The notes beneath the pieces were generated by a model. It searched no databases, had not been told where the DNA came from, and saw only the letters and a program-made list of their open reading frames with translations. A stretch of 64,000 nucleotides of DNA, taken from the IMG/VR virus record IMGVR_UViG_3300012931_000759, positions 186,001 through 250,000 of that record; one strand, 5' to 3'. A program made the position numbers and the translations under genes. Positions 1 through 64,000 of this stretch are shown one piece after another. Position 1 is the first letter of the stretch, and each line of letters opens with the position of its first letter.

Positions 1-1
1 G

Positions 2-1345
2 TTGGGTCATGTTCAATCCGGAAAAGGACATGATCCGCAGGAGATCCACCTTTTCAAGGGGCGCATAGAGCAGATGGTTCGTCAGCAGACCAGCGCCACC
101 GGCGTGAAGCCAACCCCGACGGATTTCGCCCAGGCTTTGGAACAGGCAATAGTGGAAGTAATCGGCCATGAGGCCGGGCACATCGGGCCGGAGCGGCCGA
201 TTGTGCCGGGAGCGCAGCCTTTCCTTGGGGAACCGGAGGCTGAGACGAAGGCCAAGGAGACCGTCCGGAGGATCTATCCCGGAGCCGTCGCGCACGCGGC
301 CATCGAACTGGACGACATCAGACGGAAATTCATGCCAGATGCCCCCATGGGCGAGCCGGATCTGGCCTTTGTGGCAAAGGTTGCCGCCGGAAACGGCGCT
401 GGCGCCCTGCGCGACGGGTTGAGGATCTTGCGCCACGGCAGCGTGCCTGTGGCTTTGGCTATGGGACAGGCCTGCGTGTTCAACAGCCAGGTCGCGCGTC
501 GCACGGATGTGGCCAGGAAGTTGGGCTTCCTAGTGAGCCTGTTTGGGGCGCTGCCGAACTCCAACGATTTCGCGATGGCGCTTGCCGCCTGCCAAACGGA
601 CAACGGCCTCGAGCCGACAGGGAAGCTCGACCGTCCAACCATAGCGCACCTGCGCGCCCGCATGGCGCCCTCCGAGGAGTTCCCGCGCAACTTCGGCATG
701 GTGGCCGAGGGACTGTATCGCGGAAGGCAGCCCGACAGCATCGGGCAGCTCGCGGCCCTGCGCGACAGGCTGGGCGTCCGCCGCGTTGTGACGCTGAACG
801 ACGACGGCCCACCGATCGCCGACTGGTGCCGCCAGCTGGGCCTGGGGCACCTCCACGCGATGCTGTCGTCCGGCGCTCCCCAGGAGCCCGGATGGCAGGT
901 TTTCGGCCCCGAGCTGTCGGATTTCCTGCTTGAGACCCCCACATTCGTCCATTGCCGCCATGGAGCCGACCGGACGGGCGGCGTCGTGGCGCGGTGCCGC
1001 ACCGAGATGGGTTGGCCCTGCGACCTGGCATACGCCGAAGCCAAAGCCTTCGGTTTCAAGGACCGTTTCCCCGACATGGTCGACCGGTTTACCGACGCCT
1101 GCGGACACGACCCGCACGGGCACCGGCACCCGCCCATCGACACCGCCCTGATCCGCCGCATCATGGGGGCGGAGCTTGCCGCCAACGCCCCGCGTCCTTC
1201 GGTCGAGCAGGATCTGCTCGAGCCCACCCCGTTTGACCTCCACTACACCACCGACAACAACAGCTACGAGAGTGGGATCGATACGATCCTGTCGCCATAT
1301 TCCATCATGTCTATTCCGACAGGTTTTCCGGGGGCGGGGAGATGA
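2..1345 (+). CDS. Multidomain protein (5'-truncated): HEXXH segment, peptidoglycan-binding-like domain and protein tyrosine/dual-specificity phosphatase
   Basis: GHEAGH; NGLEPTGKLDRPT (PG-binding-like); NFGMVAEGLYRGRQP and P-loop FVHCRHGADRTG (CX5R). Confidence 0.8.
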   Translation: MGHVQSGKGHDPQEIHLFKGRIEQMVRQQTSATGVKPTPTDFAQALEQAIVEVIGHEAGHIGPERPIVPGAQPFLGEPEAETKAKETVRRIYPGAVAHAAIELDDIRRKFMPDAPMGEPDLAFVAKVAAGNGAGALRDGLRILRHGSVPVALAMGQACVFNSQVARRTDVARKLGFLVSLFGALPNSNDFAMALAACQTDNGLEPTGKLDRPTIAHLRARMAPSEEFPRNFGMVAEGLYRGRQPDSIGQLAALRDRLGVRRVVTLNDDGPPIADWCRQLGLGHLHAMLSSGAPQEPGWQVFGPELSDFLLETPTFVHCRHGADRTGGVVARCRTEMGWPCDLAYAEAKAFGFKDRFPDMVDRFTDACGHDPHGHRHPPIDTALIRRIMGAELAANAPRPSVEQDLLEPTPFDLHYTTDNNSYESGIDTILSPYSIMSIPTGFPGAGR

Positions 1346-1911
1346 GTTGTGAACTGACCCTCCTTGTACACCTAGCCGACGAGTTGGACAGGCGCGGAAT
1401 GCTCTGGGAAGCTGATGAGGTCGACCACATAGTGCGCTTGGCTGTCGGCGGGCCGGATGTAAGGGACTGGTTGCGCCGCCAGTATGAGCGTCTGCGCCGA
1501 CTCTTTTCCAGGAAAAAGACTGATCCAGGTGCCGCGAAGACGTACGACGCCGCTGCGGCGAACCGTCTGGATGACATGTTGCGTCGCAAACAGAGTGGCC
1601 CGCCGGATGAGCGCGTGTTTCTCTGGTTTTGCCAGCAGTTCCCGAATTCCTGTCCAGCTTGTCGCGGCCGACACGGCCGCATGCGAACCATGCGCCAATG
1701 GCGCGGGGAAGGCCTGCCAGGCCCCATGGTCTGTGAAAAGGACGATTGCGCGTGCCACCTTGTGCCGCTGCTGCCAGGAGGTGTTGCCCAGATGGATGAG
1801 GATGGCGACATCATGGCGAACATTACCGGCCTCCAGGAGGACAGCTCTGGCCACAGCATGAATCAAGGATTTGCTCTCGAGCCCTTCTTCAGCGACACAA
1901 CAACTAGTTGA
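1342..1911 (+). CDS. Head morphogenesis (Mu gpF-like Cys-rich) protein with N-terminal LxxLAxxLD helical motif
   Basis: CPAC-RGRHG...W..EGLPG...VC...CACHLVP; ATGA overlap with upstream gene. Confidence 0.55.
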   Translation: MSCELTLLVHLADELDRRGMLWEADEVDHIVRLAVGGPDVRDWLRRQYERLRRLFSRKKTDPGAAKTYDAAAANRLDDMLRRKQSGPPDERVFLWFCQQFPNSCPACRGRHGRMRTMRQWRGEGLPGPMVCEKDDCACHLVPLLPGGVAQMDEDGDIMANITGLQEDSSGHSMNQGFALEPFFSDTTTS

Positions 1912-1920
1912 GAAAGCCTG

Positions 1921-2080
1921 AGCGGCATCTACTTGATTACCAACCGCGTGAATAGAAAACAGTACATTATCGCAGCAAAACACACGGACTAGACAAAACA
2001 GAAGATGTCGCTAGCGTACAAAGGCAAATGTCCGGATCCCAGACCAGACAGAGGATGAGCACAGCCAGAAGCAGTTTTAT
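1921..2080 (+). pseudogene. Decayed GIY-YIG/NUMOD3 homing endonuclease remnant
   Basis: Reads SGIYLITNRVNRKQYI..KHTD*TKQKMSLAYKGK, then TRQRMSTARS in another frame; resembles 23250..23969. Confidence 0.7.
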
Positions 2081-2188
2081 GTAAAGTACCGAAACGCACG
2101 GTCCAGTTAGAATTTTCTCCATTCTTTGCGGTAGGTTGTAATATTGCGTTTTCCGCATTTTTTCCTCCTGACACGAAGTCCCGAAAAT

Positions 2189-2206
2189 CTATCAATATTT
2201 TCTCAT
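2189..2206 (+). promoter_or_regulatory. Putative phage late promoter CTATCAAT-N7-CAT
   Basis: CTATCAAT ATTTTCT CAT, intergenic, just upstream of ATG 2213; motif recurs 7 times. Confidence 0.7.
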
Positions 2207-2212
2207 AAAGGC

Positions 2213-2806
2213 ATGGATCGAATCCCCCGCACAGCTTGGTCTACCCAGCGATCGGTCCCCTTCTCTGAAGAAGAGAAGCAGGCCGCGCGCACAGCCATGG
2301 CCAAACTCGGGAACTTTCTCGGGCAGTTGTGGGCCGCCCAGCAGCACAGCGAGCGGCTGATGGACGTCCTCAACAAGGCGCCCGATACGCCGCCCGAACA
2401 GTTGTTTTCGATCCGTCATCTCATCAGGAAGTTCAGGGACGAGGTCCGCCAGCACTTCACGCAGCTAATTCCGGTCTTCTCTGCCGCCATCACGACGCTG
2501 AATCCGTTCGCGAAAGACACGGATACGGCTGCTATACGTGAGAGTCTCATCGACGCTATGCAGCAGCTTTCTGAGGTCATCGAGACCTACATGGAGACTT
2601 TCGAGGATTTTAATGCGCCGGACCAAATTCAGAGGCTAAAGGCTCTGTTCCAGAAGGTCAAGCAACTCTCGCAGAGTATCGAGGCGGTGATCAAGGGCAG
2701 GCTGCGCGACCATTTTGAGAAAAATATCCTGCGCCGCCAGAGGATCAGCGATCTACATAATGGCATCAGGCGCCGCGCGCGCCTGGTCGCCATGTTGGAG
2801 GGTTGA
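2213..2806 (+). CDS. Hypothetical helical head-module protein
   Basis: ORF with ATG at 2213 (MDRIPRTAW...). Confidence 0.7.
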   Translation: MDRIPRTAWSTQRSVPFSEEEKQAARTAMAKLGNFLGQLWAAQQHSERLMDVLNKAPDTPPEQLFSIRHLIRKFRDEVRQHFTQLIPVFSAAITTLNPFAKDTDTAAIRESLIDAMQQLSEVIETYMETFEDFNAPDQIQRLKALFQKVKQLSQSIEAVIKGRLRDHFEKNILRRQRISDLHNGIRRRARLVAMLEG

Positions 2807-2808
2807 AG

Positions 2809-2979
2809 ATGGGTTTTATCAAAAATGCAGATGGCGACCAGACTAATACCATCGAGCACGTTTTCGAAGGTGTGGATGAGGTGTTGGAGGAGATTGCCAG
2901 CCATGCGGCTCCGGACGAGCCCGCCCTCGTTGTGGATATGTCGAGTTTTGAATCTCTAGATAAAAAAGAATCCAACTAA
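2809..2979 (+). CDS. Small acidic protein (56 aa), not in the ORF track
   Basis: GGAGG RBS; MGFIKNADGD...KKESN*; TAATG overlap with next gene. Confidence 0.55.
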   Translation: MGFIKNADGDQTNTIEHVFEGVDEVLEEIASHAAPDEPALVVDMSSFESLDKKESN

Positions 2980-3644
2980 TGGGTTATAAGGATAGGGTCT
3001 GTAGCCGCTACAGTAAAACATACACGCCGCGCGCATCGAATCAGCAATATTGCGCTGACCTAGAATGTAGACGTTGGAACAGGAACCGTATCAACAGACA
3101 AGCGCGTAAACATCCAGAGAAAGAGGTTTGCTGTACCGTTTGTGGCACTGTGTTCTCGACTAGTAGGTGGAAACAGCAGCAATGTTGCGGAAAGGAATGT
3201 CGCAGTTTGTTTATGCGACTTAAGAACAAGGAATATTATGAGCAAGTTTTGAGACTGCGTAATAGTCATCTAAAAAGAGGTTATTCGTATCCGCAGAAAT
3301 ACATTTTCGAAGCAGTTTTCAAGCTGTTTCCAAATCTGGTCTGGCAATACGACGACCGTTCGACATTACGCAATCCGAACACAGGATATCCACTTGAATT
3401 GGATATCTGGTGTCCCGAAAAACGTTTTGCGATAGAATATGATGGGGAACATCATTTCTCCCCGAAACAGTTCGGACAGAAGGGGTTTGACTATGTGCGT
3501 CTCTTAGACGCCACCAAGACTAAGGAATGTGTCGACAAGAATATAGTCCTGTTGCGCATCTCCTGCCGGGATGACTGGCGCAACAAGGAATGGTTAGCTC
3601 AAAAGGTCGGAGAGTGCTTGAATGGCGTTTACCAAGTTTGCTGA
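2979..3644 (+). CDS. Free-standing homing endonuclease (Zn-finger plus Vsr/PD-(D/E)XK-like)
   Basis: CxxC motifs; LELDIWCPEKRFAIEYDGEHHF; low GC; overlaps the protease start. Confidence 0.75.
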   Translation: MGYKDRVCSRYSKTYTPRASNQQYCADLECRRWNRNRINRQARKHPEKEVCCTVCGTVFSTSRWKQQQCCGKECRSLFMRLKNKEYYEQVLRLRNSHLKRGYSYPQKYIFEAVFKLFPNLVWQYDDRSTLRNPNTGYPLELDIWCPEKRFAIEYDGEHHFSPKQFGQKGFDYVRLLDATKTKECVDKNIVLLRISCRDDWRNKEWLAQKVGECLNGVYQVC

Positions 3645-6600
3645 ATCTAGATTCACAGTTGAGGAGATTCATGCTCCCGAGGCGGCGCTGTCGGATTCTG
3701 TAGTATTGGACAGGTTCACTAAATATGCCAAGACTTTAAGGGCTATTGCCCCAAAAGCCAAGGATTTTCTTTACTTCTCCTGTGTGATGCTCCACTCCGA
3801 CACAGCTGCACTGGTTAATCAAGACACAGGAGAACCAATCCTTGGTAAAGATGGAAAACCTGTTACGGCGGAATGGGATATCAATCCGAAAACAGGATCA
3901 TATAAATGGAAATGTTCAGATCATAATATAAAACCTTTCAAAAATAACAACGGAGATATTTTCGTTGAATCTGAATTAAAAAAGGCTTATCGTAAATGGG
4001 TTGAAAAGCCATTGTGCCAGGATCATCAAAGTAACACGGTCGATGGTGTGCGCGGACTGATTTTGGATACTTATTGGGATGATAAGAGAAAACGTGTAAT
4101 AGGTTTGTGCGCCCTTGACCGAAAAAACTATCCCGATCTTGCACGAAAGGTTGAGAGCGGATATGCAACAAATGTATCTATGGGCACTGCCGTGGGTAGG
4201 TCGATTTGCTACGATTGTGGCAATGTGGCTAAAACCGAGGCCGAATACTGTGCCTGCGTGCGTGCCAAGAGGACCTACGGTGAAATCAACATTGATTTAT
4301 CTCCCATTGAATTGAGTCTGGTGGTTACTGGTGCCGATCCTCGTGCTAAGTTGCGCCATATCATCGCGAGCCTTAACGGATACGCGCAGCAGAAACAGGC
4401 TAGGATCGAGGAGCTACAGCGGGCCGGATGCGTAACTCCCGGCGAGCTGGACAGTCTGCGGGCAGAGGTCGAGGGGCTGCGTCGTCAGCTCTACGAGATT
4501 TCTAGGCTCCATGCACAGGCGGCGCTAGATCCGAGCCACGGGGCAGTGCTCCGCAATCTGCTTGAGATTATCAGCAATCCTGCCACTTCCGCCGAGACCA
4601 AAGCGTTAGCCGACAAGCAGATGAAGGAACTGCTGGGCGGCGTCGCCTCTCCGGAGGATCTGGCGAAGATGGAAACGCCCGCGCCTGCACCTACGGCGGC
4701 CGCCGAGGACGGCGACGGCGTGGAGGGGGCAGGGTGCGAACGAGTAGAAGATAAGCCCGAGGGACAGATGGTTTCCGACGTGGAGCCGCCCTACGGGCTC
4801 GCTGGAAACAAGGCCATGACCGGGGGACGAGGAAGGTCGTATTCCGAGGACCCCGAATCCAGTGGACCGCCACCTTGGTCCCTTGACGGGCGGGAAACCC
4901 GTCTTGCCAGCGGAAACCTGGATGCCCAAATCCTGGCAGTCCAGGAGTGGCTAGATTCAATGCAGACGACCCTGCAGAAGATGGCTGCGGACATCCAGGC
5001 GTCAGCAAACAGGACAAACCCGAAGGAGGAGAAGAACATGTCCGATCTGAAGGAGAGGGCTCGCGCCCGTCGCGCGGCGTTCGAGAAGAACGCCTATCAC
5101 CAGGGGGGAGGCGGTGTCAACGAACCGCAGACCTACCCCAAAGAGGAAGCGGACAAGATCCGCAACACCCAGGACAAGCAGATGGTTGGCGAGGGCATGG
5201 AACCCGGCAACGACGGCTTGGCCGGAAGTGATCTAGCTCTGAAGAAGAAACTGCTCCGTGCCGATCTCGAGGAACGCCGCCTGCGTCGGCATGCACTACT
5301 CGCCAAGGGCGAGGAGATCGTCAAGGTCAAGGCGCCGGACGGAACCGACGTGTCCCTCACAAAGGGCGCCGACGGCAAGTGGACGGTCGCCCCAGCTCAG
5401 AAGGACGACGATCCTGGACTCGAGGTGAATGCGTATTTCCAGGGCGGCGGCGGTGTCAACGAACCGCAGACCTACCCCAAAGAGGAAGCGGACAAGATCC
5501 GCAACATCCAGGACAAACAAATGGTCGGTGAAGGGATGGAGCCCGGCAATGATGGCTTGGCCGGAGACGACCTAGCTTTGAAGAAGAAACTGCTCCGTGC
5601 TGAGCTGACCGCCAAGTTCATCAAGGTCTATGCTGGCCAGGACAAGGCCGAAGTCGACCGGAAGCGCAGCCGCTGGGAAGTCTACGCTGGCGGCCAGAAG
5701 CTCTTCGAGGCGACCGGCGAGCAGATCTATGACGAGGGCGATCTTGTCGACGATAACTACTGGAACCATCTGTCCTCTGCGGACTACGGTCGACGCATTA
5801 TGTCCGCCATTCGCCGCGAGGGTTTGGATAAGACCGCATACCTGCTGACCGGCAAGGTCGTGACGGCCCAGGAACCGGCTCTGCCACCTCCAGGTATGCC
5901 GCCCGCCCCGATGGCCTCCCCGGCCGAGGCTCCCAAGCCTCCCGAGGAGGAGCTTAAGAGCGAAGAGAAGCCGGGCGCCGAGTCCGCCAAGAACAGGGTT
6001 GACGAGGCCCTGGCCGATGTCGAGAAAGCCCTCGGCGACTTGAAAGATGTCCTCAAGGAGGAAGGTGAGTCGAAGGAAGGTGGTAAGGAGGAGCTTCCGC
6101 CGATCGAAATTGGCGAGGCTGCTAAGACCGCCTCTGACATCCGCGCCGCTCTCGATGATAGCGGCGACGAGCTAGCCATTCTTTCCGAGGTTCTCGGCAA
6201 GAGGATCGAGGCTGGCATGACGGCCGGAACCGAGATGGACGAGCTGTTGAAACTGGCCGGCGAATCCCTCGAGGCGAGCGCCGAGATCGTCCGCGAGGCC
6301 GCACTCGTGGTCGAGGCTAAGAAGGGCAAAATGCCCGAGGGCCTGAAGAAGGCGCTCGAGAAGAAGGAGAATGGCGGGAAAGACGAGGAGGACGAGGAAA
6401 AGGGCAAAAAGAAGGAGAAGGAGAAAGGCAAAAAGGACAAGAAGGAAGAGAAGGGTGAGAAGAAAGAGAAGGGCAAAAAGGACGAGAAAGAGGAGAAGGG
6501 CGAGGAGAAAGACGAGAAAGAGGAGAAGGAAGAGAAGAAGTCCGAGGCCGAACTCGTTCTGGAGAAGATGCTGAAAGCACGCGCCGCCAAGCGGCGTGAG

Positions 6601-7602
6601 CTTGTCCGCCTAGCTATCGAGGGAGAGAAGGAATCCCACGAGGAGGCGGAGCACGAGGTTACTGAGGAAATGGAGGAAGGCATTGAAGGTCTCGAGGGTC
6701 TGATGGAGGAACTCGAGGGGATTGAGGAGAAGGAATCTGCCGCTCAGTATGCCGACGAGCCTGCCGCACAGTACGCTGAGGAAGAGGACCCTCTAGTGGC
6801 CGAACTCTTGTCCGAGCTGGACAAGGAAGAGGTGCCGGAGGAAGAAACCGACAACATGACTACCATGGCCGGGCGCCGTGCCTGGCGCGAGAAGGTGGCC
6901 GCCGAAGTCGGTTCGAAGTACCAGCTGAAGTTGGATTCCGCGACCGACATGGACACCGACATGGTACCCAAGGCGCATCCGCAGGGTGGGCACACTCTCG
7001 AGGGACTCGACACTAAACCCTCTGACGAGGGTGCCAAATTCGAGGGCATCGATGAGGTCAAGGCCAAGATTATGAAGCAGGTTGAGAGCTTGCCGCCTGT
7101 CCGCGAGGCCGTCGCCAAGGTGGGCGATCTGCTCAAGTCCGGCAAACTCACGGTGGCCGACCTGTCTAACAACGCCAAGCTGAAAGCGTTGGCGGTCGAC
7201 CCCGAGGCCGCCAAGTACTGGAAACAGTATTTTGGCGAGGGCGACCAAGATAGCAAGCAGTTTGGCGCTGACATGTCCAAGGAGTTCGCCCAGAAGAAGG
7301 CGGCCGCTGAGGCTGAGTCCTACAAGTTGAAACTCCGCAGGGCGGTCGATCTGGCGCTCGACATGCAGGACAAGGGTCTTGTTAGCTCAGGCCGCGAGGC
7401 CATGAACAAGCAGGTCGACGACATCATGAAATTCGACGACCAGGCATTCGAGGCCTTTAAGCGCGCAATGTCCCGCACCACCAATGTCGCGAAGGCCGCC
7501 GGGAAAGCTGAACCGGCCCTCCAGGTTGGCATCAGAGAGGAGGCGGAAACTACCAACCTCTCCGACCAGCTAGGACGTCTTTGGGCACCAAAGAAGCGAT
7601 AG
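3622..7602 (+). CDS. Prohead protease fused to a long scaffold-like region
   Basis: NNNGDIF, KPLCQDH, VSMGT, ELSLVVTGADPRA (prohead protease-like); acidic, coiled-coil C-terminal region; position in head module. Confidence 0.75.
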   Translation: MAFTKFAESRFTVEEIHAPEAALSDSVVLDRFTKYAKTLRAIAPKAKDFLYFSCVMLHSDTAALVNQDTGEPILGKDGKPVTAEWDINPKTGSYKWKCSDHNIKPFKNNNGDIFVESELKKAYRKWVEKPLCQDHQSNTVDGVRGLILDTYWDDKRKRVIGLCALDRKNYPDLARKVESGYATNVSMGTAVGRSICYDCGNVAKTEAEYCACVRAKRTYGEINIDLSPIELSLVVTGADPRAKLRHIIASLNGYAQQKQARIEELQRAGCVTPGELDSLRAEVEGLRRQLYEISRLHAQAALDPSHGAVLRNLLEIISNPATSAETKALADKQMKELLGGVASPEDLAKMETPAPAPTAAAEDGDGVEGAGCERVEDKPEGQMVSDVEPPYGLAGNKAMTGGRGRSYSEDPESSGPPPWSLDGRETRLASGNLDAQILAVQEWLDSMQTTLQKMAADIQASANRTNPKEEKNMSDLKERARARRAAFEKNAYHQGGGGVNEPQTYPKEEADKIRNTQDKQMVGEGMEPGNDGLAGSDLALKKKLLRADLEERRLRRHALLAKGEEIVKVKAPDGTDVSLTKGADGKWTVAPAQKDDDPGLEVNAYFQGGGGVNEPQTYPKEEADKIRNIQDKQMVGEGMEPGNDGLAGDDLALKKKLLRAELTAKFIKVYAGQDKAEVDRKRSRWEVYAGGQKLFEATGEQIYDEGDLVDDNYWNHLSSADYGRRIMSAIRREGLDKTAYLLTGKVVTAQEPALPPPGMPPAPMASPAEAPKPPEEELKSEEKPGAESAKNRVDEALADVEKALGDLKDVLKEEGESKEGGKEELPPIEIGEAAKTASDIRAALDDSGDELAILSEVLGKRIEAGMTAGTEMDELLKLAGESLEASAEIVREAALVVEAKKGKMPEGLKKALEKKENGGKDEEDEEKGKKKEKEKGKKDKKEEKGEKKEKGKKDEKEEKGEEKDEKEEKEEKKSEAELVLEKMLKARAAKRRELVRLAIEGEKESHEEAEHEVTEEMEEGIEGLEGLMEELEGIEEKESAAQYADEPAAQYAEEEDPLVAELLSELDKEEVPEEETDNMTTMAGRRAWREKVAAEVGSKYQLKLDSATDMDTDMVPKAHPQGGHTLEGLDTKPSDEGAKFEGIDEVKAKIMKQVESLPPVREAVAKVGDLLKSGKLTVADLSNNAKLKALAVDPEAAKYWKQYFGEGDQDSKQFGADMSKEFAQKKAAAEAESYKLKLRRAVDLALDMQDKGLVSSGREAMNKQVDDIMKFDDQAFEAFKRAMSRTTNVAKAAGKAEPALQVGIREEAETTNLSDQLGRLWAPKKR
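5089..5601 (+). repeat. Two ~174-bp (58-aa) direct repeats, 5089-5262 and 5428-5601
   Basis: NAY(H/F)QGGGGVNEPQTYPKEEADKIRN.QDKQMVGEGMEPGNDGLAG.DLALKKKLLRA twice. Confidence 0.95.
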
Positions 7603-7608
7603 GACCTT

Positions 7609-7641
7609 GGCGCCTGGAGCCAACAACTCCAGGCGCCTTTT
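7609..7641 (+). terminator. Rho-independent terminator
   Basis: GGCGCCTGGAG/CTCCAGGCGCC stem followed by TTTT. Confidence 0.7.
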
Positions 7642-7659
7642 CCTTAAACAGGATCCAAC

Positions 7660-7830
7660 ATGCCGGAAAAGGGAAAGTCGCTCCGCGAGGAGCTCGAGGC
7701 GGAGTTTGCCGACCTCAGGGAGTTGGGTGTGACGGAGGAGGAGCTGGAAGCCCTGTATGAGCAGTGCGGGCTGAAGCCGCGGCGCGTCTTGGTGCTGAAC
7801 ACCGGGCGCGCCCAGGCGCACCCGAAGTAG
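7660..7830 (+). CDS. Small hypothetical protein (56 aa), not in the ORF track
   Basis: AGGA RBS; MPEKGKSLREELEAEF...AHPK*; fills the gap between genes. Confidence 0.6.
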   Translation: MPEKGKSLREELEAEFADLRELGVTEEELEALYEQCGLKPRRVLVLNTGRAQAHPK

Positions 7831-7838
7831 GAGACACC

Positions 7839-8099
7839 ATGAGCGGATTACGCATTTCCGACGAGATAGCCGCCGCGATGGCGGAGCGGTTGGGTCTCTT
7901 CAGGAAAGCGACCTCTGCGGTCGAAGGCTTCAAAGCCCAACTCGCAGCGGCCAACACCTGTGAGCAGCTGACCCAACTGCGTGCTTTCTGGCTGGATGGA
8001 AGAGGCGCCAGTCAGTTGAACGCGGAGGGTGGCGATGTCGCCTACGGACAAGCCATGCGCGCGTTCCTAGAGAAGAAGAAAGCCCAAGGATGCCCCTAG
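7839..8099 (+). CDS. Small putative internal head protein
   Basis: AGGAG RBS, ATG 7839; DEIAAAM...LFRKA shared with the next gene. Confidence 0.7.
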   Translation: MSGLRISDEIAAAMAERLGLFRKATSAVEGFKAQLAAANTCEQLTQLRAFWLDGRGASQLNAEGGDVAYGQAMRAFLEKKKAQGCP

Positions 8100-8112
8100 G
8101 AGGATACGGGAG

Positions 8113-8904
8113 ATGACAACTCTCAAGACATATCATGCCGACGAGATCGCCTCAGCCATGAGCGCGCAGCTTGGGAACGAGGAGTTTGTTGGCCTCTATA
8201 GGAAAGCTGAAGCCACCTGGTGGCAGAAGGGTCCGTCTTCGCAGACCTTTAAGGCCGAGATGGACGCAGCCAAGACACCCGCCGAGGCGGTCGCGATCCA
8301 CAACAAGTGGCTGGCGTCCGGCTCGGAGGGCGCAACTAAGCTGGGCAAGGAGCACGATGACTTCTCTCCGCTGGTTGATTATTCCGAGGAGCGGCGCATG
8401 CAGCTCGGCGGCCAGAAAGCTGAGGACGCCGCGCAGGAGGCCGACAAGGGCTGTCCTAAGCATCCCGAGGCGCAGGACGGATGTCCCGAATGCGCGGACG
8501 CTGCCGACGGAGTCGGCCTGGCAGTAGCTATCGACTTCGCCATCAGGCACATCGTGAAGGTTGCTGATGCGCTGGACAAAGTAGGGTATGTAGGCGTAGC
8601 TGGTGCACTGGACGAGACTCTCCAAAAGTTGGCGGCGTCCCGACCAATTGTATCCGAGGCAGCGCGCAGCTACAAAGAATGGGTATCCTTCCTCCGCAAG
8701 AAGAGTCCGAAGGCTGCCGAGAAGTTCAGCAAGACCTACAAGAGCGCCCTGAAGGACAAAAAGAAAGAACTCGGGGCTGAGAAGGCCGAAGAATATGCCA
8801 TGAAGACTGCCCTCGACGGCGTGCCTAAGAGCTACCTCAAGGAACCGACTCCCAAGCACGGCAAGGGCAAAAGTGGTCCGCTGACGGCAAAACGTTCAAA
8901 ATGA
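8113..8904 (+). CDS. Putative internal head protein
   Basis: DEIASAM...LYRKA; IVKVADALDKVGYVGVAGALDETL motif; basic C-terminus. Confidence 0.65.
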   Translation: MTTLKTYHADEIASAMSAQLGNEEFVGLYRKAEATWWQKGPSSQTFKAEMDAAKTPAEAVAIHNKWLASGSEGATKLGKEHDDFSPLVDYSEERRMQLGGQKAEDAAQEADKGCPKHPEAQDGCPECADAADGVGLAVAIDFAIRHIVKVADALDKVGYVGVAGALDETLQKLAASRPIVSEAARSYKEWVSFLRKKSPKAAEKFSKTYKSALKDKKKELGAEKAEEYAMKTALDGVPKSYLKEPTPKHGKGKSGPLTAKRSK

Positions 8905-8925
8905 TACATAGACTGGAGACCGGGC

Positions 8926-9618
8926 ATGTTGAGATTGGTCCAAATTGGCAACGCGCTTCCTTTATCATATCCGGTTGATTCTACTTCTGTTTTTGAACCA
9001 GGGATGATTGCGCAGTTAAAGCTTGCTGGCCAGGATATTGTGGCCGGCTTGTCCGACGGGACGGCGCCGCTGGGGATCATCGACGATGTCAGATCGACGG
9101 CGTTCACGCGCCCGTCTATCGACGAGACTGTGGTCATCAAGTGTACGGGCATCCTAGATGCGTACGGACGCTACATCAGCACGGCGGACGCAAAACAGGA
9201 GCTGCTCAACCCTAATGTGGTACCGGCAAGCTTCGTGGCCGACTATGAGAACCTGGTCCTGAATCCGGTCAACGGCATCCTGATGGCTCCGGCTGGAAGC
9301 GTGCTCAATTTCGACCTAGACGGGGACGGGAAGCCGGACAGTATCAGGACGGTCGTTAACTATGTGTACACAATTCCCGACCTGCCGGGCGAGGACACCA
9401 CGGTCGGTAGCAACAGGATGACGATCTGGTTTACTCGCGGCGTGTACATTACGGACAAGTTCGACACGACGCAGAAGTATCCGCTCAATGCGGCCTTGTT
9501 TGTGAACGAAGAGGGGCTGCTGACTACAAAACAGGCGACGCCAAACCACCCCGCCGTGGCAATGATAAGTGGCCCACCCAGTGCGATGTTAAATAATCTT
9601 GAACTGCTATGGCTTTGA
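8926..9618 (+). CDS. Putative head decoration/structural protein
   Basis: Beta-rich; weak similarity to 16366..17037 (MLRLVQ/MALRILQ; RMTIW..GVY / KVTAW..GLY). Confidence 0.55.
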   Translation: MLRLVQIGNALPLSYPVDSTSVFEPGMIAQLKLAGQDIVAGLSDGTAPLGIIDDVRSTAFTRPSIDETVVIKCTGILDAYGRYISTADAKQELLNPNVVPASFVADYENLVLNPVNGILMAPAGSVLNFDLDGDGKPDSIRTVVNYVYTIPDLPGEDTTVGSNRMTIWFTRGVYITDKFDTTQKYPLNAALFVNEEGLLTTKQATPNHPAVAMISGPPSAMLNNLELLWL

Positions 9619-9626
9619 TATTATTA

Positions 9627-9846
9627 ATGAAAAAATATAAAACAGACTATCAGGAATGGATAAAAGCTGATGTCGAACAATTGAAACAGAAATATGTTTG
9701 TGCCAAAGCGCGACCCCGGTTGTGCCAAGTATAAGACGGATAACGGCATCTGCCTATGCGTAGATTGTCATAACAGCATTAAAGGGCGCGAACACGAGAT
9801 GCGAGACAGATATCTCGCCATTGTTGCCTCCAAGGAGAGTCTATAA
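9627..9846 (+). pseudogene. Decayed HNH endonuclease remnant
   Basis: AT-rich; one frame reads KYKTDNGICLCVDCHNSIKGREHE..., the C-terminal half of an HNH motif. Confidence 0.6.
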
Positions 9847-10199
9847 TGCCTTTTGCACCCGAAGACAAGCGCGCGTGGCTTGACAGCGAGGTGATGGCCG
9901 AGCTAGAGAAGATTGCTAAGGAGACCGATCTCCTCGGTGGGCCTCCGAAGGAGGCTTTTGAGCCCATTGAGGAGAAGACTGCCGCCCAGTCCTCATGGGA
10001 GGACGAGGATGTGCCGGAGGCTCCGGCGGATCCGGACGCTGGCCGGCGCGCGGCGTTGGCGTCACACGGTGCGCGGCTCGCGAAGACACTGGAAAGGATG
10101 GCGCAGGATCTCGCCGAGGCTGGCCGTCCGAAAGCGGCCTATCGCCTGGAGCGGGCGCTTGCCGCCCTAAAGGATATCGCCGAAAAGGGAGGAGAGTGA
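9846..10199 (+). CDS. Putative internal head protein
   Basis: SEVMAELEKIA N-terminal motif; LERMAQDLAEAGRPKAAYRLE motif. Confidence 0.65.
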   Translation: MPFAPEDKRAWLDSEVMAELEKIAKETDLLGGPPKEAFEPIEEKTAAQSSWEDEDVPEAPADPDAGRRAALASHGARLAKTLERMAQDLAEAGRPKAAYRLERALAALKDIAEKGGE

Positions 10200-10200
10200 G

Positions 10201-13200
10201 ATGCGCCACATCAAACCGAGCGAGAGCACGGTGATGCAGGAGTTCGAACGTATCGCCGCTGAGAAGGGATGGATCGTACAGGTTGCCGCAAAGCCGGGCG
10301 AGTTTTTTATCGAGCAGACCAAGTCGGTAATGCCGCAGAGCAATACGCCTCCGGCCCCGGAGGACAAGCTGCTCGAAACCTGGTCCCGGCTATCCGACAA
10401 GGACAAGAATGCTCTCGTCATCGGTTGGGATGGAATGCTCCAGGCCCAGCTGCTCGACCAGTTGAAGCAGCCGGGTATACAGCGGAAGCTTCTGGAGAAG
10501 GCTAGCCAGCCTGCGGCCCCCGCTTCCGCGCCAGCCACGTCAGCCGCACCGGCCGCCGCGCAGTCTGAGAAACCCGCGAAGCGTAAATGGACGCGCGATG
10601 ACCTGGTGAAGGATGTCCAGTCCGTGCTCGCAATCCACTTCAAGGACCCTTCGAAAGTCGGCAAACGAGGGCCGGATGGATTCTGGGGACCGGCGACCGC
10701 CAAGGCCTGGAACGAGTGGATCGCCCAGACGGGCAACGACGCCGTCGCCAAGGCGGATCCGCGTGGGATGAAGCCGCCTCCCGACAAGGACATGTACTGG
10801 GTTGCGTACACCTATGGATCAACAATCAAGCCGAAAACCAAATCCCCGGCACCCGCCGGAGGTGGTCTGATCAACCCGTTCGAGGGTGACAAGGTGACGC
10901 CGGACCTCATCAATCCATGGGCGAAGGAGAGTTCGACAATGGCCAAGAACATCAGGACAGCGCAGGATCCGGTTCCGGAGCATGTTCCAACTGGACTCGT
11001 GAAAAAGCCACATGAGATGCCGATAGGTGCGGAATCGCCGACAACGATACAGGACATCGATAAAATGTTGGCTGGAACAAAGGAACCGACTCCAAACTAT
11101 GGAGAACAGCTTGTGTGGCAGATTCAGGAGGCGGTTCTGAGTTTAGTGCCGGGAGCACGCAGCCGCATGGTTGGCGCCAAGGCACCGGGCGGAGTGGATG
11201 GCATTTGGGGCCCGAAAACAGTCGGGGCCCTTAGCGAAGCTGCGCTTGTGTTCGATCTTCCAGAGACAACGCGCATCCTCAATTCCAGCAGAGACAGACG
11301 TCCTGGAACACAGGCGCTCCAGACGATTTTGTCGGAGCTTCTTCAGGCGGCAGAAAAAGGACAAGGAAAAGAAATGTCAACATTCCCAGCCAGTCCAGAA
11401 CATGTCCCCGCTGGCCTGGTCAAAGAGCCGCACATGACCAGATCTTGGCAAAATCATAGAGAACCAGAGTTTATGCGAAAATCATCTATCGATACAATCA
11501 ATGAGCTGGTGGCATTAGCTAACGATCTCGATGAGATGGGCGAGGTCAAGGTCGCCGAGGCCGTCGACGAGCAGCTTCACCTGTACAAGACCGCCTTCGA
11601 CAAGCTCTATGACATCACGGGCGAGACCGGCGAGCAACTAGTCGGCCAGGCCCATCCGGGCGGAGGTCCGACCATGGCACCCGCCAAGGACGAGGGTGGC
11701 AAAGTTGAGACCGTCGTGGAAGAGCAGCAGAAGGATCTGAAGGTGGTCAAGACCCAGCCTACCGGCAAGCAGGCCGCCTTTGTGGCACGCCAGCTCGTCG
11801 CGTTGGCCAACCGGCTGGATGCCGAGGGGAAAACGGAGGCCGCCCTGCTTGTCGACAAAACGCTCGCCGAGCTTCGGGAGGGCTCCGCCCGCCCTTTCGT
11901 CGTTAACGGTCTCCGCAAAGAGGCTCTATTTCCTGTGCTTCCTGCCCTCGTGATGGGTCTTGGTATCGGTTTGACGGCGCTTGTCCAACTGATGTCATCC
12001 CGCCAGGAAAACCTGGATGAGGATCTTGGCGATTATTTGGCGGTGTTGGATAAACTCGCACAAGACGATGCGAAATGGCAGCCCTATGCAAGCGGCCTAC
12101 GAACTACTTTGGAACCGTACCGCAAGATGTTCAAACAGCCGCCGCCCGAGGATGCAAAGGCTCGACAGGCACACAAGACCAAACTCTTGGAATTTGGCGA
12201 CACCATTCTGCCACAGATGGAACAAATGACCAATTCCATTCCCAAAAGTTGGTGGACCGTCGGTTTCGGGAAAGATTTCCGCATCAGGGACAAACTCGAC
12301 GATGTGAAGACATCCTACAACGAAATCCTTACCATCCTGAATAGGGCGGATGAATTGGCGGCTTCAAATAAGATCCCGGCCGACAAGACGCCATCCCCTG
12401 AAGCCGCCAAGGAGGAGCGGCCATACGAGAAGCAATTGCGGAAAACCCTGCGGGCATCCTATACTAAGTTTAAAGGCACGGTCGACCAATTGCTGAATGG
12501 GTTGGTCAAAGCGCTCCAGGATCCGGCCAAGGAAATCGAAGCCAACCAAATGCTTAAAGGCAAACTCAACGAGACGATAGATTGGTTGAAGACCCTGCGC
12601 CAGCAAAAGGAGCCCACAACCCTCACTGAGAGGAATACCCTCAACAACTACAACAATATCCTGTGGAATGACTATCTCGGACCTCTTCGCCGCAATCCAA
12701 AATTAGCCGACGTGTTCGCTTCGGTCAAGGATGGACATCTGGTGAGAGAAGCAGCTCCTCCAAAACCGGCTGCGCCGGGAATTCCAGGTGCGCCTGTCGG
12801 TCCATTGAACCAGCCTACGGCAAAAACCGGTCCAGCTAAGCCTAAGCCTGGCGTTCGGCGCCCGGCCAAAAAACCGCGTCTTGAATTACAACAGCTACAG
12901 CAGCTGATGCTGACGCTCAACCTGCCGCTCGGCACACGCAAGGCCGACGGTGTGTGGGGACCATACACAGCCAAGGCCTGGAATAGGCTCAACCACATGG
13001 TCGGTGGACGCCTCGGAGCCGCGCCCTCGGAGAAAACCGAGGGGCCCACGGCCGCCCAGATCGACGTCGCCACACGCGTGGCAAACGTGTTGACACGCCG
13101 CCAGGCGATTGTGGAGATCGCCCCCGGCATCTCTCTGCCGACAGGTGCTTTCGCCAATGTCCAGGTTTTCATGCGGGCCTTGGCCACGAGGCGTGCGGCG

Positions 13201-13851
13201 GGGATCGACACAAGCGGGAACCTCGATACGGCCGCCAATCGCAAGCGCGCGTTGGAACTGCTTCGCGGATTCGCCGGACGCATGGAGGACGAAGATATCC
13301 AGCTCAATCTCGCCGCCAAGCTCGGCACGCAGGAGGCCCAACGTCTGCCGCAGCAGATAAACACTCTGCTCGACGCGCTTGGCGCCGCCGAGACCGGCAT
13401 TCCGTCGTACCGCAGGCCGGAAGGCGAACGTCGCCCCGGATACGGCGAAAACCAGCCATATGGTCGCGGCGAGGGTAGCGCGAGTCCCTTCGGCACTTTG
13501 GAAGGCGGACGTCGCGGTCGCGGCGAGGGCGGCGAGATGGGCGGCTACGGAGAGGGACGTATGTCGCTGGAGAGCCGGGTCTACAACATCCCGGACGTCT
13601 CCGGTTTCGTGAATGATCCGATGCAGTTCGCGATCTGGGCCCAGCGGTACTGGCTGAGCCGGACCCGTGAGGAGGGCGAGCCCTACGCCATCGCCTACAA
13701 GGTGGTCAAGGCGCTGCGCGGCGACATCGCCAATCTCCAGAACGCGCTGATGCGGCAACCGGTGCGCAACCGCGACGAGCTCCAGACCACCCTACAGCAG
13801 CGGCACGAGGCGTTGATGGACGTGTACACCTCCCTGCCGAAGGGGCGATAG
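10201..13851 (+). CDS. Large putative internal/ejection protein with three peptidoglycan-binding-like motifs and a hydrophobic helix
   Basis: DGFWGPAT, DGIWGPKT, DGVWGPYT; two LVALANxLD motifs; hydrophobic segment after GLRKEA. Confidence 0.65.
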   Translation: MRHIKPSESTVMQEFERIAAEKGWIVQVAAKPGEFFIEQTKSVMPQSNTPPAPEDKLLETWSRLSDKDKNALVIGWDGMLQAQLLDQLKQPGIQRKLLEKASQPAAPASAPATSAAPAAAQSEKPAKRKWTRDDLVKDVQSVLAIHFKDPSKVGKRGPDGFWGPATAKAWNEWIAQTGNDAVAKADPRGMKPPPDKDMYWVAYTYGSTIKPKTKSPAPAGGGLINPFEGDKVTPDLINPWAKESSTMAKNIRTAQDPVPEHVPTGLVKKPHEMPIGAESPTTIQDIDKMLAGTKEPTPNYGEQLVWQIQEAVLSLVPGARSRMVGAKAPGGVDGIWGPKTVGALSEAALVFDLPETTRILNSSRDRRPGTQALQTILSELLQAAEKGQGKEMSTFPASPEHVPAGLVKEPHMTRSWQNHREPEFMRKSSIDTINELVALANDLDEMGEVKVAEAVDEQLHLYKTAFDKLYDITGETGEQLVGQAHPGGGPTMAPAKDEGGKVETVVEEQQKDLKVVKTQPTGKQAAFVARQLVALANRLDAEGKTEAALLVDKTLAELREGSARPFVVNGLRKEALFPVLPALVMGLGIGLTALVQLMSSRQENLDEDLGDYLAVLDKLAQDDAKWQPYASGLRTTLEPYRKMFKQPPPEDAKARQAHKTKLLEFGDTILPQMEQMTNSIPKSWWTVGFGKDFRIRDKLDDVKTSYNEILTILNRADELAASNKIPADKTPSPEAAKEERPYEKQLRKTLRASYTKFKGTVDQLLNGLVKALQDPAKEIEANQMLKGKLNETIDWLKTLRQQKEPTTLTERNTLNNYNNILWNDYLGPLRRNPKLADVFASVKDGHLVREAAPPKPAAPGIPGAPVGPLNQPTAKTGPAKPKPGVRRPAKKPRLELQQLQQLMLTLNLPLGTRKADGVWGPYTAKAWNRLNHMVGGRLGAAPSEKTEGPTAAQIDVATRVANVLTRRQAIVEIAPGISLPTGAFANVQVFMRALATRRAAGIDTSGNLDTAANRKRALELLRGFAGRMEDEDIQLNLAAKLGTQEAQRLPQQINTLLDALGAAETGIPSYRRPEGERRPGYGENQPYGRGEGSASPFGTLEGGRRGRGEGGEMGGYGEGRMSLESRVYNIPDVSGFVNDPMQFAIWAQRYWLSRTREEGEPYAIAYKVVKALRGDIANLQNALMRQPVRNRDELQTTLQQRHEALMDVYTSLPKGR

Positions 13852-13853
13852 TC

Positions 13854-14885
13854 ATGGACAAGCGGGCTTTCGATTTCAGCGAACTCGCTCAGAACGCGGC
13901 CCGCAGCGTCTGGTCGCAGATCGGCGACCTGAAGCAGATCCGTGAGAGGCCGTTTGAACTGTTGTTTAAGTACATAACGCCCGGCCTACTCATGCTACGC
14001 GGCAAGTGGATCCTCGCCGCCCTATTTGGGGTGGCTGACGATGTGCTGAACATCGGACCAGCCCGCATCGGCGCGTGGCTCGACAAGATGATCGGCAAGG
14101 GTCCTGGAAGCGGCAACACCGACGCTGTGAACGAGACGGATCTCATGAGCGCATCCAAACGGGTCATTGACGGCATCACGGGTGCCCTTTTCACCAAATC
14201 GTCAGCTTTCCGACGCGAGGTCGAAAGGCGAGGTGTTGTCGATGCTCGCGCTTTCGTGGTGGCCTGGGCGCATGGCCCCGACGGGACGATCGAGAAAAAT
14301 GCGGCCTCCCTGTCATCGAAGGTGAGGTCCTGGCTGGCGATGAGCCCCTATAAGTCGGGCGGTTTTTTCAGCGGTATGCTCTTCTCATTCTTGAAGGCTT
14401 TCCTGGTCGGGTTGGGCATCCATAGCGGGCTCAGCATGCTGTTTGGCGGCGGTGGGGGAGAGGTTGCCATGCGGCCATCGGCCACGCCAGGCGCCCCGGG
14501 CGGTTCGGGAACCGCAGCCTCCGGCATGAGGCTCTACGTAAACGCCGCTGGCAATGTCGAGCGGTCGCTGATCATGGCGCTTGACGGCCTCATCAGGGAC
14601 AAGGAAGGCAGGCCGTTCTCGGTCCTGTTCGCCGATTTGAAGGGCTATCCACTGGAGGGCTCCCCCGAAATGGACCGCGTGCTCGGCGAGGTCCGGGCGG
14701 CCCATGGGGGAGCCTCGATCTACGAGATCAGCGGCTACAAGACCTTCGCGGCGCCGCCTCCGGCGGGGATCGCCAGGATACTGCTGCCGCAGGCGACATA
14801 CACCAAACAAACCGCTCCTCCGTCGGCGGCATCCAAACCCGACGCCGAACGGGAACTCGAGGGTATTCTCGGAGGGAAACAATGA
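13854..14885 (+). CDS. Putative internal/ejection protein with hydrophobic segments
   Basis: MDKRA, IEKNA motifs; FFSGMLFSFLKAFLVGLGI segment. Confidence 0.6.
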   Translation: MDKRAFDFSELAQNAARSVWSQIGDLKQIRERPFELLFKYITPGLLMLRGKWILAALFGVADDVLNIGPARIGAWLDKMIGKGPGSGNTDAVNETDLMSASKRVIDGITGALFTKSSAFRREVERRGVVDARAFVVAWAHGPDGTIEKNAASLSSKVRSWLAMSPYKSGGFFSGMLFSFLKAFLVGLGIHSGLSMLFGGGGGEVAMRPSATPGAPGGSGTAASGMRLYVNAAGNVERSLIMALDGLIRDKEGRPFSVLFADLKGYPLEGSPEMDRVLGEVRAAHGGASIYEISGYKTFAAPPPAGIARILLPQATYTKQTAPPSAASKPDAERELEGILGGKQ

Positions 14886-16189
14886 CAAGGGAATGGAACG
14901 GCAGCCTGGTGATGGAGGAATTCGCCAAAATCGCCGCCAAGAGCGGTCTCATCACTACCGATTTCGACAAGCCGATCGTCGGGAACTCGAACAAGTCCCC
15001 CGTCGGTCCCTTCAGGAACAATCCCAGTGTAAGCGGGAAAACGGACACCTTGTCAGTCGATTCCAATTCCAAGGACTACGGCGTCACGAAAGAGACGGGC
15101 GAGGAATTGGTCGATGAGGCGCATCCGGAAGATCCCCGAATCGCAGAGTCGATGGGTAGAGGCTGGGAGGTAGAAAATATCGTCCAGCAACAAGAGCAGG
15201 ATATCGGGGTCGCCACGCGGATGCCCTCCGGCGCACTCTACGGCAAACATGCCGAGCTGGTGGGCGCACTGGTCCGGCTGGCAGACAAGCTCGACGAGGA
15301 AGGGCGCAAAGAGGCGGCCAAGAGGATTGACCGAGCCATCGGGAGGATCTCGAGGCTCCCTTTTAATGGAGGCCTCCGTAAGGAGGCCATCGGTTTCCTG
15401 GCGGGACTACTCGGACCCCTGAAAACCCTCTTGTGGGGTGGAGCTGCCCTTTGGGGCGGCGCTACCTTTGGCCCGGCTCTGTTGGCGAAACTCACCAGTT
15501 CGCGCGAGAACCTGGCCACAGACATCGGGGACGTCCTTGAAGTGGCAGGCAGCGTTCGCGAGGATGATCCATCCCTGTCGACCGTCGAGGGTCGACTGCG
15601 CACCCTGCTGTCGCCCTTTGCGGTACAGTTCCGCAAGCCGATGCCGACGCCCGGAGACGAGACAGGATTGCGTGAATACCTCGGGCTCCTCGAGGAATTT
15701 GGAACGCGCGTCCTGACGGACGCAAGGGCGCTTGTGACAGCCATGACGGCCGTGCGGGGTGGATGGTGGGAGGGAATTGGGTTCGGTCCCAAATCACGGC
15801 TGATCGAGAAAATGAAGGATATGGAAGAAACGTTCCAGGGCACTATGATGGCTGTCCGAGCGGCCGCCAAGGTGGGCGAGAAGTTGCCCGAGGCCGCCAA
15901 GGCTGAAGTTCCGTCCGGAGGCAATATCGCTGAAATCCAGGCGCTGCTCGCCGAACGCGGGCTGAAGATTTCGCAGAGCGGCAAGCTGGACGACGCTACT
16001 GTGGACGCGCTCAAGCAGCTAGAGCTGCGGATCGACGTCGACCTGCGCCGCGACCCGAGGATGGCCGAGATCCTCGAACGGCGTGGATGGAGCGTAGCGG
16101 GATCGCTGCTGCGTCCCGACGGCAAGACGGTCGACGTGGACACGGTGCGCCGCTTACTTGCGCTGGCGGACAGAGCCGCAGGCAAGTAG
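14882..16189 (+). CDS. Putative internal/ejection protein, paralogue of the central part of 10201..13851
   Basis: Shared ETGE.LV..AHP, LVxLAxxLD, GLRKEA, SSR.ENL and WW..GFG blocks; C-terminal SGKLDDAT (PG-binding-like). Confidence 0.65.
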   Translation: MTREWNGSLVMEEFAKIAAKSGLITTDFDKPIVGNSNKSPVGPFRNNPSVSGKTDTLSVDSNSKDYGVTKETGEELVDEAHPEDPRIAESMGRGWEVENIVQQQEQDIGVATRMPSGALYGKHAELVGALVRLADKLDEEGRKEAAKRIDRAIGRISRLPFNGGLRKEAIGFLAGLLGPLKTLLWGGAALWGGATFGPALLAKLTSSRENLATDIGDVLEVAGSVREDDPSLSTVEGRLRTLLSPFAVQFRKPMPTPGDETGLREYLGLLEEFGTRVLTDARALVTAMTAVRGGWWEGIGFGPKSRLIEKMKDMEETFQGTMMAVRAAAKVGEKLPEAAKAEVPSGGNIAEIQALLAERGLKISQSGKLDDATVDALKQLELRIDVDLRRDPRMAEILERRGWSVAGSLLRPDGKTVDVDTVRRLLALADRAAGK

Positions 16190-16259
16190 CCGTAACAACT
16201 GGATATTTTCCGGAAACATGTCTGAAGACCTTAAATGATTGAGATTTTTCCGGAAAAAC

Positions 16260-16277
16260 CTATCAATAATTTCGCAT
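16260..16277 (+). promoter_or_regulatory. Putative phage late promoter for the capsid operon
   Basis: CTATCAAT AATTTCG CAT, preceded by palindrome TTTTTCCGGAAAAA (16245-16258). Confidence 0.7.
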
Positions 16278-16365
16278 AGTATCGAGAAGACCCCTTAAGA
16301 GGGGTTTGCGGAACAAAGACGACATCCCACGGGCGCAAAGCGTTCGTGGTTGAGGAGATGAACCA

Positions 16366-17037
16366 ATGGCTCTCAGGATTCTTCAGCCGGGCATCCAGCC
16401 GCTCGGACAGTTCGATTTCGCAGACGGTTACCTGCTTAGCGTTAAGGGCGGCGAGGTTTGTACCCTTGTGGCTCTGTCGCGCACAAACACCGCTTCCGAA
16501 AAGGCGGCTGCGGACGCGCTCGATGGCTACACCAACTACTCTCAAAACATGCGCGCTGGCCTGACCCTTAACATCGCAGTCAACACGGCCCGCCCGCTGT
16601 GGCTGACTGATGACGGCACCGGCGCCTCTGGCATCATCCAGGGGTACGGCACGCTGTTCGGCCAGGTGATCGGCACCCCTGTCGGTCTTACGACCTCGGG
16701 AACCAACCTCGGTCCCCACACCGCCCTTGCCTCTGGCAAAGTGACCGCGTGGGACAAGCCGGGCCTCTACGCTGTGACGCTCGACGCTGTCGACACTGAC
16801 GCGACGAACGGCCTTCAGCCAAGCAACGTGGCCATGGTGCCGCAGAAGGCGATCTACCCGACGATCCTCGGTGTTCTGACCCCGACGGCCGGACGTTCGG
16901 TCGGCGCTGCTGGCCCCACGGTCGCCCGTTTCGTGGAGTTTGAATCCACCGCCCGCTCTCTCGTCCGCACGCCTGCCTCGCTCGTGGGCGCGACTCCGGT
17001 CTGGGAGCACGCCGTGATTTCGTACTTTGTCGAGTAG
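16366..17037 (+). CDS. Head decoration/cement protein
   Basis: Immediately upstream of the major capsid gene, strong RBS, biased codon use; 2 DGY. Confidence 0.65.
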   Translation: MALRILQPGIQPLGQFDFADGYLLSVKGGEVCTLVALSRTNTASEKAAADALDGYTNYSQNMRAGLTLNIAVNTARPLWLTDDGTGASGIIQGYGTLFGQVIGTPVGLTTSGTNLGPHTALASGKVTAWDKPGLYAVTLDAVDTDATNGLQPSNVAMVPQKAIYPTILGVLTPTAGRSVGAAGPTVARFVEFESTARSLVRTPASLVGATPVWEHAVISYFVE

Positions 17038-17146
17038 TTGATCGTCACGAGTCGTGAAAGAACTGGTCCGATCCGGGGGTGACTCTGGATCGGATCCCAA
17101 GTAAGAGAAAGGAGCGAAAGACCATTCCACAGGAGGACAAAGAGTT

Positions 17147-18172
17147 ATGTCTCTTTTTAACACCCATGGCGAGATGAACGCCAGCGGCGTCAAGGATGCC
17201 CTTGCCCAGATCGTGAAGTATGCCACGATCCTTGAGAACATGGAGCCCGCCAACACCGGGCTCGCCCAGCAGCCCTCGTTCAACGACGAGCAGCGCGACG
17301 AACTGATCAAGCGCGCCCTTCTGACCCAGGAAGGCAAGATTGCCCTCGGTCAGGCGATGGCCAACCCAATCCGGCGTAACCTCGACTACCAGGGAGTCGG
17401 CCGCCGGGTTCTGGTGATCGACCCGCTGCCCCAGGGCGCCCTGCCCGTGTACGACCGCGATATCGACGTCGCAGCCGTGGTCGTAGCCTCGAACGGCTCG
17501 GCTCCCGAGAGCCGCGTGTTCGGTGACCGCGTGACCGTGCCGGAGTTCGAGGTCGTCTCGAATCCGACCGTGCGCATTGCCGAAGTGCGTAGACGCCGTT
17601 TCAACGTGATTGACCGTGCCCAGCAGAAAGCCCGCCAAGAGATCCAGGCCCAGGAAGACGCGAACATTTTCGCAGCCCTGGACTACGCGGCCGACGCAAC
17701 CCTCGGCGGCGAAAACACTGCCCAGGACATCGCGGACGCTGGTCTGCTCAAGCGCGACTTGTCCGAGATCAAGGTCCAGGTGGACCGCTGGGACCTGGTC
17801 ACGACCAAGTTCCTTATGAACATCCTTGAGTTCAACGACATTCTGAACTGGGGTTCGGGCGGTGGTCAGGCTGCGGGCACTGGTGGCGAGGTGGACCCAG
17901 TGACGATGCGTGAAATCCTCCAGACCGGTCTTTACGCGCATATCTGGGGCGCCGACATCATCGTCTCCAAGATCGTGCCGCCAGGCACGGTGTTCGGGAC
18001 TGCGGATCCGGAGTTCGTTGGTGTCATGCCTATCAGGCAGGACATTGAGGTACTACCTGCTGACGAACCTAAGCAGCTAAAGCTCGGCTGGGTGGTCAAT
18101 GAAATCATCGGCATCGGCATCGTGAACCCCCGTGGTGTCGCCGTTGGTCGCAAATCAGTGGCCGTCGGCTAA
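17147..18172 (+). CDS. Major capsid protein (HK97-like fold)
   Basis: 341 aa, AGGAGG RBS, strong codon bias; ARQEIQAQEDANIF backbone helix, GADIIVS, GWVVNE.IG.GIVNP; strong terminator follows. Confidence 0.85.
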   Translation: MSLFNTHGEMNASGVKDALAQIVKYATILENMEPANTGLAQQPSFNDEQRDELIKRALLTQEGKIALGQAMANPIRRNLDYQGVGRRVLVIDPLPQGALPVYDRDIDVAAVVVASNGSAPESRVFGDRVTVPEFEVVSNPTVRIAEVRRRRFNVIDRAQQKARQEIQAQEDANIFAALDYAADATLGGENTAQDIADAGLLKRDLSEIKVQVDRWDLVTTKFLMNILEFNDILNWGSGGGQAAGTGGEVDPVTMREILQTGLYAHIWGADIIVSKIVPPGTVFGTADPEFVGVMPIRQDIEVLPADEPKQLKLGWVVNEIIGIGIVNPRGVAVGRKSVAVG

Positions 18173-18203
18173 CGCCAACCGGCAACTAACTGAATCGTGA
18201 ATG

Positions 18204-18238
18204 AAAAAATCGGGCTGCTTCGGCAGCCCGATTTTTTT
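18204..18238. terminator. Bidirectional rho-independent terminator
   Basis: AAAAAATCGGGCTGC-TTCG-GCAGCCCGATTTTTTT. Confidence 0.92.
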
Positions 18239-18255
18239 GTGCCTGTTCTTTTCTC

Positions 18256-18284
18256 TTGACAAGGCTTAGCAAGATAAATAAACT
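18256..18284 (+). promoter_or_regulatory. Sigma70-type promoter
   Basis: TTGACA-N17-TAAACT upstream of 18325. Confidence 0.65.
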
Positions 18285-18324
18285 GAAGATAGAACAACTT
18301 TTCAAGTGATAGTGTCAGGAGAAA

Positions 18325-19911
18325 ATGAGAACGAGGGAAAAAATCGATGACGCCATTCTGGCGGAGGACATCAGGAGCCTCTCGGAAAAGATCGGCAGAG
18401 TGCCGAGGCAGGAAGATTACAAGAAGGACGGAACCTTCGGCTTGAACACTCTGCTGCTCCGGAAGTCTTGGAACCAATGGCTGACGGAGATTTTTGGTCA
18501 GATCAATGAGGTTCGCAAAACCAAGCGAGAGAGGGCAACTGCTCTGGAGGTTTTGCTGGATATCAAATGCGTGTGTGACAAGTTGGGCAAACCTCCAACG
18601 CAGGCGGAGTACAAAGTGGCAGGCAAACACCCTTTGGGAACCATACTGCGGCACCGGAAATGGAACGATTGGTTGAAATTGGCCACTGGTTCCGTGAACT
18701 ACAACCGCACGGAGGACAGCAAAACCAGGAGGATAGGCGACCAGGATCTTGCCGATGATGTGCGGCGGGTGGCGACGGAACTGGGGCACGCCCCGACTCG
18801 GAGCGAATACAACGAGCATGGTCGCCATTCCTCCGACACCATTGTGGTTAGGATGCCTTGGATGGAATTCATCCAGAAGGTTTGTGGGCTTGAGCCATCA
18901 AAAATTGCGTCCGTCAACAGGTCGAAGGCGACCAACGAGGAACTGCTGGCCCAGTTGAAAAGATTGGCGACGACTTTAGATCGAACGCCCCTGAAGGAAG
19001 ATCTGGGTGGTCAAAACGGATTCTGCTACACCGCATATGTTCGTGCCTTTGGCACTTTCGGCAATGCCCTTGTTGCCGCTGGATTGATCAATCCCCTGAA
19101 CCGCTATTGTGTTCCTCGCGAGGAACTGGTTGTCGAACTGAAGCGGGTGTATGGTCTGCTCGGCCACACGCCGTCCGAAACGGAGTTCCTGGAAAACAGC
19201 CCCATACGCAGCAATGGTTCGATATATTCCGAGTTCGGCTCCTGGACAAAGGCGTTCCTTGCTGCAGGTATTCCAGTTATAAAGGCCAGAAATATCTCCG
19301 TGGACGACATCAAGATCGCCTTGCAGAAATGGCATACTGCCAACAATGGCGACGATTCCTGCCTCGAATACTGGAAAATAAGAAAAGCAAAGAAAAACAA
19401 ACAGTTTCCATATTCGCCAAACTCCGTCAGCGCGAAGTTCCATCCACTATCCTGGGAAGAGATTATGCGCGAATGCGGATTCCCAAACTATGTAACCAAG
19501 GATCGTTATGTTACAGGGCGTAAACGCGGCGACCACACCGGAGCCGACGGCAACGAGTACCTATCCTCCCTGGAGAAGGAGATTGGCGATTTCCTGTTCG
19601 AATTGAAGGGCTCGGGAAATATCCTGGACTACGAATATGAGGCCAAAATATGCCCCGACAAGAACTGGACATGCGACTTCAAGGTGACGATGCGCGATGG
19701 CAGGGCTGTCTGGCTGGAGGCCGACGGCCTCCGCAACAACCGCAACCGACCCTACTCCTCGGGCAACAACGAAAAGATCGCATTCTATGGCAACAACGGA
19801 ATGGATTGTCGCATAGTGTCGTATTCCTCTCCCAATATCCGATGGGCGGTGGCCGACAGCCTAGCCTTGCCATTGCCGGTCCCCACCAATCCGCGAAAGG
19901 AAAACTTATGA
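18325..19911 (+). CDS. Protein with ~6 homing-endonuclease-associated helical repeats and a C-terminal PD-(D/E)XK nuclease
   Basis: Repeated L..V...LG..P...EY...FG.W..AL units; SSLEKEI...YEYE...TCDF...WLEADG. Confidence 0.75.
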   Translation: MRTREKIDDAILAEDIRSLSEKIGRVPRQEDYKKDGTFGLNTLLLRKSWNQWLTEIFGQINEVRKTKRERATALEVLLDIKCVCDKLGKPPTQAEYKVAGKHPLGTILRHRKWNDWLKLATGSVNYNRTEDSKTRRIGDQDLADDVRRVATELGHAPTRSEYNEHGRHSSDTIVVRMPWMEFIQKVCGLEPSKIASVNRSKATNEELLAQLKRLATTLDRTPLKEDLGGQNGFCYTAYVRAFGTFGNALVAAGLINPLNRYCVPREELVVELKRVYGLLGHTPSETEFLENSPIRSNGSIYSEFGSWTKAFLAAGIPVIKARNISVDDIKIALQKWHTANNGDDSCLEYWKIRKAKKNKQFPYSPNSVSAKFHPLSWEEIMRECGFPNYVTKDRYVTGRKRGDHTGADGNEYLSSLEKEIGDFLFELKGSGNILDYEYEAKICPDKNWTCDFKVTMRDGRAVWLEADGLRNNRNRPYSSGNNEKIAFYGNNGMDCRIVSYSSPNIRWAVADSLALPLPVPTNPRKENL

Positions 19912-20699
19912 AACGGTTCGACCGCGAGACATTGGCGCAGAGGCTGAGATCCTTTTCGGAAAAGTTGGGTTCATCGCATATCTCGAAATCGATGGTGGAC
20001 TCGGCACTCGACATGCCGGCATCGGCCACTTTCGCCAGGTGCTTCGGGTCATGGGGCAACGCCTTGGAATTCTCCGGTCTCCAGAGGGGGACAATCACCG
20101 GTAGGCCCCAGGATCCTCCAATCGAATTGACTCCGGAAGCCATGGATATCATCGAGGGGGAACTTCTCGGCGACGGGAGCCTGGATTCCAGCCCGACCGT
20201 GAACGCCTGTTTTGCGCATTCGACCGCAAACTTCGCGTATTCCAAATTCCTGTATGAATCTCTTGGGAAATGCCATGTTCCGGTCAGGAAGCCGGAGTTG
20301 CTGAAGGCGCGCGGAGGGAAGCCACAGGCAAGGGTGCGCAGCCCGTCAAATGCGGCATTCGGCAGACTTAGGCGGCTGTGGTATCCAGACGGGACCAAGA
20401 TCCTGCCGCAGGGATTTTTTCTCAACAGGACAAGATGCCTGTTCTGGTACCTGGGCGATGGCTATGTGGAAACCGGAACAATCAAGTTCTCGACCTGCGG
20501 CTTCACAAGGTGCGAAGTGGAGCGTTTGGCGGAATTGCTGACCGGTTCCGGCTTCAAGTCCGCCAGGAACAACCGCAGCGGGGGCTACCATGTCATCCGC
20601 ATGTCCAAGATGGCTGCCCCCGGGTTCCTGGAATGGATAGGGCCATGCCCAGCGGCGGGCTACGAGCACAAATGGAACCTGAAAGGGAAAATCCATTGA
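19908..20699 (+). CDS. LAGLIDADG endonuclease with one N-terminal helical repeat
   Basis: IIEGELLGDGSL and FWYLGDG motifs; FGSWGNAL; ATGA overlap at 19908. Confidence 0.8.
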   Translation: MKRFDRETLAQRLRSFSEKLGSSHISKSMVDSALDMPASATFARCFGSWGNALEFSGLQRGTITGRPQDPPIELTPEAMDIIEGELLGDGSLDSSPTVNACFAHSTANFAYSKFLYESLGKCHVPVRKPELLKARGGKPQARVRSPSNAAFGRLRRLWYPDGTKILPQGFFLNRTRCLFWYLGDGYVETGTIKFSTCGFTRCEVERLAELLTGSGFKSARNNRSGGYHVIRMSKMAAPGFLEWIGPCPAAGYEHKWNLKGKIH

Positions 20700-21433
20700 T
20701 CACCGACTACATCAACAAACACACAGTCATGGGAATGCTTTCGGCGAACTATGTCCCGTTCGGAGATTGGAGCGGCTTCTACAGGAACAAGACCCGGACG
20801 AAAGTCACGGTTTTCGATCCCGGCTTCGATGGCGATTTCAAGGAGACGGCGTTCCACTATGTTCCCGACAGGATGGGAAAAGGATACAGCTCCACTCTAC
20901 TAGTGTCCCGCTTCGACTCCGCCTTCTTTGCCCTGGCGGGGGCAGAACACAAGGAGATCCGCGAAACCAGGAACAAATGGGACAGGCTGGTGTCCGTCCG
21001 CGAGGAGCCTTCGTCCGTGGGGGAGGTTGTTGCCCTTGTGGACAAGTGGGACATCCTGTCCGGCAGCAAGTATGGATTCAACCGGCACAGTGGATACGAC
21101 AGGAACTTTTTCCGGCGATATTGGGAAACGGAACGGAGCAACCTATACTCGTTGTTCTTCTACCACGGCGATGCGCTTGTCGGCTACAGTGTGGTGTCCA
21201 AACTGCAGGATGACAATTGCTTCAGGTATGTAATCAGGAAAATGGACATAGGTGCGGGCAGGAATATATGCCTGTACATCGACTACAAGACCTTCGAAAG
21301 CATCTGGAGGGATCGCAAGGGGTGTTTTTACGTAAACTGGGGCGCAAGTTCGGGCAAGGTTTTGAAATACAAGGAGAAATTCCCAACCTTCAAGGAGTGT
21401 AGGGTCTGGTTCCACAAAAAGGGGGGCAAATGA
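20696..21433 (+). CDS. GNAT-fold protein (DUF2156/aminoacyl-transferase-like)
   Basis: TTG start overlapping the upstream TGA; LVGYSV, YVIRK, YVNWGASSGKVLKYKEKF pattern. Confidence 0.45.
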   Translation: MITDYINKHTVMGMLSANYVPFGDWSGFYRNKTRTKVTVFDPGFDGDFKETAFHYVPDRMGKGYSSTLLVSRFDSAFFALAGAEHKEIRETRNKWDRLVSVREEPSSVGEVVALVDKWDILSGSKYGFNRHSGYDRNFFRRYWETERSNLYSLFFYHGDALVGYSVVSKLQDDNCFRYVIRKMDIGAGRNICLYIDYKTFESIWRDRKGCFYVNWGASSGKVLKYKEKFPTFKECRVWFHKKGGK

Positions 21434-22566
21434 TCAGCACGACGCCATACGACAGCTCTACACACGCCAATCCTTGGCTTATGGAGACGAACAATTCCTA
21501 TGCCATCCTTGGTCCAGAAGGTGTTCCATTGACAGCTTCCTACATCTGGTCGAAAAGCGGGCAGGACAGGGAGGATCTTGTCAATTGGGTTTTCCGGCAT
21601 TACAGGGACACAGGCTTTGTCAAAAGCGGGGAATCCGGAAATCTCATGGATGACTTTGCTAAACTGAGGATGAAGGATCCGAATGATGTCCTCAACGCCG
21701 ACGGGGAGATCAAGAACAGTTCCCCGCTTTGTAACAATGTCTGTAGACATTTCGTGTGGGAGAAGTATCATTCTGCCAAGGGCGGGAGCAAAAGCAGGTC
21801 CGTCATCGATGTGTTCAACGATGACCAGACATTCCTCAATGTTCTGAAGAACAGGATGGGCTATTGTGTGTCGATGGAGGACGGGGAGGAGCGACCATAT
21901 GTGTTCACCATCACTGATTCGATGGTCCTACAGGGCATCCGGTCCACCGGGTATGGGTACAACGTCAGCCTGTTCAAGCCGCTAGTCGGCAAGTATCTGT
22001 ACGGGAAATACGCCAAAAACAAGGTTTTCGACTACTCGGCTGGCTGGGGCGCAAGATGCCTAGCCGCGATGAGCCTTGGGATAGAGTACTATGGCGTGGA
22101 TCCATTGACCTCCAAGGAAATCAATGGGATGATAGCCTTCTTTGGTGGAAGGGGGTTTGTGGTCGATGGCTGCTCGGAAGACCGCAATGCATATGCCGGA
22201 ATACCTAAGGTAGATTGCGTGATGTCGAGTCCGCCATATTTCGACCTGGAGAGCTACAGCAATGACGCAAGACAAAGCGTGAACAAGTTCGGGAGATACG
22301 AGGATTGGGTGAGCTCGTATTGGGGCGGAACTGTTGTGAATTGCCTTGGCATATTGGAGAAAGGCGGATATTTCATCATGGTTGTCAAAGATTATGTGGA
22401 GAAGCGCCATCTTTCCGAGGACATGGGGGCTGTTTGTAGGAAGGGTGGGCTAGTGCTAGAGGAGACGATCCATTACAGGACATCGACCAGCCACCTGTCG
22501 GGCAAAAGGATGACAAGCAGGACATCCAAAAATGATGAGACAGTGTTCGTATTCTATAGAAAATGA
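21430..22566 (+). CDS. DNA amino-methyltransferase (N4-C/N6-A)
   Basis: Motif I FDYSAGWG, YYGVDP, motif IV SSPPYF. Confidence 0.85.
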   Translation: MISTTPYDSSTHANPWLMETNNSYAILGPEGVPLTASYIWSKSGQDREDLVNWVFRHYRDTGFVKSGESGNLMDDFAKLRMKDPNDVLNADGEIKNSSPLCNNVCRHFVWEKYHSAKGGSKSRSVIDVFNDDQTFLNVLKNRMGYCVSMEDGEERPYVFTITDSMVLQGIRSTGYGYNVSLFKPLVGKYLYGKYAKNKVFDYSAGWGARCLAAMSLGIEYYGVDPLTSKEINGMIAFFGGRGFVVDGCSEDRNAYAGIPKVDCVMSSPPYFDLESYSNDARQSVNKFGRYEDWVSSYWGGTVVNCLGILEKGGYFIMVVKDYVEKRHLSEDMGAVCRKGGLVLEETIHYRTSTSHLSGKRMTSRTSKNDETVFVFYRK

Positions 22567-22725
22567 TTGTGGGTCTTTTAAAAATCCTTCCAAGGGCAAC
22601 GGAAAATGGTGGCCTTGGTGCCATTATTGGATTGCGACCGTCACTTTCTCCAATGGATCAGCTCCTGCCCCGTCGATAATCGCGGGCAAGTAGAGTCCTG
22701 CCTCTGATTTTCCGCTTTATCCAAA

Positions 22726-22743
22726 CTATCAATAATCCATAAT
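22726..22743 (+). promoter_or_regulatory. Putative phage late promoter (variant)
   Basis: CTATCAAT AATCCAT AAT. Confidence 0.6.
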
Positions 22744-22747
22744 TTTT

Positions 22748-22875
22748 GTCGGACACCAGCCGATGCGCCAATATGGCCGCAAGGGCGTGGCGGTCGGCCA
22801 ATCCAGACTGACCGGCAAGATGGGAAACTGAGCTAGACACTAGGCGGACCGCTCGTGAGGGCGGTCCGCTTTTTT
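22748..22875 (+). ncRNA. Candidate ~125-nt small RNA
   Basis: Lies between a promoter motif and a terminator; GCCGA...TCGGC stem; no convincing ORF. Confidence 0.45.
22844..22875 (+). terminator. Rho-independent terminator
   Basis: GCGGACCGCTC-GTGA-GGGCGGTCCGC-TTTTTT. Confidence 0.85.
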
Positions 22876-22923
22876 GATGATCCTGTCTAGCAGCGTCGCT
22901 GATAGCGGAAAGATGTCGCGAAT

Positions 22924-22941
22924 CTATCAATTTTCCAGCAT
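22924..22941 (+). promoter_or_regulatory. Putative phage late promoter
   Basis: CTATCAAT TTTCCAG CAT, 30 nt upstream of ATG 22971. Confidence 0.7.
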
Positions 22942-22970
22942 TGAAAAGGAACCTTCCGAGGGAGGCATAC

Positions 22971-23246
22971 ATGAGTCGCTACAACTATTTCGGTACCATC
23001 CTGATCGACGGTTACGCGTTCCCGGAGATTCCGCAGGCCGTTTTCGATTTCAATTCTCAAGGGTTCAAATTCCTGAACCGCGGCGCGTATCCCATCGAGT
23101 ATAGTTTTGATGGAACTCATCTTCATGGTGATCTGAATCCAGCCGATGCCTCCAAGGAAATGTCGTTCGATGGGCGTTGTGAGTGTAAGGTGTTTTTCCG
23201 AGCCAAAGATGGTTACGGCATTTGTAGGGTGGAAGCCTGGAGATAG
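22971..23246 (+). CDS. Small beta-rich putative virion protein
   Basis: GGAGG RBS; 2 DGY. Confidence 0.7.
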   Translation: MSRYNYFGTILIDGYAFPEIPQAVFDFNSQGFKFLNRGAYPIEYSFDGTHLHGDLNPADASKEMSFDGRCECKVFFRAKDGYGICRVEAWR

Positions 23247-23249
23247 ACG

Positions 23250-23969
23250 ATGGCCAGTGGAGTCTACGCCATAACGAACACTGTGAGCCTGAAAAGGTAC
23301 ATAGGTAGTTCGGACAATATAGATCAGCGATGGCGCCAACACAGACGAAAGTTGCGGAAAAATGGGCATTCTAAACCCCATCTTCAGGCTGCCTGGAACA
23401 AATACGGCGAACGGACCTTCAGGTTTGAAGTTTTGTGCTTGACTGATCAACCTTGCCAAGTAGAGCAGGCATTTTTGACAGTCTGGAAACCCGAATACAA
23501 TATTTCGGTGGGCGCCGATGCGTGGGCGAACCTTTACTGTGGAGCATCGGGCCAAATTGGGGCATCTCGCAGGGGATGTGTCCATTCCATAGAAGCCAAA
23601 GTAAAGATGTCGGCTTCTCACAAAGGAAAAAACTTGTCTGCCGAAACGCGTGCCAAGATTTCTTCGGCAAACAAAGGAAAAGTTCGTTCAGAAGAACAGC
23701 GTGCGAACATAAGCAAATCCAAAAAAGGTAAGCCTTCACTTTTCAAGGGCCAAACCCTTTTTGACGAGACGCGTGCCAAAATTTCGGCAGACAAGATAGG
23801 CAAGCCTGGTCATCCGCACACGGAAGAACATCGCGCCTCCATGTACAGGGACAACAATTCATCCAAACGTGCCGATGTCCACGCCAAGATCAACACAGCA
23901 CAGAAGGCTGCTTGGGCTCGTCGTAAAGCGGCACAAGGGAATGCGAATACTCTGGAGACGAAAACATGA
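23250..23969 (+). CDS. GIY-YIG homing endonuclease with NUMOD3 repeats
   Basis: GVYAITN...YIGSS; PEYN; repeated ETRAKIS...KGK. Confidence 0.9.
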   Translation: MASGVYAITNTVSLKRYIGSSDNIDQRWRQHRRKLRKNGHSKPHLQAAWNKYGERTFRFEVLCLTDQPCQVEQAFLTVWKPEYNISVGADAWANLYCGASGQIGASRRGCVHSIEAKVKMSASHKGKNLSAETRAKISSANKGKVRSEEQRANISKSKKGKPSLFKGQTLFDETRAKISADKIGKPGHPHTEEHRASMYRDNNSSKRADVHAKINTAQKAAWARRKAAQGNANTLETKT

Positions 23970-24274
23970 TCCGTCGTGCCGACGGCTTGACCGTCTATTC
24001 CGGTTCGCATGTCGGCTCGCGCGGTTCGCTGGCTTCTATACGGCACACTGGCCCTGAGGACTTCTCGGAGGGCGTTCCCGAGGAGGAACGGGAGTGGGAG
24101 GGCGGTGTCCGGGCGGCCATGCTTACCAGAGAGGCCTCGTTCGGTGCGCGGTGGCACGGTGATTGGGAATCGTGGGACGAGCCCGATGGTCAGGAAATTG
24201 CCCTGACAGCCAGGCTTTGGGGGACAATATACAGGCGTCCAGAGCCGGTGGAGCCACCATTCGGAAGGAGATGA
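23966..24274 (+). CDS. Hypothetical protein
   Basis: ATGA-coupled ORF. Confidence 0.55.
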   Translation: MIRRADGLTVYSGSHVGSRGSLASIRHTGPEDFSEGVPEEEREWEGGVRAAMLTREASFGARWHGDWESWDEPDGQEIALTARLWGTIYRRPEPVEPPFGRR

Positions 24275-24277
24275 AAG

Positions 24278-24499
24278 ATGAAGATCCTGGACACCAGGAA
24301 AGTGAAAGAGCAGCGCAAGATCGAAGCCAAGTCCGAGAATGAGCTACGCGAATTCAAGGAATGGCTTAACAGTGCCACGCCCCTCGATGCCGAGGACATC
24401 AAGAACCTCGGGAACCTGTGGAATGGCCATTCTACCTACAATCTGGATGAGATCAAGGCAATGGCGGACTCCCTCCGCAAACAGACAGGCATCGCCTAG
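24278..24499 (+). CDS. Hypothetical protein
   Basis: AGGAG RBS; MKILDTRK. Confidence 0.65.
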   Translation: MKILDTRKVKEQRKIEAKSENELREFKEWLNSATPLDAEDIKNLGNLWNGHSTYNLDEIKAMADSLRKQTGIA

Positions 24500-24509
24500 G
24501 AAGAGACAG

Positions 24510-24728
24510 ATGAAGATCCTCAACACAAAACACGGGGCGGCAACCATTCGACCGCCCCTCCGGAAAGACATCCGGGAACTCGAGGCCACGACCGGCTGGA
24601 GACTCGTTCCCGACAACATGCTCATGTCCGAAATCATGTTTACCGCCATGCTCGACCTGGAGTGCGAGAATGACATGGATTTCTTTGCCTGCGTGGATGG
24701 ACTGTACACCAAGGAAGGACAGGAATGA
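24510..24728 (+). CDS. Hypothetical protein
   Basis: ATG 24510, MKILNTKH. Confidence 0.6.
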   Translation: MKILNTKHGAATIRPPLRKDIRELEATTGWRLVPDNMLMSEIMFTAMLDLECENDMDFFACVDGLYTKEGQE

Positions 24729-25051
24729 GAAAAGGAAGAGCCACCCTGGAAGATCCCCTCACCGAAGAATACGTCCGCTACCGTCTCATGGAATACGCTA
24801 AGCTCATCGGAGCCCATGAGGACCTCAAGCAGGTCTTCGCGAAATGGGACACACTCATCCCGCTGGCGCCGCCCGATGAGCGTGCGCAGATGGGGCACAT
24901 GGCAATTATGGAGGTCGAGCGCCTCCTGGATATCTATTCCGCCCAAGGCGACGGCCTCACTATCAATGGAAAGGTTGTCATACCAACCGCAAAGAAGGAA
25001 CCAGAGGCGACGCTGTACGACGTGCGCCCGGACAAGAAGGAAAACGTATGA
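24725..25051 (+). CDS. Hypothetical protein
   Basis: ATGA-coupled ORF. Confidence 0.65.
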   Translation: MRKGRATLEDPLTEEYVRYRLMEYAKLIGAHEDLKQVFAKWDTLIPLAPPDERAQMGHMAIMEVERLLDIYSAQGDGLTINGKVVIPTAKKEPEATLYDVRPDKKENV

Positions 25052-25350
25052 CTAAGTACGAGATCATCAACAACAGGTTCAACAATATCAGGTTTCTACA
25101 GCTCTTCTCCGAGCGCGAGAGCGCATGGAGACTGTATATGGCTGACCAGCGGCGTCCGGTGATCGACTGCCAACCCAACGGTAAATGGCGTTTCGGCGAT
25201 ATGATCGGGACGGTGCCCAAAGGGCACGACTGCGTCATCGAGGGCTTCGTGGTGCGTAAGGGCAGGACGGTGCGCCGCGGCAAAGTGACCCATGTGCCGA
25301 ACGGCGGCGGGGATGTGAACTACATCCTGCGCGGAAACGACGTGGGGTAA
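25048..25350 (+). CDS. Hypothetical protein
   Basis: ATGA-coupled ORF. Confidence 0.6.
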   Translation: MTKYEIINNRFNNIRFLQLFSERESAWRLYMADQRRPVIDCQPNGKWRFGDMIGTVPKGHDCVIEGFVVRKGRTVRRGKVTHVPNGGGDVNYILRGNDVG

Positions 25351-25353
25351 GGT

Positions 25354-25956
25354 ATGGAAACAGAGATTTGCGTCCAGCACGATAATGAAGAAACAATTGA
25401 AGAAACTGAGAAAACCACCGGACAATCTTGGCGCGAATATATGAGAACATATATGAGGCAGTATCGTCGAGACAATCCAGAACGGATGGCCGCAGCGCGA
25501 CGCAAACATTATCTTCGACACCAAGAGGATACAAAAGAGGCCGCTCGCACATATTACGAACAAAACAAGGACAAAATTAAGAAGCGAGTGAACGCCTATA
25601 CAGAGAAGCGGATGAAAACTGATCATGCGTTTTGTGTCAAACGCAGACTGCGCATGCGCCTTAGAACAGCACTTAAGGCTTCTTTGGAGGGACGTAAAAC
25701 TAAGAGATCCTCTGAATATGGTATAAATTACGAGAAGATTTTTCAGCATCTCGGCCCATGCCCCGGTGCTTTGTCGGACTATCACATCGATCATATCAGA
25801 CCGCTGTGTTTATTCGATTTTAATGATCCAGAGCAAATACGGGCAGCTTTTGCACCCGAAAATCATCAATGGCTTCGCAAAGAGGAAAATTTGGCGAAGC
25901 ATTGTAAAACTGCCGTTGCTGTCAATCGTGGCACAGCAGAAGGAGAAGAAGGATGA
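25354..25956 (+). CDS. HNH homing endonuclease
   Basis: YHIDHIRPL..FD......AFAPENHQWL...NL.K; basic N-terminus. Confidence 0.8.
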   Translation: METEICVQHDNEETIEETEKTTGQSWREYMRTYMRQYRRDNPERMAAARRKHYLRHQEDTKEAARTYYEQNKDKIKKRVNAYTEKRMKTDHAFCVKRRLRMRLRTALKASLEGRKTKRSSEYGINYEKIFQHLGPCPGALSDYHIDHIRPLCLFDFNDPEQIRAAFAPENHQWLRKEENLAKHCKTAVAVNRGTAEGEEG

Positions 25957-27098
25957 CTGATACAGGCAAGAGACTGACTGGCAAAGTAGTGTGGTCAAGT
26001 TAGGGCCCTTCGGCGAAGCGATTCGTCGAAAGCATCGGGTGAATTGCTGGAAACCTTAGCGCGTCATGGCGGTGGTAATCAGCAGCCAAGCCTGCGAAGC
26101 CGGTAGGAATAGCAGGAAGGTTCAGAGACCAACAAAATTCTGGAAAAAAACTCACCTTTGAGGTGTAGTGATGGATAGGATGGCAAGAGGTATTTTGGTT
26201 GGCATGGCTTTGGGCGACGGGCATATTCGTATACGACGGGATCTTCGTTATCCGAATGCGCTTCCGTCTGCCACCTTATGTGTCAAACATTGTGCTCGCC
26301 AGACAGAATATGCCGAGTACAAAGCCAATTTGCTTCATCGTATCCTTGGAGGGGCGAAGCCAAAAGTCTCGCCTTTTGACAACAGCGGGTTTCCTGGGGT
26401 TCTGTTTGCGAAAACAAACAAATATTTCAGGATATTGGGAAAGCGATTGTACCGAAATGGTCACAAGTTCATCTCTCGTCAGATTTTGGATTATCTGACG
26501 GACGAAGGGCTTGCAATTTGGTGGATGGATGATGGAAGTCTCTATATGAAAAAGAGGAATGGCATCATCCATGCGCGAGAGGGCATCTTAAGTACTTATT
26601 GTTCAAAACCGGAATACGAAACAGTTGTTGACTGGTTCAAAGATAAATATAGTATTATAGTAGCCCCCGTTGTACACAAAAGCAGTTTCAGGATTCGCAT
26701 TAATACCGCAAACCTGAAACTGCTTGTCCCGATTATCGCTCCGTATGTTGTTCCATGTTTGTCGTACAAAGTAGATATGAAGTACGACCCAGAACTTTGA
26801 CACGAGCGCCCGACATCCCTTGTGGATGAAGATATGGTCCGACACTCCGGGGAAATCCGGAGATCCGGTCTAAACAGCCGGAATAACAGATGTCAACGAC
26901 AAAAAGGGTTTTGGCTTCATCTCCCGCGATGATGGGGGGGGTGACCTCTTTGTTCACTTTAGTAATATAAATGCTGAAGGATTCAAGTCACTTACAGCCG
27001 AGCAGCTGGTGTCATTCGCCATCGGGAAGAACAACCGCGGCCCGCAGGCGATCGACGTCGAGGTGATTGGGGAGCCGGAGTCCGACTTGGACGAGTAG
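25953..27098 (+). CDS. csp: Cold-shock protein (82 aa) split by a group I intron; exons 25953-25995 and 26893-27098
   Basis: Spliced product [48 protein letters not shown]...GPQAIDV with RNP1 and RNP2. Confidence 0.92.
25996..26892 (+). ncRNA. Group I self-splicing intron (IA-like)
   Basis: 5' exon ends in U, intron ends in G; P GAATTGCTGGAAA (26041), Q AATCAGCAGCC (26077), R GGTTCAGAGACCA (~26119), S GAAGATATGGTCC (26828); P3, P7, P8, P9 pairings present. Confidence 0.92.
26168..26800 (+). CDS. Intron-encoded LAGLIDADG homing endonuclease
   Basis: [12 protein letters not shown] and [10 protein letters not shown] motifs; lies inside the intron. Confidence 0.9.
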   Translation: MMDRMARGILVGMALGDGHIRIRRDLRYPNALPSATLCVKHCARQTEYAEYKANLLHRILGGAKPKVSPFDNSGFPGVLFAKTNKYFRILGKRLYRNGHKFISRQILDYLTDEGLAIWWMDDGSLYMKKRNGIIHAREGILSTYCSKPEYETVVDWFKDKYSIIVAPVVHKSSFRIRINTANLKLLVPIIAPYVVPCLSYKVDMKYDPEL

Positions 27099-27102
27099 GC
27101 CG

Positions 27103-27636
27103 ATGGCCAGGGACAGGAAAAAGTGGCTGCGGCCCCCTAACAGGGGGCCCAGGTATCTCCTGCGTAATGTTCATCCCAAAAGGATGGACGTGATGTTGGG
27201 GGATCTGGGATATAGGATTCCGTACGGGCAGACGCGCGACATGCTGTCGCCGTCCGCGCGGTTGGATCCGTCCGCAGTCGAGCGTTCCCGTCTGAACGGG
27301 TCGATCGCCCAAAGGCTCCGCCAAGGTGTCCTGATGGAGGTGGTAGCGGTTATACCGATTCCCCCTCCGCAGGTTTCCGTGGCGGAGCCTTCCGCCATAT
27401 CCTTTCCACAGCGCACCAAATCACTTCTGGTTCCTGACGAGGGTGATCTGACGGAGAGCGTCCAGTCGGTGGTTGCCGACGAGGACACCGAACTTCTCAA
27501 GCAGATGGAGGAGGACGAGAAGGCCTTGGCTGAAGGTGAAGCTGCTGGTCTTCCTGTGACCGTTGATCCGGTTAAGGCTACGGCCGTCCTGGACAAGGTG
27601 TCCGGGGGCTGCTGCGGCGGAAAGGGAAGGAAATAG
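27103..27636 (+). CDS. Hypothetical protein
   Basis: ATG 27103; acidic C-terminal half ending GGCCGGKGRK. Confidence 0.65.
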   Translation: MARDRKKWLRPPNRGPRYLLRNVHPKRMDVMLGDLGYRIPYGQTRDMLSPSARLDPSAVERSRLNGSIAQRLRQGVLMEVVAVIPIPPPQVSVAEPSAISFPQRTKSLLVPDEGDLTESVQSVVADEDTELLKQMEEDEKALAEGEAAGLPVTVDPVKATAVLDKVSGGCCGGKGRK

Positions 27637-27678
27637 GCTGGTCTCTCTTATGATTAAGGCAGCGGCAAAGGCGGCACA

Positions 27679-27999
27679 ATGTTGAAAAAAACCGCCTGCG
27701 AGATTTGCTCTATGTCGGATCTGCGCATCATACATCGCCATCATATTATTCCACGTCCAGATCCGCGTTGCCATAATGGCTCCAACAACTTAGCTTGTTT
27801 ATGTCCCAACTGTCATTCTCTTGTCCATGCGGGTGAGATTGTGATTCTAGGTGTTTATTCTTCGACCAACGGCAGATGTCTTGTTTGGCACAACAAGAAT
27901 GAACAACCGCCACTGGCCAAAGAATGTTGGTTAGTGCGAGATAATCCGCTTGTCGTCACCCTGGGCGGTGGCGAGGATGACTTGCCGGACAAGGAATAA
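27679..27999 (+). CDS. HNH endonuclease
   Basis: CEIC...HRHHIIP...NLACLCPNCH. Confidence 0.85.
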   Translation: MLKKTACEICSMSDLRIIHRHHIIPRPDPRCHNGSNNLACLCPNCHSLVHAGEIVILGVYSSTNGRCLVWHNKNEQPPLAKECWLVRDNPLVVTLGGGEDDLPDKE

Positions 28000-28000
28000 T

Positions 28001-28717
28001 ATGGTCGACACGAAGCGCCAGATCATAATTCACAGTGATTACGCAGAAGGTGACACCGAGGGTCCGCACCGTGATGCACGGGCGGGCGATGTCCTGGTGT
28101 CGCCCGACAAGGTACGCGTATACGACGGCGTGCCGATGGACGGATACCTGGAATTGTCGCACGACGGCATCCAGGCGAAAATCGAGAGTTCGCTCGGGAC
28201 TGTGAGTGTTGACGGCGTGACGGTTGCCGCACATATCTCCAGGCACCTTGCCAGCGGCGCGGATTCGACCTATGTCGTGTCTGGAAGGGAGCCACTGCCC
28301 AGTGATGACGGATATGCCGTCGGCATGCGTTGGCTCGACACGGTTGGTGGCCAGGAGTACGTATGCTTCTCGAACGCGCCAGCGACAGCTGTTTGGCACC
28401 TTGATCTTACCGAGGAGCGACATAGGATCCTCAGGCAACTAATCCACTTTATCGACAACGGGCCAGCCAGCGGCTTCGCCTCCGGGGCGTACCGCGAGAT
28501 GACGGGCACGGTTTTTCCCACAGCTATCGTGTGGTACGACCAAGTAGGTGCCGGAAAGAAGAAAATCGTCTCGAAGGAGATCACCTGGAACGGAGCGTTC
28601 CCGGCAACGATTACATGGAAGGTGTACGACACTTCAGAGGTTCTGCTGGCTACCGTGGTTGACATTCTGACATACAGCGGACCATTTGAGATTTCGAGGA
28701 CGAGGAGTATCGCATGA
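28001..28717 (+). CDS. Putative virion fibre/structural protein
   Basis: DDGYAVGMRWLDT...AVW fibre-like motif; 2 DGY. Confidence 0.6.
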   Translation: MVDTKRQIIIHSDYAEGDTEGPHRDARAGDVLVSPDKVRVYDGVPMDGYLELSHDGIQAKIESSLGTVSVDGVTVAAHISRHLASGADSTYVVSGREPLPSDDGYAVGMRWLDTVGGQEYVCFSNAPATAVWHLDLTEERHRILRQLIHFIDNGPASGFASGAYREMTGTVFPTAIVWYDQVGAGKKKIVSKEITWNGAFPATITWKVYDTSEVLLATVVDILTYSGPFEISRTRSIA

Positions 28718-30234
28718 GCATCGACAGCCCAGCCTCCATCCTGTACGATGCCGCCGGCAACCCTGTCGCGGTCGTGCTCGACGGCTCAATCCACCGCCTG
28801 GCCGTCGACGCCAAGATAACCGGCGGGGAAGACCCATCCATGGTCGTGCTCGACGGCGACTATGGGCAGAAGGTCAAGCCGACCGGCGCAAGGGGCTTCG
28901 GAGGATGGATTCCGGAGCCGACGGCCTATCCGACGGGTCCGGACGGCTACAAAACAGGCACGCTCCAGATCGATCCCGACGGCTCCCTGCTGATCCGCGG
29001 GCCGGTTCTCACCGACGAAAGATCGTTCCGCTGTGATTTCCCCGGCACATCCTTACACACTGTCCTTACAGGAACCCTTACTTTTACGAATGGCAACTCA
29101 ACGGTGACGGGAAATGGAACGACATTCTCGTCCGAACTCAGCGCCGAGGACTACATAAGGCTTTTGGCCGATGGGTACCAGTACTATACCTTAGTGAAGA
29201 ATGTTATTTCCGACACCGAGTTGCTGCTGGTTGATCCCTATGTCGGCAGTTCCGGCAGCGGCGTCGGCCAGAAGACGTTGTTTACTATAACGGGCACCCA
29301 GTTCTTCACAGTCGTGAATTCAAAAGTGACCATCCCGTCCGGTACAACCGCGAGCCAGTTCAACGGGATCTACAGGATGGCCGATTATTCGCCCATTATG
29401 GCGCATGCTGTTATAAACATCAGCACCAGGCAGGCCAACCAGTACGGCAGTTTCGGGCTTATCGACACAATAAACACCTTGGTACCCTCGTCCGTGTCGG
29501 CTGTGGTGTTTGATGGAACGGATGCCACCAAGGTCAAATTCAATACATCGTGCGACGGGGTGACGGAGCAAACCGATGTTATACTGCCGCTCGGATACAC
29601 GACCGCCAACGAGTTGGATTACCAGATTTCTGTGTATCCGGAGGAGGCAGTCCTATCTATCGAAGGAGTTTCCGTAGCACGTCACAAAAGGCACATACCG
29701 AATCCATATGTGGTCCTGAACGTCTTTGCTGGCTGGTACAACCTGAATCCGGGGCCTGTGGTATCCAGCAATATGCTCATCGATCTCATATTCGTCTCGA
29801 ACCACAACCGCCTACAGGTCTCGCAGACATTTCTCGGCGATACTCTTCCGGTCAGGATTGTTGAGGACGTACACAGCATCGTGGCAAAGCGAACAACCAC
29901 GGCCGTCACGGAAGTCTCGCTCATTGAGTACACTGTTCCGGTAAACAAGACGCTGTGGGTTGTCGGATATTGCGTTAGTGCTGGCATCTCAACAATACGC
30001 GGCTATCCGGTTAAAATCGGTAAAGGATGGCCGCTACCGGATCCAACGAATCCCGGTGTGGTTGATGGTGGGCTTATCAGGTCGTTTCTGCTTGAGCAGA
30101 AAACGAACGTCTCTGAGAGTTTCTCTGTTCCCCTATATCTTGCGGCTGGCGGGGAGACCGTCTATATCTCGATCACGCCAGACGGCGTGACCAGCACGAT
30201 TTGGCGGGCGCAACTAGACTTCATATTGAGGTAG
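28714..30234 (+). CDS. Putative virion fibre/structural protein
   Basis: GTLTFTNGNSTVTGNGTTF fibre motif; 2 DGY. Confidence 0.65.
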   Translation: MSIDSPASILYDAAGNPVAVVLDGSIHRLAVDAKITGGEDPSMVVLDGDYGQKVKPTGARGFGGWIPEPTAYPTGPDGYKTGTLQIDPDGSLLIRGPVLTDERSFRCDFPGTSLHTVLTGTLTFTNGNSTVTGNGTTFSSELSAEDYIRLLADGYQYYTLVKNVISDTELLLVDPYVGSSGSGVGQKTLFTITGTQFFTVVNSKVTIPSGTTASQFNGIYRMADYSPIMAHAVINISTRQANQYGSFGLIDTINTLVPSSVSAVVFDGTDATKVKFNTSCDGVTEQTDVILPLGYTTANELDYQISVYPEEAVLSIEGVSVARHKRHIPNPYVVLNVFAGWYNLNPGPVVSSNMLIDLIFVSNHNRLQVSQTFLGDTLPVRIVEDVHSIVAKRTTTAVTEVSLIEYTVPVNKTLWVVGYCVSAGISTIRGYPVKIGKGWPLPDPTNPGVVDGGLIRSFLLEQKTNVSESFSVPLYLAAGGETVYISITPDGVTSTIWRAQLDFILR

Positions 30235-30237
30235 CCC

Positions 30238-31629
30238 ATGCAGGAACTACGTCTCAATTACGACGAATGGAAAGCGCTCATCGGCGCGTTGCCGATATTC
30301 TACATCGCGCTGGTTACGGGCTATCGAATCTGGGCGATCGGCAGCTCTTTCAGCATCGCGGCAGATATTTCATCCGCCGAGGATGTTGCCGATTTCGAGG
30401 CCACATACAAACCGACAGCCACTGCTGCTGGAAGCGCGGACGATGCCTTTCTCATGGGCTTGCTGGCCAACGGTGTTCCCTTTATCCACAAGGCAAGGGA
30501 AAATGTGGACGGCTACGCGCTGACTGAAATTGCGTCCCCATTGGATGAATACGGCAACCTAGCGGTGTCCATTCAACGGGCGGTCACTTTGACCGTACAA
30601 CTCGACGGCTACTCGGCGGGGCCCCTGCCTGTGATGGTAGTTTCGCCAAACCGCACCAAAACAAGCATCGACGGCTATTCTACCACCTTCGTCCCCGTGA
30701 AATTGGTTTCGCCGAATCGCGTGGGTACCAATATCGATGGGTACTCTGTTGGTCACATTCCAGTGAAACTGGTATCGCCCAACAGGATAGGAACAAGTGT
30801 GGACGGTTACTCTGTCGCGTTCACTCCAGTCAAGATCGTGTCGCCGAACAGAGTAAGCGTTAGTATCGACGGATATTCCATCTCACCATTGCCGGTCAAA
30901 CAGGGACCGAAAGCCGCCGGAATTGACGCTTGGCCTAATGTGCTATACGATGCGTCTGGAAACCCGGTCGGCGTTGTGCTTGACACAACGCTCTATCGCA
31001 TCCAGGCTGATGCCAAAGTGGCCAAGGGTGCTACATCGACATCACTTGTTCATTTGGACGCAATTGACACAGTCTCCGGACGCGGCAGACTCAAAGCGAC
31101 ACTCTATACTGAAAGCGGAGACGCTGTCTCTTTCGGCTCCGTGCCTCCGAATCCGAGTTCCATTCGCAACGATTTTGTCAGACACTCCGGTAGTGATTCG
31201 CTCCTAATAAATGGGAGTGTAACACCGGTCGTGTTCACCTACGATGCCTATGCGACTCTCGACATATCGATCCAGGAGATCAAGTTTACGCTAGTTGCTA
31301 ACTCGATCACATTTGGGTCCAACGCTTTTGGTGGCACAGTCGGTCCTCTGGCAAATGGTCTGCTGGTGGAGATAGTTGCTGGCGGCAACACGGGAACACT
31401 ATACAACCTAGTTCAGGATGAAAGTTTTGTGAACTTTGCCAGTCCAGGTGGTTTCAACTGGACCGTATCAAGCAAAGACATGATGAGTACTTCCTACTTG
31501 GTTGGTGGTGGACTCAGATTGCTGGCTGGTTCGGGCGATCAAGTGCGCGTGACCGTCAGGGACAACCTGACGGCCGCTGGCACATATTTCAAATGCTTTG
31601 TCAAGGGCAACCTGCTGCCGATTTCCTGA
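30238..31629 (+). CDS. Putative virion protein with DGY-containing 22-aa tandem repeats
   Basis: 6 DGY; beta-rich. Confidence 0.65.
   Translation: MQELRLNYDEWKALIGALPIFYIALVTGYRIWAIGSSFSIAADISSAEDVADFEATYKPTATAAGSADDAFLMGLLANGVPFIHKARENVDGYALTEIASPLDEYGNLAVSIQRAVTLTVQLDGYSAGPLPVMVVSPNRTKTSIDGYSTTFVPVKLVSPNRVGTNIDGYSVGHIPVKLVSPNRIGTSVDGYSVAFTPVKIVSPNRVSVSIDGYSISPLPVKQGPKAAGIDAWPNVLYDASGNPVGVVLDTTLYRIQADAKVAKGATSTSLVHLDAIDTVSGRGRLKATLYTESGDAVSFGSVPPNPSSIRNDFVRHSGSDSLLINGSVTPVVFTYDAYATLDISIQEIKFTLVANSITFGSNAFGGTVGPLANGLLVEIVAGGNTGTLYNLVQDESFVNFASPGGFNWTVSSKDMMSTSYLVGGGLRLLAGSGDQVRVTVRDNLTAAGTYFKCFVKGNLLPIS
30601..30900 (+). repeat. ~4.5 copies of a 66-bp/22-aa tandem repeat
   Basis: DGY codons start at 30604, 30670, 30736, 30802, 30868; unit DGYSxxxxPVKxVSPNRxxxx(I/V). 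Confidence 0.95.
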
Positions 31630-31637
31630 GGTGATCC

Positions 31638-32465
31638 ATGCCGATGCAAGTGTCCCTAAACGACCTTGATGTGGAAAACCGCCTGCGCGTCAGCCCGGAG
31701 CCCAGAGTCGAGGGTTCGCAAACCATTGTTGTGTCGCACAACTGGTGCGACCGCTGTACCTGGTATGGGCAAAGCATTCGCATCACGGGCGAGGAACTGG
31801 TCGACATGGGGGACGGATACAATTTCTCGTCCGCCCATCCCTACTGGATCGATCTCGCGCACGGTCGCCTGTACCGCGAGGATCTGATTTCCGCCACATA
31901 CCTCCCCAAGGTGTATGTAGACGGCTACCTGGCCACGGAACGCGAACCTTTCGCAATTTCCGGCGGCGATTTTGTCGTGGACTATAGGAGCGGCGTCGTG
32001 ACATTTGCGTCCGACATGTCCGGCAGGACCGTGACGGCCGACTACAGTCGCGAGAACGGCAGTATGTTCACCGTCGCCCCCAAGGCCGGCAAGAAACTTT
32101 GGGTCGAGAAAACCGAAATCCAGTTTTCGCTGGACGTCGTCCTCAAGGATACCACCCATTTCCAGGCGTGGGCCTACAATCCCTCCAGCCCGCCGAACAA
32201 GGTTCCGGTCACGGAGAAAACCACCTACAAGGTCGCCAGGGATTTCGTCGACGAGGCGCAGGGCGTCTATCCCACCGTGCCAGCGTTCGGAGGAGTTGGA
32301 CGCGGACTCCAGATCGCCCATGTGGTGCTCCCGTTCAACTATCTACAGATCAAGGAGTTGAAGAGTTCCCAAGGTGTGGAGATTCGCGTGTGGCTTGAAC
32401 ATGACACGGAGTTCGAGGGGACATTCGGTACCGCCACATTCTACTGTACCAGCTTCAGCGAATAG
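31638..32465 (+). CDS. Putative virion structural protein
   Basis: GAGG RBS; VDYRSGVVTF motif; 2 DGY. Confidence 0.6.
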   Translation: MPMQVSLNDLDVENRLRVSPEPRVEGSQTIVVSHNWCDRCTWYGQSIRITGEELVDMGDGYNFSSAHPYWIDLAHGRLYREDLISATYLPKVYVDGYLATEREPFAISGGDFVVDYRSGVVTFASDMSGRTVTADYSRENGSMFTVAPKAGKKLWVEKTEIQFSLDVVLKDTTHFQAWAYNPSSPPNKVPVTEKTTYKVARDFVDEAQGVYPTVPAFGGVGRGLQIAHVVLPFNYLQIKELKSSQGVEIRVWLEHDTEFEGTFGTATFYCTSFSE

Positions 32466-32477
32466 GGGAGGAAAAAA

Positions 32478-32966
32478 ATGGCCATCGTGATCGGATTTTC
32501 CACGTCGGACGGCTTTATCTCGAAAGCCATCCGCTGGTTCAGCAGGAGCGAAGTTAGCCACGCCTGGGTCTCTTTCGACTGCGGGGAACTTGAGCAGAGG
32601 CTCATCATGCATGCTACATCCGGCGGCTACAAACTCAACCACTGGCGGCGATGGAAAAAGGGCAACACAATTGTTGCCCAATTCGTCTGCCGTGAAGACC
32701 TGTCGGATGGTCTGAGAAAAATGGCGAAACAGCTTGACCACGACTACGACTACCTGTCCGTCATTATGATGATGCCGCGGCGATGGCTGGGCAAATTGTT
32801 CAGGAATCCCGTGCGCGACAGAAAGAAACTACACTGCTCCGAGGCCTTGGCGCGCCTGCTACAGGCGCATGGTTTTGCGAAAGATTTGGATCCCGAGTCT
32901 ACGACGCCGGGCGATCTGCTAGAGTTCTGCCGCAACAGTCCCACCTTCGTGTCGGTGGGCGTATGA
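32478..32966 (+). CDS. Permuted papain-like (YiiX/NlpC-P60) amidase
   Basis: SHAW (His) before YDY and HCSE (Cys); TPGDL. Confidence 0.75.
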   Translation: MAIVIGFSTSDGFISKAIRWFSRSEVSHAWVSFDCGELEQRLIMHATSGGYKLNHWRRWKKGNTIVAQFVCREDLSDGLRKMAKQLDHDYDYLSVIMMMPRRWLGKLFRNPVRDRKKLHCSEALARLLQAHGFAKDLDPESTTPGDLLEFCRNSPTFVSVGV

Positions 32967-33628
32967 TCGTCGTCGTTAGCGATCTACACATTGGCGACAA
33001 CCGTGTTGATGGCAACCTGTCCTCCCTTTTTGGGACGATCGAACGCCTGGCAGCTCCGGACTCACATCTTGTCCTCAACGGGGACACGTTCGACCTGGCG
33101 GTTCTTCCCTGTTTCGACAGCCGACACCGCGAGTTCATCTCGGTGGCCAGGAAACACGGCCGGATCACCTATATCAAGGGAAACCACGATTGGCTCGTGG
33201 ATGGTCTCGACGACGCACTTGCGCCGAACACCCTGTTCTGCCACGAATTCGAGGAGACCTTGGGGGGACGCCGGTTCAGGTTTCTACACGGCCACCAGTC
33301 GGACTTTATCTCTAATAGGCTGCCGCGACTGAACCGGATCATGATTCGCGCAAACCATTGGATCGCGGATACACTGGGTATCGACCTACAGATGAGGCTC
33401 CGTGCGACTGGCATTGGGCAGCGCACCTTGGAGCGGCAGGAGAACCGGATCGCCGAGAACAGTCCTGGGGCCCACGTCGTCGTGGCTGGGCACACGCACC
33501 GACCTGGTATTCGCCTGGTAGGCGGACGCATGTATGTCAATACCGGCGACTGGATGGAGCGTAGACATTGCTCCTATCTGCTGATTCGGAACGATGGGAC
33601 GTTCGAACTGACTACGCTTGAGGGATAG
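32963..33628 (+). CDS. Metallophosphoesterase (LpxH-like)
   Basis: SDLHIG, NGDTFD, GNHD, HGH, GHTH, YVNTGDW. Confidence 0.85.
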   Translation: MIVVVSDLHIGDNRVDGNLSSLFGTIERLAAPDSHLVLNGDTFDLAVLPCFDSRHREFISVARKHGRITYIKGNHDWLVDGLDDALAPNTLFCHEFEETLGGRRFRFLHGHQSDFISNRLPRLNRIMIRANHWIADTLGIDLQMRLRATGIGQRTLERQENRIAENSPGAHVVVAGHTHRPGIRLVGGRMYVNTGDWMERRHCSYLLIRNDGTFELTTLEG

Positions 33629-33631
33629 GCC

Positions 33632-34282
33632 GTGCCGAAGACACAGATACATGGCAGCGATGTCGACATAGAAACCTCGATGCGGCTAGCTCAGCTGACG
33701 TTGGATGGCTATGGTTTCGACGGAAATGAGCAGCCAGAGGCGATGGTAGGTCTCGTCATGAGGAGCGGCGACAACGGACCCGTTACGCTCATGGTTGCGG
33801 CAGCAGACGGTTACATCGAACAGGTGGCGGCGGGACACGTCACCCTGCGCGGATTTACCTCCATCCAGAACAACGCCGAGGTTCATGGCGACTTCGCCAG
33901 CAACAAGCTTGCGAACGGCCAGGAGACGGATGTCAAGACCGTGACAGCCTTGGTCTCCGTTGCGGCCGCTGCGCAGCAGGCGACCTCCATCCAGATTCCC
34001 ATAAACTCCGAAGTGTTGGGCGTGTCGATCCACGTTTCCGTGAAGCCGCCGGGTACATCCTCGATGGATGTTGGTGTGGCCGGATCTGCTTTGTCCAGGC
34101 GAAGGTATGGTGTGAATCTGTCAACTGACGCTGGGACGTCTCATCCCGGTATCGAATCGCCAGGCTTGTCATATCTTGCTGCCACGCCCATAACACTCTC
34201 CTTCAACATCGCCCCGTCCGACGGCAGCGGTCTCATCAGAATTACAATCCACTACAGGGCCATCATTCCCGCCTCGAGTTAG
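33632..34282 (+). CDS. Putative virion structural protein
   Basis: MPKTQIHG N-terminus; 2 DGY; beta-sandwich-like C-terminus. Confidence 0.6.
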   Translation: MPKTQIHGSDVDIETSMRLAQLTLDGYGFDGNEQPEAMVGLVMRSGDNGPVTLMVAAADGYIEQVAAGHVTLRGFTSIQNNAEVHGDFASNKLANGQETDVKTVTALVSVAAAAQQATSIQIPINSEVLGVSIHVSVKPPGTSSMDVGVAGSALSRRRYGVNLSTDAGTSHPGIESPGLSYLAATPITLSFNIAPSDGSGLIRITIHYRAIIPASS

Positions 34283-34289
34283 GAACAAT

Positions 34290-35834
34290 ATGGACAAACA
34301 GCAGGTCAGGACATGCCTGGACGCCACGTTCGCGGCGGGGGACAAGGCGGCCTACATGAGGCTGGCCAACGCCCGCTTCATGGCCTCCGTCGTAGAGGTA
34401 TTGTGGGACATACGCGGTGAGATGGTTGCTCTCTCCCAGGACGCGACGGCCTTCCGGCAGTTGTCGGAGCGGATTGAATCGGCTCGCAAGCAGCCGGGTG
34501 TCCGCGGACGCTGCCTTGAGGTCTTTCCCGCCGAGAGACGCGCGCTGGTCCGTTTCGGAGGCATCAGGGAGGAGGTGACGGTTTCGCCGCACCTAGAGAT
34601 GGAGAGTCTTGGACCCGGCACAGAAGTGCTGATACAGGGCAACCAGACCGGCGGAAGAACAATCGCCGACATCCGCATGGACACGGGATTCGACGGTTGT
34701 ATAACGACCATCGCCGAGATGCTCGATGGATACCGCGCAGCGATCGACGAGAATGGCGCCAAGGTCATCGCGCAGATAGCCGGAGGCTTGGATTGCGTGG
34801 CCGGAAACACCGTACGGTACGATCCGGTGGCGCACCTGGTCCTGGAGGTTCTGGAGCGCGGCGAGATCGCGGCACTCCGACTGGAGAAGCCCCCGAAACA
34901 CACTTTCGACGACATCGGCGGCTTGACCGAGCAGAAGCTTATGTTACGCGAACGGCTGATTTATCCTGTCATCTATAAGGAGGTATTCGTCAAGTACGGC
35001 TTAGAGGTAGCGAAGGGTGCGTTACTTTATGGACCACCCGGATGCGGAAAAAATCTGCTAGCAAGCGCTGTTTTCAACGAGATGCGCGTCTTGCGCGGTG
35101 GGAAAACGACGGAGGGCTTTTTTGTCATCAATGGTCCCGAGTGTCTATCCGAATGGGCAGGAAAAACCGAGCGGACGATTCGCGAGGTTTTTCAGAGGGC
35201 AAGGGAGGCTGCGGATAAAAGCGGATTGCCTTCCGTGGTATTCTGGGACGAATTGGAGAGCCTTGCCGGCACCAGGCGAGATTCGCCCACATATATGCCC
35301 GAGAAAACAGTGGTTCCCACCCTGCTGGCTGAACTTCAGGGTCTGGAGGAACATGGTGGCGTCGTTTTACTGGCGGCTACGAACCGCCCGGATCTGGTGG
35401 ATCCGGCACTTCTGCGCCCAGGCAGACTTGGCGATGTTCTGGTGGAAGTTCCGCGCCCCAACAGGGGCGCCGGAGCCGACATCCTAGTAAAACATTTCCG
35501 CAGAGAATTGCCATCGACGCTCGCGGCGATGGTTGATCATGGGTTGGTTGAGCGGCTGGTTGCGCACATTTACGATACAGAGTTGCCGCTTGCGGCGCCG
35601 CGAGGCGGCGTGCTGAGGCGTGACTTGGTAAGTGGTGCATTGTGTGCGCAAATCGCAAAAGAACTCATACTTTCTGCCTGTTTATCAGAGATTTGCGGCA
35701 CACAAGGACCTACAATGAAAGATGGATTGGCAGTGGCTGACCGGCTTATACTGGCGCAGATCCTTGCGCAGACAAGCGATAACGGCGGATCCCTACTAGT
35801 CCGACCACTTCAGACGGGAGGATATCCTGGCTGA
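34290..35834 (+). CDS. AAA+ ATPase resembling proteasomal ARC/Mpa/PAN
   Basis: N-terminal coiled coil and two OB-like blocks; TFDDIGGL, GPPGCGK, VFWDE, ATNRPDLVDPALLRPGRL. Confidence 0.85.
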   Translation: MDKQQVRTCLDATFAAGDKAAYMRLANARFMASVVEVLWDIRGEMVALSQDATAFRQLSERIESARKQPGVRGRCLEVFPAERRALVRFGGIREEVTVSPHLEMESLGPGTEVLIQGNQTGGRTIADIRMDTGFDGCITTIAEMLDGYRAAIDENGAKVIAQIAGGLDCVAGNTVRYDPVAHLVLEVLERGEIAALRLEKPPKHTFDDIGGLTEQKLMLRERLIYPVIYKEVFVKYGLEVAKGALLYGPPGCGKNLLASAVFNEMRVLRGGKTTEGFFVINGPECLSEWAGKTERTIREVFQRAREAADKSGLPSVVFWDELESLAGTRRDSPTYMPEKTVVPTLLAELQGLEEHGGVVLLAATNRPDLVDPALLRPGRLGDVLVEVPRPNRGAGADILVKHFRRELPSTLAAMVDHGLVERLVAHIYDTELPLAAPRGGVLRRDLVSGALCAQIAKELILSACLSEICGTQGPTMKDGLAVADRLILAQILAQTSDNGGSLLVRPLQTGGYPG

Positions 35835-35838
35835 AAAT

Positions 35839-35856
35839 CTATCAATAACGAAGCAT
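35839..35856 (+). promoter_or_regulatory. Putative phage late promoter
   Basis: CTATCAAT AACGAAG CAT, intergenic. Confidence 0.7.
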
Positions 35857-35962
35857 TAAATTGGAATATGAGCCGGTGCGATCACCGGTTGTGTTTTGCT
35901 TTCAATGGAAGGCAGTTGGCATTCCAGTCTTTGGTTCATGTTTAGTTAAAGGGAGTCGGCAG

Positions 35963-36385
35963 ATGCCTCGGACCCAGATCAGAGGCACCCAGACTTGCGA
36001 TGGTTCCATAACCTCTGCGAATCTTGCGGATGGTGCGGTTGTCACGACGAAATTACAGGACCTGGGTGTTACTGAGCAAAAGTTGGCCAGCGATGTGGCG
36101 ACGCGCCTATTGAGCACGGCGTCCCCTGTTGGCCGGGTCCATTTTGGATATGCCATTCCCGCTGACACAGATATAACGATTCCTGGGATAATCACGTATG
36201 CCTCCCTTGCGGATTTCCTAAATAGGCTAGTCGTGACGCTAAATGGCCAGATGATGTATAACGGAGCTGCGGCCCCGGTAACACCGGATGATCCGACCGA
36301 TGTTTATCCGGGAAGTTCGGACAGTCAAATCAGATTCTCTTTCGCGCTTGAGCGCGGCAGCAGAATCCAGGTGGTTCGCCTATGA
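35963..36385 (+). CDS. Putative virion fibre-associated protein
   Basis: GGGAG RBS; MPRTQIRG; DGSIT..LADGAV.T.KL repeat; VTLNGQ domain. Confidence 0.6.
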   Translation: MPRTQIRGTQTCDGSITSANLADGAVVTTKLQDLGVTEQKLASDVATRLLSTASPVGRVHFGYAIPADTDITIPGIITYASLADFLNRLVVTLNGQMMYNGAAAPVTPDDPTDVYPGSSDSQIRFSFALERGSRIQVVRL

Positions 36386-36633
36386 GCACCGACGCAAAAA
36401 ACAGGTACACGACTAGTGACATCGCCGTCGCGGCCTATTTAAAGCTCAAGGGTGTGCGGCTTGTGGATTGTGGGAAGGATGGGCAGAAATTTTCCTTTAT
36501 TTTCGAGGATCCCAACGATAACTGTGGTGACCTCGCGCTGGAGTTTATCAACAGCGACTGCCGTCGCTACGACGATGAGATGCGGTCGCTGAAGAAAGTT
36601 TTGTACAGCAAGGGGAAGAGGGAGATTCACTGA
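36382..36633 (+). CDS. Small phage protein (DUF5659-like)
   Basis: TSDIAVAAYL...G...F.F pattern. Confidence 0.55.
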   Translation: MSTDAKNRYTTSDIAVAAYLKLKGVRLVDCGKDGQKFSFIFEDPNDNCGDLALEFINSDCRRYDDEMRSLKKVLYSKGKREIH

Positions 36634-36673
36634 CCCTGTGTGAAAATTCATGTTCTTGGAGGGATAACCAACC

Positions 36674-38269
36674 ATGTCTCGCAGCAGGTTTCGCGCTTCG
36701 GCGCTCGACCCCAATGATAGTTTTTCTTTCGCCAACGTCACTGTCGATGGATACTCCGGCGAAGAACTAAACGAGGGGTACCAGACCGGTATTGTCCTTA
36801 AGTACGGTCCGACAGGCGCAACCAAGCTGACGCTGGCCGCAGCCGACGGCGCCATCACCCAGAGCGGCACGGGCCTCGTGTCGTTCAACGGCAACGTTCA
36901 TGCAAATAACGACATGCTGGTTCTCGGCAACTTCACGGTTATGGGTACTACGACCGAGATCGACACTGACCAGATGTTCGTGACCGATCCGATCACGACC
37001 CTGAACGCTTCGGGCAGCGAGCTGCTCAGCCAGTGGTCCGGTCTCTCAATCCGCGACGCTGACGGCTACAACCGCATCGGCTGGTCTTTCGATGGCTACT
37101 GGGCCCTCTCCACGGCAGCCGTGGCAGGTATGGACGCCAACCCCGATAGGGCAATCGCCTTCGTGGGCTCCACTTTCACCAATGGTGACCTGTCCGTGAT
37201 CTCGTCGCATGCCGGTTCTGGTGCGCATAAGGTCGGTGTCTTTCCGACCGGCAACCTGATCTCCGACAATGTCCAGAATGCCCTCGAGGAACTACAGGGC
37301 GAGATCGATGCCCTGATCCCCGGTTCTGTCACTTCGGCTGAGGGCACTACGAGCCTCAACTGGACCATCCACAAGTACGATGCTCCGTTCACGCAGGAGT
37401 CCCCTTGCCTGATCGAGCACGGCGGGAACGGCCTTGGCAGCGAGCTCGACGGCTATCTTTGTACCATCACAGATCCGACCCAGCCCTACCGGATGCAGTT
37501 CAAGATGTACAAAGACGCCGTCCTTATCGATCCCTCCGTCCATATCGGTGTCTACGGAGGCGTCGAGGATCTGAACTCTAGCCTGGTGTTCAACGCTGGC
37601 ACGGGCGCGGCCGCCAAAATCGCAAGCATCAAGCTGTGGGGTACTGAGGATAGGCTGATCTACGACGCCACCGAGCACAATTTTGCCGGTCCCGTCGAGA
37701 TGTACAACAGTCTCCTGGTCGATGGCTACCTCGACGCCTACGGTAACGTGGCTCTTGGCGACTCTTCGTCCGACACCCTGTACGTCGGCGCGACTATCGT
37801 AAGCAGCCTCCTGCCGGAGAACAACCTACACCTGCTAGGCGACCCGACGCACCGCTGGATGGACGGCTACTTCGACTTCTTCGTCCCGACCTACTACACG
37901 CCGGTCGGCAGCAACTACAGCCTCGAGGGGCACCTGAAGGGCATTGACGCGAAGCTGGGAACCATTACCAACTTCACGCACGGCGCCTACATTATCACGG
38001 CTGGCGAGGCTGCCACTGACACGCTGGACTCGTCGCGGGCGGTCAACCAAGGGATCCAGGCGGATGTGGGCTCGCTCACGGACACACAGTTCCTTAACAA
38101 CGTTTACGTCTACCTTGACGGCCAGCTGCTCCTGAACGATACGGCAAAGCGAGCCAACAACGGGGCAGTCGTGAACGACGTGGCCAGGGACAGCGCGACC
38201 CCCAGCCTGCTGCGCTTCAACCGCGACGTTAAGAAGGGTGCGATCCTACAGATTGTTATCACGATGTAG
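36674..38269 (+). CDS. Probably abundant virion fibre/structural protein
   Basis: GGAGG RBS, strong codon bias; GNFTVMGTTT...V.DP.ITLN and NVQNALEEL fibre motifs; 6 DGY. Confidence 0.7.
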   Translation: MSRSRFRASALDPNDSFSFANVTVDGYSGEELNEGYQTGIVLKYGPTGATKLTLAAADGAITQSGTGLVSFNGNVHANNDMLVLGNFTVMGTTTEIDTDQMFVTDPITTLNASGSELLSQWSGLSIRDADGYNRIGWSFDGYWALSTAAVAGMDANPDRAIAFVGSTFTNGDLSVISSHAGSGAHKVGVFPTGNLISDNVQNALEELQGEIDALIPGSVTSAEGTTSLNWTIHKYDAPFTQESPCLIEHGGNGLGSELDGYLCTITDPTQPYRMQFKMYKDAVLIDPSVHIGVYGGVEDLNSSLVFNAGTGAAAKIASIKLWGTEDRLIYDATEHNFAGPVEMYNSLLVDGYLDAYGNVALGDSSSDTLYVGATIVSSLLPENNLHLLGDPTHRWMDGYFDFFVPTYYTPVGSNYSLEGHLKGIDAKLGTITNFTHGAYIITAGEAATDTLDSSRAVNQGIQADVGSLTDTQFLNNVYVYLDGQLLLNDTAKRANNGAVVNDVARDSATPSLLRFNRDVKKGAILQIVITM

Positions 38270-38292
38270 GCATGAGATAGGCACGACAACCT

Positions 38293-38322
38293 ACGGGGCG
38301 GCGGCTTCCGCCGCCCCGTTTT
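38293..38322 (+). terminator. Rho-independent terminator
   Basis: ACGGGGCGGCGG-CTT-CCGCCGCCCCGT-TTT. Confidence 0.8.
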
Positions 38323-38341
38323 CAGTAAGTGGGGAGGAAAG

Positions 38342-38749
38342 ATGGAGCGGAAGGTATCACTAGATGACAAATCCTCGGAGACGATTGAGATGCTGGCCGA
38401 CGTGTTTGACGACCTACAGACCGCCCTTGAGCCAATCCGAGACAAAGCGCTGGACGAACGGGCGCGTCTCGTGGGGTACGCCCAGTGTGCCGAGCAGATG
38501 ATCAAGATCATCGCGGATCAGGTCGCGGGCCTGCGGGAGCTGGCCAAGAAAAAAATGGCCGCCCCGACGGCCGAGCTTGTTCCTAAGAGGCCGGACGGGA
38601 ATCCGACTACAGCTTCGGCCTCGTTCGCAATGGGGCAGGAGAAGCCGACTGCGGTACAACCCGCGTCTAAGAATGGAACGCCGAAAAACGGACGTACGCG
38701 CATGAAGACCTTGAAGGAGGTCACAAGAGGTGGTGACAATAGCGCTTAG
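38342..38749 (+). CDS. Hypothetical coiled-coil protein
   Basis: GGAGG RBS. Confidence 0.65.
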   Translation: MERKVSLDDKSSETIEMLADVFDDLQTALEPIRDKALDERARLVGYAQCAEQMIKIIADQVAGLRELAKKKMAAPTAELVPKRPDGNPTTASASFAMGQEKPTAVQPASKNGTPKNGRTRMKTLKEVTRGGDNSA

Positions 38750-39032
38750 GAGTTCCGGGGGCGCGCTTGAGCACCTCCATGTCAAAGACGACCTCAGCGG
38801 CCAGGTGGACGGCTACAGTACCGTCTTTACTACCACCTTTGAGTACAAGTTCGGCAGCCTAATAGTGTTCCTCGGCGGCCAGGCGATGTTGAACGGGGCC
38901 GACAATGATTTCGTCGAAAGTGGCCCCCAGGAGTTTACCTGGGTCAACGACCTGATAGGCCCTCCAGGATCCGGGGTGGGCAGCTGCGAAACTACGATGT
39001 TCGCGTACTACGAGCGCGTCCTGCCGACATGA
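38730..39032 (+). CDS. Small putative virion protein
   Basis: DLSGQVDGYSTVF; VFLGGQ domain. Confidence 0.65.
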   Translation: MVTIALRSSGGALEHLHVKDDLSGQVDGYSTVFTTTFEYKFGSLIVFLGGQAMLNGADNDFVESGPQEFTWVNDLIGPPGSGVGSCETTMFAYYERVLPT

Positions 39033-39040
39033 GGTGACTA

Positions 39041-39361
39041 ATGGCCATTGGGCCCTTCAAGGCGGGAGATATTGTCCGCATTCCGCTGGCCGTCACATTG
39101 GACGGGAAGGCACTCGCGGTGGCGAATCCGCGCATCCAGCGGCTGATACTGCCAGACCACACTGATGCACCAGGATACCCGGCCGCGATGTCGGAAGCCG
39201 AGCCTGGCGTGTACTACTTGGAGCGCCAGCTGTTCGTGATCGGAAACTACACCGCAATCATACGGTGCGAGCTGGACGCAAGCACGCTGGAAGGGATCGA
39301 GTCGTTCAACGTCCAACAGCCCTTCGGATTCCCGAGGATAGAGAGGGCGTGCGATTCGTAA
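39041..39361 (+). CDS. Small Ig-like virion protein
   Basis: GAGG RBS; PGVYY...GNY. Confidence 0.55.
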   Translation: MAIGPFKAGDIVRIPLAVTLDGKALAVANPRIQRLILPDHTDAPGYPAAMSEAEPGVYYLERQLFVIGNYTAIIRCELDASTLEGIESFNVQQPFGFPRIERACDS

Positions 39362-39382
39362 GTATCTGGAGGTGACCGTCGC

Positions 39383-40273
39383 ATGGCGACAAGCTGCGAA
39401 ACCAGGACAGTGATCATCGGCCATTCCATTAACCTCGAGATCAAGGTGCTGAACGCGCTTGGCCAGCCCACGGATGCCGACAGTGCGCCATGGGTCGAGA
39501 TCAAGGACTCCAACGGAAGCACAGTGCGTCCGCTGTCGCCCTCGGGCGTCATACGTCTTGACACTGGCATGTACCAATTCACCTATGCGCCTTCTGGATC
39601 CGCTAGGACCGGTATCTGGACCGACCATTGGCGCGCCGTTGTGGATGGCTTTACCACGGACGCATCCCTACAGTTTATCGTGCTCAGCACGAATGCATCC
39701 ATCGACGTGGCCGGTCTCCAGATCGGCGACGCTCCCTGTAAAGTCTACAGCCAGGCGGAAATCGCGGGTATCAACATCCTGCTGGCGCAGCTGAAATGCC
39801 GCCTAAAGAACAACGCCAAGGCGGAAACCCTGGACGAGTACGGCCAGAAAACCTTTGTCGACTGCCCGATCTTCACTGACGATGAGCTACTGTGCTTCTT
39901 GAATAGCAGTCTCTCGGAGTTCAACCAGACGCCCCATTGGACTAGCTTCAGCTATGACAGTTCCATTATCTACGAGCGCAACGCCCATGTGGTTGTGGAG
40001 GGCGCGTACATTGTTGCTCTTGCTGCACAGATGCTGGTCGAGGCAGGACGAGAGTTTACGATTAATGACAATGGTATTAGCCTTTTGCCGCCTCCGTTGT
40101 CAACCACGATGAACAACCAGTTCGGCGCCTTGTTGACGGCGCATACAGAACGTCTGAAGTATATCAAATGTAGTATGAAACCCTCACCTGTAGGCGTAGG
40201 TACGCTAAGAGTGCTTGCAGTGTCTCCCGCATTTTTGAGATTGAGACATTTGCGGCAACGTCAAATCATTTAA
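39383..40273 (+). CDS. Putative head-tail connector/neck protein
   Basis: Ig-like N-terminus plus FTDDELLCFL...EFN..P helical adaptor-like domain. Confidence 0.6.
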   Translation: MATSCETRTVIIGHSINLEIKVLNALGQPTDADSAPWVEIKDSNGSTVRPLSPSGVIRLDTGMYQFTYAPSGSARTGIWTDHWRAVVDGFTTDASLQFIVLSTNASIDVAGLQIGDAPCKVYSQAEIAGINILLAQLKCRLKNNAKAETLDEYGQKTFVDCPIFTDDELLCFLNSSLSEFNQTPHWTSFSYDSSIIYERNAHVVVEGAYIVALAAQMLVEAGREFTINDNGISLLPPPLSTTMNNQFGALLTAHTERLKYIKCSMKPSPVGVGTLRVLAVSPAFLRLRHLRQRQII

Positions 40274-40296
40274 GAAAGGTTATAAAATGGAAACCA

Positions 40297-40491
40297 GTGT
40301 TCGGGGAAACGGCATTCTGGAAAATATCCGTCAATGATCAGACAAGGGAGCGCATCCTGTTGAAGAAGGGTTGGCGGCACATCTCAGTGATTTACGACGG
40401 TGGACACAACCCTATTTTTGTGCGTCGGATCGTGGATGAGATTGTTGCTATACTGCCGACAGATTGGGTCGGCAAAAGAGAATTGCGATGA
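40297..40491 (+). pseudogene. Probable C-terminal remnant of a Vsr-like endonuclease
   Basis: Low GC; KPVFGETAFWK...D..RE..L.KKGW..I resembles the C-terminus of 2979..3644. Confidence 0.35.
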
Positions 40492-40763
40492 GTATTTGTA
40501 AGAGAGCCATAGAGTACGCTGGGGTGGCCAATCCAACCACCCCAGATGAGATGCGTATCGAGATCCTCGGACTGCGCAACGCAATCAGGCAGGCCGAGGA
40601 GTTGATAAGCCGACACGAGCAGGCGATGGAGATTGCTGCCTACATGAGGAGGCTCGCCGCAGTCGGCCCGGAAGAGACGCAGAATGCTATCGAGGGAGAA
40701 GCTGATATCCGAACTCCGGAAGGAACTCAAGCGGAGCCTAGTGGCCCTCCGCTTGTGCGATAG
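40488..40763 (+). CDS. Hypothetical protein
   Basis: ATG 40488; coiled-coil-like. Confidence 0.5.
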   Translation: MSICKRAIEYAGVANPTTPDEMRIEILGLRNAIRQAEELISRHEQAMEIAAYMRRLAAVGPEETQNAIEGEADIRTPEGTQAEPSGPPLVR

Positions 40764-40774
40764 GATGGAGGGAT

Positions 40775-41260
40775 TTGGCTATGCCGATGTCGTCAGGCAC
40801 TTTCAGGGACATGGATCGCCGGGAACTGGTAAAGCGCATTCGCCGGGAATTGAAGAACGAAAAGGCTATCCTCGAGATCCTGGACAAGTACAATCTTGAT
40901 CCATCCATAATCGACCATGTGTCCATCAAGTTCGAGCCTCTGGATGTCTCGGCGAAAACTGTGGATGGCCACGTCATTCTCAACGAGAGGCTGCTTGATG
41001 GCGACTGGCGCGATATTGTCCGCTACGCAACCCACGAGTTGACCCATGTTGCACAACAGACCACCTCCGATATAGAAAAAACACAGGATCTCGATTACTT
41101 GGATGATCCTTATGAAAAAGAAGCTTTCCGGACACAAAGGAAAGTAATGGAGGAACTCTACGATCCGGAGGAAATACAGTCATATCTTGAAGGTTTGGTT
41201 GACCATCATGGTCTAAAAGGCAAGGAACGTCTCCGCAAGATCAGGGAATTGAAGCGGTAG
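40775..41260 (+). CDS. HEXXH zinc metallopeptidase-like protein (start possibly 40811)
   Basis: THELTHVAQ...PYEKEAF. Confidence 0.7.
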   Translation: MAMPMSSGTFRDMDRRELVKRIRRELKNEKAILEILDKYNLDPSIIDHVSIKFEPLDVSAKTVDGHVILNERLLDGDWRDIVRYATHELTHVAQQTTSDIEKTQDLDYLDDPYEKEAFRTQRKVMEELYDPEEIQSYLEGLVDHHGLKGKERLRKIRELKR

Positions 41261-41273
41261 GCTTAGGAGCACC

Positions 41274-43259
41274 ATGGCCGCCTTCACGAAGTTCATGCCC
41301 GCCCCAGGGCAAACGGGGGTTCCGCGAACCGCCGTGGTAGGGTTTACTATCCTGGACGAACCGAACGGCGTCCAGATAGACACGCTTGCCGTGTCGATGG
41401 ATGGCCAGCAGGCCATCTACGGGGGCGTCTTCGTGAACGGCTTCTCGGGCCGGATCTTCGCCGGATCCGGGACGCATGTGGTGGGCATCTATCCAAGAGG
41501 GCCAACATACCTGTCGGCCGCGACCGAGATCGACGTTGGCATCAGCGTCCTTGACGCCTACGACGCGGTTGACGCATACGATTACCAGTTCTACACCGCC
41601 GGGTTTGTGCCGCCGCCTCCGCCGCCCCCACCCCCTCCGGGCGGGAGAGCCTGCCTGACGGGAAGGCCCTCCTTTATCAGCAATAATGCAGGCCTTCAGG
41701 CCGCATTGGACCAAGGTACCGGAACCGAGGCCGCACTTTTGTGGAACGAAGCAGCTCCAAGCGACGAGAGCGATTTTGTCGTCTACAACATCTACCTCGC
41801 CACCAAGCGGGTCGATGTGTTCGGAGCGCCTCCTGGTTTTCTCGTAACGGCCCAACAGGCGACCATCGGAGGTCTGCCACCAGGCGACACGCGATACTTT
41901 GGGGTGCGCGCGTCCGAAGTTATACCGGCCGTGTCGAGCCTTGAGGGGTTGCGCCATGTCGGCCCAAACATGTATGCCTATCCATCGACGACTCTTGATG
42001 GGTATCTGCTGGATACCAATATGGCTCTCCAGGTGGCGTCAGTCGATGGTTTCCCCGAATTCGGCATCGTCGAGATCGAAACGGAGCTTGTCCGGTATCT
42101 GGAGCTGCGGCAATTCCCGCCAGCCTTGGTTACGGATGCTACGGGACGCGGATACCTTGGTACAATAGCTGCGTCGTATCCCTCCGGAACCCCGATTCTG
42201 CTGTGGCGGGGAAACGAGGACGGCAACACCATAATAGCCGAGGCAACTCCGACGTTCCAGAAGCAGAACTACGCCCTGACGCACGTGCTCGGGGATGGGT
42301 ATGGTCCGGACGGATACAGGGATGGGTACGACGGATACGCCCCGGCGGACGGGTATTTTTTTCCGCGCCAGGTCAAGCGCGACGACATCACGACTGACGG
42401 GAGCAACAACGACGCGCAAGGCGACTTCAACCGCTTTGACTACTGTGGAACTTGGCGTCGGCTAGCTCCGGTTGACTTTTGGAAGGGGCAGTGTAGCGGC
42501 AGCTATTTCGGCGGGGTTCAGCTCCGGGACGGCCAGCTTGTTCGCGCGAACAACATCCAGGACCAGATGCTCCAGCGCGAAGAGTTGCTGCTAGAGACGA
42601 CCGGGGAGCCGTTCGTCCTCATGCGGCGACTGTGGACTGGGATACGCTGTAGCTGCTTCATGCTACGGCGCGAGCATCCCGATGCGCGATGCCCGGTGTG
42701 TTTCAACACCGGATTCGTGACCGGCTACGAACAGTTCCTCAATCCGCGTAGGTCGGACGGGCGCATACTGGTTAGGGTCGACCCGGCGGTCGACAATCTG
42801 CTGATCGGGGACAAGGACGGGCTTACGCCCGACTACAAGCCAGGCAGCTGGACGATGGCGTTCCCGGCAATCAAGGACAGGGATGTACTGGTGCGGTTTA
42901 ATACCGATAACACTGAGGAATTCAGGTACGAAATCCTCGACGTAACCCGTGTGCGCGGTTTTTTTGCCCAATCGGGGGTACAGAAATTCAACATGCAACG
43001 GTTCCACAAAACGGACATCGTGTATCAGTGTGTGGTAACAAGGGATTTTTCCCCATATGCTGATACTTTGGTCACCGGTGTTGCCGCAGCCCCCGGAATA
43101 CAGCCACACACCCATTTGGTACATGTGCCACATGGTTCCAGCTTGGCACGGTTTAACGGAACTACATCCATAAACGCTGGTAGCGAAAGACACAGTCATG
43201 TGGTGAGGCAGGGCAAGGTCCAGATAGTTATCGGGCATACGCACACGCTGGCAGGATAA
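41274..43259 (+). CDS. Putative neck/head-closure protein with Ig/FN3-like domains
   Basis: Poly-Pro linker; TGEPFVL.RR..TG.RC.C...CPVC..TG; DRDVLVR...RYEI; 6 DGY. Confidence 0.6.
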   Translation: MAAFTKFMPAPGQTGVPRTAVVGFTILDEPNGVQIDTLAVSMDGQQAIYGGVFVNGFSGRIFAGSGTHVVGIYPRGPTYLSAATEIDVGISVLDAYDAVDAYDYQFYTAGFVPPPPPPPPPPGGRACLTGRPSFISNNAGLQAALDQGTGTEAALLWNEAAPSDESDFVVYNIYLATKRVDVFGAPPGFLVTAQQATIGGLPPGDTRYFGVRASEVIPAVSSLEGLRHVGPNMYAYPSTTLDGYLLDTNMALQVASVDGFPEFGIVEIETELVRYLELRQFPPALVTDATGRGYLGTIAASYPSGTPILLWRGNEDGNTIIAEATPTFQKQNYALTHVLGDGYGPDGYRDGYDGYAPADGYFFPRQVKRDDITTDGSNNDAQGDFNRFDYCGTWRRLAPVDFWKGQCSGSYFGGVQLRDGQLVRANNIQDQMLQREELLLETTGEPFVLMRRLWTGIRCSCFMLRREHPDARCPVCFNTGFVTGYEQFLNPRRSDGRILVRVDPAVDNLLIGDKDGLTPDYKPGSWTMAFPAIKDRDVLVRFNTDNTEEFRYEILDVTRVRGFFAQSGVQKFNMQRFHKTDIVYQCVVTRDFSPYADTLVTGVAAAPGIQPHTHLVHVPHGSSLARFNGTTSINAGSERHSHVVRQGKVQIVIGHTHTLAG

Positions 43260-43375
43260 AGGAAAACTTATGGGGTCGGATATGTGAAAGCCCGTACTAT
43301 TTTGACAGAACAAGGCGCGGCGGTTTCCGGGTGGGGTTGCCGCAATGAACGCTTACCGATGGAGGATTGCGCAAC

Positions 43376-46300
43376 ATGACATCTCAATACCCTGGAGCCA
43401 TCGATGGCTACCAGAACATAAGGATTGTCAGGGATTCCATCGATGAGGTTTTGGCGAAGGATCACAACGATAATCGCAGCGCTGTGGTGGCGATTGAGCA
43501 GTCGCTCGGGATCAGGCCCCAAGGTACCTATGGCACCGTCGTGGCGCGGCTAGACCAGGCCGACACGGATTTCGCCACGCATATCAACGGCATTGATTTC
43601 AGGCATGTGGCCGACCACATCGACTATCCGGGCAGCAGCCCGTCCTCTTTTGCCGACGGCTACATGCTGAGCCCGGCCAAGCTTGGCCGGACCGTCAGCG
43701 AAATAGTGGCAAGGATCGGAGCCTCTACTCCGGCGGGCGCGAGCGGAGCCGACAAAATCGGCATAACTCCCTACACCGACCCGTACTTCAAGTACTCGCA
43801 TCCCAGCGCCCAGGTCAGAGGCCAGATCCTCGGAATCCAGAACGACCTGGCAGAGAACGCCACATTACTTGAGCGCACCCTTGGGGCATTTGTGGTGGAT
43901 GGGATGGGGGTCACGGATCCATATGGTACCGGCAACATAGCGCGCGTGGCTGCCGGGCACATCGTGAGCGACGGGCGACTCCTGCGGTTCAATGGCGGAG
44001 ACCTGGCCGTACCTTCGGCCGGCAGTCCCACAATCTACTACGTCTACGCAGTGATCAACAATGGCAGCGTGTCGATCGGCATCGACGATGCCACCTTGCC
44101 CTCGATGGATCCCCTGAACCCGGCCGTGCTCCTGCGTAAGATTGTGCGTGACAGCGGCATCTGGGATTCCAATCTGTCGACAGACATTCGGCGCTATGGC
44201 ATGTTGGTGAACAGCAAGAATTTCTTCTCCGTGGGTAAGACGCCCTCCGGAGGAAAGGACGGCTACGGATGCGATTTCCTGTCCTTGAAGGCCGCCGTTG
44301 ACTATGTTAGGGCACTAACCCCCTCCAGCAAATTGATAGCGTCCTTGCGGATTGAGTTGGCAACCGACATCATCATCACCAGCGATTCCGAGCTTGAGAT
44401 TCTTATCGAAACAGATGGCCTGGTGATCGATGGCTGTGGAAAACGGGTTATTGCTACCACGGGGGTCAGCCACGCCCTTTTCAGCATCCAGGCAAACAAT
44501 GTCAAGATCGAGAACCTGACGCTTGTGTCTAATTGCTCAAGCCCTTTTCTGAGGTTTGCAGACCTTGGCACCACCAGCAGCGTAGATAACCTCCACATCA
44601 ACAACTGTGGAATCGACGCATATCCTGGCCAGGCATCCGGCGATATGTTCCTCCTGTTCGGAGAGACGACCGGTGCCCTTACTGTTTTTAACGCCTTCAT
44701 CACGGACAATATGGCAAACGTGGTGAACGGCGGAATCGTTTGCGCGGCTGTCAACCCGTACACCCAAGTTCTCCAGGACGCCAAGATCACCGGCAACATC
44801 ATCCAACAGCAAACGCTGGCTGCGGTTGCCTCGCCAGGAATCCAAGCATCGGTGAACTGCGTTGTGTCCGACAACCTCGTCATCGGAGGTTTTGTTAGCG
44901 GCATTTGTCTCAATGCGCCCGTGAATACAAGGGTGTCGAATAACGTCGTCCTTGGAACGGACTATTCGACCGTTGCTATGCCCACTGGAATCGCCATTTG
45001 GGTCCCCGGACCTTCTGGAAATGGGTATGGTGCCTTGGTCACACAAAACATTATCAGGGGAGTCAACAATTTCGGCATCGACAATAATGCCGGGGCGCAG
45101 GCTGGTCAACTGACGTTGATTGCGAACAACACTATCGATAACAGCAACATTTCTACATGGTCATACGGGGCGTTCGGCATCAATGTCTATAGTTACGAAG
45201 TTCCTGTCCTGGATAATAAGATAATTTGGATGGGATACCCAATCTACCAAGCCAACTATGTGGTTGGGAATGATATCTATGGTCACGGAATTGCGGCAGG
45301 TGACGGAATCTTATGCGTGCCGAGTTCCTCCAAGATACTAATTTGTAATAACCGCATTTACAATCTCGTCATAGATTATAATCTATATCCGACAGGCTCA
45401 GCCATCAATATAAATGGTACAGATCAGGCAGTAGTGTCCGGAAACGAAATCCAGAACTGTAGCGTTAGTGGGGGCGTATATCTGAACGCTGGCATTACGA
45501 TGGGTCGCGGCACGGAAGCAACAGTCCTAGGGAATGTGATTTCATACCCAACCATTGGAACAAATAACATGTTTGGTGTTTCAGACATTGGTGACAACTC
45601 GATTGTGTACGGCAACATAGTGACCAACCAACAGTATGGGGCTTTCTTTGTCAGTTCGGCCAATCATGTATCCTTTATTGGTAATAAGGTTTACAACTGC
45701 GGCGCGACAGGCATTGAGATGACGGATACTGCCGGAAGCATGGTTGTCGACAATCTCCTAGTCATCGATGATCCCACACTGAATCCAGGATCAGGTATCA
45801 ATGGCTTCTCCAGCAACTGCGTAGTAGCATCGAACATCGTAGTGGGATACGCGGCCGGAAGTTACGGTATCGCAGGCAACTTTGGCTCTTTCCGGTCGAC
45901 AGTCGTGGCCAATAATATGGTTCTTGGTCTACATGCTGACACCCAAGGCGCGATCATTATGGCTGGCGGATGGCGCGACATCTCCGTGGTTAATAATATC
46001 ATATGTAACACAAAGGGGTTTGGCATCGACATGACTGGTTCCGCTCGCAGTATTGTCTCGGGGAACCTACTGCTGGGAACGCCAACTGGTTCAGGATCTG
46101 GAATTGACAAGGTTGGGCAATATTCCGTGGTCGCTAACAATGCAATCCTCGAATACGGCAATGGCACCACTGGGTTCGGAATCAGCCTACTGGACGCCTA
46201 TTCCAGCGTGGTTATTGGCAATACGATTGCCGCCGGTCCCGACATGACCAAGGGTATTTATCTCGATGCTAATGTTGGATCCGTCGACAATCTGATCGCC

Positions 46301-47275
46301 GATAATATACTGAACGGTCTAGTGTATGTTGGAATAGACCTGGTCAGTCCAGCGGTAGCCGGTTACGGTGGCAGTTTCCGACACACCGTCGCAAACAATA
46401 TCGTCATCGGGACAAGCCAGAATAATAATGCGCCCGGCATCGAGAACGCGGCCAGTCAGTCGGTAGTGGTTGGAAACCATATTGTTTACCCGAACGGTGA
46501 GGGTATCCATGTGGTCGGGAACGGCGCCCTTGTGGGTAACAATAGCGTGATGGAGCCACAGGGACACGGTATCTATTTTTACGGTGGAACTGGAGTCACA
46601 ATCCTAAGTGGACTAGTTGTCGGCAACATTGTGTCCCAGAGCACAGAGAATGGAAGCGGAATTATAGTCGGAAACTCATGGGCTATCAGTATAACTGGTA
46701 ACTACGCGTACGGCTTCATTACCGGAATCTCCCTATGGCAGTTCGATGGTGGCTCCAGCATTGATTGTTCGGTTTGCGGAAATTATATCCTACAGGATCC
46801 AGTTGCCCCTGTAGGATATGCTGGCATCTATGCTGACACTACGTGTACAAGTCTCAGCATTGTGGGAAACTTCATCTTCGGATCTCAAATAGGTATCGAA
46901 TTGTTTTCCGGGGCTGTGCTAATTTCCTCGAATCAGATTGTGTGGCACAGGACTGTCGGTATTGAGGCTCATGGTATGGATGAGTTGTGTATCGTGAGCA
47001 ACTTAGTGGGTCCGCCATACCCGCTCACCCTCACAGCCGACGGCATCGATTTGACGGGGTGTATCAAAACATTGGTGGTAGGAAACCTTGCCTACGCGCA
47101 GAACATCCTCGGTTTTGGGTTTGGGACAAGTTTTGTTATCGACAGTTCGCAGCCCTCTGACGGTCTGGTGATGACTGGCAATCTCGGCAGGGCGGGTGCT
47201 GCCGCCCCATCGGACGGCGCTGGCGGAAACTGGTCGAGCGACTGGGTGATCGACGACTGTCGATGGATTTTCTAG
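43376..47275 (+). CDS. Right-handed beta-helix (pectin-lyase-like) spike/fibre protein
   Basis: Many (V/I).GN.I...GI repeats; N-terminal anchor shared with 49335; 3 DGY. Confidence 0.8.
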   Translation: MTSQYPGAIDGYQNIRIVRDSIDEVLAKDHNDNRSAVVAIEQSLGIRPQGTYGTVVARLDQADTDFATHINGIDFRHVADHIDYPGSSPSSFADGYMLSPAKLGRTVSEIVARIGASTPAGASGADKIGITPYTDPYFKYSHPSAQVRGQILGIQNDLAENATLLERTLGAFVVDGMGVTDPYGTGNIARVAAGHIVSDGRLLRFNGGDLAVPSAGSPTIYYVYAVINNGSVSIGIDDATLPSMDPLNPAVLLRKIVRDSGIWDSNLSTDIRRYGMLVNSKNFFSVGKTPSGGKDGYGCDFLSLKAAVDYVRALTPSSKLIASLRIELATDIIITSDSELEILIETDGLVIDGCGKRVIATTGVSHALFSIQANNVKIENLTLVSNCSSPFLRFADLGTTSSVDNLHINNCGIDAYPGQASGDMFLLFGETTGALTVFNAFITDNMANVVNGGIVCAAVNPYTQVLQDAKITGNIIQQQTLAAVASPGIQASVNCVVSDNLVIGGFVSGICLNAPVNTRVSNNVVLGTDYSTVAMPTGIAIWVPGPSGNGYGALVTQNIIRGVNNFGIDNNAGAQAGQLTLIANNTIDNSNISTWSYGAFGINVYSYEVPVLDNKIIWMGYPIYQANYVVGNDIYGHGIAAGDGILCVPSSSKILICNNRIYNLVIDYNLYPTGSAININGTDQAVVSGNEIQNCSVSGGVYLNAGITMGRGTEATVLGNVISYPTIGTNNMFGVSDIGDNSIVYGNIVTNQQYGAFFVSSANHVSFIGNKVYNCGATGIEMTDTAGSMVVDNLLVIDDPTLNPGSGINGFSSNCVVASNIVVGYAAGSYGIAGNFGSFRSTVVANNMVLGLHADTQGAIIMAGGWRDISVVNNIICNTKGFGIDMTGSARSIVSGNLLLGTPTGSGSGIDKVGQYSVVANNAILEYGNGTTGFGISLLDAYSSVVIGNTIAAGPDMTKGIYLDANVGSVDNLIADNILNGLVYVGIDLVSPAVAGYGGSFRHTVANNIVIGTSQNNNAPGIENAASQSVVVGNHIVYPNGEGIHVVGNGALVGNNSVMEPQGHGIYFYGGTGVTILSGLVVGNIVSQSTENGSGIIVGNSWAISITGNYAYGFITGISLWQFDGGSSIDCSVCGNYILQDPVAPVGYAGIYADTTCTSLSIVGNFIFGSQIGIELFSGAVLISSNQIVWHRTVGIEAHGMDELCIVSNLVGPPYPLTLTADGIDLTGCIKTLVVGNLAYAQNILGFGFGTSFVIDSSQPSDGLVMTGNLGRAGAAAPSDGAGGNWSSDWVIDDCRWIF

Positions 47276-47278
47276 GAG

Positions 47279-47635
47279 ATGGCGATCATGGAGAATATTT
47301 TTCTCGCCAAAAGGCTTTACAAAGACGGATATCAATTTGATGGTTATGAGGTGACTGAACATATCGACGGTTACCAGGTCAGCTCGGTTGTCTTGAATTC
47401 GTGTGATGTAGCTCGCTTGGAAAGGCACATGAGTAAGATAGAGTACATTGTTCGCAAAGCTGATGAAATTCCTGTACCACAGCGTTGCCAGGACTCTATG
47501 ATGGAGAAGCTGTACCAAAGCCTTGCCGGACAGGTTATTGCCTTGGAGCCGACTCGTTTCGCGCGTTTGAGGGAACTTCTTACAAAACACGCGGCACTCT
47601 ATGCCGCCATCAGCAATGCCGACGGCTACAAATAG
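47279..47635 (+). CDS. Small protein with four DGY motifs
   Basis: KDGYQFDGYE, IDGYQ, ADGYK*. Confidence 0.7.
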   Translation: MAIMENIFLAKRLYKDGYQFDGYEVTEHIDGYQVSSVVLNSCDVARLERHMSKIEYIVRKADEIPVPQRCQDSMMEKLYQSLAGQVIALEPTRFARLRELLTKHAALYAAISNADGYK

Positions 47636-47671
47636 TAGCGTCGCCGGTTTGTCGTTCCTGAAGGGGTTAAT

Positions 47672-48079
47672 ATGGACGAACAGTTTGTTACAGAGTTGAT
47701 TGAGGATCTCGAGCATATGAGGCAGTTGCTTGACCGCTGTGTGAGAAGGCTGCGTTCGCAGGTGCCAAGTGTCGTTAGCACAGCGTCGGCACCAGTGCGG
47801 ATTACCGAGCCGCAGAATGACATTCGCGCAGAAATCGAGCGCCAACGTAGGGAAATCATGTCGCAGGTGGAGCAGGTAAAAACGCAGGCGCTACAGACGG
47901 CTGCGGCTGCCCGCACCCGCAGCAGTATGCCAGCCGCTGGTGCTAGCGGTATGGGAATGGGGCTGGCGGGAATTGCTAATCTTGGATCCCCGACCCCCGA
48001 GGTTTTAGAGAAGCTGCGTCGCCAGATTACCGAGAAGATCCAAGCAGGAGATAAGCCGGAGAAAAGTAATGAAGGATAA
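47672..48079 (+). CDS. Hypothetical coiled-coil protein
   Basis: ORF with RBS. Confidence 0.65.
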   Translation: MDEQFVTELIEDLEHMRQLLDRCVRRLRSQVPSVVSTASAPVRITEPQNDIRAEIERQRREIMSQVEQVKTQALQTAAAARTRSSMPAAGASGMGMGLAGIANLGSPTPEVLEKLRRQITEKIQAGDKPEKSNEG

Positions 48080-48416
48080 TAGCAACGGGAGTTACAACGG
48101 CGTACAGTACCCATCGCGTAAATGGAAACTCGTCCTACTGGTCGTGATCCTGGCGACCATTGGCGCTTTTCTGCCGCCGCTCATCAGTGCGTGGCTGCTG
48201 GGTGCCGAGAAGCCTATGGTGCTTTTGTCCGGCACCGAGTGGGTCAGCGTGATCACCTTGAGCGTGAGCGCATATTTTGGTGCCAACGTCTGGCAGAAAC
48301 ATGTCAAGAAGAGGCACCAGCTGGACCTTGAGGCCAGCGGCGTCGTGGGCGATGCGACCGAGCCGGCGGGCGGCGACGACGACAAGGAAGAGGACGACAG
48401 TGGAAAAGAGGCCTGA
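48069..48416 (+). CDS. Holin-like membrane protein
   Basis: SRKW followed by two hydrophobic helices and a charged C-terminus. Confidence 0.55.
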   Translation: MKDNSNGSYNGVQYPSRKWKLVLLVVILATIGAFLPPLISAWLLGAEKPMVLLSGTEWVSVITLSVSAYFGANVWQKHVKKRHQLDLEASGVVGDATEPAGGDDDKEEDDSGKEA

Positions 48417-49335
48417 GACGGGCGTATCGCCAATGGAAATTTGTTCTGTGTGCGGACGGGAGAGGCGCGTCCATACAAGAAAAGATGGATTGCCAATATG
48501 TAAGGTCTGTAGACAAAAAGAGAAGAGACGGCAAAACACAGTATCCTGTGGTCGATGTGGCAGGATGAGACGATCACACTATGGGTTTTGCGCCGAATGC
48601 CTCAAAGTAGTCAGGCGCCAACAGGAGAAGTGCGCCATATGTAATGGCGAACCGGTGTATGTGAAACATGTGTGCCGATCATGCTACGACAAACAATGGC
48701 GAGCAAACAGACCGGAAATCATATGCGCATCTTGTGGGCGGATTTGCTTAGATTCCTCGCACAGGGCGCAGGGACGACCACTTTGTGTGGCGTGCTTTGT
48801 CGCCTTGCGAGTTGGGATATGCGTCGGCTGTGGCGTTGAATCACGAATTGCGAAAAGGTTGTTTGACGGCTCCATATGGTGTTGGAAATGCTACCGTCGA
48901 CACAGGTCAAAAAAGCGCTGTGACATATGTGGGATGGATGGTTTGCTCGCAATCTCCAACCCTCCCATATGTCATCAATGCTATGCGAGGGAATACAACC
49001 GCAGACCGGAAGTGTGCGCGCGCAAAGCATCGGATCTTGCGCAACGGCGGCTGATGAATGCGGATGGCAACTTTACCGCCGAGGAGTGGTTGGCGACAAT
49101 GCGCTCATGGGATTGGAGATGCGCATACTGTAGTGAAAGGCTGACAAGGAAAAACCGCTCCACGGATCACATTGTGCCTTTGACTAGGGGAGGTTCGAAC
49201 AATGCGGACAATATTGTGCCATGTTGCCGCAGCTGTAACTCCCGCAAGAACAATCGCCTGCTGTCGGAATGGTTGGCATCAGAGGACTGCGGGCGCACAT
49301 TGATACGAATTGCCGATCATCGGAGGACGGACTAA
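48400..49335 (+). CDS. HNH endonuclease with multiple CxxC repeats (start 48400 or 48433)
   Basis: CAYC...DHIVPLTRGG.N...NIVPCCRSCNSRK. Confidence 0.85.
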   Translation: MEKRPETGVSPMEICSVCGRERRVHTRKDGLPICKVCRQKEKRRQNTVSCGRCGRMRRSHYGFCAECLKVVRRQQEKCAICNGEPVYVKHVCRSCYDKQWRANRPEIICASCGRICLDSSHRAQGRPLCVACFVALRVGICVGCGVESRIAKRLFDGSIWCWKCYRRHRSKKRCDICGMDGLLAISNPPICHQCYAREYNRRPEVCARKASDLAQRRLMNADGNFTAEEWLATMRSWDWRCAYCSERLTRKNRSTDHIVPLTRGGSNNADNIVPCCRSCNSRKNNRLLSEWLASEDCGRTLIRIADHRRTD

Positions 49336-52300
49336 TGTCCAACTCGAAATACCCCAATGGCCTCGACACCGATGCCGAGTTGCCGCGAGTAGATGATGCG
49401 ATCACAGAAATCGGAGGTTTGGCTATCGACAGCCTCCGATCCGCCGTCTTCGCGATCGAGAAGGCTCTCGGCGTGAAACCGCAGGGAACGGCCGCCGACC
49501 TTGCCGGTCGGCTTGGCATGTCCCTCGACGCCAACGGCCACATCAAAGCCTCCGCCCTCTCGGGCATAGGGCTGGTGACCCTTCCGATCACTAATACACA
49601 GGTCGGCTCGGCCGCCGGCATCGAGGAGTCCAAACTCGACCTGAATTACGGCACTACCCTGCTCAAATCGTGGATCGATAGTCTCAGGGTTCGTGTGGAC
49701 GCGTTGGAGGTGACAGTTGCGACCACCATCGCACACTTTGCTGCGCATGTTACCAGTCCGTCGGTCTGGGGGCGGCACAGGACCAGCGACATCGATGCCT
49801 ATGATGTCTTCGCGGGTATGAACGCCCAAGGTGCCCTGACCAACCTCGACACGAGATTGAAGGCTCATATTGCGGATCTTGTCGACGCCCACGACGGCAG
49901 CGCAATCTCCCTCGACGCCAGTCGCTTTTCCTCGATCACTGCAACCGATGTCCAGTCGGGCGCCGAGCAGCTCGAAGCTCTACAATTGGTGGAAATCGTC
50001 CGTCACCGCGACCGGCATCACGGAAATGGGATACTTGGAACACAGGACGCCTTCCTGGCCGGAACCAGCCACGGCGAGGTGCTCATTGCCGCCTCGGCGA
50101 CAACCGCCGCCTCGATCGGGAATGGCTTCATCAAGTTCGCAGTGGCGCCCAGCGCGCCCGCCTTCCAATCTATCTCGAAAAACGACCGAATCGATTTCGT
50201 GAGCGCCGGAGGGAAAACCTACACTTTTGTCATTAGTGGCACACAGAGTACGAACCAGGTCAATATCTTCGGCTCTATGCCTGTGTCCGGGGTTGGAACC
50301 GCAACGGTGTACAAGACTGCCGAAGAGACCTTGGAGCCCTCCGTGGCTATGGTCTGTATGCGCCAGGATACACTGTCGCCGCGGCCGTCTACTCTACAGA
50401 TTGTCCACCCGTCCTCCCCCTTCATCATGAGTTCAGGCTTTCGCGGAAGCGACCTTTCGGCATCGGCTGCGAACATCCGACTGCTGTACCCCAACCAAGA
50501 CGGAAGTGGGGATACCGGCAACCTGGATGTGTACGCCGCCATGGCTGCGTTCTCGGCCGTCAAAAGCACCTGGACTGTCGAGAACATCGCCAGGACGATC
50601 AATTCTCAGCTATTCTCACCGGGCATCGGATTACCAAGATATCCGTTGGTTGCGTTTGCCTACAAGGGTGAACTTACCTTTGCCTTTGACGCGCCCGGCG
50701 CCGACGGCTATGTCGAGATCGGTGTGCCTACCGCTAACGATGCCACGAGCACTCTCGGATTTGTGTCCGGCACGAAAGAATATGCGCGTTCTTCGCGCGA
50801 TCTCTATATCGATGGATATGAGATCACTTCGGTCTCTAAACTTTTGGACGCTTACGGCCAGATTACGGCCTCCGATACAATCACCTTTACGTCCGTTAAT
50901 CTGCTCGCACTCGGCGTTAAATCGGGGCATTTGGCAAGAATCACACCATATCACAAGGGCACATATGTCATAAGTGACGTCACATCAAGCACAATTGTCT
51001 TCGACAGCGCGAACGAGCACGACTTCACCAGTTCGCCCAGCGCGCTGAACAAGCAGATCAGAGTTATAGTATATGCGGACGCCTTCTCCGTCAGCACAAC
51101 TCCTACCCAACACACATTGTACGAGGTTTTCCTCGACGGCTATGACGACGGGTATGGACCAGTGGCTGGGCTCAAGGCCTCGCCAAGAGTTGGGTATTTC
51201 GACACACCTGCTGCCCCAGGATCAGCGCTCAAAGATATCTTGGATGTGAAAGCTGTATCTCGCACTTTTGGAACGGCTTCCAGGCGTGTGTTTTTTGACT
51301 ACTCCGCGCGAACGATGGTTCTCGGCAACCCGATCACCGGCCCTTCCATCTTAAGCCTAGGTGCCAAGGTTACAATGCCTTCCTCAAGTGGAGAGGGATT
51401 TAGGTTCACCCTATATGATACCAACGGCGTGGATTACTTGGAACTTGAAGTGGCAAGTGGCCTCCCTGGCAGCGATGGTTACATGGACGTTTCCGTGTAT
51501 TCCCGTATCAGCGAGGAGCGTTTCCTACAAGTTGCAACCGTCCTACATGACGGGACCGCGTTCCAACACCTCGACGACAATAGGCAGTTCGGGAACGTAG
51601 GACGCCAGGACGTCCGTGATGATTTTACCCGCGACTACGTGTCTTATCCGCGCTCCCTACTGCGCGGCAATGGGGTCATCTACGGTTTTGTGGTCACCGG
51701 CAATGGAACGGGGACTTTGGCCGTCACGGGCGGTCAATGCTTGGTTGATGGTCAACTCAAATCCGTCGGCAAGACTTCGTTCACTATTCCTCTCGACGGG
51801 GCCACGGTGAACTATAACTTGTTCATGGACAGGGATGGCGTTCTGCGACTCATGCGGGACGACTATTTTGCCTCAGGCGTCTTGTCCACGCCTTCCACAG
51901 CTGAGTTGCTGACTAGCAGAACCGAGACCATGCTTGCCAAGGTGGAGGTAAGTGTCGCAAACACCATTACCACCATCATCGATCTCCGAAGGTTTGTTAA
52001 CGATATTGATAGTAAACTCGACCTGTTAGTTGAGGAAAACAGCATCACCCATGGCTCTTTCGCCAGCCTGAAGGCCGCCACGGACTATCTGAATAGTCTA
52101 CCATCCTCGACCGCCTGCTCCAGACGCATCAGGGTGCGCGGAGAGGTTTTCCTGTCCGAGAGCATCAGTATACCGAGGAACACGGAACTTGTGGGCGATG
52201 GGTACGGATCGGGCGGAACCTCGAATCGCAGCGCGCGCATTACATACTTGACCACCAACGCTGCTATACAAGGTAATGACGGCCTGGTCATCAGGGATTT

Positions 52301-53906
52301 GGCCTTTTTCCGAAGCGCGAATTTGCCCAATGGTTTCATCTACATGGTGAATCCATTCTCCTACCTTACGGTTGAAGGATGTACTTTCGAGTTCGGAACT
52401 GCCGACGTCAATAATAATGTCATGGTATTCGAGGCTAGCCTATCCTATGCGACGATCCGGGAGAATGTTTTCCGCAATGTTGCAACTGCTATCCAAGGGC
52501 AGAGTTTGGTCAACTACAGCAAAATTGACAACAACATTTTCGATAACTCTGACGGCACCAATGGTGTGTTTGTCAATGGCGTGTATATGAACCAAGCCTA
52601 TGACGTCAGCATCTCTGGAAACACCATGCGTGTCGCGTCTGCCGCGATGGCAGCCGGCACCGCTTTCGTCCGTCTTGGTGCTGGCAGCGGCATTGTCCAT
52701 TTTGTATGGATCATGGACAATTTTTTATTGTACTACGGAACACAGACTCCCGTAGCCAATATGGCCATGATTGATGTGAATGGAGCCAGCGTCAACACAC
52801 TTGAACTACTGATTGAACGGAACTTTCTGGCAAACACGTTTTCCAATACCGGTTTTGCAGTGGGTATTCTGTGCGCCCCGACCAGTTCGACAGCAACTGA
52901 TGTGACTGTACAGAACAACCATCTTTTCTACTTCTCGACCGTGAGTGTCGGGAAAGGCATTGTGCTGGGAAACTGCCCCTCGGCGATTGTCTCGGGCAAT
53001 GTACTGATCAGTTGCCGCAGTTCGTTCAATATTACGGGCAATGCAGACCAATTTATCTTGGCAAATAACATCGTCCGGAACGGAATTGCGGAAGCTCTCG
53101 ATACAACTTCCTGTACTAGCACTGGTATGAGTGTGCTAGGAAACCGCTTCAGCACCGATGGAACCGGTTATAACTGTTCGTTCTATCCTACCATTGATTC
53201 CGCTACAGTGTGCGGAAACATGTTTACATTCACCGGATCTTCTGGATACTCCTTGATGTTTCATTCCGGCACCAACTTCGTCATCCAAGGTAATCAATTC
53301 CTAGGCACTGTGTTTACAGTGTTTCCACAGTTGTTCATGAATGCGAACAACAACCTGGTGATGGGTAATATTCTTCGGGGAACTCCGCCAGTCGGCAGCT
53401 CCAGGATCTACGACGGCGGCACAGGCAATATCGAGATGCTCAACAAAGGACAGACATACACCGTGTGGGTATCACCTAATCGCGCAGTGTTTGCCTCCCA
53501 GTGGGCTATGGACATCAATAGCGGCTACAGCGGCTTTATCTCGCAGATTTCCGCGACAACCACAACCACCAACAACGAGGCTGCTTTTGACTTCTCAGCG
53601 CTCGATCTTCCTGCCGGGGCGCAATTGGACAAGGTTACGGTCTGGTACGGCAACTCGGGAGCAACTGGCGACATTACGTTCCAATTGTTCACGACGGACA
53701 TTTCCACCGTTACATCCACGGCTATCAGTTTAGTTGTGGATGCGGTAGCAACCGGAGGATTCCCTGCTTCGATTGATGTCACGCCCACTTCGACACATTA
53801 CATCCCTGCTGGAGGAACACAGTGGGACTCGCTGGTTGCTGTTGGAAAGAACGGAACCTCCTTCCTGAAGATAGTCTTCGGGATAAAGATAACATACATA
53901 CTGTAG
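49335..53906 (+). CDS. Large virion fibre/spike protein with C-terminal beta-helix
   Basis: GGAGG RBS; SKYPNGLD...SAVFAIEKALG anchor; beta-helix repeats; 6 DGY. Confidence 0.75.
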   Translation: MSNSKYPNGLDTDAELPRVDDAITEIGGLAIDSLRSAVFAIEKALGVKPQGTAADLAGRLGMSLDANGHIKASALSGIGLVTLPITNTQVGSAAGIEESKLDLNYGTTLLKSWIDSLRVRVDALEVTVATTIAHFAAHVTSPSVWGRHRTSDIDAYDVFAGMNAQGALTNLDTRLKAHIADLVDAHDGSAISLDASRFSSITATDVQSGAEQLEALQLVEIVRHRDRHHGNGILGTQDAFLAGTSHGEVLIAASATTAASIGNGFIKFAVAPSAPAFQSISKNDRIDFVSAGGKTYTFVISGTQSTNQVNIFGSMPVSGVGTATVYKTAEETLEPSVAMVCMRQDTLSPRPSTLQIVHPSSPFIMSSGFRGSDLSASAANIRLLYPNQDGSGDTGNLDVYAAMAAFSAVKSTWTVENIARTINSQLFSPGIGLPRYPLVAFAYKGELTFAFDAPGADGYVEIGVPTANDATSTLGFVSGTKEYARSSRDLYIDGYEITSVSKLLDAYGQITASDTITFTSVNLLALGVKSGHLARITPYHKGTYVISDVTSSTIVFDSANEHDFTSSPSALNKQIRVIVYADAFSVSTTPTQHTLYEVFLDGYDDGYGPVAGLKASPRVGYFDTPAAPGSALKDILDVKAVSRTFGTASRRVFFDYSARTMVLGNPITGPSILSLGAKVTMPSSSGEGFRFTLYDTNGVDYLELEVASGLPGSDGYMDVSVYSRISEERFLQVATVLHDGTAFQHLDDNRQFGNVGRQDVRDDFTRDYVSYPRSLLRGNGVIYGFVVTGNGTGTLAVTGGQCLVDGQLKSVGKTSFTIPLDGATVNYNLFMDRDGVLRLMRDDYFASGVLSTPSTAELLTSRTETMLAKVEVSVANTITTIIDLRRFVNDIDSKLDLLVEENSITHGSFASLKAATDYLNSLPSSTACSRRIRVRGEVFLSESISIPRNTELVGDGYGSGGTSNRSARITYLTTNAAIQGNDGLVIRDLAFFRSANLPNGFIYMVNPFSYLTVEGCTFEFGTADVNNNVMVFEASLSYATIRENVFRNVATAIQGQSLVNYSKIDNNIFDNSDGTNGVFVNGVYMNQAYDVSISGNTMRVASAAMAAGTAFVRLGAGSGIVHFVWIMDNFLLYYGTQTPVANMAMIDVNGASVNTLELLIERNFLANTFSNTGFAVGILCAPTSSTATDVTVQNNHLFYFSTVSVGKGIVLGNCPSAIVSGNVLISCRSSFNITGNADQFILANNIVRNGIAEALDTTSCTSTGMSVLGNRFSTDGTGYNCSFYPTIDSATVCGNMFTFTGSSGYSLMFHSGTNFVIQGNQFLGTVFTVFPQLFMNANNNLVMGNILRGTPPVGSSRIYDGGTGNIEMLNKGQTYTVWVSPNRAVFASQWAMDINSGYSGFISQISATTTTTNNEAAFDFSALDLPAGAQLDKVTVWYGNSGATGDITFQLFTTDISTVTSTAISLVVDAVATGGFPASIDVTPTSTHYIPAGGTQWDSLVAVGKNGTSFLKIVFGIKITYIL

Positions 53907-53915
53907 GAAAAAGAC

Positions 53916-54413
53916 ATGGCAGATAAAACTGGAATCCAGATGATCGAGGAACTTCTCGCTGGTATGGCGGTTCTGGATCGCCGCGTCCAGGTCGTGGAGC
54001 AACTCCTAAAGCAGCTGTTGGCCACAGCGAATTCAGGCCCGCCTTGCGCGGTCCCTGGCGTGGAACTCAACGGGCACCCAGCCAAGTCGCCGGGTGCCGA
54101 TCCACCGGCCGGGCAGCCTCCTAGCATAGAGGGGATCGTCCCGGAGCCGCTGATCAAGGCGGCTCCGAACGCAAGGGTGGTTGGCAGGGTCATGGAGGAG
54201 GGGAAACCCGTCCCCGAGGTGAATGTGACAATCCATGACGATAGGAACAATGCTATCAAGAAAACACGGACCAACCGCTCAGGCGAGTGGATGGCGCAAT
54301 TGCCGCCGGGTAAGTATGCTGCAGAGTGTTTTTTGGATGGGCGGGTGAACGGCAACGTGGTTTTCAATGTCGGGCAGGGCGACAGGATCGTGCGGGTCGG
54401 ACAGCCCCAATAA
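53916..54413 (+). CDS. Protein with carboxypeptidase-regulatory-like (prealbumin-fold) domain
   Basis: V.GRV...GKPVP.V.V.I...T...GEW...LPPGKY. Confidence 0.6.
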   Translation: MADKTGIQMIEELLAGMAVLDRRVQVVEQLLKQLLATANSGPPCAVPGVELNGHPAKSPGADPPAGQPPSIEGIVPEPLIKAAPNARVVGRVMEEGKPVPEVNVTIHDDRNNAIKKTRTNRSGEWMAQLPPGKYAAECFLDGRVNGNVVFNVGQGDRIVRVGQPQ

Positions 54414-54431
54414 GCACAACGGGAAACTGAG

Positions 54432-55190
54432 ATGAGCACTTCGCACAGGACTTATAGCGACCTTTTTGAACTGGCTAATTTCGTTAAACAAACGGCGGTA
54501 GGGCAGGGCAAAAACCTGCTTATCGACTCGTTGCGTGAGCATTTCCGGCAAGACACGATCTACCGGTATAGCACGGACGCTTTCGGATTTCCCCTCACAC
54601 CCGACCTAACCGATCTGCCCCCGGAGATTAGCGAGACCAGAACTACTCGCATGTTTATCGGGGACATCTTCAGGTATGACAAGCGGTACCTTCCCTCGAT
54701 CACCGTCCGCCAGACCAGCGGTCGCTACTACGCCATCAGCTTCAATCAGGAGGGTACAACGCGCTACCGCGTAGACCTGGTGGTCGACGGATACGGCAAC
54801 CGATCATTGGTGAAGGTGCCAACCCACAAGGTGTTCGCCGGGGGATGGGATCAGACATTCGAGGTGCTGATCGCCGCAGAGAGCACACTGGATCGTGAGG
54901 AGTTGTCCGATATTGTCTCCTCGTATCTCATAGGAGTGGCCAGACAACCCCTGCTGGATGCCGGGCTTTTCATCAGGACGGTTTCGTATGGTGGGGAAAG
55001 GGAGGAAGATTGGGCGAATGACAAGATCTACATACAGCCTATCACGGTAGAGACTTTCTCAGAATGGAAGCGAGAAATTCCGCTAGATAGTGTCGTGGAG
55101 ACGATCAACTTTTGCTTCGAGTTCGGGATACTGGGCAGCGGCCGGTTCGACACTGTGGTCACCTTGGTCGATGCGCATAGCGCGTCCTAG
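54432..55190 (+). CDS. Putative tail completion/terminator protein
   Basis: Upstream of sheath; LPSITV, I.AES..DREELSD pattern; 1 DGY. Confidence 0.55.
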   Translation: MSTSHRTYSDLFELANFVKQTAVGQGKNLLIDSLREHFRQDTIYRYSTDAFGFPLTPDLTDLPPEISETRTTRMFIGDIFRYDKRYLPSITVRQTSGRYYAISFNQEGTTRYRVDLVVDGYGNRSLVKVPTHKVFAGGWDQTFEVLIAAESTLDREELSDIVSSYLIGVARQPLLDAGLFIRTVSYGGEREEDWANDKIYIQPITVETFSEWKREIPLDSVVETINFCFEFGILGSGRFDTVVTLVDAHSAS

Positions 55191-55682
55191 TCGCGCGCCC
55201 ACTCTCGTAGGGCACCACAGTTCCGGCATAGCATTTCGTGCCCCTCGAGCATCGCCCGCAGGTTGTCCCAGGACATATTCTTCACCTTACTGATTGGGAA
55301 CACCTGGTCATTCTTGTGGAATTCGAACACCGGTGCGGGGAACGGCTGGCTACAGTCAGCACATACGCCTCCCTTCAATGCTACGGCTTTCTCAATTTTC
55401 TCTTCGAATTTCAGGTTCTTAATCTCATCGCTACAGGTTTTACAGTAGCTGAGGGGTTTTAAACCGCCTTTCCGGCTATGGAACTCGCAACGATCCTTGT
55501 GCTTCTGGCAGCGCGCACAAAAAGCTTTGCCTGGCTCGACTTCCACAATATATGTACGGCGGTTGTGTTGCCCCAACGGCGAGCAGACCGGACAGAAGCA
55601 CCGGCTTGCCAAGTTCCAAATGCGCCCGTCGACCTCTACCTGTATCGGAAACTCTTCTCCGCAATTCCTACATTTTGGCATA
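55187..55682 (-). CDS. Cys-rich HNH-like endonuclease
   Basis: KGGVCADC...FEFH...MLCRNC; start MPKCRNCG. Confidence 0.6.
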
Positions 55683-56015
55683 TGTCGCTCCCTTCTTGAG
55701 ATTGTCCTTGGCCTGGAGCCATTGGTGGTTTTCGGGCGCGAAGGCCAAACTGATCTGCGACGCATCCGTCAGATCGAAACTGGACAGTCTGTGGCACATC
55801 TGGCATTCCTGCCTAGGTTTCGTTTTTGCGTGGCATGAGGAGCAGACCGGTCCGGCATCGGTACGTGTCTCAACGATTTGCTTTTGACCGCAAAAGACAC
55901 ATATCTCTTTGATTCTTCTTATGTATTCCTGATGTTTATAATATTGATCACACAGTTGTAATTTCTGCGAGAACAGGACAGCGACCTTGTGTTCACAACC
56001 GACACACATGGACAT
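55668..56015 (-). pseudogene. Internally deleted HNH endonuclease
   Basis: CxxC N-terminus joined directly to FDLTDASQISLAFAPENHQWL (compare 25354); lacks the DH catalytic motif. Confidence 0.55.
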
Positions 56016-56037
56016 TGAGCACCTCCTGCTTGCTCTG

Positions 56038-56055
56038 ATGCTGATTAATTGATAG
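56038..56055 (-). promoter_or_regulatory. Putative phage late promoter, minus strand
   Basis: Reverse complement reads CTATCAAT TAATCAG CAT, upstream of AGGAGGT RBS of 56015. Confidence 0.7.
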
Positions 56056-56098
56056 AAAACAGATTATCTTTCAAATCCACAGACTATCTCCTCGCAAT

Positions 56099-56116
56099 CT
56101 ATCAATAAACATGTAT
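56099..56116 (+). promoter_or_regulatory. Putative phage late promoter for the tail operon
   Basis: CTATCAAT AAACATG TAT. Confidence 0.65.
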
Positions 56117-56179
56117 CAGACCAAGGAAGGGCGCATCTGCGTCAGTTACGACAATTTTGCCGCCTGGAGGACTCAACCG

Positions 56180-58708
56180 ATGGTGAATATACCGGGATTG
56201 ACCGGGTACAACCAACCTGATGTGTTTTCTCGCTTCCGCACTCTGCGGCGCGCTGTCTCTATTCCTGGGGGTTTGCGCGTGCTCTCTATCATTGGTGAGG
56301 GCGAGCGTGAGGAAGTGCTTGTCGACTCCGCCAAGGGAGGTGGTCAAGACGGTTTCAACCCCTCCTTCACCGGCGTCTCGGACGGCTATGGCCGTTTCTT
56401 CAGGACGTCTGTGTATCCACTGATCCAGAACAGGACCACGTTGTACCTCAACAGCGCAAGGTTGCGCCTGCTTGAGGACACCATCGACATGTCTGGATTC
56501 CCCTCGGAGTACGATGCCAGGATCGACCCTACCACCGGCAAGATTGAACTCCAGAGCGCAGCCCTTGTCGACCAAGGCGGAACCCTCTACAAAGCCGGAT
56601 CTGGCAACACGGGCGACGGCTATCTGAGTGGCATCACTCTGCTCGACAGGAACGCTCCGGCCGAGACCTGGACCATCCGCTGTACCAGCGTTCTCAGGGA
56701 TAGTTACGGTGCGCCCCGTCGCGGACAGGCAAGTTTCAGCGCTGTCGGCAGCGTGAGCGGCCAATTGCTTGACAGTTACGGCCAGCCTTTCATCTGGAAA
56801 AGCGACGGCGTTACCCTCAGCAACAGCGTGCTCCGGTTCGCGATTTGGAATCCGACTGGCAGCGTCTTCGACGCAGGCGACCGCTTCACGGTCATAGTTT
56901 CCAGCAAGGTGCTCCAGGAGCGCGACAATCTCGAGGCCGACTACATCGCCGAACTCGACCTCAATGACCCTGAGGTTTTCACCGACCCGGCCAAACTTTA
57001 CGACAAACATGGCCAACCATCGATGACGAATATCCTGTCCCTCGGCGCCCAGATGGCTTTCGAGAACGGGGCTACCAGTGTGATGGCCGTCCAGGCCAAG
57101 CCGCCTCTTCCGAGGCGTACGTCCGAGATCGTGCTCCCGGCCAAGGATGCCACGACCGGCCTCGGCGGAGCCAGCGGTAACGCCAATCCCGACGACCTGG
57201 TCTTTTTTATCACACCGCCGGGCAAGCCTGACCGTGGGACGCAGGCCCACTTCTTCATCATTGGAACCGACGGGACCGAGACCCAGGTGTTCCCGAATAA
57301 AGTCGATTTCTACGATCCGACTATCACGGCCGCTCTTGCGATCTACGAGGACACTGGTAGCAACACCGCTCTCATGGCCGATTTCATGGATCCGGCGCAG
57401 ACCGGCATGCCATTCTCCTACACCATCGTGAGCGACGACAAGATCGAGCAGGATGGGACGGACGGCTACATCTCGATCTACGGCCTTAGCACGGGCACGT
57501 TCTACAGCCCATCGATCCAGCTGGTATCGGGCGATATCGGCAAGCTGCTCGACTTCATCAACGCCGACCCGGCCAACGAGGGGCGGTTCGAGATTACGGC
57601 GATCGTTGATCAGCACACTGCCAGGATTACCAGGATCTCCGGCAACTTCACCGCCGAGACAAATGTGCGCTGGCAGCTGCTCGCGGCTAGCGGTACCTCT
57701 CAACGCGTCCTGTTCACCACTGACCTGGCCCTCGCAGCCGGGCAGGGACTCCGAGTCACCTACATTGACGAGATGGATGTCGATTTCTACGACGCAAACT
57801 GGGCCGAGGTCCTGGACGAGCTACAAAAGCAGGATGTCCAGATCCTAGTCCCGCTGCCCACTCAGACCTTCTCGGCCATCCAGCAGGCTTTCCGCGTACA
57901 TGTAGAGCAGATGTCCAGCACCTACTACAAACGCGAACGGGTGCTGTTCACCGGCGCATTACAGGGTCTGTCGGTCGACAACGTCACGGGTGTGTCTGAG
58001 GTCGCTGTCGAGGACATAGGAATTCTCGAGGGCATCCAAGGCGACGACCCCGAGGAAATCCTCGCGGGCAACATTGAGGATCTCGCCAACTACGACGTGG
58101 CCACCAACTTCGGCGATAGTTTCCGCGTGGTGTTCTTCTATCCGGATGAGATCGTCAAGGTAATCTCCGGCAGCAACGAGACGCTGCCCGGCTACTACAT
58201 CGCAGCGGCGGCTGGTGGACGCGTGTCCGGAACTGCCAATATCGCGGAGCCGCTAACCTTCAAGACGCTGGTTGGCTTCACGATCCTGAACAGCAAGGTT
58301 TTCACCCAGGATCAGCTTAACAGATTGGGCGACCACGGCATTACGGTCCTCCAGCCTGTGACGGGCGGGGCTAAGGTTCTCCACGGCAAGACCACAACCC
58401 AGAGCGGGGCGCCGGAAGAGGAAGAGATCTCGATCGTCTTTATCCGCGACCAGGTCGCGAGGGTGATGCGCCGAAGTTTCCAAGGATTCCTCGGACATGC
58501 CGAGGATCCAACATTACTGCCGTCCCTGACGGCAAACGCTGTCGGAGTGCTCAACGCATTCATATCGCAGAATCTTCTCACCGCATACAGAAATCTGTCT
58601 GTTTCCAAGGATGATGTGGAGCCGCGTCAATACAATATACGGGTTGAAATCAGTCCGACAGCACCAGTGAATTGGATTTTCATCGATGCCAGTGTCAGCA
58701 TTTTCTAG
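56180..58708 (+). CDS. Contractile tail sheath protein
   Basis: GGAGG RBS, ATG 56180; P.V...N-terminus; HVEQMS...RER, G.TT...EISIV.IRD, PVNWIFI C-terminal sheath motifs; 3 DGY. Confidence 0.88.
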   Translation: MVNIPGLTGYNQPDVFSRFRTLRRAVSIPGGLRVLSIIGEGEREEVLVDSAKGGGQDGFNPSFTGVSDGYGRFFRTSVYPLIQNRTTLYLNSARLRLLEDTIDMSGFPSEYDARIDPTTGKIELQSAALVDQGGTLYKAGSGNTGDGYLSGITLLDRNAPAETWTIRCTSVLRDSYGAPRRGQASFSAVGSVSGQLLDSYGQPFIWKSDGVTLSNSVLRFAIWNPTGSVFDAGDRFTVIVSSKVLQERDNLEADYIAELDLNDPEVFTDPAKLYDKHGQPSMTNILSLGAQMAFENGATSVMAVQAKPPLPRRTSEIVLPAKDATTGLGGASGNANPDDLVFFITPPGKPDRGTQAHFFIIGTDGTETQVFPNKVDFYDPTITAALAIYEDTGSNTALMADFMDPAQTGMPFSYTIVSDDKIEQDGTDGYISIYGLSTGTFYSPSIQLVSGDIGKLLDFINADPANEGRFEITAIVDQHTARITRISGNFTAETNVRWQLLAASGTSQRVLFTTDLALAAGQGLRVTYIDEMDVDFYDANWAEVLDELQKQDVQILVPLPTQTFSAIQQAFRVHVEQMSSTYYKRERVLFTGALQGLSVDNVTGVSEVAVEDIGILEGIQGDDPEEILAGNIEDLANYDVATNFGDSFRVVFFYPDEIVKVISGSNETLPGYYIAAAAGGRVSGTANIAEPLTFKTLVGFTILNSKVFTQDQLNRLGDHGITVLQPVTGGAKVLHGKTTTQSGAPEEEEISIVFIRDQVARVMRRSFQGFLGHAEDPTLLPSLTANAVGVLNAFISQNLLTAYRNLSVSKDDVEPRQYNIRVEISPTAPVNWIFIDASVSIF

Positions 58709-58732
58709 CTAAAGGGGCCAGGGGGCATATAG

Positions 58733-59311
58733 ATGGCGACTGGATATCCCCAGACCGGCAGCCTGCTCTCCCCTACTCCGCATGCTGCTCTTTCCACCTT
58801 GATCACAGTGAAGGTCAAGGGGACGGCGGTCGGAGCCATCCAAGAATTGCGGATTGACCAGAACCGCGAGATGCTTGTGTGGGAAGAGATCGGCACGGAC
58901 GGAGTGGTCGAGATACATCCAAAAGGCGCTGCGAAAATCACATTTAGCGTCACTAGGTTTATTTTCGACCAACTCCGGCTCCCAGAGGCATTCTCGCGGG
59001 GTTTCCTCAACCTACAGGCCCAAAGAGTACCCTTTGATGTCGAGATCGTGGACACCTTTGCGGGCGACGTTTCGCTGGCAGTTATCCACACGCTGAAGGG
59101 CTGCTGGTTCCGCCGCTACTCTACGCCGTACCGTGCGGACAATTTTCTGATCTCGGAGACAGCCGAGTTGACGTGCGAACGGATCATATCGCTACAGGGT
59201 ACGGGCAATGTGGCAAACGGCGGCGCGCGTGGCATTTCATTCGAGTACGACACGATAGAGCGCGCGACAGACTTCCACGGCCGACCGGGTAAATTCGAGT
59301 CAGCTTTCTAG
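58733..59311 (+). CDS. Tail tube protein 1
   Basis: Follows sheath; VGAIQ.L...R, EIG.DG..E, PFD.E, GCWF. Confidence 0.8.
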   Translation: MATGYPQTGSLLSPTPHAALSTLITVKVKGTAVGAIQELRIDQNREMLVWEEIGTDGVVEIHPKGAAKITFSVTRFIFDQLRLPEAFSRGFLNLQAQRVPFDVEIVDTFAGDVSLAVIHTLKGCWFRRYSTPYRADNFLISETAELTCERIISLQGTGNVANGGARGISFEYDTIERATDFHGRPGKFESAF

Positions 59312-59392
59312 AAAAGGAAGAATAATGCCAGCAAGACTAGAGAGCCGTACGTGAAAATGTAATACCTACATTATAGTTGGAGGTACACAAAG

Positions 59393-59995
59393 GTGGTAGC
59401 ATATCCGAAAACTGGCTCGACACTCCAGAGTAACATCAGCGCCGGTCTGTCCACACAGATCGTCGTGAAGGTAGGTTCCGACACGGTCGGGGCCCTCCAG
59501 GCGCTGGAGGTCCGGCAGAACCGTCCATTGGCCCGGCTCGTGGAACTCGGCCTCGACGGCACGTTGGAAATCGTTCCACAGCAGCGGACCGAAGTCACCT
59601 TGACGGTGCGGCGTATCGTATTCGACCGTCTTCGCATCGCGGAGGCTTTCGAGCGCGGTTATGTGAACATCAAGTCCCAGCGCCTGCCGTTCGACATACT
59701 GGTGATTGACCAGACCGGCGGCGACGGCGAGCTGGCCGTGACGCACCATTATGTGAATTGTTGGTTTCAAGACATCAGCACGCCCTATAACGCCGACAAC
59801 TACATCATCACCGAGTCGGCGACAATCTGGGCCGAGGATGTCAGCAGCAGACTTGGCGCTAGCGCCAATGTAGCGCAGGGAGGCGCTCGTGACATGAAGC
59901 CGCAGATCGAGCAGATTGAGCGCGAGGCGGACATCGGCAATAGACGTGGTACATTGGATGCGCCAGGACTAATTACCGCAGCTTTCTCTTCGTAG
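59393..59995 (+). CDS. Tail tube protein 2 (paralogue)
   Basis: Colinear similarity with 58733..59311. Confidence 0.8.
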   Translation: MVAYPKTGSTLQSNISAGLSTQIVVKVGSDTVGALQALEVRQNRPLARLVELGLDGTLEIVPQQRTEVTLTVRRIVFDRLRIAEAFERGYVNIKSQRLPFDILVIDQTGGDGELAVTHHYVNCWFQDISTPYNADNYIITESATIWAEDVSSRLGASANVAQGGARDMKPQIEQIEREADIGNRRGTLDAPGLITAAFSS

Positions 59996-60133
59996 TTTCC
60001 GAAGAATCCCCTGGCGGGCCTTCACGGCCCGCTGCAACCTTTCCCCATGGCGGACAATGAAATTTTCCCTCCCCGCCACAACTCGATTCACACGTCAGTC
60101 CAAGCCTATGATTGGGCCTGAGAAGGGGTAACT

Positions 60134-60646
60134 ATGCCAGAAATTTCCCATCCCGTGTTCGGGAGCGTTGGCCGCGCCGAGCGGCCGGAGGCCCCTGCCA
60201 AACATCAAGAGGCGCCTGCGGCGCCCGTTGCGCAGCCGCAGGAGCCGCCCGAGGAGCCCACGATGGCCTCCTCCGACCTACAGTCACTTGTCGAGTGCGG
60301 CAAGGTCACGGACAGCATCGTGATCGACGGCAAAAGTTTCCGGATGTCCACCTTGGACGACGATGCCCAGGAGGCTATCATTAAGAGGTTCTCCGCCACG
60401 GAGAACTCCGGGAACTTTGTGGAGCTTCGCCGGTCCGTCGTGGCGGCGGCGATGGAAACCTTCAACGGGCGGCCCTTCGAGTCGATCTATCCCGCAGATG
60501 CCGCGCCGCAGCCGAGCGTGGCCGCCACGAAATTGGCCCTGATCCGCATGATGCAGGGCCAGGTGGTGGACAAACTCTACACCTTCTATGAGGAGCTGGT
60601 CAAGCGCAGCAAGCAGAGGGTCGATCCGGAGCAGGTAAAAAACTAG
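60134..60646 (+). CDS. Tail assembly chaperone (gpG-like)
   Basis: Between tube and tape measure; ends at slippery site A AAA AAC TAG. Confidence 0.75.
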   Translation: MPEISHPVFGSVGRAERPEAPAKHQEAPAAPVAQPQEPPEEPTMASSDLQSLVECGKVTDSIVIDGKSFRMSTLDDDAQEAIIKRFSATENSGNFVELRRSVVAAAMETFNGRPFESIYPADAAPQPSVAATKLALIRMMQGQVVDKLYTFYEELVKRSKQRVDPEQVKN

Positions 60647-61092
60647 CGGAGGGGCCGTGGGCCCGGCTGCGCTGGAAGCTCTGTAAAGCCTTCCAGGTGC
60701 CAGCTGACGACCCCCTGTTCGACCGGATGAACAATCCGCAGTGGCTGTGGTACGCCGCGCAGTTCGCTGCGGACGACAAGGAGCAGTTCGAGCTGCTCCG
60801 CGACATCGCGGAGTACAATGCCAGCTTCTGGAACCCCGAGGGGGTCGACCAGGTCCGTCGGGCGCGCGAGAAGACCTTCGTCGTGGGCGACAAGGATTTC
60901 GCACGGCAGATCGAGGAGACCTTCGGCCGCAAACTCAGGATCCCGGAGCAGAAGGAGAACCTGGCCCTGCCTTCCGTGCCCGAGCGGCGGGAGCCGGAAC
61001 GGCCGGATCGCCGCAGGATGCGGCCGGATGTGGACGCCGGCGCGTACTTGGACGCCGAGCTGGACGAAGTGAGATTCATCCCCACAAGGTGA
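60637..61092 (+). CDS. Tail assembly chaperone -1 frameshift extension (gpGT-like)
   Basis: The -1 frame is open from 60637 (KKLAEGPWARLRWKLCKAFQV...) through 61092. Confidence 0.75.
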   Translation, partial: KKLAEGPWARLRWKLCKAFQVPADDPLFDRMNNPQWLWYAAQFAADDKEQFELLRDIAEYNASFWNPEGVDQVRRAREKTFVVGDKDFARQIEETFGRKLRIPEQKENLALPSVPERREPERPDRRRMRPDVDAGAYLDAELDEVRFIPTR

Positions 61093-61098
61093 TAACCG

Positions 61099-63327
61099 AT
61101 GGCCGATGGAGACCCCACCAACATTCCTGATCTCAATGTGCTGACTCGCATCCAGGATGTGATGCAGAATCTCAAGAATATGGGCAAACTGGAAGTTGCC
61201 GAACAAGTCAGTAATATTACAAATAAAATCTCGGAGATGACCGAGGAGCTAGGTCGCCTAAAACAGGGAGAGCAAGTTTGGAAAGACAAAAAGGCAGTTC
61301 TTGACCAGGTGACGGCAGCTTTTGACCGGCTGAAGAGCAAGATGGGCGAGACCGCGACCTTCTTTCTTGGCGCACAAGGCGATATCAACACCTTGCGGAA
61401 GAATCTTGAAGGGACGGCGCTCGGCGCCGGGGATTTCACAAAATCACTATCGGATCTGACAACCAAGATGTTGGGTGCGGGTGCCGCTGGTTTGCTGCTC
61501 GGCACAAACACTGGTCGGGCGTTGCTACAGCCCTTCTCTGACAGCAATATGGTTGCCAGCGTATTTGGGCACACCCTTGGCACACTGAACGAAGTGTTCC
61601 GCAAGCATGCGCAGGCGCAGGACCTGGTGAATGTCGGCTATCTGGCTTTGGGCCGGTCGATGGCCGACATCAGGGGGCGCGGCGACCTGATGATAGATGC
61701 GGTCCAGAAGATCACGGCCCAGTTCTTCATCGCCGGCGAGGAGCAGCAGAAGTTCATCGAGTCCACGCGCATGGTGCCAGGCGGGTTGGACGCGGTCACG
61801 ACCGCCGTCAAGGGCGTCGGCGGGGGCGTGACCCAGATGGCCCAGATCATGCTCGTGGGGCGCGGAGCCAGTCTCACTTTTGCGGAGACCTCGCGGATCA
61901 TGACCGAGCAGTACCAGAAGTTCGGCCAGATCATGGACAAGGACGCCGTCGAGAGCGTGGTCAAATTCGCGGAGGCCTCCAAGGCCACCGGCGTGCCCAT
62001 CGGCATAGCGGTGAGCCAGATCCAGGCTGCGAGCCAGCCGCTGGCCATCTTTGGAACCAAAATCACCGAAGCACAGAGCATCTGGACGACATTCACGAAA
62101 TCCCTGAAGGGCATCGCGCCGGAGGAGGTTGGCAGCCTCACGCGGCAGATTACCAGCAACATCGCAACCATGAGTCTTGGCGCGCAGGGTTTTGTGGCGC
62201 AGATGAGCGGCATGGTCCATGGCGTGACCGCGCTCGGGGGTGCGCTGCGGATGGAGCTGGCGATGCGCGAGCCTGGCGGCATGGAGCGCAACCTCGAGCG
62301 CGTCATGCAAACCATCTCGCGCATGGGCGGCGGGCGCATCATAACGCTCCAGGAGGCGTCCCAGACTCCGGCGCTAGAGATGCAGTTCCAGCTCCAGCGG
62401 CAGATGGTCGGGCAGATGCTCGGGGTCCAGCAGGGTCCCCAACAGTCCCGCGTGCTGGAAGTGCTCCAGAACATGGAGAAGGGCGGGGCCTCCGGAGCAG
62501 AAGCCACCAAAAATGTCCAGGAGCTGATGGCCGACGGGCAGAAGGCCCAGTCCGCGAGCACCACTGCCATGGAGAAGACGGCTATGGGCATCACCCGGAC
62601 CAACTCTTTCCTACACGAGATTGTCGGCCTGGAGCAGACCGCCGGTCGCGAATTGGCCCAAATCGGGCGCGCGCTCGGCACCGCCGGGGTCGGCATGCGC
62701 CCGAGGGAAAGCGATGTCGCGCGCGCCACGCTGGCGGGCATGCGGGCAGGCCCGGCGGTCGCTGCGGCCGCTCCGCGCGCTTTGGAGCGCATGGGCGGCC
62801 TGGTCCGCACTGTTAGTAAAGGCGCCGAAAGAGGCTCGAAGGCCTTCGTCCTCGAGCGGCAATTCCGGGCAAAAATGACGCCGACAGGCGAGCCCATCGA
62901 CCCCAGGCATCCCGAGCAGGCCGAGGCCGAACGCGGACTGGCAACAGTGCTGCCCACGGCCACCGGCAGGCGCCCGGAACTTGCGCCTGGTCTGCCCGTG
63001 TCCACCGGCAGGCGCCTGGAACTCGCGCCTGGGCCGCGCGAGAGGCGGGACAGGTTGGCGCGGACAGTGATGCCATTCGGGTTCGACCGCCCGGAGGAGA
63101 TGGCTCCAATGGGGCCCGACGAGACGGCGCCGGGGCGACCGGGCGCAAGGCGAGGTGCGGCGGCCATGGCGGCGGAGGGTGAGAGGCCAGAGGCCCTGAC
63201 GGTCACCCCTCTCGAGCCGCCCACTGTGGAGATCAAGGTCATATGTGAGAAGTGCCTCGAGAAGATCGTGGACAAGAAGCTACACCTTGGCAACCAGGGC
63301 GCGGCAGGCGAGGACTACGCCAGATAG
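61099..63327 (+). CDS. Tape measure protein
   Basis: Ala/Gly/Met-rich helical 742 aa directly after the chaperones. Confidence 0.75.
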   Translation: MADGDPTNIPDLNVLTRIQDVMQNLKNMGKLEVAEQVSNITNKISEMTEELGRLKQGEQVWKDKKAVLDQVTAAFDRLKSKMGETATFFLGAQGDINTLRKNLEGTALGAGDFTKSLSDLTTKMLGAGAAGLLLGTNTGRALLQPFSDSNMVASVFGHTLGTLNEVFRKHAQAQDLVNVGYLALGRSMADIRGRGDLMIDAVQKITAQFFIAGEEQQKFIESTRMVPGGLDAVTTAVKGVGGGVTQMAQIMLVGRGASLTFAETSRIMTEQYQKFGQIMDKDAVESVVKFAEASKATGVPIGIAVSQIQAASQPLAIFGTKITEAQSIWTTFTKSLKGIAPEEVGSLTRQITSNIATMSLGAQGFVAQMSGMVHGVTALGGALRMELAMREPGGMERNLERVMQTISRMGGGRIITLQEASQTPALEMQFQLQRQMVGQMLGVQQGPQQSRVLEVLQNMEKGGASGAEATKNVQELMADGQKAQSASTTAMEKTAMGITRTNSFLHEIVGLEQTAGRELAQIGRALGTAGVGMRPRESDVARATLAGMRAGPAVAAAAPRALERMGGLVRTVSKGAERGSKAFVLERQFRAKMTPTGEPIDPRHPEQAEAERGLATVLPTATGRRPELAPGLPVSTGRRLELAPGPRERRDRLARTVMPFGFDRPEEMAPMGPDETAPGRPGARRGAAAMAAEGERPEALTVTPLEPPTVEIKVICEKCLEKIVDKKLHLGNQGAAGEDYAR

Positions 63328-63345
63328 CGTTTCCGGAGGACCGAC

Positions 63346-64000
63346 ATGGCCGAGCAGACGATAGGCAACCAGGTGTTTGTTGACCCGTCGCAGGATCCGG
63401 CGAACAATCCCCTGCGCGACAAGGGAACAAGCGCGGCAGAGGGCAACCCCCAGCAACCCGCTATTATCGCCAGCAACCCTCAGATGCCGACGGGCGTTCG
63501 GAGGCGCCAGCTTATGCGCTGGAAAGTGCCCGACCTCGGCTATATCGACATGTACATCAACCCGCAGCAGATGACTATCCAGGAGAAGAAGGTCATCACC
63601 AAGCGCAGGACCAAGGGAGGATACATCATCCAGTATTGGGGCGAGGAGCTTCCGACGATCAGTATCAGTGGATCGACCGGCGCCTCGGGCATTGAGGGCA
63701 TCAACATCCTGCGCGACGTGTATCGGTCCGAGCAGAAGGCTTTCGAGAAGGTAGCAAAATCACTGGTCGACAGGCTGGGTACCTTTTCCTTGGGAAGCGT
63801 CTCTGGCATCATGAACGCCGTCTCTAACCCTGGCCAGGCCATAGGGAGCGCGCTTTCCGGTCTTTTCGGCTCCGGTGCCAATCCGCCGTTGCTCCCCACG
63901 TTGGGCTCCTTGGCTCTCGGGGTTGAATTGTATTTCCAGGGGTGGGTTTTCAAAGGCTATTTTCTCGATTTCTCGGTAGAGGAGAGCGTAGCTCAGGGTG
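63346..64000 (+). CDS. Baseplate hub/tube-initiator-like protein (3'-truncated), not in the ORF track
   Basis: GGAGG RBS; MYINPQQM...RTKGGYIIQYWGEEL..ISISG.TG. Confidence 0.65.
   Translation, partial: MAEQTIGNQVFVDPSQDPANNPLRDKGTSAAEGNPQQPAIIASNPQMPTGVRRRQLMRWKVPDLGYIDMYINPQQMTIQEKKVITKRRTKGGYIIQYWGEELPTISISGSTGASGIEGINILRDVYRSEQKAFEKVAKSLVDRLGTFSLGSVSGIMNAVSNPGQAIGSALSGLFGSGANPPLLPTLGSLALGVELYFQGWVFKGYFLDFSVEESVAQG

Follow-up and report, generated by a model that had tools for sequence, protein, structure and literature searches.

A portable helix-turn-helix hairpin on unrelated proteins in giant relatives of Bacillus phage G, with a possible role in capsid targeting

The capsid targeting sequence (CTS) of phage T4 is about 10 residues long. 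Scaffolding proteins of the P22 type carry a coat-binding helix-turn-helix at their C-terminus, which in P22 uses basic residues, and the cargo-loading peptides of encapsulins, whose shell has the HK97 fold, are, like the encapsulation peptides of microcompartments, short portable elements that sort unrelated cargo into a protein shell. To our knowledge, most of the proteins that giant phages carry inside the head or eject are unknown, and a sequence rule for predicting such proteins exists for the T4-like phages only. The internal proteins of T-even phages form a diverse set with the capsid targeting sequence alone in common (PMC3012670), and in very large capsids, e.g. that of phage G, the DNA is packed less densely (PMC5646251).

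Here we analysed a window of 64,000 nucleotides (bases 186001-250000 of a 340,392-bp phage contig with an estimated genome completeness of 84%), for which an original prediction had listed six strings of a shared helical motif in five plus-strand proteins. All six were confirmed. The positions under which they had been listed (1342, 8113, 9846, 10201 and 14882) are the starts of the open reading frames (ORFs) of the carriers, i.e. 1342-1911, 8113-8904, 9846-10199, 10201-13851 (two copies) and 14882-16189, and the motif itself starts at 1363, 8551, 10089, 11506, 11794 and 15269. Five of the window copies match the strict pattern; the copy in ORF 9846 (LERMAQDLAEAG...) is degenerate and still detected by the general profile (E = 4.7e-9). 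The hairpins in the window are the following:

1342..1464, + strand: hairpin at the N-terminal end (residues 1-41) of the 189-aa protein 1342-1911, E = 3.1e-12
8530..8649, + strand: internal hairpin, residues 140-179 of the 263-aa protein 8113-8904, E = 4.0e-12
10065..10190, + strand: degenerate C-terminal hairpin, residues 74-115 of the 117-aa protein 9846-10199, E = 4.7e-9
11485..11604, + strand: hairpin copy 1, residues 429-468 of the 1216-aa protein 10201-13851, E = 1.6e-15
11770..11892, + strand: hairpin copy 2, residues 524-564 of the same 1216-aa protein, E = 2.4e-14
15245..15370, + strand: internal hairpin, residues 122-163 of the 435-aa protein 14882-16189, E = 8.8e-14

The start codon of 1342-1911 overlaps the stop of the preceding gene, and the C-terminal part of its product is rich in cysteine. 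Protein 8113-8904, whose hairpin is also kept in its orthologues, gives a sub-threshold ChaB-like match in its C-terminal part, and the 1216-aa carrier gives sub-threshold matches to endolysin-type PHROGs. The second hairpin of the latter is followed by an 'RPF' motif and a hydrophobic stretch, that of 14882-16189 by an 'LPF' motif and a hydrophobic stretch, and the two proteins are paralogues across ~290 aa. The 435-aa carrier is all-helical and all of its homologues are without a name; its single-sequence AlphaFold2 model is poor (pLDDT 53), so that the secondary structure alone was taken from it.

A profile scan of the genome and its relatives, which had been suggested as a check, returned 10 copies in 8 proteins across the 340 kb analysed here and many more copies in the relatives. 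The four further copies precede the window and belong to three proteins (154691-155698, with two copies; ~161470-162168; 168900-170081). When the six-frame segments were residue-shuffled 20 times, pattern and profile both gave 0 matches, compared to 10 in the real sequence. Only one pair among the carriers of this genome are paralogues, and the remaining carriers have the motif alone in common. Two of the 10 copies are N-terminal and six are internal, and two proteins bear two copies each, a distribution that speaks against a simple terminal signal.

All 10 copies are located on the plus strand within 154.7-202.2 kb of the contig. This region also has the large terminase, the portal, the prohead protease and the major capsid protein, and the 48-kb interval containing all copies stops just upstream of the capsid gene. 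The tail-sheath and fibre-like genes later in the window carry no copy. Three head genes of the window are relevant as neighbours or candidate partners:

3622..7602, + strand: prohead-protease protein of 1326 aa, domain at residues ~108-217; candidate receptor or processing enzyme
16366..17037, + strand: decoration-like protein, encoded directly before the capsid gene, where phage G has gp26
17147..18172, + strand: major capsid protein (phrog_2522, E = 3.4e-76); candidate receptor

Behind its protease domain, the first of these proteins continues into a long charged, repeat-bearing, scaffold-like extension, and the profile detects no hairpin copy in it; a hairpin-like stretch near its C-terminus, spotted by eye, was dropped for want of profile support. 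The decoration-like protein is kept in every relative examined, and the major capsid protein shares 52% identity with gp27 of Bacillus phage G.

The relatives belong to a wide clade of uncultured giant phages related to Bacillus phage G (GC 41-56%). Many contigs have orthologous copies upstream of the capsid gene, and genes that flank terminase and portal bear the tag as well. Of the 13 matches in a complete 442-kb relative, 11 fall within 42 kb adjoining the capsid gene, and another relative has about nine copies directly before the protease gene. In four more distant relatives (capsid-protein identity 61-78%), the interval from terminase to capsid has 9 of the 45 canonical copies, and the other copies (80%) are found in arrays of small genes, e.g. 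near a DNA ligase and an anti-restriction gene. The statement that the motif is not seen outside the head module is thus true of this genome (10/10), but it does not extend to the distant relatives. That most copies of the latter lie outside the head module speaks against a prohead destination. Phage G itself has no canonical copy, and neither have two relatives with capsid-protein identities of 74-76% (G003 and G004), whose orthologues carry a degenerate hairpin in the same place that has, by eye, lost most of the consensus, Asp residues included. When 50,697 records of cultured phages were searched by tblastn with the carriers and with a mini-protein of two hairpins, nothing matched, and no cultured relative came to light. 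Literature searches on the motif strings and on capsid targeting in jumbo phages yielded no description of the motif.

In metagenomes, the profile matches 1,723 protein clusters, 99 of them at E <= 1e-10 (1.84 billion sequences searched). Neither Pfam nor PHROGs has a family that covers the motif, and no family in these collections is common to 103 metagenomic carriers. Among the relatives, the tag begins at the start codon in 118 of 136 copies (87%), right after the initiator Met. In 75 non-redundant tagged proteins, the tags share ~50% identity and the C-terminal parts fall into 68 unrelated groups, from which we conclude that the tag is a portable, selected module; this bears out the predicted portability on otherwise unrelated proteins. 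The domains found among the carriers include LysM, a cell-wall hydrolase (Hydrolase_2), DnaJ, PilZ, cupin and zinc-ribbon, and one metagenomic carrier has a ferritin-like domain. One contig contains about 12 tagged genes in ~9 kb, with the tag at the start of each. Proteins with two or three copies were also found, the copies usually being tens to hundreds of residues apart. In addition, there are mini-proteins of 46-75 aa that consist of the tag only, and such cargo-free proteins would be odd for a pure address label.

The module comprises ~35 residues, i.e. an amphipathic helix, a Gly turn and a second helix, with the consensus M-[IL]-K-E-L-[IV]-K-L-A-[ND]-x-L-D-x-K-G-x-x-K-E-A-D-x-[LIV]-D-x-x-I-K-K. 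In an AlphaFold2 model built from a 45-sequence alignment, both hairpins of the 1216-aa protein are helix-turn-helix (pLDDT ~90 and ~89; helices 2-23/27-52 and 100-119/123-138), and we therefore predict with confidence that the motif folds in this way. The two hairpins show no confident mutual packing (pTM 0.31), which leaves self-association unsupported as well. Among 155 N-terminal copies, L9, A13, L16, D17, G20, A25 and D29 are each 92-100% conserved, and the surface-type residues D17 and D29 reach 94-95% across unrelated carriers. Within one gene array, the DNA encoding the tag is mostly just 62-71% identical, yet the peptide is retained. Judged by this conservation, the hairpin is a module under strong selection at the protein level. 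The tag is without hydrophobic signal-peptide character, and no conserved cleavage motif was found after it, a weak [ASG]-x-E peak being present in ~15% of copies. A Foldseek search of the two-hairpin model against the PDB returned nothing under E = 1, a profile search of PDB sequences nothing under E = 0.18, and a look-up in the ESM Atlas unnamed clusters only.

That the hairpin is a portable docking handle we regard as nearly certain. Many unrelated phage proteins would thereby reach one shared partner, and we infer that this partner is a single one, with the near-invariant Asp17 and Asp29 as the putative contact surface. We consider the interior of the assembling prohead the most likely partner, be it the core of protease and scaffold, the region of the portal or the inside of the capsid shell, and the carriers would then be internal head proteins, some of which may later be ejected into the host. 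We estimate the probability that the prohead is the destination at about 0.4, and the predicted capsid-targeting function appears plausible. Since the tag serves peptidoglycan-directed as well as cytoplasmic cargo, delivery with the virion is a better fit than a classical signal for export. When the capsid protein and the hairpin of 14882-16189 were co-folded in a run without controls, the score was 0.00, which counts neither way. A rather doubtful extension is a sorting code across the clade, in which a solitary TPR-like hairpin at the N-terminus would be the universal signal by which dozens of unrelated effectors per genome are loaded into the very large capsid for co-injection with the DNA. 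Its cargo would comprise cell-wall enzymes, chaperone co-factors, nucleotide-signal binders and anti-defence proteins, and the code would amount to a phage 'effector delivery system' whose address label can be read, so that sequence alone would suffice to predict the injected proteome.

The handle could also be unrelated to the capsid and serve docking or oligomerisation, TPR-like hairpins stacking on one another or on a phage hub, such as a replication/assembly factory or an envelope complex, so that accessory proteins are joined in one assembly and those with two or three copies act as cross-linkers. The accessory-gene arrays outside the head modules, where most copies of the distant relatives are located, are in line with this explanation, as are the multi-copy and tag-only proteins and the designed or consensus TPR hairpins, which are nearest by profile and fold, although not significantly so. 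However, this genome and its closest relatives have copies in the head region only, AlphaFold2 leaves the two hairpins of one protein unpacked, profile position 29, at which TPRs stack, is a near-invariant Asp, and no TPR-array protein is detectable in the genome with Pfam models, so that we consider this explanation unlikely. Still more improbable is an adaptor directed at the host, by which the hairpin would attach to a single host structure, e.g. an envelope component or a chaperone, and recruit diverse effectors to it after their ordinary expression in the cell. Host manipulation is suggested by the DnaJ, PilZ and cell-wall-binding carriers and by the arrays of small variable genes that adjoin an anti-restriction gene, but the same tag is found on large syntenic head-module proteins near the capsid gene and on the genes flanking terminase and portal, and the cargo domains indicate two compartments for a tag that does not resemble a signal peptide in hydrophobicity. 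Moreover, the hosts are probably diverse, given the GC range of the clade, which makes a single conserved host target less likely.

A purely structural element without a common partner, i.e. a folding cap or solubility aid spread by tandem duplication, would account for the conserved hydrophobic and small residues, which are those expected at helix-helix packing, and for the hairpins of the G003 and G004 orthologues, which are retained in degenerate form and, by eye, have lost the Asp residues. This appears distinctly improbable in view of two surface-type Asp residues conserved at 94-95% over hundreds of copies in unrelated proteins, a tag that in 87% of copies starts exactly with the initiator Met, and 68 unrelated C-terminal partners, which would be difficult to account for if no function were shared. 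The likelihood of a chance or compositional match, for which only the shortness of the motif speaks, is negligible and was ruled out by the shuffled segments (0 versus 10 observed) and the 99 clusters at E <= 1e-10 in 1.84 billion sequences.

Should the hairpin serve as a loading signal, metagenomes, in which at least 1,723 protein clusters carry it, would directly reveal which proteins are injected by a large uncultured phage clade of global distribution, and a ready-made handle would be available to package foreign proteins into HK97-fold capsids of very large size. Should the partner be another one, the hairpin would still be a widespread domain that is annotated in neither Pfam nor PHROGs, and its occurrence on at least 68 unrelated protein types would mark a common interaction network, which a single bait would now allow to be probed.

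Compared to known helical modules, the tag resembles a TPR repeat in length (~34 residues in the TPR), and its pattern hydrophobic-x2-L-[A/G]-x2-hydrophobic-x3-G-x4-A fits the TPR positions 4, 7, 8, 11, 15 and 20. Unlike in a TPR, the positions 24, 27 and 32 are not kept, an invariant Asp is located at the stacking position, and the hairpins are solitary or widely spaced, with one to three per protein and no contiguous array; TPR_12 and TPR_8 had no match in the genome at E <= 1, and Pfam scans of the carriers showed no TPR. The D-x-[DN]-x-[DN]-G loop of EF-hands and dockerins (12-residue spacing) differs from the arrangement D17-x2-G20-x8-D29 of the tag, and Pfam matches to these families are isolated only, the sole one located lying outside the motif. 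Classical DNA-binding helix-turn-helix domains have an A-x3-G spacing in a motif of 20 residues and a basic recognition helix, and were rejected because A13 and G20 are 7 residues apart in the tag and its conserved polar residues are acidic. A lone match to the T7 scaffolding family (PF05396) was likewise discarded, since the hairpin profile misses T7 gp9 and a Pfam scan of ten candidates was empty.

With the coat-binding domain of P22-type scaffolds, the tag shares the small helix-Gly turn-helix architecture (AlphaFold2 pLDDT ~90), and the carrier 14882-16189 is, like such a scaffold, all-helical and encoded where scaffold genes classically lie, upstream of those for decoration and capsid protein; in contrast to the P22-type domain, the tag is N-terminal or internal instead of at the scaffold C-terminus, and its conserved polar residues are acidic. 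The peptides of encapsulins and microcompartments are alike in concept, one portable element serving unrelated cargo, including a ferritin-like carrier in the case of the tag, but they are short linear or single-helix elements. The T4-type CTS differs in being a ~10-residue peptide, whereas the tag is a folded hairpin of ~35 residues, has no conserved cleavage site after it, and also occurs internally and in up to two or three copies per protein. Both are short leaders common to diverse, fast-evolving small proteins (PMC3012670). The tag is N-terminal in 87% of the copies in the relatives and in 2/10 copies in this genome, where its carriers lie among the head genes. As with the T4-type CTS, the carriers are hypervariable and unrelated, with 68 C-terminal groups and tagged gene arrays, and across the clade the tag behaves like the N-terminal leader of hypervariable small proteins.

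The original prediction had listed six occurrences of a helical module, LxxLAxxLDxxG-x4-AxxxD, in five proteins of the head region and had interpreted it as a candidate capsid-targeting tag; the module is modelled here as a hairpin of about 35 residues (helix, Gly turn, helix). Indeed, all six strings were found on the + strand of the window; the positions assigned to them represent ORF starts, while the motifs begin at 1363, 8551, 10089, 11506, 11794 and 15269. As had been proposed, the copies were then turned into a profile and all six-frame segments of the genome were scanned with it, which extended the observation to ten copies in eight proteins, with the four further copies located upstream of the window in three proteins. 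In 20 shuffles of the same segments, neither the pattern nor the profile gave any match.

Carriers of the hairpin and landmarks of the genome (genome coordinates upstream of the window).
Genome 154691-155698: 335-aa carrier, two copies
Directly upstream of the terminase: carrier of about 232 aa
Genome 162332-164182: large terminase
Genome 164195-168451: portal, 1418 aa
Just downstream of the portal: 393-aa carrier, tag at residue 2
Window 1342-1911, + strand: carrier
Window 2979-3644, 18325-19911 and 19650-20699: three homing-endonuclease-type genes of the head module
Window 3622-7602, + strand: protease-scaffold protein, 1326 aa, prohead-protease domain at residues about 108-217
Window 8113-8904 and 9846-10199, + strand: carriers
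Window 10201-13851, + strand: 1216-aa carrier, two copies
Window 14882-16189, + strand: 435-aa carrier
Window 17147-18172, + strand: major capsid protein (phrog_2522, E 3.4e-76)
Window 28714-30234: fibre-like protein
Window 56111-58708: tail sheath

The contig of this jumbo phage (340,392 bp, 55.7% GC, the window representing its bases 186001-250000) has no DNA-level match to cultured phages. The closest cultured relative of its major capsid protein is gp27 of Bacillus phage G (52% identity), and capsid proteins sharing 74-97% identity with that of this phage are found on 331 IMG/VR contigs. The ten copies span 154.7-202.2 kb, i.e. 14% of the contig, a region that also includes the terminase, portal, protease and capsid genes.

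Several other features of this region were observed. Portal-family matches are split within the portal gene (residues 542-710 and 1098-1289), with nuclease-, thymidylate-synthase- and PhoH-type PHROG matches between and before them, which points to at least one intein or inserted domain. The gene directly following the portal and the tagged gene behind it (genome 170084-173980) encodes 1298 aa, with an ATP-dependent DNA-ligase domain at the N-terminus, and a ligase gene likewise adjoins a tag array in a relative. The homing-endonuclease-type genes comprise one HNH-like, one with four 'HNH_repeat' units and one of LAGLIDADG type, the latter directly 3' of the capsid gene. Just upstream of the first window carrier, the protein at 2-1345 shows sub-threshold tyrosine-phosphatase and peptidoglycan-binding matches and no hairpin. 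Past its protease domain, the protease-scaffold protein continues as a long charged extension bearing repeats, including two imperfect copies of a ~60-residue unit (NAYxQGGGGVNEPQTYPKEEADKIRN...) some 130 residues apart and a very long Lys/Glu-rich stretch. The proteins at 8926-9618 (230 aa) and 16366-17037 (223 aa), which are kept in all relatives examined (44-81% identity), appear by eye to be related, beta-rich and decoration-like; the latter occupies the position of the decoration protein gp26 in phage G.

Within this genome, paralogy among the carriers is limited to the 1216-aa and 435-aa proteins, which outside the motif share 40% identity over 290 aa and both have a hydrophobic stretch right behind the hairpin; for the remaining carriers the hairpin is the sole shared part. 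The three adjacent carriers at 9846-10199, 10201-13851 and 14882-16189 also have in common another short motif at their N-termini, approximately V-M-x-E-F-x-K-I-A-x-x-x-G-[LW]-I, which persists in orthologues from relatives without the canonical hairpin, i.e. one fitting the sharply conserved consensus. Between the two hairpins of the 1216-aa protein (11605-11769) lies a block, 'KLYDITGETGEQLIxxAHPGGGPTxxPAKxEGGKVETIVEEQKK...PTGKYA', whose conservation exceeds that of the hairpins (alignment mean column identity 58%, with many invariant columns within the block); AHP-type motifs also occur in the 435-aa paralogue (residues 66-95) and in the protease-scaffold protein, and they could possibly represent a protease or assembly site.

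Beyond this genome, 1,723 protein clusters among 1.84 billion representatives matched the profile at E<=1e-3 (99 at E<=1e-10), which are 61 to about 1,900 aa long and carry one to three copies each. Searching viral contigs for the commonest variant yielded 44 loci, many on contigs >100 kb; of five large contigs tested, four have a capsid protein of the family found here (61-78% identity). At the viral-contig loci, the copy begins directly behind the start codon in 118 of 136 cases. On one contig, a stretch of roughly 9 kb harbors about 12 tagged genes, each opening with M-[IL]-x-E-L-I-K-L-A-x-x-L-D-x-K-G-L-x-K-E-A-D-Y-L-D and continuing with unrelated sequence; tag-only proteins exist as well. 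The tag cores of 75 non-redundant proteins are on average 50% identical, and only 8 of 2,775 pairs are similar outside the tag, leaving 68 unrelated groups, which bears out the predicted discrete module common to diverse proteins. Since the tag DNA within the array is mostly 62-71% identical (one pair 96%), it is selection, rather than recent copying, that maintains the peptide. From these results we conclude, with a probability of roughly 85%, that the hairpin is a portable, selected docking module.

Based on a 45-sequence alignment, AlphaFold2 predicted two helices connected by a three-residue turn for each of the two copies in the 1216-aa protein (pLDDT about 90), the two hairpins being joined by a low-confidence linker and not confidently packed together (pTM 0.31). 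L9, A13, L16, D17, G20, A25 and D29 are each 92-100% conserved in 155 N-terminal copies. The hydrophobic and small residues among them suit a packing face of the hairpin, whereas the two aspartates, D17 and D29, do not; these appear to be the residues most likely to form a contact surface. No Pfam or PHROGs family covers the hairpin, and no description of it was found in the literature searched. In both profile and fold comparisons, the nearest matches are TPR hairpins of designed or consensus type, none of them significant. Pfam TPR models retrieved nothing from this genome and, unlike TPR repeats, the hairpin copies never occur in tandem; we regard the module as TPR-like in geometry, but not as a TPR.

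Canonical copies are absent from phage G and from two relatives, G003 and G004 (74-76% capsid-protein identity). In G003 and G004, four of the window carriers have orthologues that retain a degenerate hairpin at the corresponding position, e.g. IIKLCAGLREQGMEKYANDLE. The hairpin of the head-module proteins is thus old, and only part of the clade has its sharply conserved form and the expansion of that form onto numerous small proteins.

As to the destination of the tagged proteins, the confinement of all ten copies to the head region, with none in the tail genes further along the window, is consistent with loading into the capsid, as are 11 of 13 matches within 42 kb adjoining the capsid gene in a complete 442-kb relative (97% capsid-protein identity), orthologous copies upstream of the capsid gene on many contigs and, in another relative, about nine copies just upstream of the protease gene. 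The original claim that the motif does not occur outside the head module holds for this genome, but not for four relatives with 61-78% capsid-protein identity, in which the head interval defined by their terminase, protease and capsid genes contains only 9 of the 45 canonical copies; the others are located in arrays of small genes, next to which a DNA ligase and an anti-restriction gene, among others, are found. Gene position is weak evidence in either direction. Capsid loading is also less easily reconciled with the internal position of six of the ten copies in this genome, the tag-only proteins, the lack of a conserved cleavage site behind the tag and the absence of a detectable copy from the protease-scaffold protein. 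The main alternative would be a handle for docking or oligomerisation that has no link to the capsid.

The few recognisable domains on tagged proteins are mixed, i.e. LysM (two proteins), cell-wall hydrolase, cupin, DnaJ, PilZ, zinc ribbons and EF-hands, as well as a ferritin-like domain on one metagenomic match and sub-threshold endolysin-type PHROG matches in the N-terminal part of the 1216-aa carrier. By eye, an N-terminally tagged protein of the relative G006 (4262-5296 of locus L090) has motifs similar to those of a LAS/VanY-type metallopeptidase (SxxR...H-x3-G-x-A-x-D...H-x-H), a family which Pfam did not report for it. Delivery from the virion would account more easily than a classical export signal for the same tag on wall-directed and cytoplasmic domains. 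Judging from position, analogy and this cargo mix, we tentatively favor the prohead interior as the best single explanation, at somewhat less than even odds; the internal proteins of the T-even phages, a close formal parallel to the tagged proteins, are in line with this reading.

What the first reader, a model, noticed from the sequence alone, without database searches (positions are those of the whole stretch)
2189..56116. Phage-specific promoter motif CTATCAAT-N7-(C/A/T)AT in seven intergenic copies
Seen at 2189, 16260, 22726, 22924, 35839, 56099 (+) and 56055 (-), with fixed spacing. Each points toward the downstream gene; the single minus-strand copy precedes the only minus-strand genes. 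It is unlike sigma70 and T4 late (TATAAATA) promoters. Inference: a late promoter read by a phage-encoded sigma factor or RNA polymerase, with the distal AT at or near the start site.
Basis: partly seen in the sequence, partly recalled or inferred. Interest (0 to 1): 0.62.

Follow-up and report, generated by a model that had tools for sequence, protein, structure and literature searches.

The report
Conserved phage-specific promoter in huge phages
The repeated CTATCAAT-N7-CAT motif is real and behaves like the main phage-specific promoter of an uncultured family of huge wetland phages, probably read by host RNA polymerase carrying a phage-encoded sigma factor, but no transcript start has been mapped.

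Summary
The window has 7 copies of CTATCAAT-N7-HAT (0.03 expected), all intergenic and all pointing at the next gene.

The window is part of a 340-kb phage record with 18 exact and 9 one-mismatch intergenic copies. CTATCAAT is that genome's most enriched intergenic 8-mer.

The motif is conserved upstream of orthologous genes in related huge phages with 31-55 % GC (Fisher p = 2e-13 against the complete 442-kb relative). In the tail-sheath upstream region, only the two divergent motifs and the ribosome-binding site stay conserved.

There is no -35 element. The full element is AAAT-CTATCAAT-AWT-N3-GCAT-WA.

I found no phage RNA polymerase, but there are two conserved phage sigma factors. I favour the RpoD/RpoS-like one, "sigma A". 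Its operon has a conserved TTGAAT-N17-TATAAT host-type promoter, whereas the sigma B gene lies downstream of a motif copy.

"Late" is not established. The motif heads the tail sheath and other virion genes, but also dNMP kinase, thioredoxin, PhoH and at least 8 homing-endonuclease genes.

No RNA data exist, so start sites and the sigma assignment are inferences.

The parts
2189..2206 (+). Motif copy CTATCAATATTTTCTCAT. An ATG follows 6 nt later, starting a 197-aa gene (2213-2806) that leads a run of virion-module genes.
   Evidence: The orthologues in G001, G003 and G004 also carry the motif, as CTATCAAT or CTATTAAT.
16260..16277 (+). Motif copy CTATCAATAATTTCGCAT, followed by a 5' hairpin and then a 223-aa gene (16366-17037).
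   Evidence: The G003 orthologue has the motif.
22726..22743 (+). Motif copy CTATCAATAATCCATAAT. About 100 nt downstream lies a strong terminator (22842-22871), so this may be a small non-coding transcript of about 130 nt. This copy is specific to G000.
   Evidence: No Rfam match.
22842..22871 (+). Intrinsic-terminator-like hairpin (13 pairs plus a T-run) lying between the two motif copies.
22924..22941 (+). Motif copy CTATCAATTTTCCAGCAT, ahead of a 91-aa gene (22971-23246) and a GIY-YIG homing endonuclease (23250-23969).
   Evidence: The orthologues in G001, G003 and G004 all carry the motif.
35839..35856 (+). Motif copy CTATCAATAACGAAGCAT, followed by a terminator-like 5' hairpin (35871-35890) and a tail-fibre-like gene (about 35861/35963-36385).
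   Evidence: The G004 orthologue has the motif.
56038..56055 (-). Minus-strand motif copy CTATCAATTAATCAGCAT. It heads the window's only minus-strand genes: a 115-aa ORF (55668-56015) and an HNH-endonuclease-like ORF (55187-55765).
   Evidence: The divergent copy is conserved in about 12 related contigs.
56099..56116 (+). Motif copy CTATCAATAAACATGTAT, 63 nt upstream of the tail-sheath gene (56180-58708).
   Evidence: It is conserved upstream of sheath orthologues with 63-82 % identity in contigs of 31-55 % GC.
56180..58708 (+). Tail-sheath gene (842 aa). It is the clearest late-type gene under the motif.
   Evidence: PHROG tail-sheath families, E = 5e-19.

Best explanation
The motif is the core promoter of the phage's own post-early transcription class. 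It is compact and has no -35 element. It consists of a -10-like block, (AAAT)CTATCAAT(A), plus an initiator-like GCAT seven bases downstream, with transcription starting at or within a few bases of that CAT. Host core RNA polymerase reads it when carrying a phage-encoded sigma-70-family factor. The likelier reader is 'sigma A' (G000 313923-314567, 214 aa), which has RpoD/RpoS-like regions 2 and 4 and no region 3. Its N-terminal ~40 residues look like sigma region 1.2 by eye (my reading, not a tool result). Sigma A is itself expressed from a conserved host-type TTGAAT-N17-TATAAT promoter. The regulon includes virion genes (tail sheath, tail-fibre-like), nucleotide-metabolism genes, the operon holding the second sigma ('sigma B', G000 133785-134354) and most free-standing homing-endonuclease genes, which depend on it for expression when inserted against the flow of transcription. 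Shown here: the motif's existence, its intergenic and oriented placement, its conservation at orthologous positions, the lack of a -35 element, and the presence of sigma genes with no phage RNA polymerase. Inferred: promoter activity, the start-site position, which sigma reads it, and timing.
For: Chance is excluded in the window and the genome. CTATCAAT is the top intergenic 8-mer in G000 and the only strong intergenic motif shared by four related genomes, apart from tRNA and RBS words. Orientation: G000 has about 353 plus-strand and 9 minus-strand called genes. Seven of the 8 minus-strand intergenic copies sit 6-93 nt upstream of minus-strand ORFs, six of which have HNH or EndoVII PHROG matches. 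Orthologous conservation: in G000 versus G001 reciprocal best hits, 10 pairs carry the motif in both genomes, 2 and 4 in one only, and 244 in neither (Fisher 2e-13). The same test gives 9e-9 for G003 and 2e-5 for G004. Footprint: in 11 sheath upstream regions with mean column identity of 47 %, only the two divergent motifs and the RBS/ATG are conserved. The 44-bp stretch between the divergent motifs is not conserved, which leaves no room for other promoters. The 77-site logo shows no information upstream of -5, then AAAT/CTATCAAT/AWT/nnn/GCAT/WA. Four copies across G000 and G001 have a called ATG 6 nt after the motif, and two further G000 copies (19730-, 123235+) show the same spacing to uncalled ORFs, which places the start site between the 8-mer and position 24. 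TATCAATA matches T4 late TATAAATA at 7 of 8 bases; the T4 element lies at -13 to -6 (PMC1524935). Two sigma genes are conserved in the complete relative G001 at 61 % and 55 % identity. No RNA polymerase was found. For sigma A specifically: its best PDB matches are primary and RpoS sigmas, E = 1e-31. A TTGAAT-N17-TATAAT promoter upstream of its operon is conserved in G000 and G001 while the spacer diverges. Sigma B lies in a conserved operon (motif, dNMP kinase, further genes, Cas4-like nuclease, sigma B) in G000, G001, G003 and G005. Sigma B is ECF-like, a class that, from general knowledge, normally needs a -35 element.
Against: No transcript 5' ends are available. Only DNA runs from wetland metagenomes hold this sequence. 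Neither sigma has been linked to the motif by any direct or co-variation test. The partial relatives were uninformative, because G002 lacks the whole sigma B region. If T2-A3-T4 of the motif align with -12 to -10, the T that should sit at -7 falls at -6, so the fit to group-1 sigma recognition rules is imperfect. Sigma A has a region 4 with no matching -35 element. Several copies are followed by terminator-like hairpins 15-35 nt downstream, which is unusual for a plain promoter. Five exact copies in G001 fall in sequence that my gene caller marks as coding.
Confidence: 0.7

Rival explanations
1. The motif is the same promoter, but it is read by the ECF-like sigma B (possibly auto-amplified from the motif upstream of its own operon), while sigma A serves another class.
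For: Sigma B is conserved together with the motif in G001 and G003. A 27 % relative sits in distant G005, which uses the CTATTAAT variant, including at the orthologous dNMP-kinase position. Minimal or divergent phage sigmas such as T4 gp55 do read -10-only promoters.
Against: ECF-type sigmas normally need a -35 element, and none exists here. The sigma B gene lies downstream of a motif copy, so another factor must start its expression. No second promoter motif that sigma A could serve was found.
Confidence: 0.17
2. The motif is a host-sigma promoter variant, or the binding site of a phage activator that redirects host sigma-70 holoenzyme (in the manner of T4 MotA or P2 Ogr), rather than the target of a phage sigma.
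For: The 8-mer contains a TATAAT-like core (TAT-C-AAT). No experiment ties it to a phage sigma.
Against: There is no -35 element, no TG extension, and no TAnnnT at a suitable distance downstream. The motif stays invariant across phages of 31-55 % GC, presumably with different hosts. Canonical sigma-70-type promoters exist elsewhere in the same genomes and look quite different. Sigma-70-like hits in the window are not above chance.
Confidence: 0.07
3. The motif is an oriented operator or 'stoperator'-type repressor site, or an RNA-level processing signal, rather than a promoter.
For: Mycobacteriophage stoperators are also asymmetric, intergenic, multi-copy and oriented with transcription (general knowledge). 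IMG/VR flags two of the relatives as 'provirus'.
Against: Back-to-back divergent copies lie only 44 bp apart with nothing conserved between them. Isolated antisense homing-endonuclease genes have no other conserved upstream element. Some ATG codons begin 6 nt after the motif.
Confidence: 0.04
4. The motif is repeated only because it travels with mobile homing-endonuclease cassettes.
For: At least 8 of the 27 G000 copies precede HNH, EndoVII-like or GIY-YIG genes.
Against: Twelve non-mobile genes, including sheath, dNMP kinase and thioredoxin, keep the motif at orthologous positions across genomes. The endonuclease genes still need a promoter, so this adds to the promoter reading rather than replacing it.
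Confidence: 0.02

Closest known systems
T4-type late promoters (TATAAATA at -13 to -6, read by gp55 with gp33 and the gp45 clamp)
   Same: Both are single 8-bp -10-region elements with no -35. The sequences are identical at 7 of 8 positions (TATCAATA against TATAAATA). Both are used for structural genes and for free-standing homing-endonuclease genes, and both are read by a phage sigma on host core polymerase.
   Different: This motif has an invariant C at the fourth position, an extra 5' C, and a fixed GCAT initiator 7 nt downstream. There is no clear gp55 orthologue: phrog_234 reaches only E about 2e-3 on the N-terminal half of sigma A, and the control also rings in bacteria. No gp45-like clamp was detected. 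The candidate sigma carries a region 4. The regulon also includes nucleotide-metabolism genes.
SPO1-type sigma cascade (host sigma, then gp28, then gp33/34)
   Same: The phage encodes two sigma-70-family factors. One lies behind a host-type promoter and the other lies behind the phage-specific promoter.
   Different: SPO1 middle and late promoters are bipartite, with -35 and -10 elements of different sequence. Only one phage-specific motif class could be found here.
Rak2/CBB-like jumbo phages ('group 2' jumbo phages, which have sigma factors and no RNA polymerase)
   Same: These are jumbo phages without their own RNA polymerase but with an RpoD-like sigma plus a second sigma, and with an ATAAATA-type putative late motif ahead of structural genes (PMC5259590; PMC7824862).
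   Different: The consensus differs. No gp23-type capsid was detected by Pfam, although that control search was uninformative. The sheath's nearest isolated relatives are Bacillus SPO1-like and Mycobacterium cluster-C phages at about 25 % identity.
AR9/phiKZ non-virion RNA polymerase late promoters (short motif, fixed spacer, start dinucleotide)
   Same: The layout is bipartite, with a short upstream motif at a fixed distance from the start-site dinucleotide.
   Different: Those promoters are read by phage multisubunit RNA polymerases. No beta/beta' homologue or DFDGD motif is present here.

Membership tests
T4-type late transcription system | Promoter consisting of TATAAATA at about -13 to -6 with no -35 element | tested here: inconclusive
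   There is no -35 element. The sequence matches at 7 of 8 positions, with an invariant C in place of A. Position relative to the start site is unknown.
T4-type late transcription system | A gp55-family sigma | tested here: inconclusive
   phrog_234 hits the N-terminal half of sigma A at E about 2e-3 in three genomes, but the control also rings in bacteria. hhalign probability is 8.5 %. tblastn gives E = 3.3.
T4-type late transcription system | gp45 sliding clamp acting as activator (with gp33) | tested here: inconclusive
   No match to T4 gp45 or to phrog_223 in five genomes. The control rang nowhere, so absence is not proven. gp33 was not searched.
Sigma-70-family-dependent phage promoter | A phage-encoded sigma with regions 2 and 4, and no phage RNA polymerase | tested here: met
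   Searches show the sigmas. Searches show no polymerase.
Sigma-70-family-dependent phage promoter | Transcription starts a few bases downstream of the element and depends on the sigma | not testable with these tools
   No RNA runs hold this sequence.
Host primary-sigma promoter | TTGACA-N17-TATAAT, or TGnTATAAT | tested here: not met
   The logo has no -35 element and no TG extension. Window sigma-70-like hits are at chance level.
T7-like single-subunit RNA polymerase promoter | A T7-family RNA polymerase gene in the genome | tested here: not met
   No PF00940 match, although that control was uninformative. T7 RNA polymerase tblastn against six related genomes gives E >= 0.57.
phiKZ/AR9-type multisubunit RNA polymerase promoter | Phage beta/beta'-like subunits with a DFDGD motif | tested here: not met
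   No PF00562 or PF00623 match, with controls positive. No DFDGD-type catalytic motif in the six-frame translations of G000 and G001.

The most novel reading that the evidence does not exclude
A previously undescribed family of 300-440-kb environmental phages runs nearly all of its post-early transcription from a single invariant promoter with no -35 element. That promoter is one base away from the T4 late promoter, yet it is read by a truncated RpoD-like sigma (regions 2 and 4, no region 3) with no sliding-clamp co-activator. The sigma sits in a cascade: host-type promoter, then sigma A, then the motif, then sigma B. Homing endonucleases have adopted the same promoter in order to spread against the direction of transcription. 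If true, this would be an independent or very deeply diverged route to T4-style -10-only late transcription.
Probability: 0.35. Interest if true: 0.6.

Novelty: new variant of a known kind. Interest (0 to 1): 0.5.

Why it matters
The motif gives a ready-made transcription map of about 27 units for an uncultured huge-phage family. It also provides a compact promoter of about 23 bp paired with a small candidate sigma, which could be tested as an orthogonal expression pair. It links the promoter logic of these phages to the T4 late paradigm while lacking recognisable T4 accessory factors. It also shows how free-standing homing endonucleases, including every antisense gene in the genome, depend on the phage's own promoter class.

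Tried and rejected
- **Close isolated relatives:** a megablast of 10 kb of the window against GenBank phages found nothing.
- **Literature:** a full-text search for CTATCAAT with 'phage' and 'promoter' gave only unrelated primers and sites.
- **RNA evidence:** only two DNA runs from wetland metagenomes hold the sequence, and no RNA run does. I therefore did not use read laying, because contigs cannot show transcript starts.
- **Second promoter class:** k-mer enrichment across four genomes gave only tRNA and RBS words besides the motif.
- **Phage RNA polymerase:** searches with PF00940, PF00562 and PF00623, a DFDGD pattern, and T7 RNA polymerase tblastn were all negative.
- **T4 accessory factors:** gp45 and phrog_223 searches were negative, but the controls were uninformative.
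- **Capsid families:** PF07068 and PF05065 gave no match, so I could not check whether the capsid gene carries the motif.
- **Sigma B relatives in IMG/VR:** a single-sequence search found none. The sigma A search added only distant hits.
- **Sigma assignment from G002:** G002 lacks the entire sigma B neighbourhood, so its lack of sigma B says nothing.
- **Rfam:** the window has no hits, including the possible small RNA at 22743-22871.
- **Alternative readings rejected:** CAT as a -10 element, or CTATCA as a -35 element. The spacings of 9 nt and the base frequencies do not fit.
- **Not performed:** Complex prediction, structure prediction, the protein atlas search and the large homology searches. 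They could not settle promoter activity or the sigma assignment.
Full report
**1. Observation**

CTATCAAT-N7-HAT occurs 7 times in the window at exactly the reported places. Shuffles gave a mean of 0.03 and a maximum of 1. The bare 8-mer occurs 10 times against 1.1 expected. The three copies without the distal AT lie inside ORFs.

The window is bases 186001-250000 of a 340,392-bp IMG/VR virus record, which I call G000. It has 55.7 % GC and CheckV estimates it as 84 % complete. It comes from wetland metagenomes.

G000 holds 18 exact copies, and the reversed-pattern control gave 0. By my own codon-usage gene caller (353 plus-strand and 9 minus-strand genes, 10 % non-coding), all 18 are intergenic, binomial p = 1e-18. 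Nine further intergenic copies carry one mismatch, and two of them have the CAT one base closer. CTATCAAT is the most enriched intergenic 8-mer in the genome.

**2. Anatomy**

I built a logo from 77 intergenic copies in four related genomes. It shows no information upstream of position -5, so there is no -35 element. The full element reads A-A-A-T / C-T-A-T-C-A-A-T / A-W-T / n-n-n / G-C-A-T / W-A.

The AT at positions 17-18 is not an artefact of my search pattern. Among intergenic CTATCAAT copies in G000, it is present in 18 of 23 and shifted by one base in 3 more. It is absent from the coding copies.

The distance from the motif to the start codon has a median of 46 nt. In four copies across G000 and G001 the called ATG begins only 6 nt after the motif and there is no Shine-Dalgarno sequence. 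Two more G000 copies (19730-, 123235+) have the same spacing to ORFs that my gene caller did not call. Any transcript start must therefore lie between the 8-mer and about position 24, which is at or near the conserved GCAT.

Several copies are followed by strong 5' hairpins. Some look like terminators: window 35871-35890, G000 about 49360-49390, and window 22842-22871 after the 22726 copy.

**3. What lies downstream**

- **Homing endonucleases.** Seven of the 8 minus-strand copies in G000 sit 6-93 nt upstream of minus-strand ORFs. Six of those ORFs are HNH or EndoVII-like homing endonucleases by PHROG matches. One of them sits inside the tRNA array, where the promoter reads back across tRNA-Val. 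Plus-strand copies precede another HNH gene and a GIY-YIG gene.
- **Virion genes.** Copies head the tail sheath (window 56180-58708), a tail-fibre-like gene (window about 35861), and the first gene of a run of virion genes (window 2213).
- **Metabolic and other genes.** Copies also head dNMP kinase, a thioredoxin-like gene, PhoH and several unknown genes.
- **Spread.** Motif copies are scattered through the structural region of about 150-285 kb (terminase at 162 kb, baseplate at 262 kb) and also through the replication and metabolism regions.

The class is therefore not restricted to classic late genes.

**4. Conservation**

A tail-sheath search of IMG/VR returned 21 related loci. In those with 63-82 % sheath identity and 31-55 % GC, the motif is present 60-125 nt upstream of the sheath gene. 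In nearly all of them a second, divergent copy lies 45-60 bp further upstream.

In an 11-sequence alignment with mean column identity of 47 %, the only conserved islands are the two motifs and the RBS/ATG. The 57-58 % lineage uses CTATTAAT.

The complete 441,904-bp relative G001 has 25 exact copies. G003 has 7, G004 has 6 and G002 has 6. Reversed-pattern controls gave 0-1.

Among reciprocal-best-hit gene pairs, the motif upstream of a G000 gene strongly predicts the motif upstream of its orthologue:
- G001: 10 both, 2 and 4 in one only, 244 neither; Fisher p = 2e-13.
- G003: Fisher p = 9e-9.
- G004: Fisher p = 2e-5.

The distant G005 (33 % GC) shows tCTATTAATATT enriched between genes, without a fixed CAT. 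One such copy sits at the orthologous dNMP-kinase position.

This amounts to a phylogenetic footprint of a functional, strand-specific, gene-proximal element. The 44 bp between the back-to-back copies are not conserved, so the motifs themselves are the only candidates for the divergent promoters.

**5. Who reads it**

I found no phage RNA polymerase:
- PF00562 and PF00623 gave no match, with positive controls.
- No DFDGD catalytic motif appears in the six-frame translations of G000 or G001.
- No T7-like enzyme was found by Pfam or by tblastn in six genomes.

There are two sigma-70-family genes.

- **Sigma A** (214 aa) has regions 2 and 4 and no region 3. Its best matches are primary and RpoS sigmas. 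By eye, its first ~40 residues resemble sigma region 1.2; no tool tested this. Its N-terminus resembles T4 gp55 only weakly.
- **Sigma B** (about 190-206 aa) is a divergent ECF-like sigma with no PHROG family.

Both are conserved in complete G001, at 61 % and 55 % identity.

First, the operon containing sigma A is preceded, in both G000 and G001, by aaaaagt-N-gg-TTGAAT-N17-cgTATAAT-N-tcttt. This is a canonical host-type promoter whose hexamers are conserved while the spacer diverges. Second, sigma B lies at the end of a conserved operon that begins with a motif copy (motif, dNMP kinase, further genes, Cas4-like nuclease, sigma B) in G000, G001, G003 and G005.

In addition, ECF-type sigmas normally need a -35 element (general knowledge), and none exists here. 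The assignment remains an inference, because the partial genomes could not discriminate between the two sigmas.

**6. Comparison with known systems**

In fact TATCAATA (motif positions 2-9; position 9 is A in 53 of 77 copies) differs from TATAAATA at one base, and both elements lack a -35. In T4 the element lies at -13 to -6 (PMC1524935). The same register here would place +1 at the G of GCAT, with the A two bases later as an alternative.

Variants such as CTAAATA in phage Aeh1 and ATAAATA in the jumbo phage CBB are already known. 'Group 2' jumbo phages likewise lack an RNA polymerase and carry an RpoD-like sigma plus a minimal sigma (PMC7824862).

Membership in the T4 system is not established. 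There is no clear gp55 orthologue and no detectable gp45 clamp, gp33 was not tested, and the candidate sigma has a region 4. The two-sigma arrangement resembles the SPO1 cascade in logic, but I found no second phage-specific motif.

**7. Rivals**

- Host sigma, with or without a phage activator: 0.07. There is no -35, TG or TAnnnT signal. The motif is invariant across a wide GC range and presumably across hosts, and canonical host-type promoters in the same genomes look different.
- Stoperator-type site or RNA-processing site: 0.04. The divergent back-to-back geometry and the ATG codons 6 nt after the motif argue against it.
- Pure hitch-hiking with mobile endonucleases: 0.02. Twelve non-mobile orthologous positions keep the motif.

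**8. Verdict**

The promoter interpretation is well supported by sequence evidence, but no transcript starts have been mapped. A phage sigma, not a phage RNA polymerase, is the likely reader. 'Late' is too narrow a label, and 'unlike T4 late' is incorrect.

I rate the novelty as a new variant of a known kind: a phage-sigma-dependent, -10-only promoter class.

**Limits**

- Gene calls are from my own simple caller.
- There is no expression data.
- The sigma assignment and the start site are inferred.
- Read laying, complex prediction and structure tools were not used, because they could not address these points.

Noticed in passing
window 22726-22880: A G000-specific extra motif copy is followed by about 100 nt of GC-rich structured sequence and a strong terminator (22842-22871), just upstream of the conserved copy at 22924. 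It may be a small RNA of about 130 nt. It has no Rfam match and is absent at the orthologous place in G001, G003 and G004.
   Followed up: partly
window 35871-35890; G000 49360-49390 (locus L013 about 9360-9390): Terminator-like hairpins with T-runs lie only 15-35 nt downstream of motif copies, between the promoter and the gene. They could be attenuators, 5' stabilisers, or terminators of the upstream gene placed after the next promoter.
   Followed up: partly
G000 306908-306936 (locus L024 about 6908-6936); G001 287344 (-): A canonical TTGAAT-N17-TATAAT promoter with an upstream A-tract heads the operon that contains sigma A. The hexamers are conserved between two genomes while the spacer diverges. 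It is a likely host-sigma early promoter.
   Followed up: partly
G000 55.8-78 kb (L013 15850-18219; L014 5641-18217): An array of at least 14 tRNA genes is interspersed with homing-endonuclease genes. The promoter of one minus-strand HNH gene (66426-) lies beyond tRNA-Val, so its leader would be antisense to that tRNA.
   Followed up: partly
G000 109146-113243, 148986-151799, 164195-168451 (L016, L018, L019): Intein and LAGLIDADG insertions sit in GyrB, in a UDP-glucose-dehydrogenase-like gene and in another large gene. Together with at least 8 free-standing HNH, GIY-YIG or EndoVII-like genes, the genome carries an unusually heavy load of selfish endonucleases.
   Followed up: no
window 18201-18284: A very strong terminator (18-pair stem, 18201-18240) is immediately followed by the best sigma-70-like match in the window (TTGACA-N17-TAAACT, 18256-18284), ahead of the gene at 18325-19911. 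This may be a host-type promoter inside the structural region.
   Followed up: no
window 2207-2215; G000 19730(-), 114969(+), 123235(+); G001 101913(-), 245421(-): Several motif copies are followed by an ATG exactly 6 nt after the T of CAT, with no Shine-Dalgarno sequence. This implies leaders of about 8-10 nt, close to leaderless mRNAs.
   Followed up: partly
G001 ends (1-1552 and 441173-441904): The SMC/gp46-like gene of G001 is split across the two ends of the record. The 441,904-bp contig is therefore a circularly closed or permuted complete genome, although IMG/VR labels it 'linear'.
   Followed up: no
window 55187-56015 (-): In G001 and G004 the divergent gene next to the sheath is a single HNH-like ORF of about 165 aa, conserved in position. 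In G000 the region holds two overlapping ORFs (115 aa and 192 aa), which suggests an insertion or a frameshift.
   Followed up: no

What the first reader, a model, noticed from the sequence alone, without database searches (positions are those of the whole stretch)
16366..58708. Virion-wide Asp-Gly-Tyr (DGY) motif confined to predicted external virion proteins
Seen: by manual count about 49 exact DGY in 16 largely unrelated proteins (16366 x2, 22971 x2, 28001 x2, 28714 x2, 30238 x6, 31638 x2, 33632 x2, 34290 x1, 36674 x6, 38730 x1, 41274 x6, 43376 x3, 47279 x4, 49335 x6, 54432 x1, sheath x3), plus DAY/DSY/DEY variants. I found none in the major capsid, protease/scaffold, internal head proteins, tubes, chaperone or tape measure. 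Codons vary freely (GACGGCTAC, GATGGGTAC, GACGGATAT), so selection is on the peptide. A rough expectation from typical composition (D~6%, G~9%, Y~4%) is about 4 for the whole window. Inference: DGY is a sequon for a post-translational modification that coats the particle (Tyr O-glycosylation, phosphorylation or sulfation, or Asp-Gly chemistry), or a docking motif for a small decorating protein. This is the best candidate for an undescribed system.
Basis: partly seen in the sequence, partly recalled or inferred. Interest (0 to 1): 0.92.

Follow-up and report, generated by a model that had tools for sequence, protein, structure and literature searches.

The report
Asp-Gly-Tyr motif studding phage tail proteins
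A huge phage and its uncultured relatives carry the tripeptide Asp-Gly-Tyr about 17 times more often than chance in their tail, baseplate, fibre and sheath-surface proteins and nowhere else. The best available guess is that it marks where the phage's own sugar-adding enzymes coat the particle, but no modification has been observed.

Summary
There are 49 DGY in 16 window proteins against 3.0 expected (maximum 10 in 1000 shuffles). In the whole 340-kb genome there are 108 against 14.4, and DGY is by far the most over-represented tripeptide (z = 24.6).

The signal is at the peptide level. Codons follow genome usage, and there are 108 in-frame hits against 16 off-frame and 8 on the other strand. 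It is highly specific: DGF, DGW, EGY, NGY and all five permutations of D, G and Y sit at chance, and only DAY is also raised (4x). It is not due to paralogy, because 101 of 108 sites are unlinked. It is restricted to gene blocks for tail, baseplate, fibre and sheath proteins (104 against 6.0) and is at chance elsewhere (4 against 8.5).

The pattern holds across the clade at 32-55% GC. Individual sites are retained far better than other tripeptides, yet they also turn over and form variable tandem arrays.

The outgroups, including phage G, lack the genome-wide pattern. They also lack a conserved 22-kb glycan-synthesis and glycosyltransferase cluster that lies directly downstream of the DGY-rich tail genes in every clade genome examined.

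My best explanation is that D-[G/A]-Y is an acceptor sequon for phage-encoded virion glycosylation, probably on Tyr. This is circumstantial (confidence about 0.4). That DGY is a selected short linear motif is close to certain.

The parts
16366..17037 (+). 223-aa protein immediately upstream of the major capsid gene (possible head decoration protein, by position only). It has 2 DGY, at aa 20 and 53.
   Evidence: The site near aa 53 is kept in about 65 orthologues down to about 37% identity and is absent in the most divergent sub-clade. There is no similarity to phage G gp26.
17147..18172 (+). Major capsid protein, 0 DGY (negative control within the virion).
   Evidence: phrog_2522, E = 3e-76. 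52% identical to Bacillus phage G gp27. Counts.
22941..23246 (+). 101-aa protein of unknown function, 2 DGY.
   Evidence: The G001 orthologue has 2 and the G002 orthologue has 0.
27950..28717 (+). 255-aa protein, 2 DGY. It is the first gene of an accessory block (27950-39032) that is absent from relatives G001 and G002.
28714..30234 (+). 506-aa protein with a tail-fibre N-terminal module, 2 DGY.
   Evidence: phrog_1980 and phrog_28473, tail fibre, residues 119-190. Counts.
30238..31629 (+). 463-aa protein, 6 DGY. Five of them sit in a 22-residue tandem repeat (DGY-S-x4-PVK-x-VSPNR-x5).
   Evidence: This is one of the few cases where DGY copies are homologous repeats.
31638..32465 (+). 275-aa protein, 2 DGY.
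33632..34282 (+). 216-aa protein, 2 DGY. Its N-terminus is paralogous to that of the 531-aa protein.
34290..35834 (+). AAA+ ATPase with a proteasomal-ATPase OB domain, 1 DGY (probably chance; not a structural protein).
   Evidence: PF00004, E = 5e-30. Absent from G001 and G002, which still show the DGY excess, so it is not needed for the phenomenon.
36674..38269 (+). 531-aa fibre-like protein, 6 DGY (aa 25, 130, 140, 259, 350, 397).
   Evidence: Forty-one homologues at 40-68% identity carry 3-9 DGY each against about 0.2 expected. Sites 25 and 130 are invariant in all 30 aligned homologues, site 140 is DGY in 29 of 30, and site 350 turns over.
38730..39032 (+). 100-aa protein, 1 DGY.
41274..43259 (+). 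661-aa virion protein, 6 DGY. It has a tandem array of five DGY within 21 residues (aa 341-361), a poly-Pro tract, a Cys4 motif and C-terminal HxH motifs.
   Evidence: phrog_38102, virion structural protein. The array is conserved in G001 and G002 with different copy number and spacing, and G002 has extra DGY elsewhere.
43367..47275 (+). 1302-aa right-handed beta-helix protein (tailspike-like), 3 DGY, all in the N-terminal 300 residues.
   Evidence: PF13229, E = 2e-23..
47279..47635 (+). 118-aa protein, 4 DGY: three within 17 residues near the N-terminus and one at the penultimate position of the C-terminus.
49269..53906 (+). 1545-aa beta-helix protein (tailspike-like), 6 DGY.
   Evidence: PF05048. 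Orthologues carry 3 (G001) and 5 (G002).
54432..55190 (+). 252-aa protein upstream of the sheath, 1 DGY, kept in both orthologues.
56111..58708 (+). Tail sheath (probable start 56180), 3 DGY, all in the non-conserved N-terminal and insert domains and none in the conserved C-terminal core.
   Evidence: phrog_279 and phrog_2839 match residues 554-865 only. Foldseek hits sheath proteins of phiCD508, phi812 and T4. The sites at model residues 68 and 146 are widely conserved in orthologues and lie in low-confidence coil just before strands; site 428 lies in a strand.
58733..59995 (+). Two tube-like proteins (58733-59311 and 59393-59995), 0 DGY (internal virion controls).
   Evidence: phrog_985. Counts.
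61099..63327 (+). 742-aa Tyr-poor protein (putative tape measure, by position only), 0 DGY.
   Evidence: no family hit.

Best explanation
D-[G>A]-Y is a short linear motif under positive and purifying selection on the accessible parts of the tail, baseplate, fibre and sheath-surface proteins of this phage G-related clade of huge phages, and probably on one head-surface protein.

The most likely function is an acceptor sequon. A phage-encoded, cytoplasmic glycosyltransferase would recognise Asp-Gly-Tyr and start a glycan on it. The acceptor is most plausibly the Tyr hydroxyl, with Asp at position -2 as the recognition residue. The other transferases and methyltransferases of the adjacent 22-kb cluster would then extend the glycan, using 6-deoxyhexose and 3-amino-3,6-dideoxyhexose nucleotide sugars made by the phage itself. 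The result would be a sugar coat over the outside of the tail and fibres.

Shown:
- the enrichment, its specificity and its peptide-level nature
- its restriction to virion gene blocks
- its conservation and turnover across the clade
- the presence, synteny and clade-restriction of the glycan cluster
- the absence of lipid-carrier initiating enzymes.

Inferred:
- that the cluster acts on virion proteins
- that DGY is what it recognises
- that Tyr is the acceptor
- that the sites are exposed.
For: 1. Strength. DGY is 108 against 14.4 genome-wide and 104 against 6.0 in virion blocks. There, 37% of all Asp-Gly dipeptides are followed by Tyr and 11% of all Tyr lie in DGY, against 1% and 0.2% elsewhere.

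2. Chemical specificity. This fits recognition of a Tyr hydroxyl plus an Asp carboxylate rather than turn propensity. The counts are DGF 9/6.6, DGW 3/1.8, EGY 1/3.5 and NGY 5/4.3. The permutations YGD, DYG, GDY, GYD and YDG give 5, 1, 5, 8 and 11 against 6.0 expected each. Only DAY is raised, at 21/5.3. At conserved sites the alternates seen are EGY, DAY and DSY.

3. Behaviour of a short linear motif.
- There is no flanking consensus beyond a weak aliphatic preference at positions -1 and +1.
- 101 of 108 sites are unlinked by paralogy.
- Tandem arrays such as DGY-GP-DGY-R-DGY-DGY have variable copy number between orthologues.
- 62% of sites are retained between G000 and G002, against 17% for other tripeptides and 24% expected from per-residue conservation. 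G002 also has 10 new sites.

4. Clade-wide and independent of GC content.
- 348 against 43 in 80 loci at 32-55% GC.
- Coding/non-coding strand counts of 102/8, 69/1, 57/15, 58/10 and 23/9 in five related genomes.
- DGY is the top tripeptide in G001 and third in G002.

5. A glycan cluster lies at genome positions 278-300 kb, directly after the 955-aa DGY-rich tail protein. It contains a double GT4 (756 aa), a CgeB-like+GT2 protein (1149 aa), three or four further GT2 or GT47-like proteins, two methyltransferases, FdtA, a DegT aminotransferase, GDP-mannose 4,6-dehydratase and three epimerase/reductases. It is syntenic in G001 and G002.

6. Co-occurrence.
- GT2 is present in all six clade genomes (five, G005).
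- GDP-Man dehydratase is present in 6 of 6 clade genomes.
- Outgroups without the genome-wide DGY bias (phage G, Rctr197k, LR745208, Tunturi_5) have GDP-Man dehydratase in 0 of 4 and no or only weak GT2.

7. No Bac_transf phosphoglycosyl transferase was found in any clade genome. This fits building the glycan directly on protein in the cytoplasm, where virions assemble.

8. No conserved kinase, sulfotransferase, PCMT or 2OG oxygenase was found.

9. In the sheath, all sites are outside the conserved core. Six of the 9 modelled sites fall in low-confidence coil.
Against: - No modification has been observed. Everything linking DGY to the glycan cluster is co-occurrence and gene neighbourhood, and it amounts to one phylogenetic contrast (one clade against its outgroups).
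- The cluster could serve DNA glycosylation or alteration of the host surface instead.
- Non-virion proteins, which share the cytoplasm with any such enzyme, do not avoid DGY: 4 against 8.5, 5 against 5.1 and 8 against 5.7 in three genomes. A pure tripeptide sequon would therefore hit them too, unless context, timing or tolerance matters.
- Several sites are invariant over 40% sequence divergence, which is stricter than typical glycan-shield sites and hints at a structural or assembly role.
- Two of the nine modelled sites lie within beta-strands.
- No DGY consensus is known for any tyrosine glycosylation system. The S-layer review read here (PMC2943079) does not use the word 'consensus'.
- The major capsid protein has no DGY.
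Confidence: 0.4

Rival explanations
1. DGY is a docking or interface motif. A small decorating, cementing or fibre protein, or neighbouring subunits, would bind Asp-Gly-Tyr loops, so the motif acts as assembly 'velcro' on the outside of the tail rather than being chemically modified.
For: - Several sites are invariant over more than 40 homologues, which fits interfaces.
- The motif is restricted to assembled virion parts.
- Tandem arrays would give avidity.
- DGY is not avoided in non-virion proteins, as expected if binding matters only in the particle.
Against: - No candidate binder has been identified.
- The motif occurs in very different proteins and positions, including the extreme termini and low-complexity arrays. 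It is hard to see one partner reaching all of them.
- The co-occurring glycan cluster would be left unexplained.
Confidence: 0.2
2. DGY is a structural or ligand-binding micro-motif. It could be a favoured turn-plus-aromatic element of beta-rich fibre folds, or a minimal Asp/Tyr site for weak binding of host polysaccharide or metal ions. It would have spread by convergent selection for stability or adherence.
For: - There is a weak aliphatic preference at -1 and +1, and frequent placement just before a beta-strand.
- The host proteins are beta-rich (beta-helix, Ig-like, sheath insert domains).
- In phage G, DGY lies inside one homologous repeat.
Against: - Generic turn propensity would favour NGY and tolerate DGF or DGW, yet these are at chance.
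- DGY-DGY tandems and arrays in Gly/Pro-rich linkers are not fold elements.
- The outgroup genomes, whose capsid proteins are related, show no genome-wide excess of the motif.
- Three residues cannot form a binding pocket alone.
Confidence: 0.2
3. DGY is a sequon for a different modification: Tyr phosphorylation, sulfation, nucleotidylation or oxidative cross-linking, or Asp-Gly isoaspartate chemistry. The modification would be made by a host enzyme or by an unrecognised phage enzyme.
For: - The requirement for Tyr rather than Phe, and for Asp rather than Asn or Glu.
- Tyr/Gly-rich arrays resemble cross-linkable elastomer motifs (the resemblance is from my own knowledge).
Against: No Pkinase, sulfotransferase, PCMT or 2OG-oxygenase family is conserved across the clade. 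Hosts differ widely (GC 32-55%), which makes dependence on one host enzyme less likely.
Confidence: 0.1
4. The pattern is an artefact: chance, amino-acid composition, a DNA-level signal or duplicated repeats.
For: About 20 of the 108 sites do lie in internal repeats, in the 1384-aa protein and the 463-aa protein.
Against: - Shuffles never exceed 25 genome-wide, against 108 observed.
- Permutations of the same three residues are at chance.
- Off-frame and opposite-strand counts are low, and codons are free.
- 101 independent site components remain after linking paralogous sites.
- The pattern is replicated in relatives with different GC content.
Confidence: 0.01

Closest known systems
Mycobacteriophage virion glycosylation (Freeman et al. 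2023, as summarised in PMC12619734)
   Same: Phage-encoded glycosyltransferases sit close to structural genes, and glycans are proposed or shown on the outside of the particle.
   Different: There the glycans sit on the C-termini of capsid and tail-tube subunits, and only a few transferases are involved. Here capsid and tube lack the motif. The candidate sites are a defined tripeptide scattered through sheath outer domains, baseplate, spikes and fibres. The cluster also includes whole nucleotide-sugar pathways. No glycan has been observed here.
Bacterial sequon-directed protein glycosylation: Bacteroidota D-(S/T)-(A/I/L/V/M/T) and Campylobacter PglB D/E-X-N-X-S/T (my own knowledge)
   Same: A very short linear sequon begins with an acidic residue. 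In PglB the acid lies at -2 from the acceptor, as Asp lies at -2 from Tyr in DGY. Many unrelated surface proteins are targeted.
   Different: Those systems transfer lipid-linked glycans en bloc in the periplasm to Ser, Thr or Asn. Here no phosphoglycosyl transferase was found, assembly is cytoplasmic, and the putative acceptor is Tyr.
Tyrosine O-glycosylation of bacterial S-layer proteins in Paenibacillus alvei, Thermoanaerobacter and Thermoanaerobacterium (PMC2943079)
   Same: Tyr-linked glycans on a self-assembling surface array. The enzymology is related: multi-domain transferases, methyltransferases and a QdtB-type sugar aminotransferase. The S-layer role of FdtA-type isomerases and GDP-6-deoxyhexose enzymes is from my own knowledge. 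The phage has FdtA, DegT and GDP-mannose dehydratase.
   Different: Only 2-4 sites per S-layer protein, and the review read here states no consensus motif. The glycan is built on a lipid carrier and transferred by an O-oligosaccharyltransferase outside the cytoplasm.
Self-encoded particle glycosylation of giant eukaryotic viruses: chlorovirus capsid, mimivirus fibrils (my own knowledge)
   Same: The virus carries its own nucleotide-sugar pathways and transferases to coat its own particle, using non-canonical acceptor sites.
   Different: These are eukaryotic hosts and unrelated proteins, and no DGY-type tripeptide is known for them.
CgeB-type glycosyltransferases of Bacillus spore maturation (Pfam PF13524; Atlas 'CgeB family' cluster)
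   Same: The 1149-aa phage enzyme carries this domain. CgeB-family enzymes are associated with glycosylation of a proteinaceous surface layer, the spore crust (my own knowledge).
   Different: This is domain-level similarity only. The acceptor specificity is unknown in both cases.

Membership tests
Sequon for protein glycosylation (generic) | A short linear motif containing a residue that can accept a glycan, over-represented in the target proteins | tested here: met
   DGY is 104 against 6.0 in virion blocks. Tyr cannot be replaced by Phe or Trp, and Asp cannot be replaced by Glu or Asn.
Sequon for protein glycosylation (generic) | Cognate glycosyltransferase(s) encoded with, and co-distributed with, the motif | tested here: inconclusive
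   A cluster is present, syntenic and next to the DGY-rich tail genes in clade genomes, and absent in 4 outgroups. However, this is a single phylogenetic contrast and no enzyme-substrate link is shown.
Sequon for protein glycosylation (generic) | Glycan demonstrably attached at the motif | not testable with these tools
   This needs mass spectrometry or glycan staining of virions or of co-expressed proteins.
Sequon for protein glycosylation (generic) | Motif lies on accessible surface | tested here: inconclusive
   Sheath sites lie outside the conserved core. Of 9 modelled sites, 6 are in coil with pLDDT below 50, 1 in confident coil and 2 in strands. The models are poor (pLDDT 63 and 66) and no coordinates were available to compute accessibility.
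Mycobacteriophage-type virion glycosylation | Acceptor sites at the C-termini of capsid and tail-tube subunits | tested here: not met
   The major capsid protein and both tube-like proteins have no DGY or DAY. The motif lies in other proteins and at internal positions.
Mycobacteriophage-type virion glycosylation | Phage-encoded glycosyltransferases near structural genes | tested here: met
   The cluster starts about 2.6 kb after the 955-aa tail protein and lies between two DGY-rich structural blocks.
S-layer-type tyrosine O-glycosylation (lipid-linked, oligosaccharyltransferase-dependent) | Initiating phosphoglycosyl transferase on a lipid carrier (WsfP/WbaP type, Bac_transf) | tested here: not met
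   PF02397 is absent from all five clade genomes searched, while the control genomes are positive.
S-layer-type tyrosine O-glycosylation (lipid-linked, oligosaccharyltransferase-dependent) | Tyr as the linkage residue | not testable with these tools
   Only indirect evidence is available: DGF is at chance and DGY is 17-fold enriched.
Homologous repeat domain or generic beta-turn motif | DGY copies share flanking sequence or homology | tested here: not met
   Only 7 of 108 sites are linked by BLAST between proteins. About 20 lie in internal repeats, judged by eye. There is no flanking consensus.
Homologous repeat domain or generic beta-turn motif | Chemically similar turns (NGY, DGF, DGW) are equally favoured | tested here: not met
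   All are at chance.
DNA-level signal (site, repeat or packaging motif) | Fixed nucleotide word, independent of reading frame | tested here: not met
   Fifteen different nucleotide versions occur in proportion to codon usage. There are 108 in-frame against 16 off-frame hits. The motif is conserved at 32-55% GC.

The most novel reading that the evidence does not exclude
A clade of huge phages runs its own cytoplasmic, sequon-directed tyrosine O-glycosylation system. One tripeptide, Asp-Gly-Tyr, written about a hundred times into otherwise unrelated tail, baseplate, fibre and sheath-surface proteins, directs a phage-made glycan onto the whole outer surface of the particle. This would be the first defined sequon for tyrosine glycosylation and the first virion-wide glycan coat described for a tailed phage.
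Probability: 0.3. Interest if true: 0.9.

Novelty: new variant of a known kind. Interest (0 to 1): 0.8.

Why it matters
- Full-text searches for 'DGY motif' with 'phage' and for 'DGY' with 'tail fiber' found nothing, and I know of no comparable tripeptide signature in phage proteins. Here one chemically precise tripeptide accounts for a tenth of all tyrosines in the tail proteins of a whole clade of uncultured 300-450-kb phages, so something recognises it.
- If that something is the adjacent glycosylation machinery, the motif would give a readable map of where a phage particle is sugar-coated.
- It would also supply a simple peptide tag and enzyme set for tyrosine glycoengineering.
- It would give a way to recognise glycosylated virions from sequence alone. 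This bears on phage adsorption, environmental stability and recognition by antibodies or host defences.
- If the motif is instead a docking or assembly element, it would still be a new organising principle for building very long contractile tails.
- Either outcome can be tested with a short peptide substrate.

Tried and rejected
- **DNA-level motif:** rejected by the frame, strand and codon analysis.
- **Composition or chance:** rejected by shuffles and by the permutation controls.
- **Paralogous domains:** an all-against-all BLAST of the 34 DGY proteins links only 7 sites.
- **Generic turn propensity:** NGY, DGF, DGW and EGY are at chance.
- **Avoidance of DGY in non-virion proteins (expected for a promiscuous cytoplasmic enzyme):** not seen, at 4/8.5, 5/5.1 and 8/5.7. 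Only a marginal hint exists in the own genome, where 1% of Asp-Gly dipeptides are followed by Tyr against a Tyr frequency of 2.6%.
- **Phage G as a cultured model:** it shows only a weak excess, and within its tail genes DGY lies mostly in one repeat (GRHTDGYWYVRG). It has no GDP-mannose dehydratase and only a sub-threshold GT2, so it is not a usable model.
- **Other enzyme classes:** Pkinase occurs in 1 of 5 genomes, Sulfotransfer_3 reaches threshold in none, PCMT occurs in 1 of 6 and 2OG-FeII_Oxy_3 in 0 of 6.
- **Genes inside the window as the responsible factor:** the AAA+ ATPase and the metallophosphoesterase lie in an accessory block missing from G001 and G002, which still have the motif.
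- **A sub-clade whose pre-capsid protein lacks DGY, as a natural negative control:** its contigs are fragments that do not reach the tail and glycan region, so the test was uninformative.
- **Structure mapping:** both AlphaFold models were of low confidence and coordinates are not exposed, so solvent accessibility could not be computed.
- **PDB sequence search with the two large transferases:** only generic GT4 hits or none.
- **Search for the double-GT4 protein in other viral lineages:** it returned clade members only, so no independent lineage is available.
- **Literature searches for a DGY motif in phages or tail fibres:** nothing found.
- **Freeman et al. 2023:** the paper is not held in the library.

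Full report
**What the window is**

The window is bases 186001-250000 of a single 340,392-bp virus contig with 55.7% GC. Almost all genes lie on the + strand.
- The major capsid protein (window 17147-18172) matches phrog_2522 and is 52% identical to gp27 of Bacillus phage G.
- A contractile sheath lies at 56111-58708. Two tube-like genes and two large beta-helix spike-like proteins follow the usual myovirus layout.
- IMG/VR holds hundreds of relatives whose capsid proteins are 74-97% identical, on contigs of up to 448 kb.
- This is therefore an uncultured clade of huge phages related to phage G.

**Check of the observation**

- Expectation from each protein's own composition is 3.0. In 1000 within-protein shuffles the mean was 3.0 and the maximum 10.
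- Genome-wide there are 108 against 14.4, z = 24.6. The runners-up among all 8000 tripeptides (PDG, GYL) reach only z of about 6.5 and are partly the same motif.
- At the nucleotide level GAYGGNTAY occurs 108 times in frame, 16 times off frame within genes and 8 times on the other strand. Fifteen codon versions occur in proportion to genome codon usage.
- Selection is therefore on the peptide, and the signal is not a DNA word.

**Specificity**

Within the DGY-rich gene blocks the counts are:
- DGY 104 against 6.0 expected.
- DGF 9/6.6, DGW 3/1.8, DGH 3/2.3, EGY 1/3.5, NGY 5/4.3 and SGY 3/7.1.
- The five other orderings of D, G and Y give 5, 1, 5, 8 and 11 against 6.0 expected each.
- Only DAY is also raised, at 21/5.3.

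In these blocks 37% of all Asp-Gly dipeptides are followed by Tyr and 11% of all tyrosines lie in DGY. In the rest of the genome the figures are 1% and 0.2%. Flanks carry almost no information, only a mild preference for aliphatic residues at -1 and +1. A general beta-turn preference would favour Asn-Gly and tolerate Phe or Trp, so it does not explain the data.

**Not one repeat family**

An all-against-all BLAST of the 34 DGY-bearing proteins aligns only 7 DGY sites to one another, leaving 101 independent components. By eye, roughly 20 further sites lie in internal repeats. These are three repeat types in a 1384-aa fibre-like protein outside the window and a 22-residue tandem repeat in the 463-aa protein at 30238. 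Removing them leaves about 85 sites against 14 expected.

Many sites sit in arrays that cannot be fold elements. Examples are five DGY within 21 residues in the 661-aa protein, DGY-DGY doublets in four proteins, and three DGY within 17 residues plus a C-terminal DGY-K in a 118-aa protein.

**Where it is and is not**

DGY falls in four blocks: genome 116-133 kb, the window from 16366 onward and continuing to 276 kb, and 321-335 kb.
- Annotated members are the sheath, a Baseplate_J protein and its 2302-aa neighbour, a dockerin-bearing 955-aa protein, Big_5 (Ig-like) proteins, beta-helix spikes and a tail-fibre N-terminal module.
- Taken together these blocks hold 104 DGY against 6.0 expected. 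The other 246 genes hold 4 against 8.5.
- DGY-free proteins include the capsid protein, a 1326-aa protein with a head-protease domain, a 1216-aa protein with a lysin-like domain, both tube-like proteins and a 742-aa putative tape measure. Tyr-rich non-structural proteins, such as a 378-aa methylase-like protein with 24 Tyr, are also DGY-free.
- In the sheath all three sites lie outside the conserved C-terminal core, which is the only part that matches sheath profiles.

**Conservation in relatives**

- Forty-one homologues of the 531-aa protein (40-68% identity) carry 3-9 DGY each against about 0.2 expected. In the 30-sequence alignment, sites 25 and 130 are invariant and site 140 is DGY in 29 of 30, amid poorly conserved flanks. 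Other sites come and go.
- Eighty loci around the capsid gene, at 32-55% GC, hold 348 DGY against 43 expected. Twenty-one loci around the sheath show the same excess.
- Five related genomes show strand-biased counts of 102/8, 69/1, 57/15, 58/10 and 23/9.
- I fetched two of these genomes whole. DGY is the top tripeptide in G001 (73 against 17) and the third in G002 (62 against 14).
- Orthologues keep similar numbers: sheath 3/3/3, Baseplate_J 2/2/2, the 2302-aa protein 8/5/7 and the 955-aa protein 5/5/6.
- Site by site, 62% of G000 sites align to DGY in G002. This compares with 17% for other tripeptides and 24% expected from the conservation of D, G and Y elsewhere. G002 also has 10 DGY at new positions.
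- The array in the 661-aa protein is kept in all three genomes with different copy number and spacing.
- Singleton DGY in non-structural proteins are not conserved.

This combination of strong retention, turnover and variable multiplicity is how short linear motifs behave.

**Outgroups**

- Phage G has 52 forward and 6 reverse hits in 497 kb, against a control of 19. Within its tail genes, most DGY belong to one repeat.
- Rctr197k, LR745208 and Tunturi_5 show no clear strand-biased excess; Tunturi_5 is at most about twice its control on both strands.
- The genome-wide motif therefore arose within, or at the base of, the uncultured clade.

**What could read the motif**

I searched the clade genomes for enzyme families.
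- No protein kinase, sulfotransferase, isoaspartyl methyltransferase or 2OG oxygenase is conserved.
- There is instead a 22-kb glycan cluster starting 2.6 kb downstream of the 955-aa DGY-rich tail protein, at genome 278204-300343. That is about 28 kb beyond the window's end.
- Its genes are:
 - a 756-aa double GT4
 - a 1149-aa protein with CgeB-like and GT2 domains
 - further GT2 and GT47-like proteins
 - two methyltransferases
 - FdtA
 - a DegT aminotransferase
 - GDP-mannose 4,6-dehydratase
 - three epimerase/reductases.
- The cluster is syntenic in G001 and G002. GT2 is present in all six clade genomes searched, and so is GDP-mannose dehydratase.
- The four outgroups have no GDP-mannose dehydratase and no or only weak GT2.
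- No Bac_transf phosphoglycosyl transferase is present. There is thus no sign of this lipid-carrier route, which surface polysaccharide and S-layer glycan synthesis commonly use. This fits transferases acting directly on proteins in the cytoplasm, where virions assemble.
- Roughly, the genomes with more transferase hits also have more DGY. This is confounded by phylogeny and by genome completeness.

**Interpretation**

What is firmly shown is that D-[G>A]-Y is a selected, chemically specific, clade-wide short linear motif of tail and surface virion proteins.

The most economical mechanism is that it is the acceptor sequon of the phage's own glycosylation system. Tyr would be the acceptor because Phe does not substitute, and Asp at -2 would be the recognition residue, as in the PglB sequon (my own knowledge). 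Precedents:
- glycosylated mycobacteriophage virions (cited in PMC12619734)
- tyrosine-linked S-layer glycans made with related enzymes (PMC2943079)
- self-glycosylating giant viruses (my own knowledge).

Weaknesses:
- There is no chemical evidence.
- The co-occurrence is a single phylogenetic contrast.
- Non-virion proteins do not avoid DGY.
- Some sites are invariant, which suggests an additional structural or assembly role.
- The structure models are poor: pLDDT 63 and 66, with 6 of 9 sites in low-confidence coil, 1 in confident coil and 2 in strands.

Rivals that remain open are a docking or interface motif, a structural or ligand-binding micro-motif, and another modification. Artefact is excluded.

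**Verdict**

A modification sequon is the leading hypothesis, and glycosylation is now favoured over phosphorylation or sulfation.
- Under that reading this is a new variant of known virion and protein glycosylation. The virion-wide tripeptide signature itself appears undescribed.
- Interest is high because the signal is very strong and the hypothesis can be tested with a short peptide and a defined gene set.

Noticed in passing
outside the window: genome 278204-300343 (L084:13204 to L088:15343): A 22-kb glycan-synthesis cluster lies between two structural gene blocks. It has double GT4, CgeB-like+GT2, GT2s, a GT47-like protein, methyltransferases, FdtA, DegT, GDP-mannose dehydratase and epimerases. 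It is interrupted by a GIY-YIG/HTH homing-endonuclease-like gene at 293273-294481.
   Followed up: yes
window 2979-3644, 18325-19911, 19650-20699, 23250-23969, 26168-26800, 48277-49335: There is an unusual density of homing-endonuclease genes in the structural region: HNH, an HNH_repeat protein, two LAGLIDADG and one GIY-YIG. The ORFs at 18325-19911 and 19650-20699 overlap and both hit phrog_22655, which may indicate an interrupted or mis-called gene.
   Followed up: no
window 27950-39032: An 11-kb accessory block has no orthologues in relatives G001 and G002, although homologues occur on other metagenomic contigs. It holds several DGY-rich fibre-like proteins, a calcineurin-like phosphoesterase (32783-33628) and an AAA+ ATPase with a proteasomal-ATPase OB domain (34290-35834). 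It looks like a swappable fibre module with its own assembly ATPase.
   Followed up: partly
window 40775-41260: A 161-aa protein has a weak match to the eCIS core domain (PF13699). Together with the AAA+ ATPase, this gives the tail module a resemblance to extracellular contractile injection systems.
   Followed up: no
window 41274-43259: Besides its DGY array, the 661-aa protein has a run of ten prolines, a Cys-x-Cys...Cys-x-x-Cys motif and C-terminal HxH repeats. The HxH repeats are reminiscent of the metal-binding fibre tips of T4-type fibres (my own knowledge).
   Followed up: no
window 56111-56180: The annotated sheath ORF begins 23 codons upstream of the start used by nearly all orthologues. 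The true start is probably the ATG at 56180.
   Followed up: yes
outside the window: genome 300300-301790: A tubulin/FtsZ-family GTPase (PF00091, E = 3e-13) lies immediately after the glycan cluster. It is conserved in G001 and G002 and may be a PhuZ/TubZ-like phage cytoskeleton.
   Followed up: no
outside the window: genome 272707-275574 (L084:7707-10574): The 955-aa DGY-rich tail protein carries a type I dockerin domain (PF00404, E = 2e-8). This suggests calcium-dependent attachment of another module.
   Followed up: no
window 3622-7602 and 10201-13851: Two very large proteins (1326 aa and 1216 aa) lie upstream of the capsid gene. One has a head-maturation-protease domain and the other a lysin-like domain near the N-terminus. 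They are probably internal head or ejection proteins. They are Tyr-poor and DGY-free.
   Followed up: partly
loci L056, L065, L066, L071, L074, L077, L079, L054, L036: In this sub-clade the orthologue of the 223-aa pre-capsid protein lacks the otherwise conserved DGY, and the loci show little DGY. It is a potential natural negative control if longer contigs can be found.
   Followed up: partly
relative G002 (whole contig): In G002 the tripeptides HRT, WWK and VWW are even more over-represented than DGY (z = 12-15). This is presumably from a repeated protein family and was not examined.
   Followed up: no
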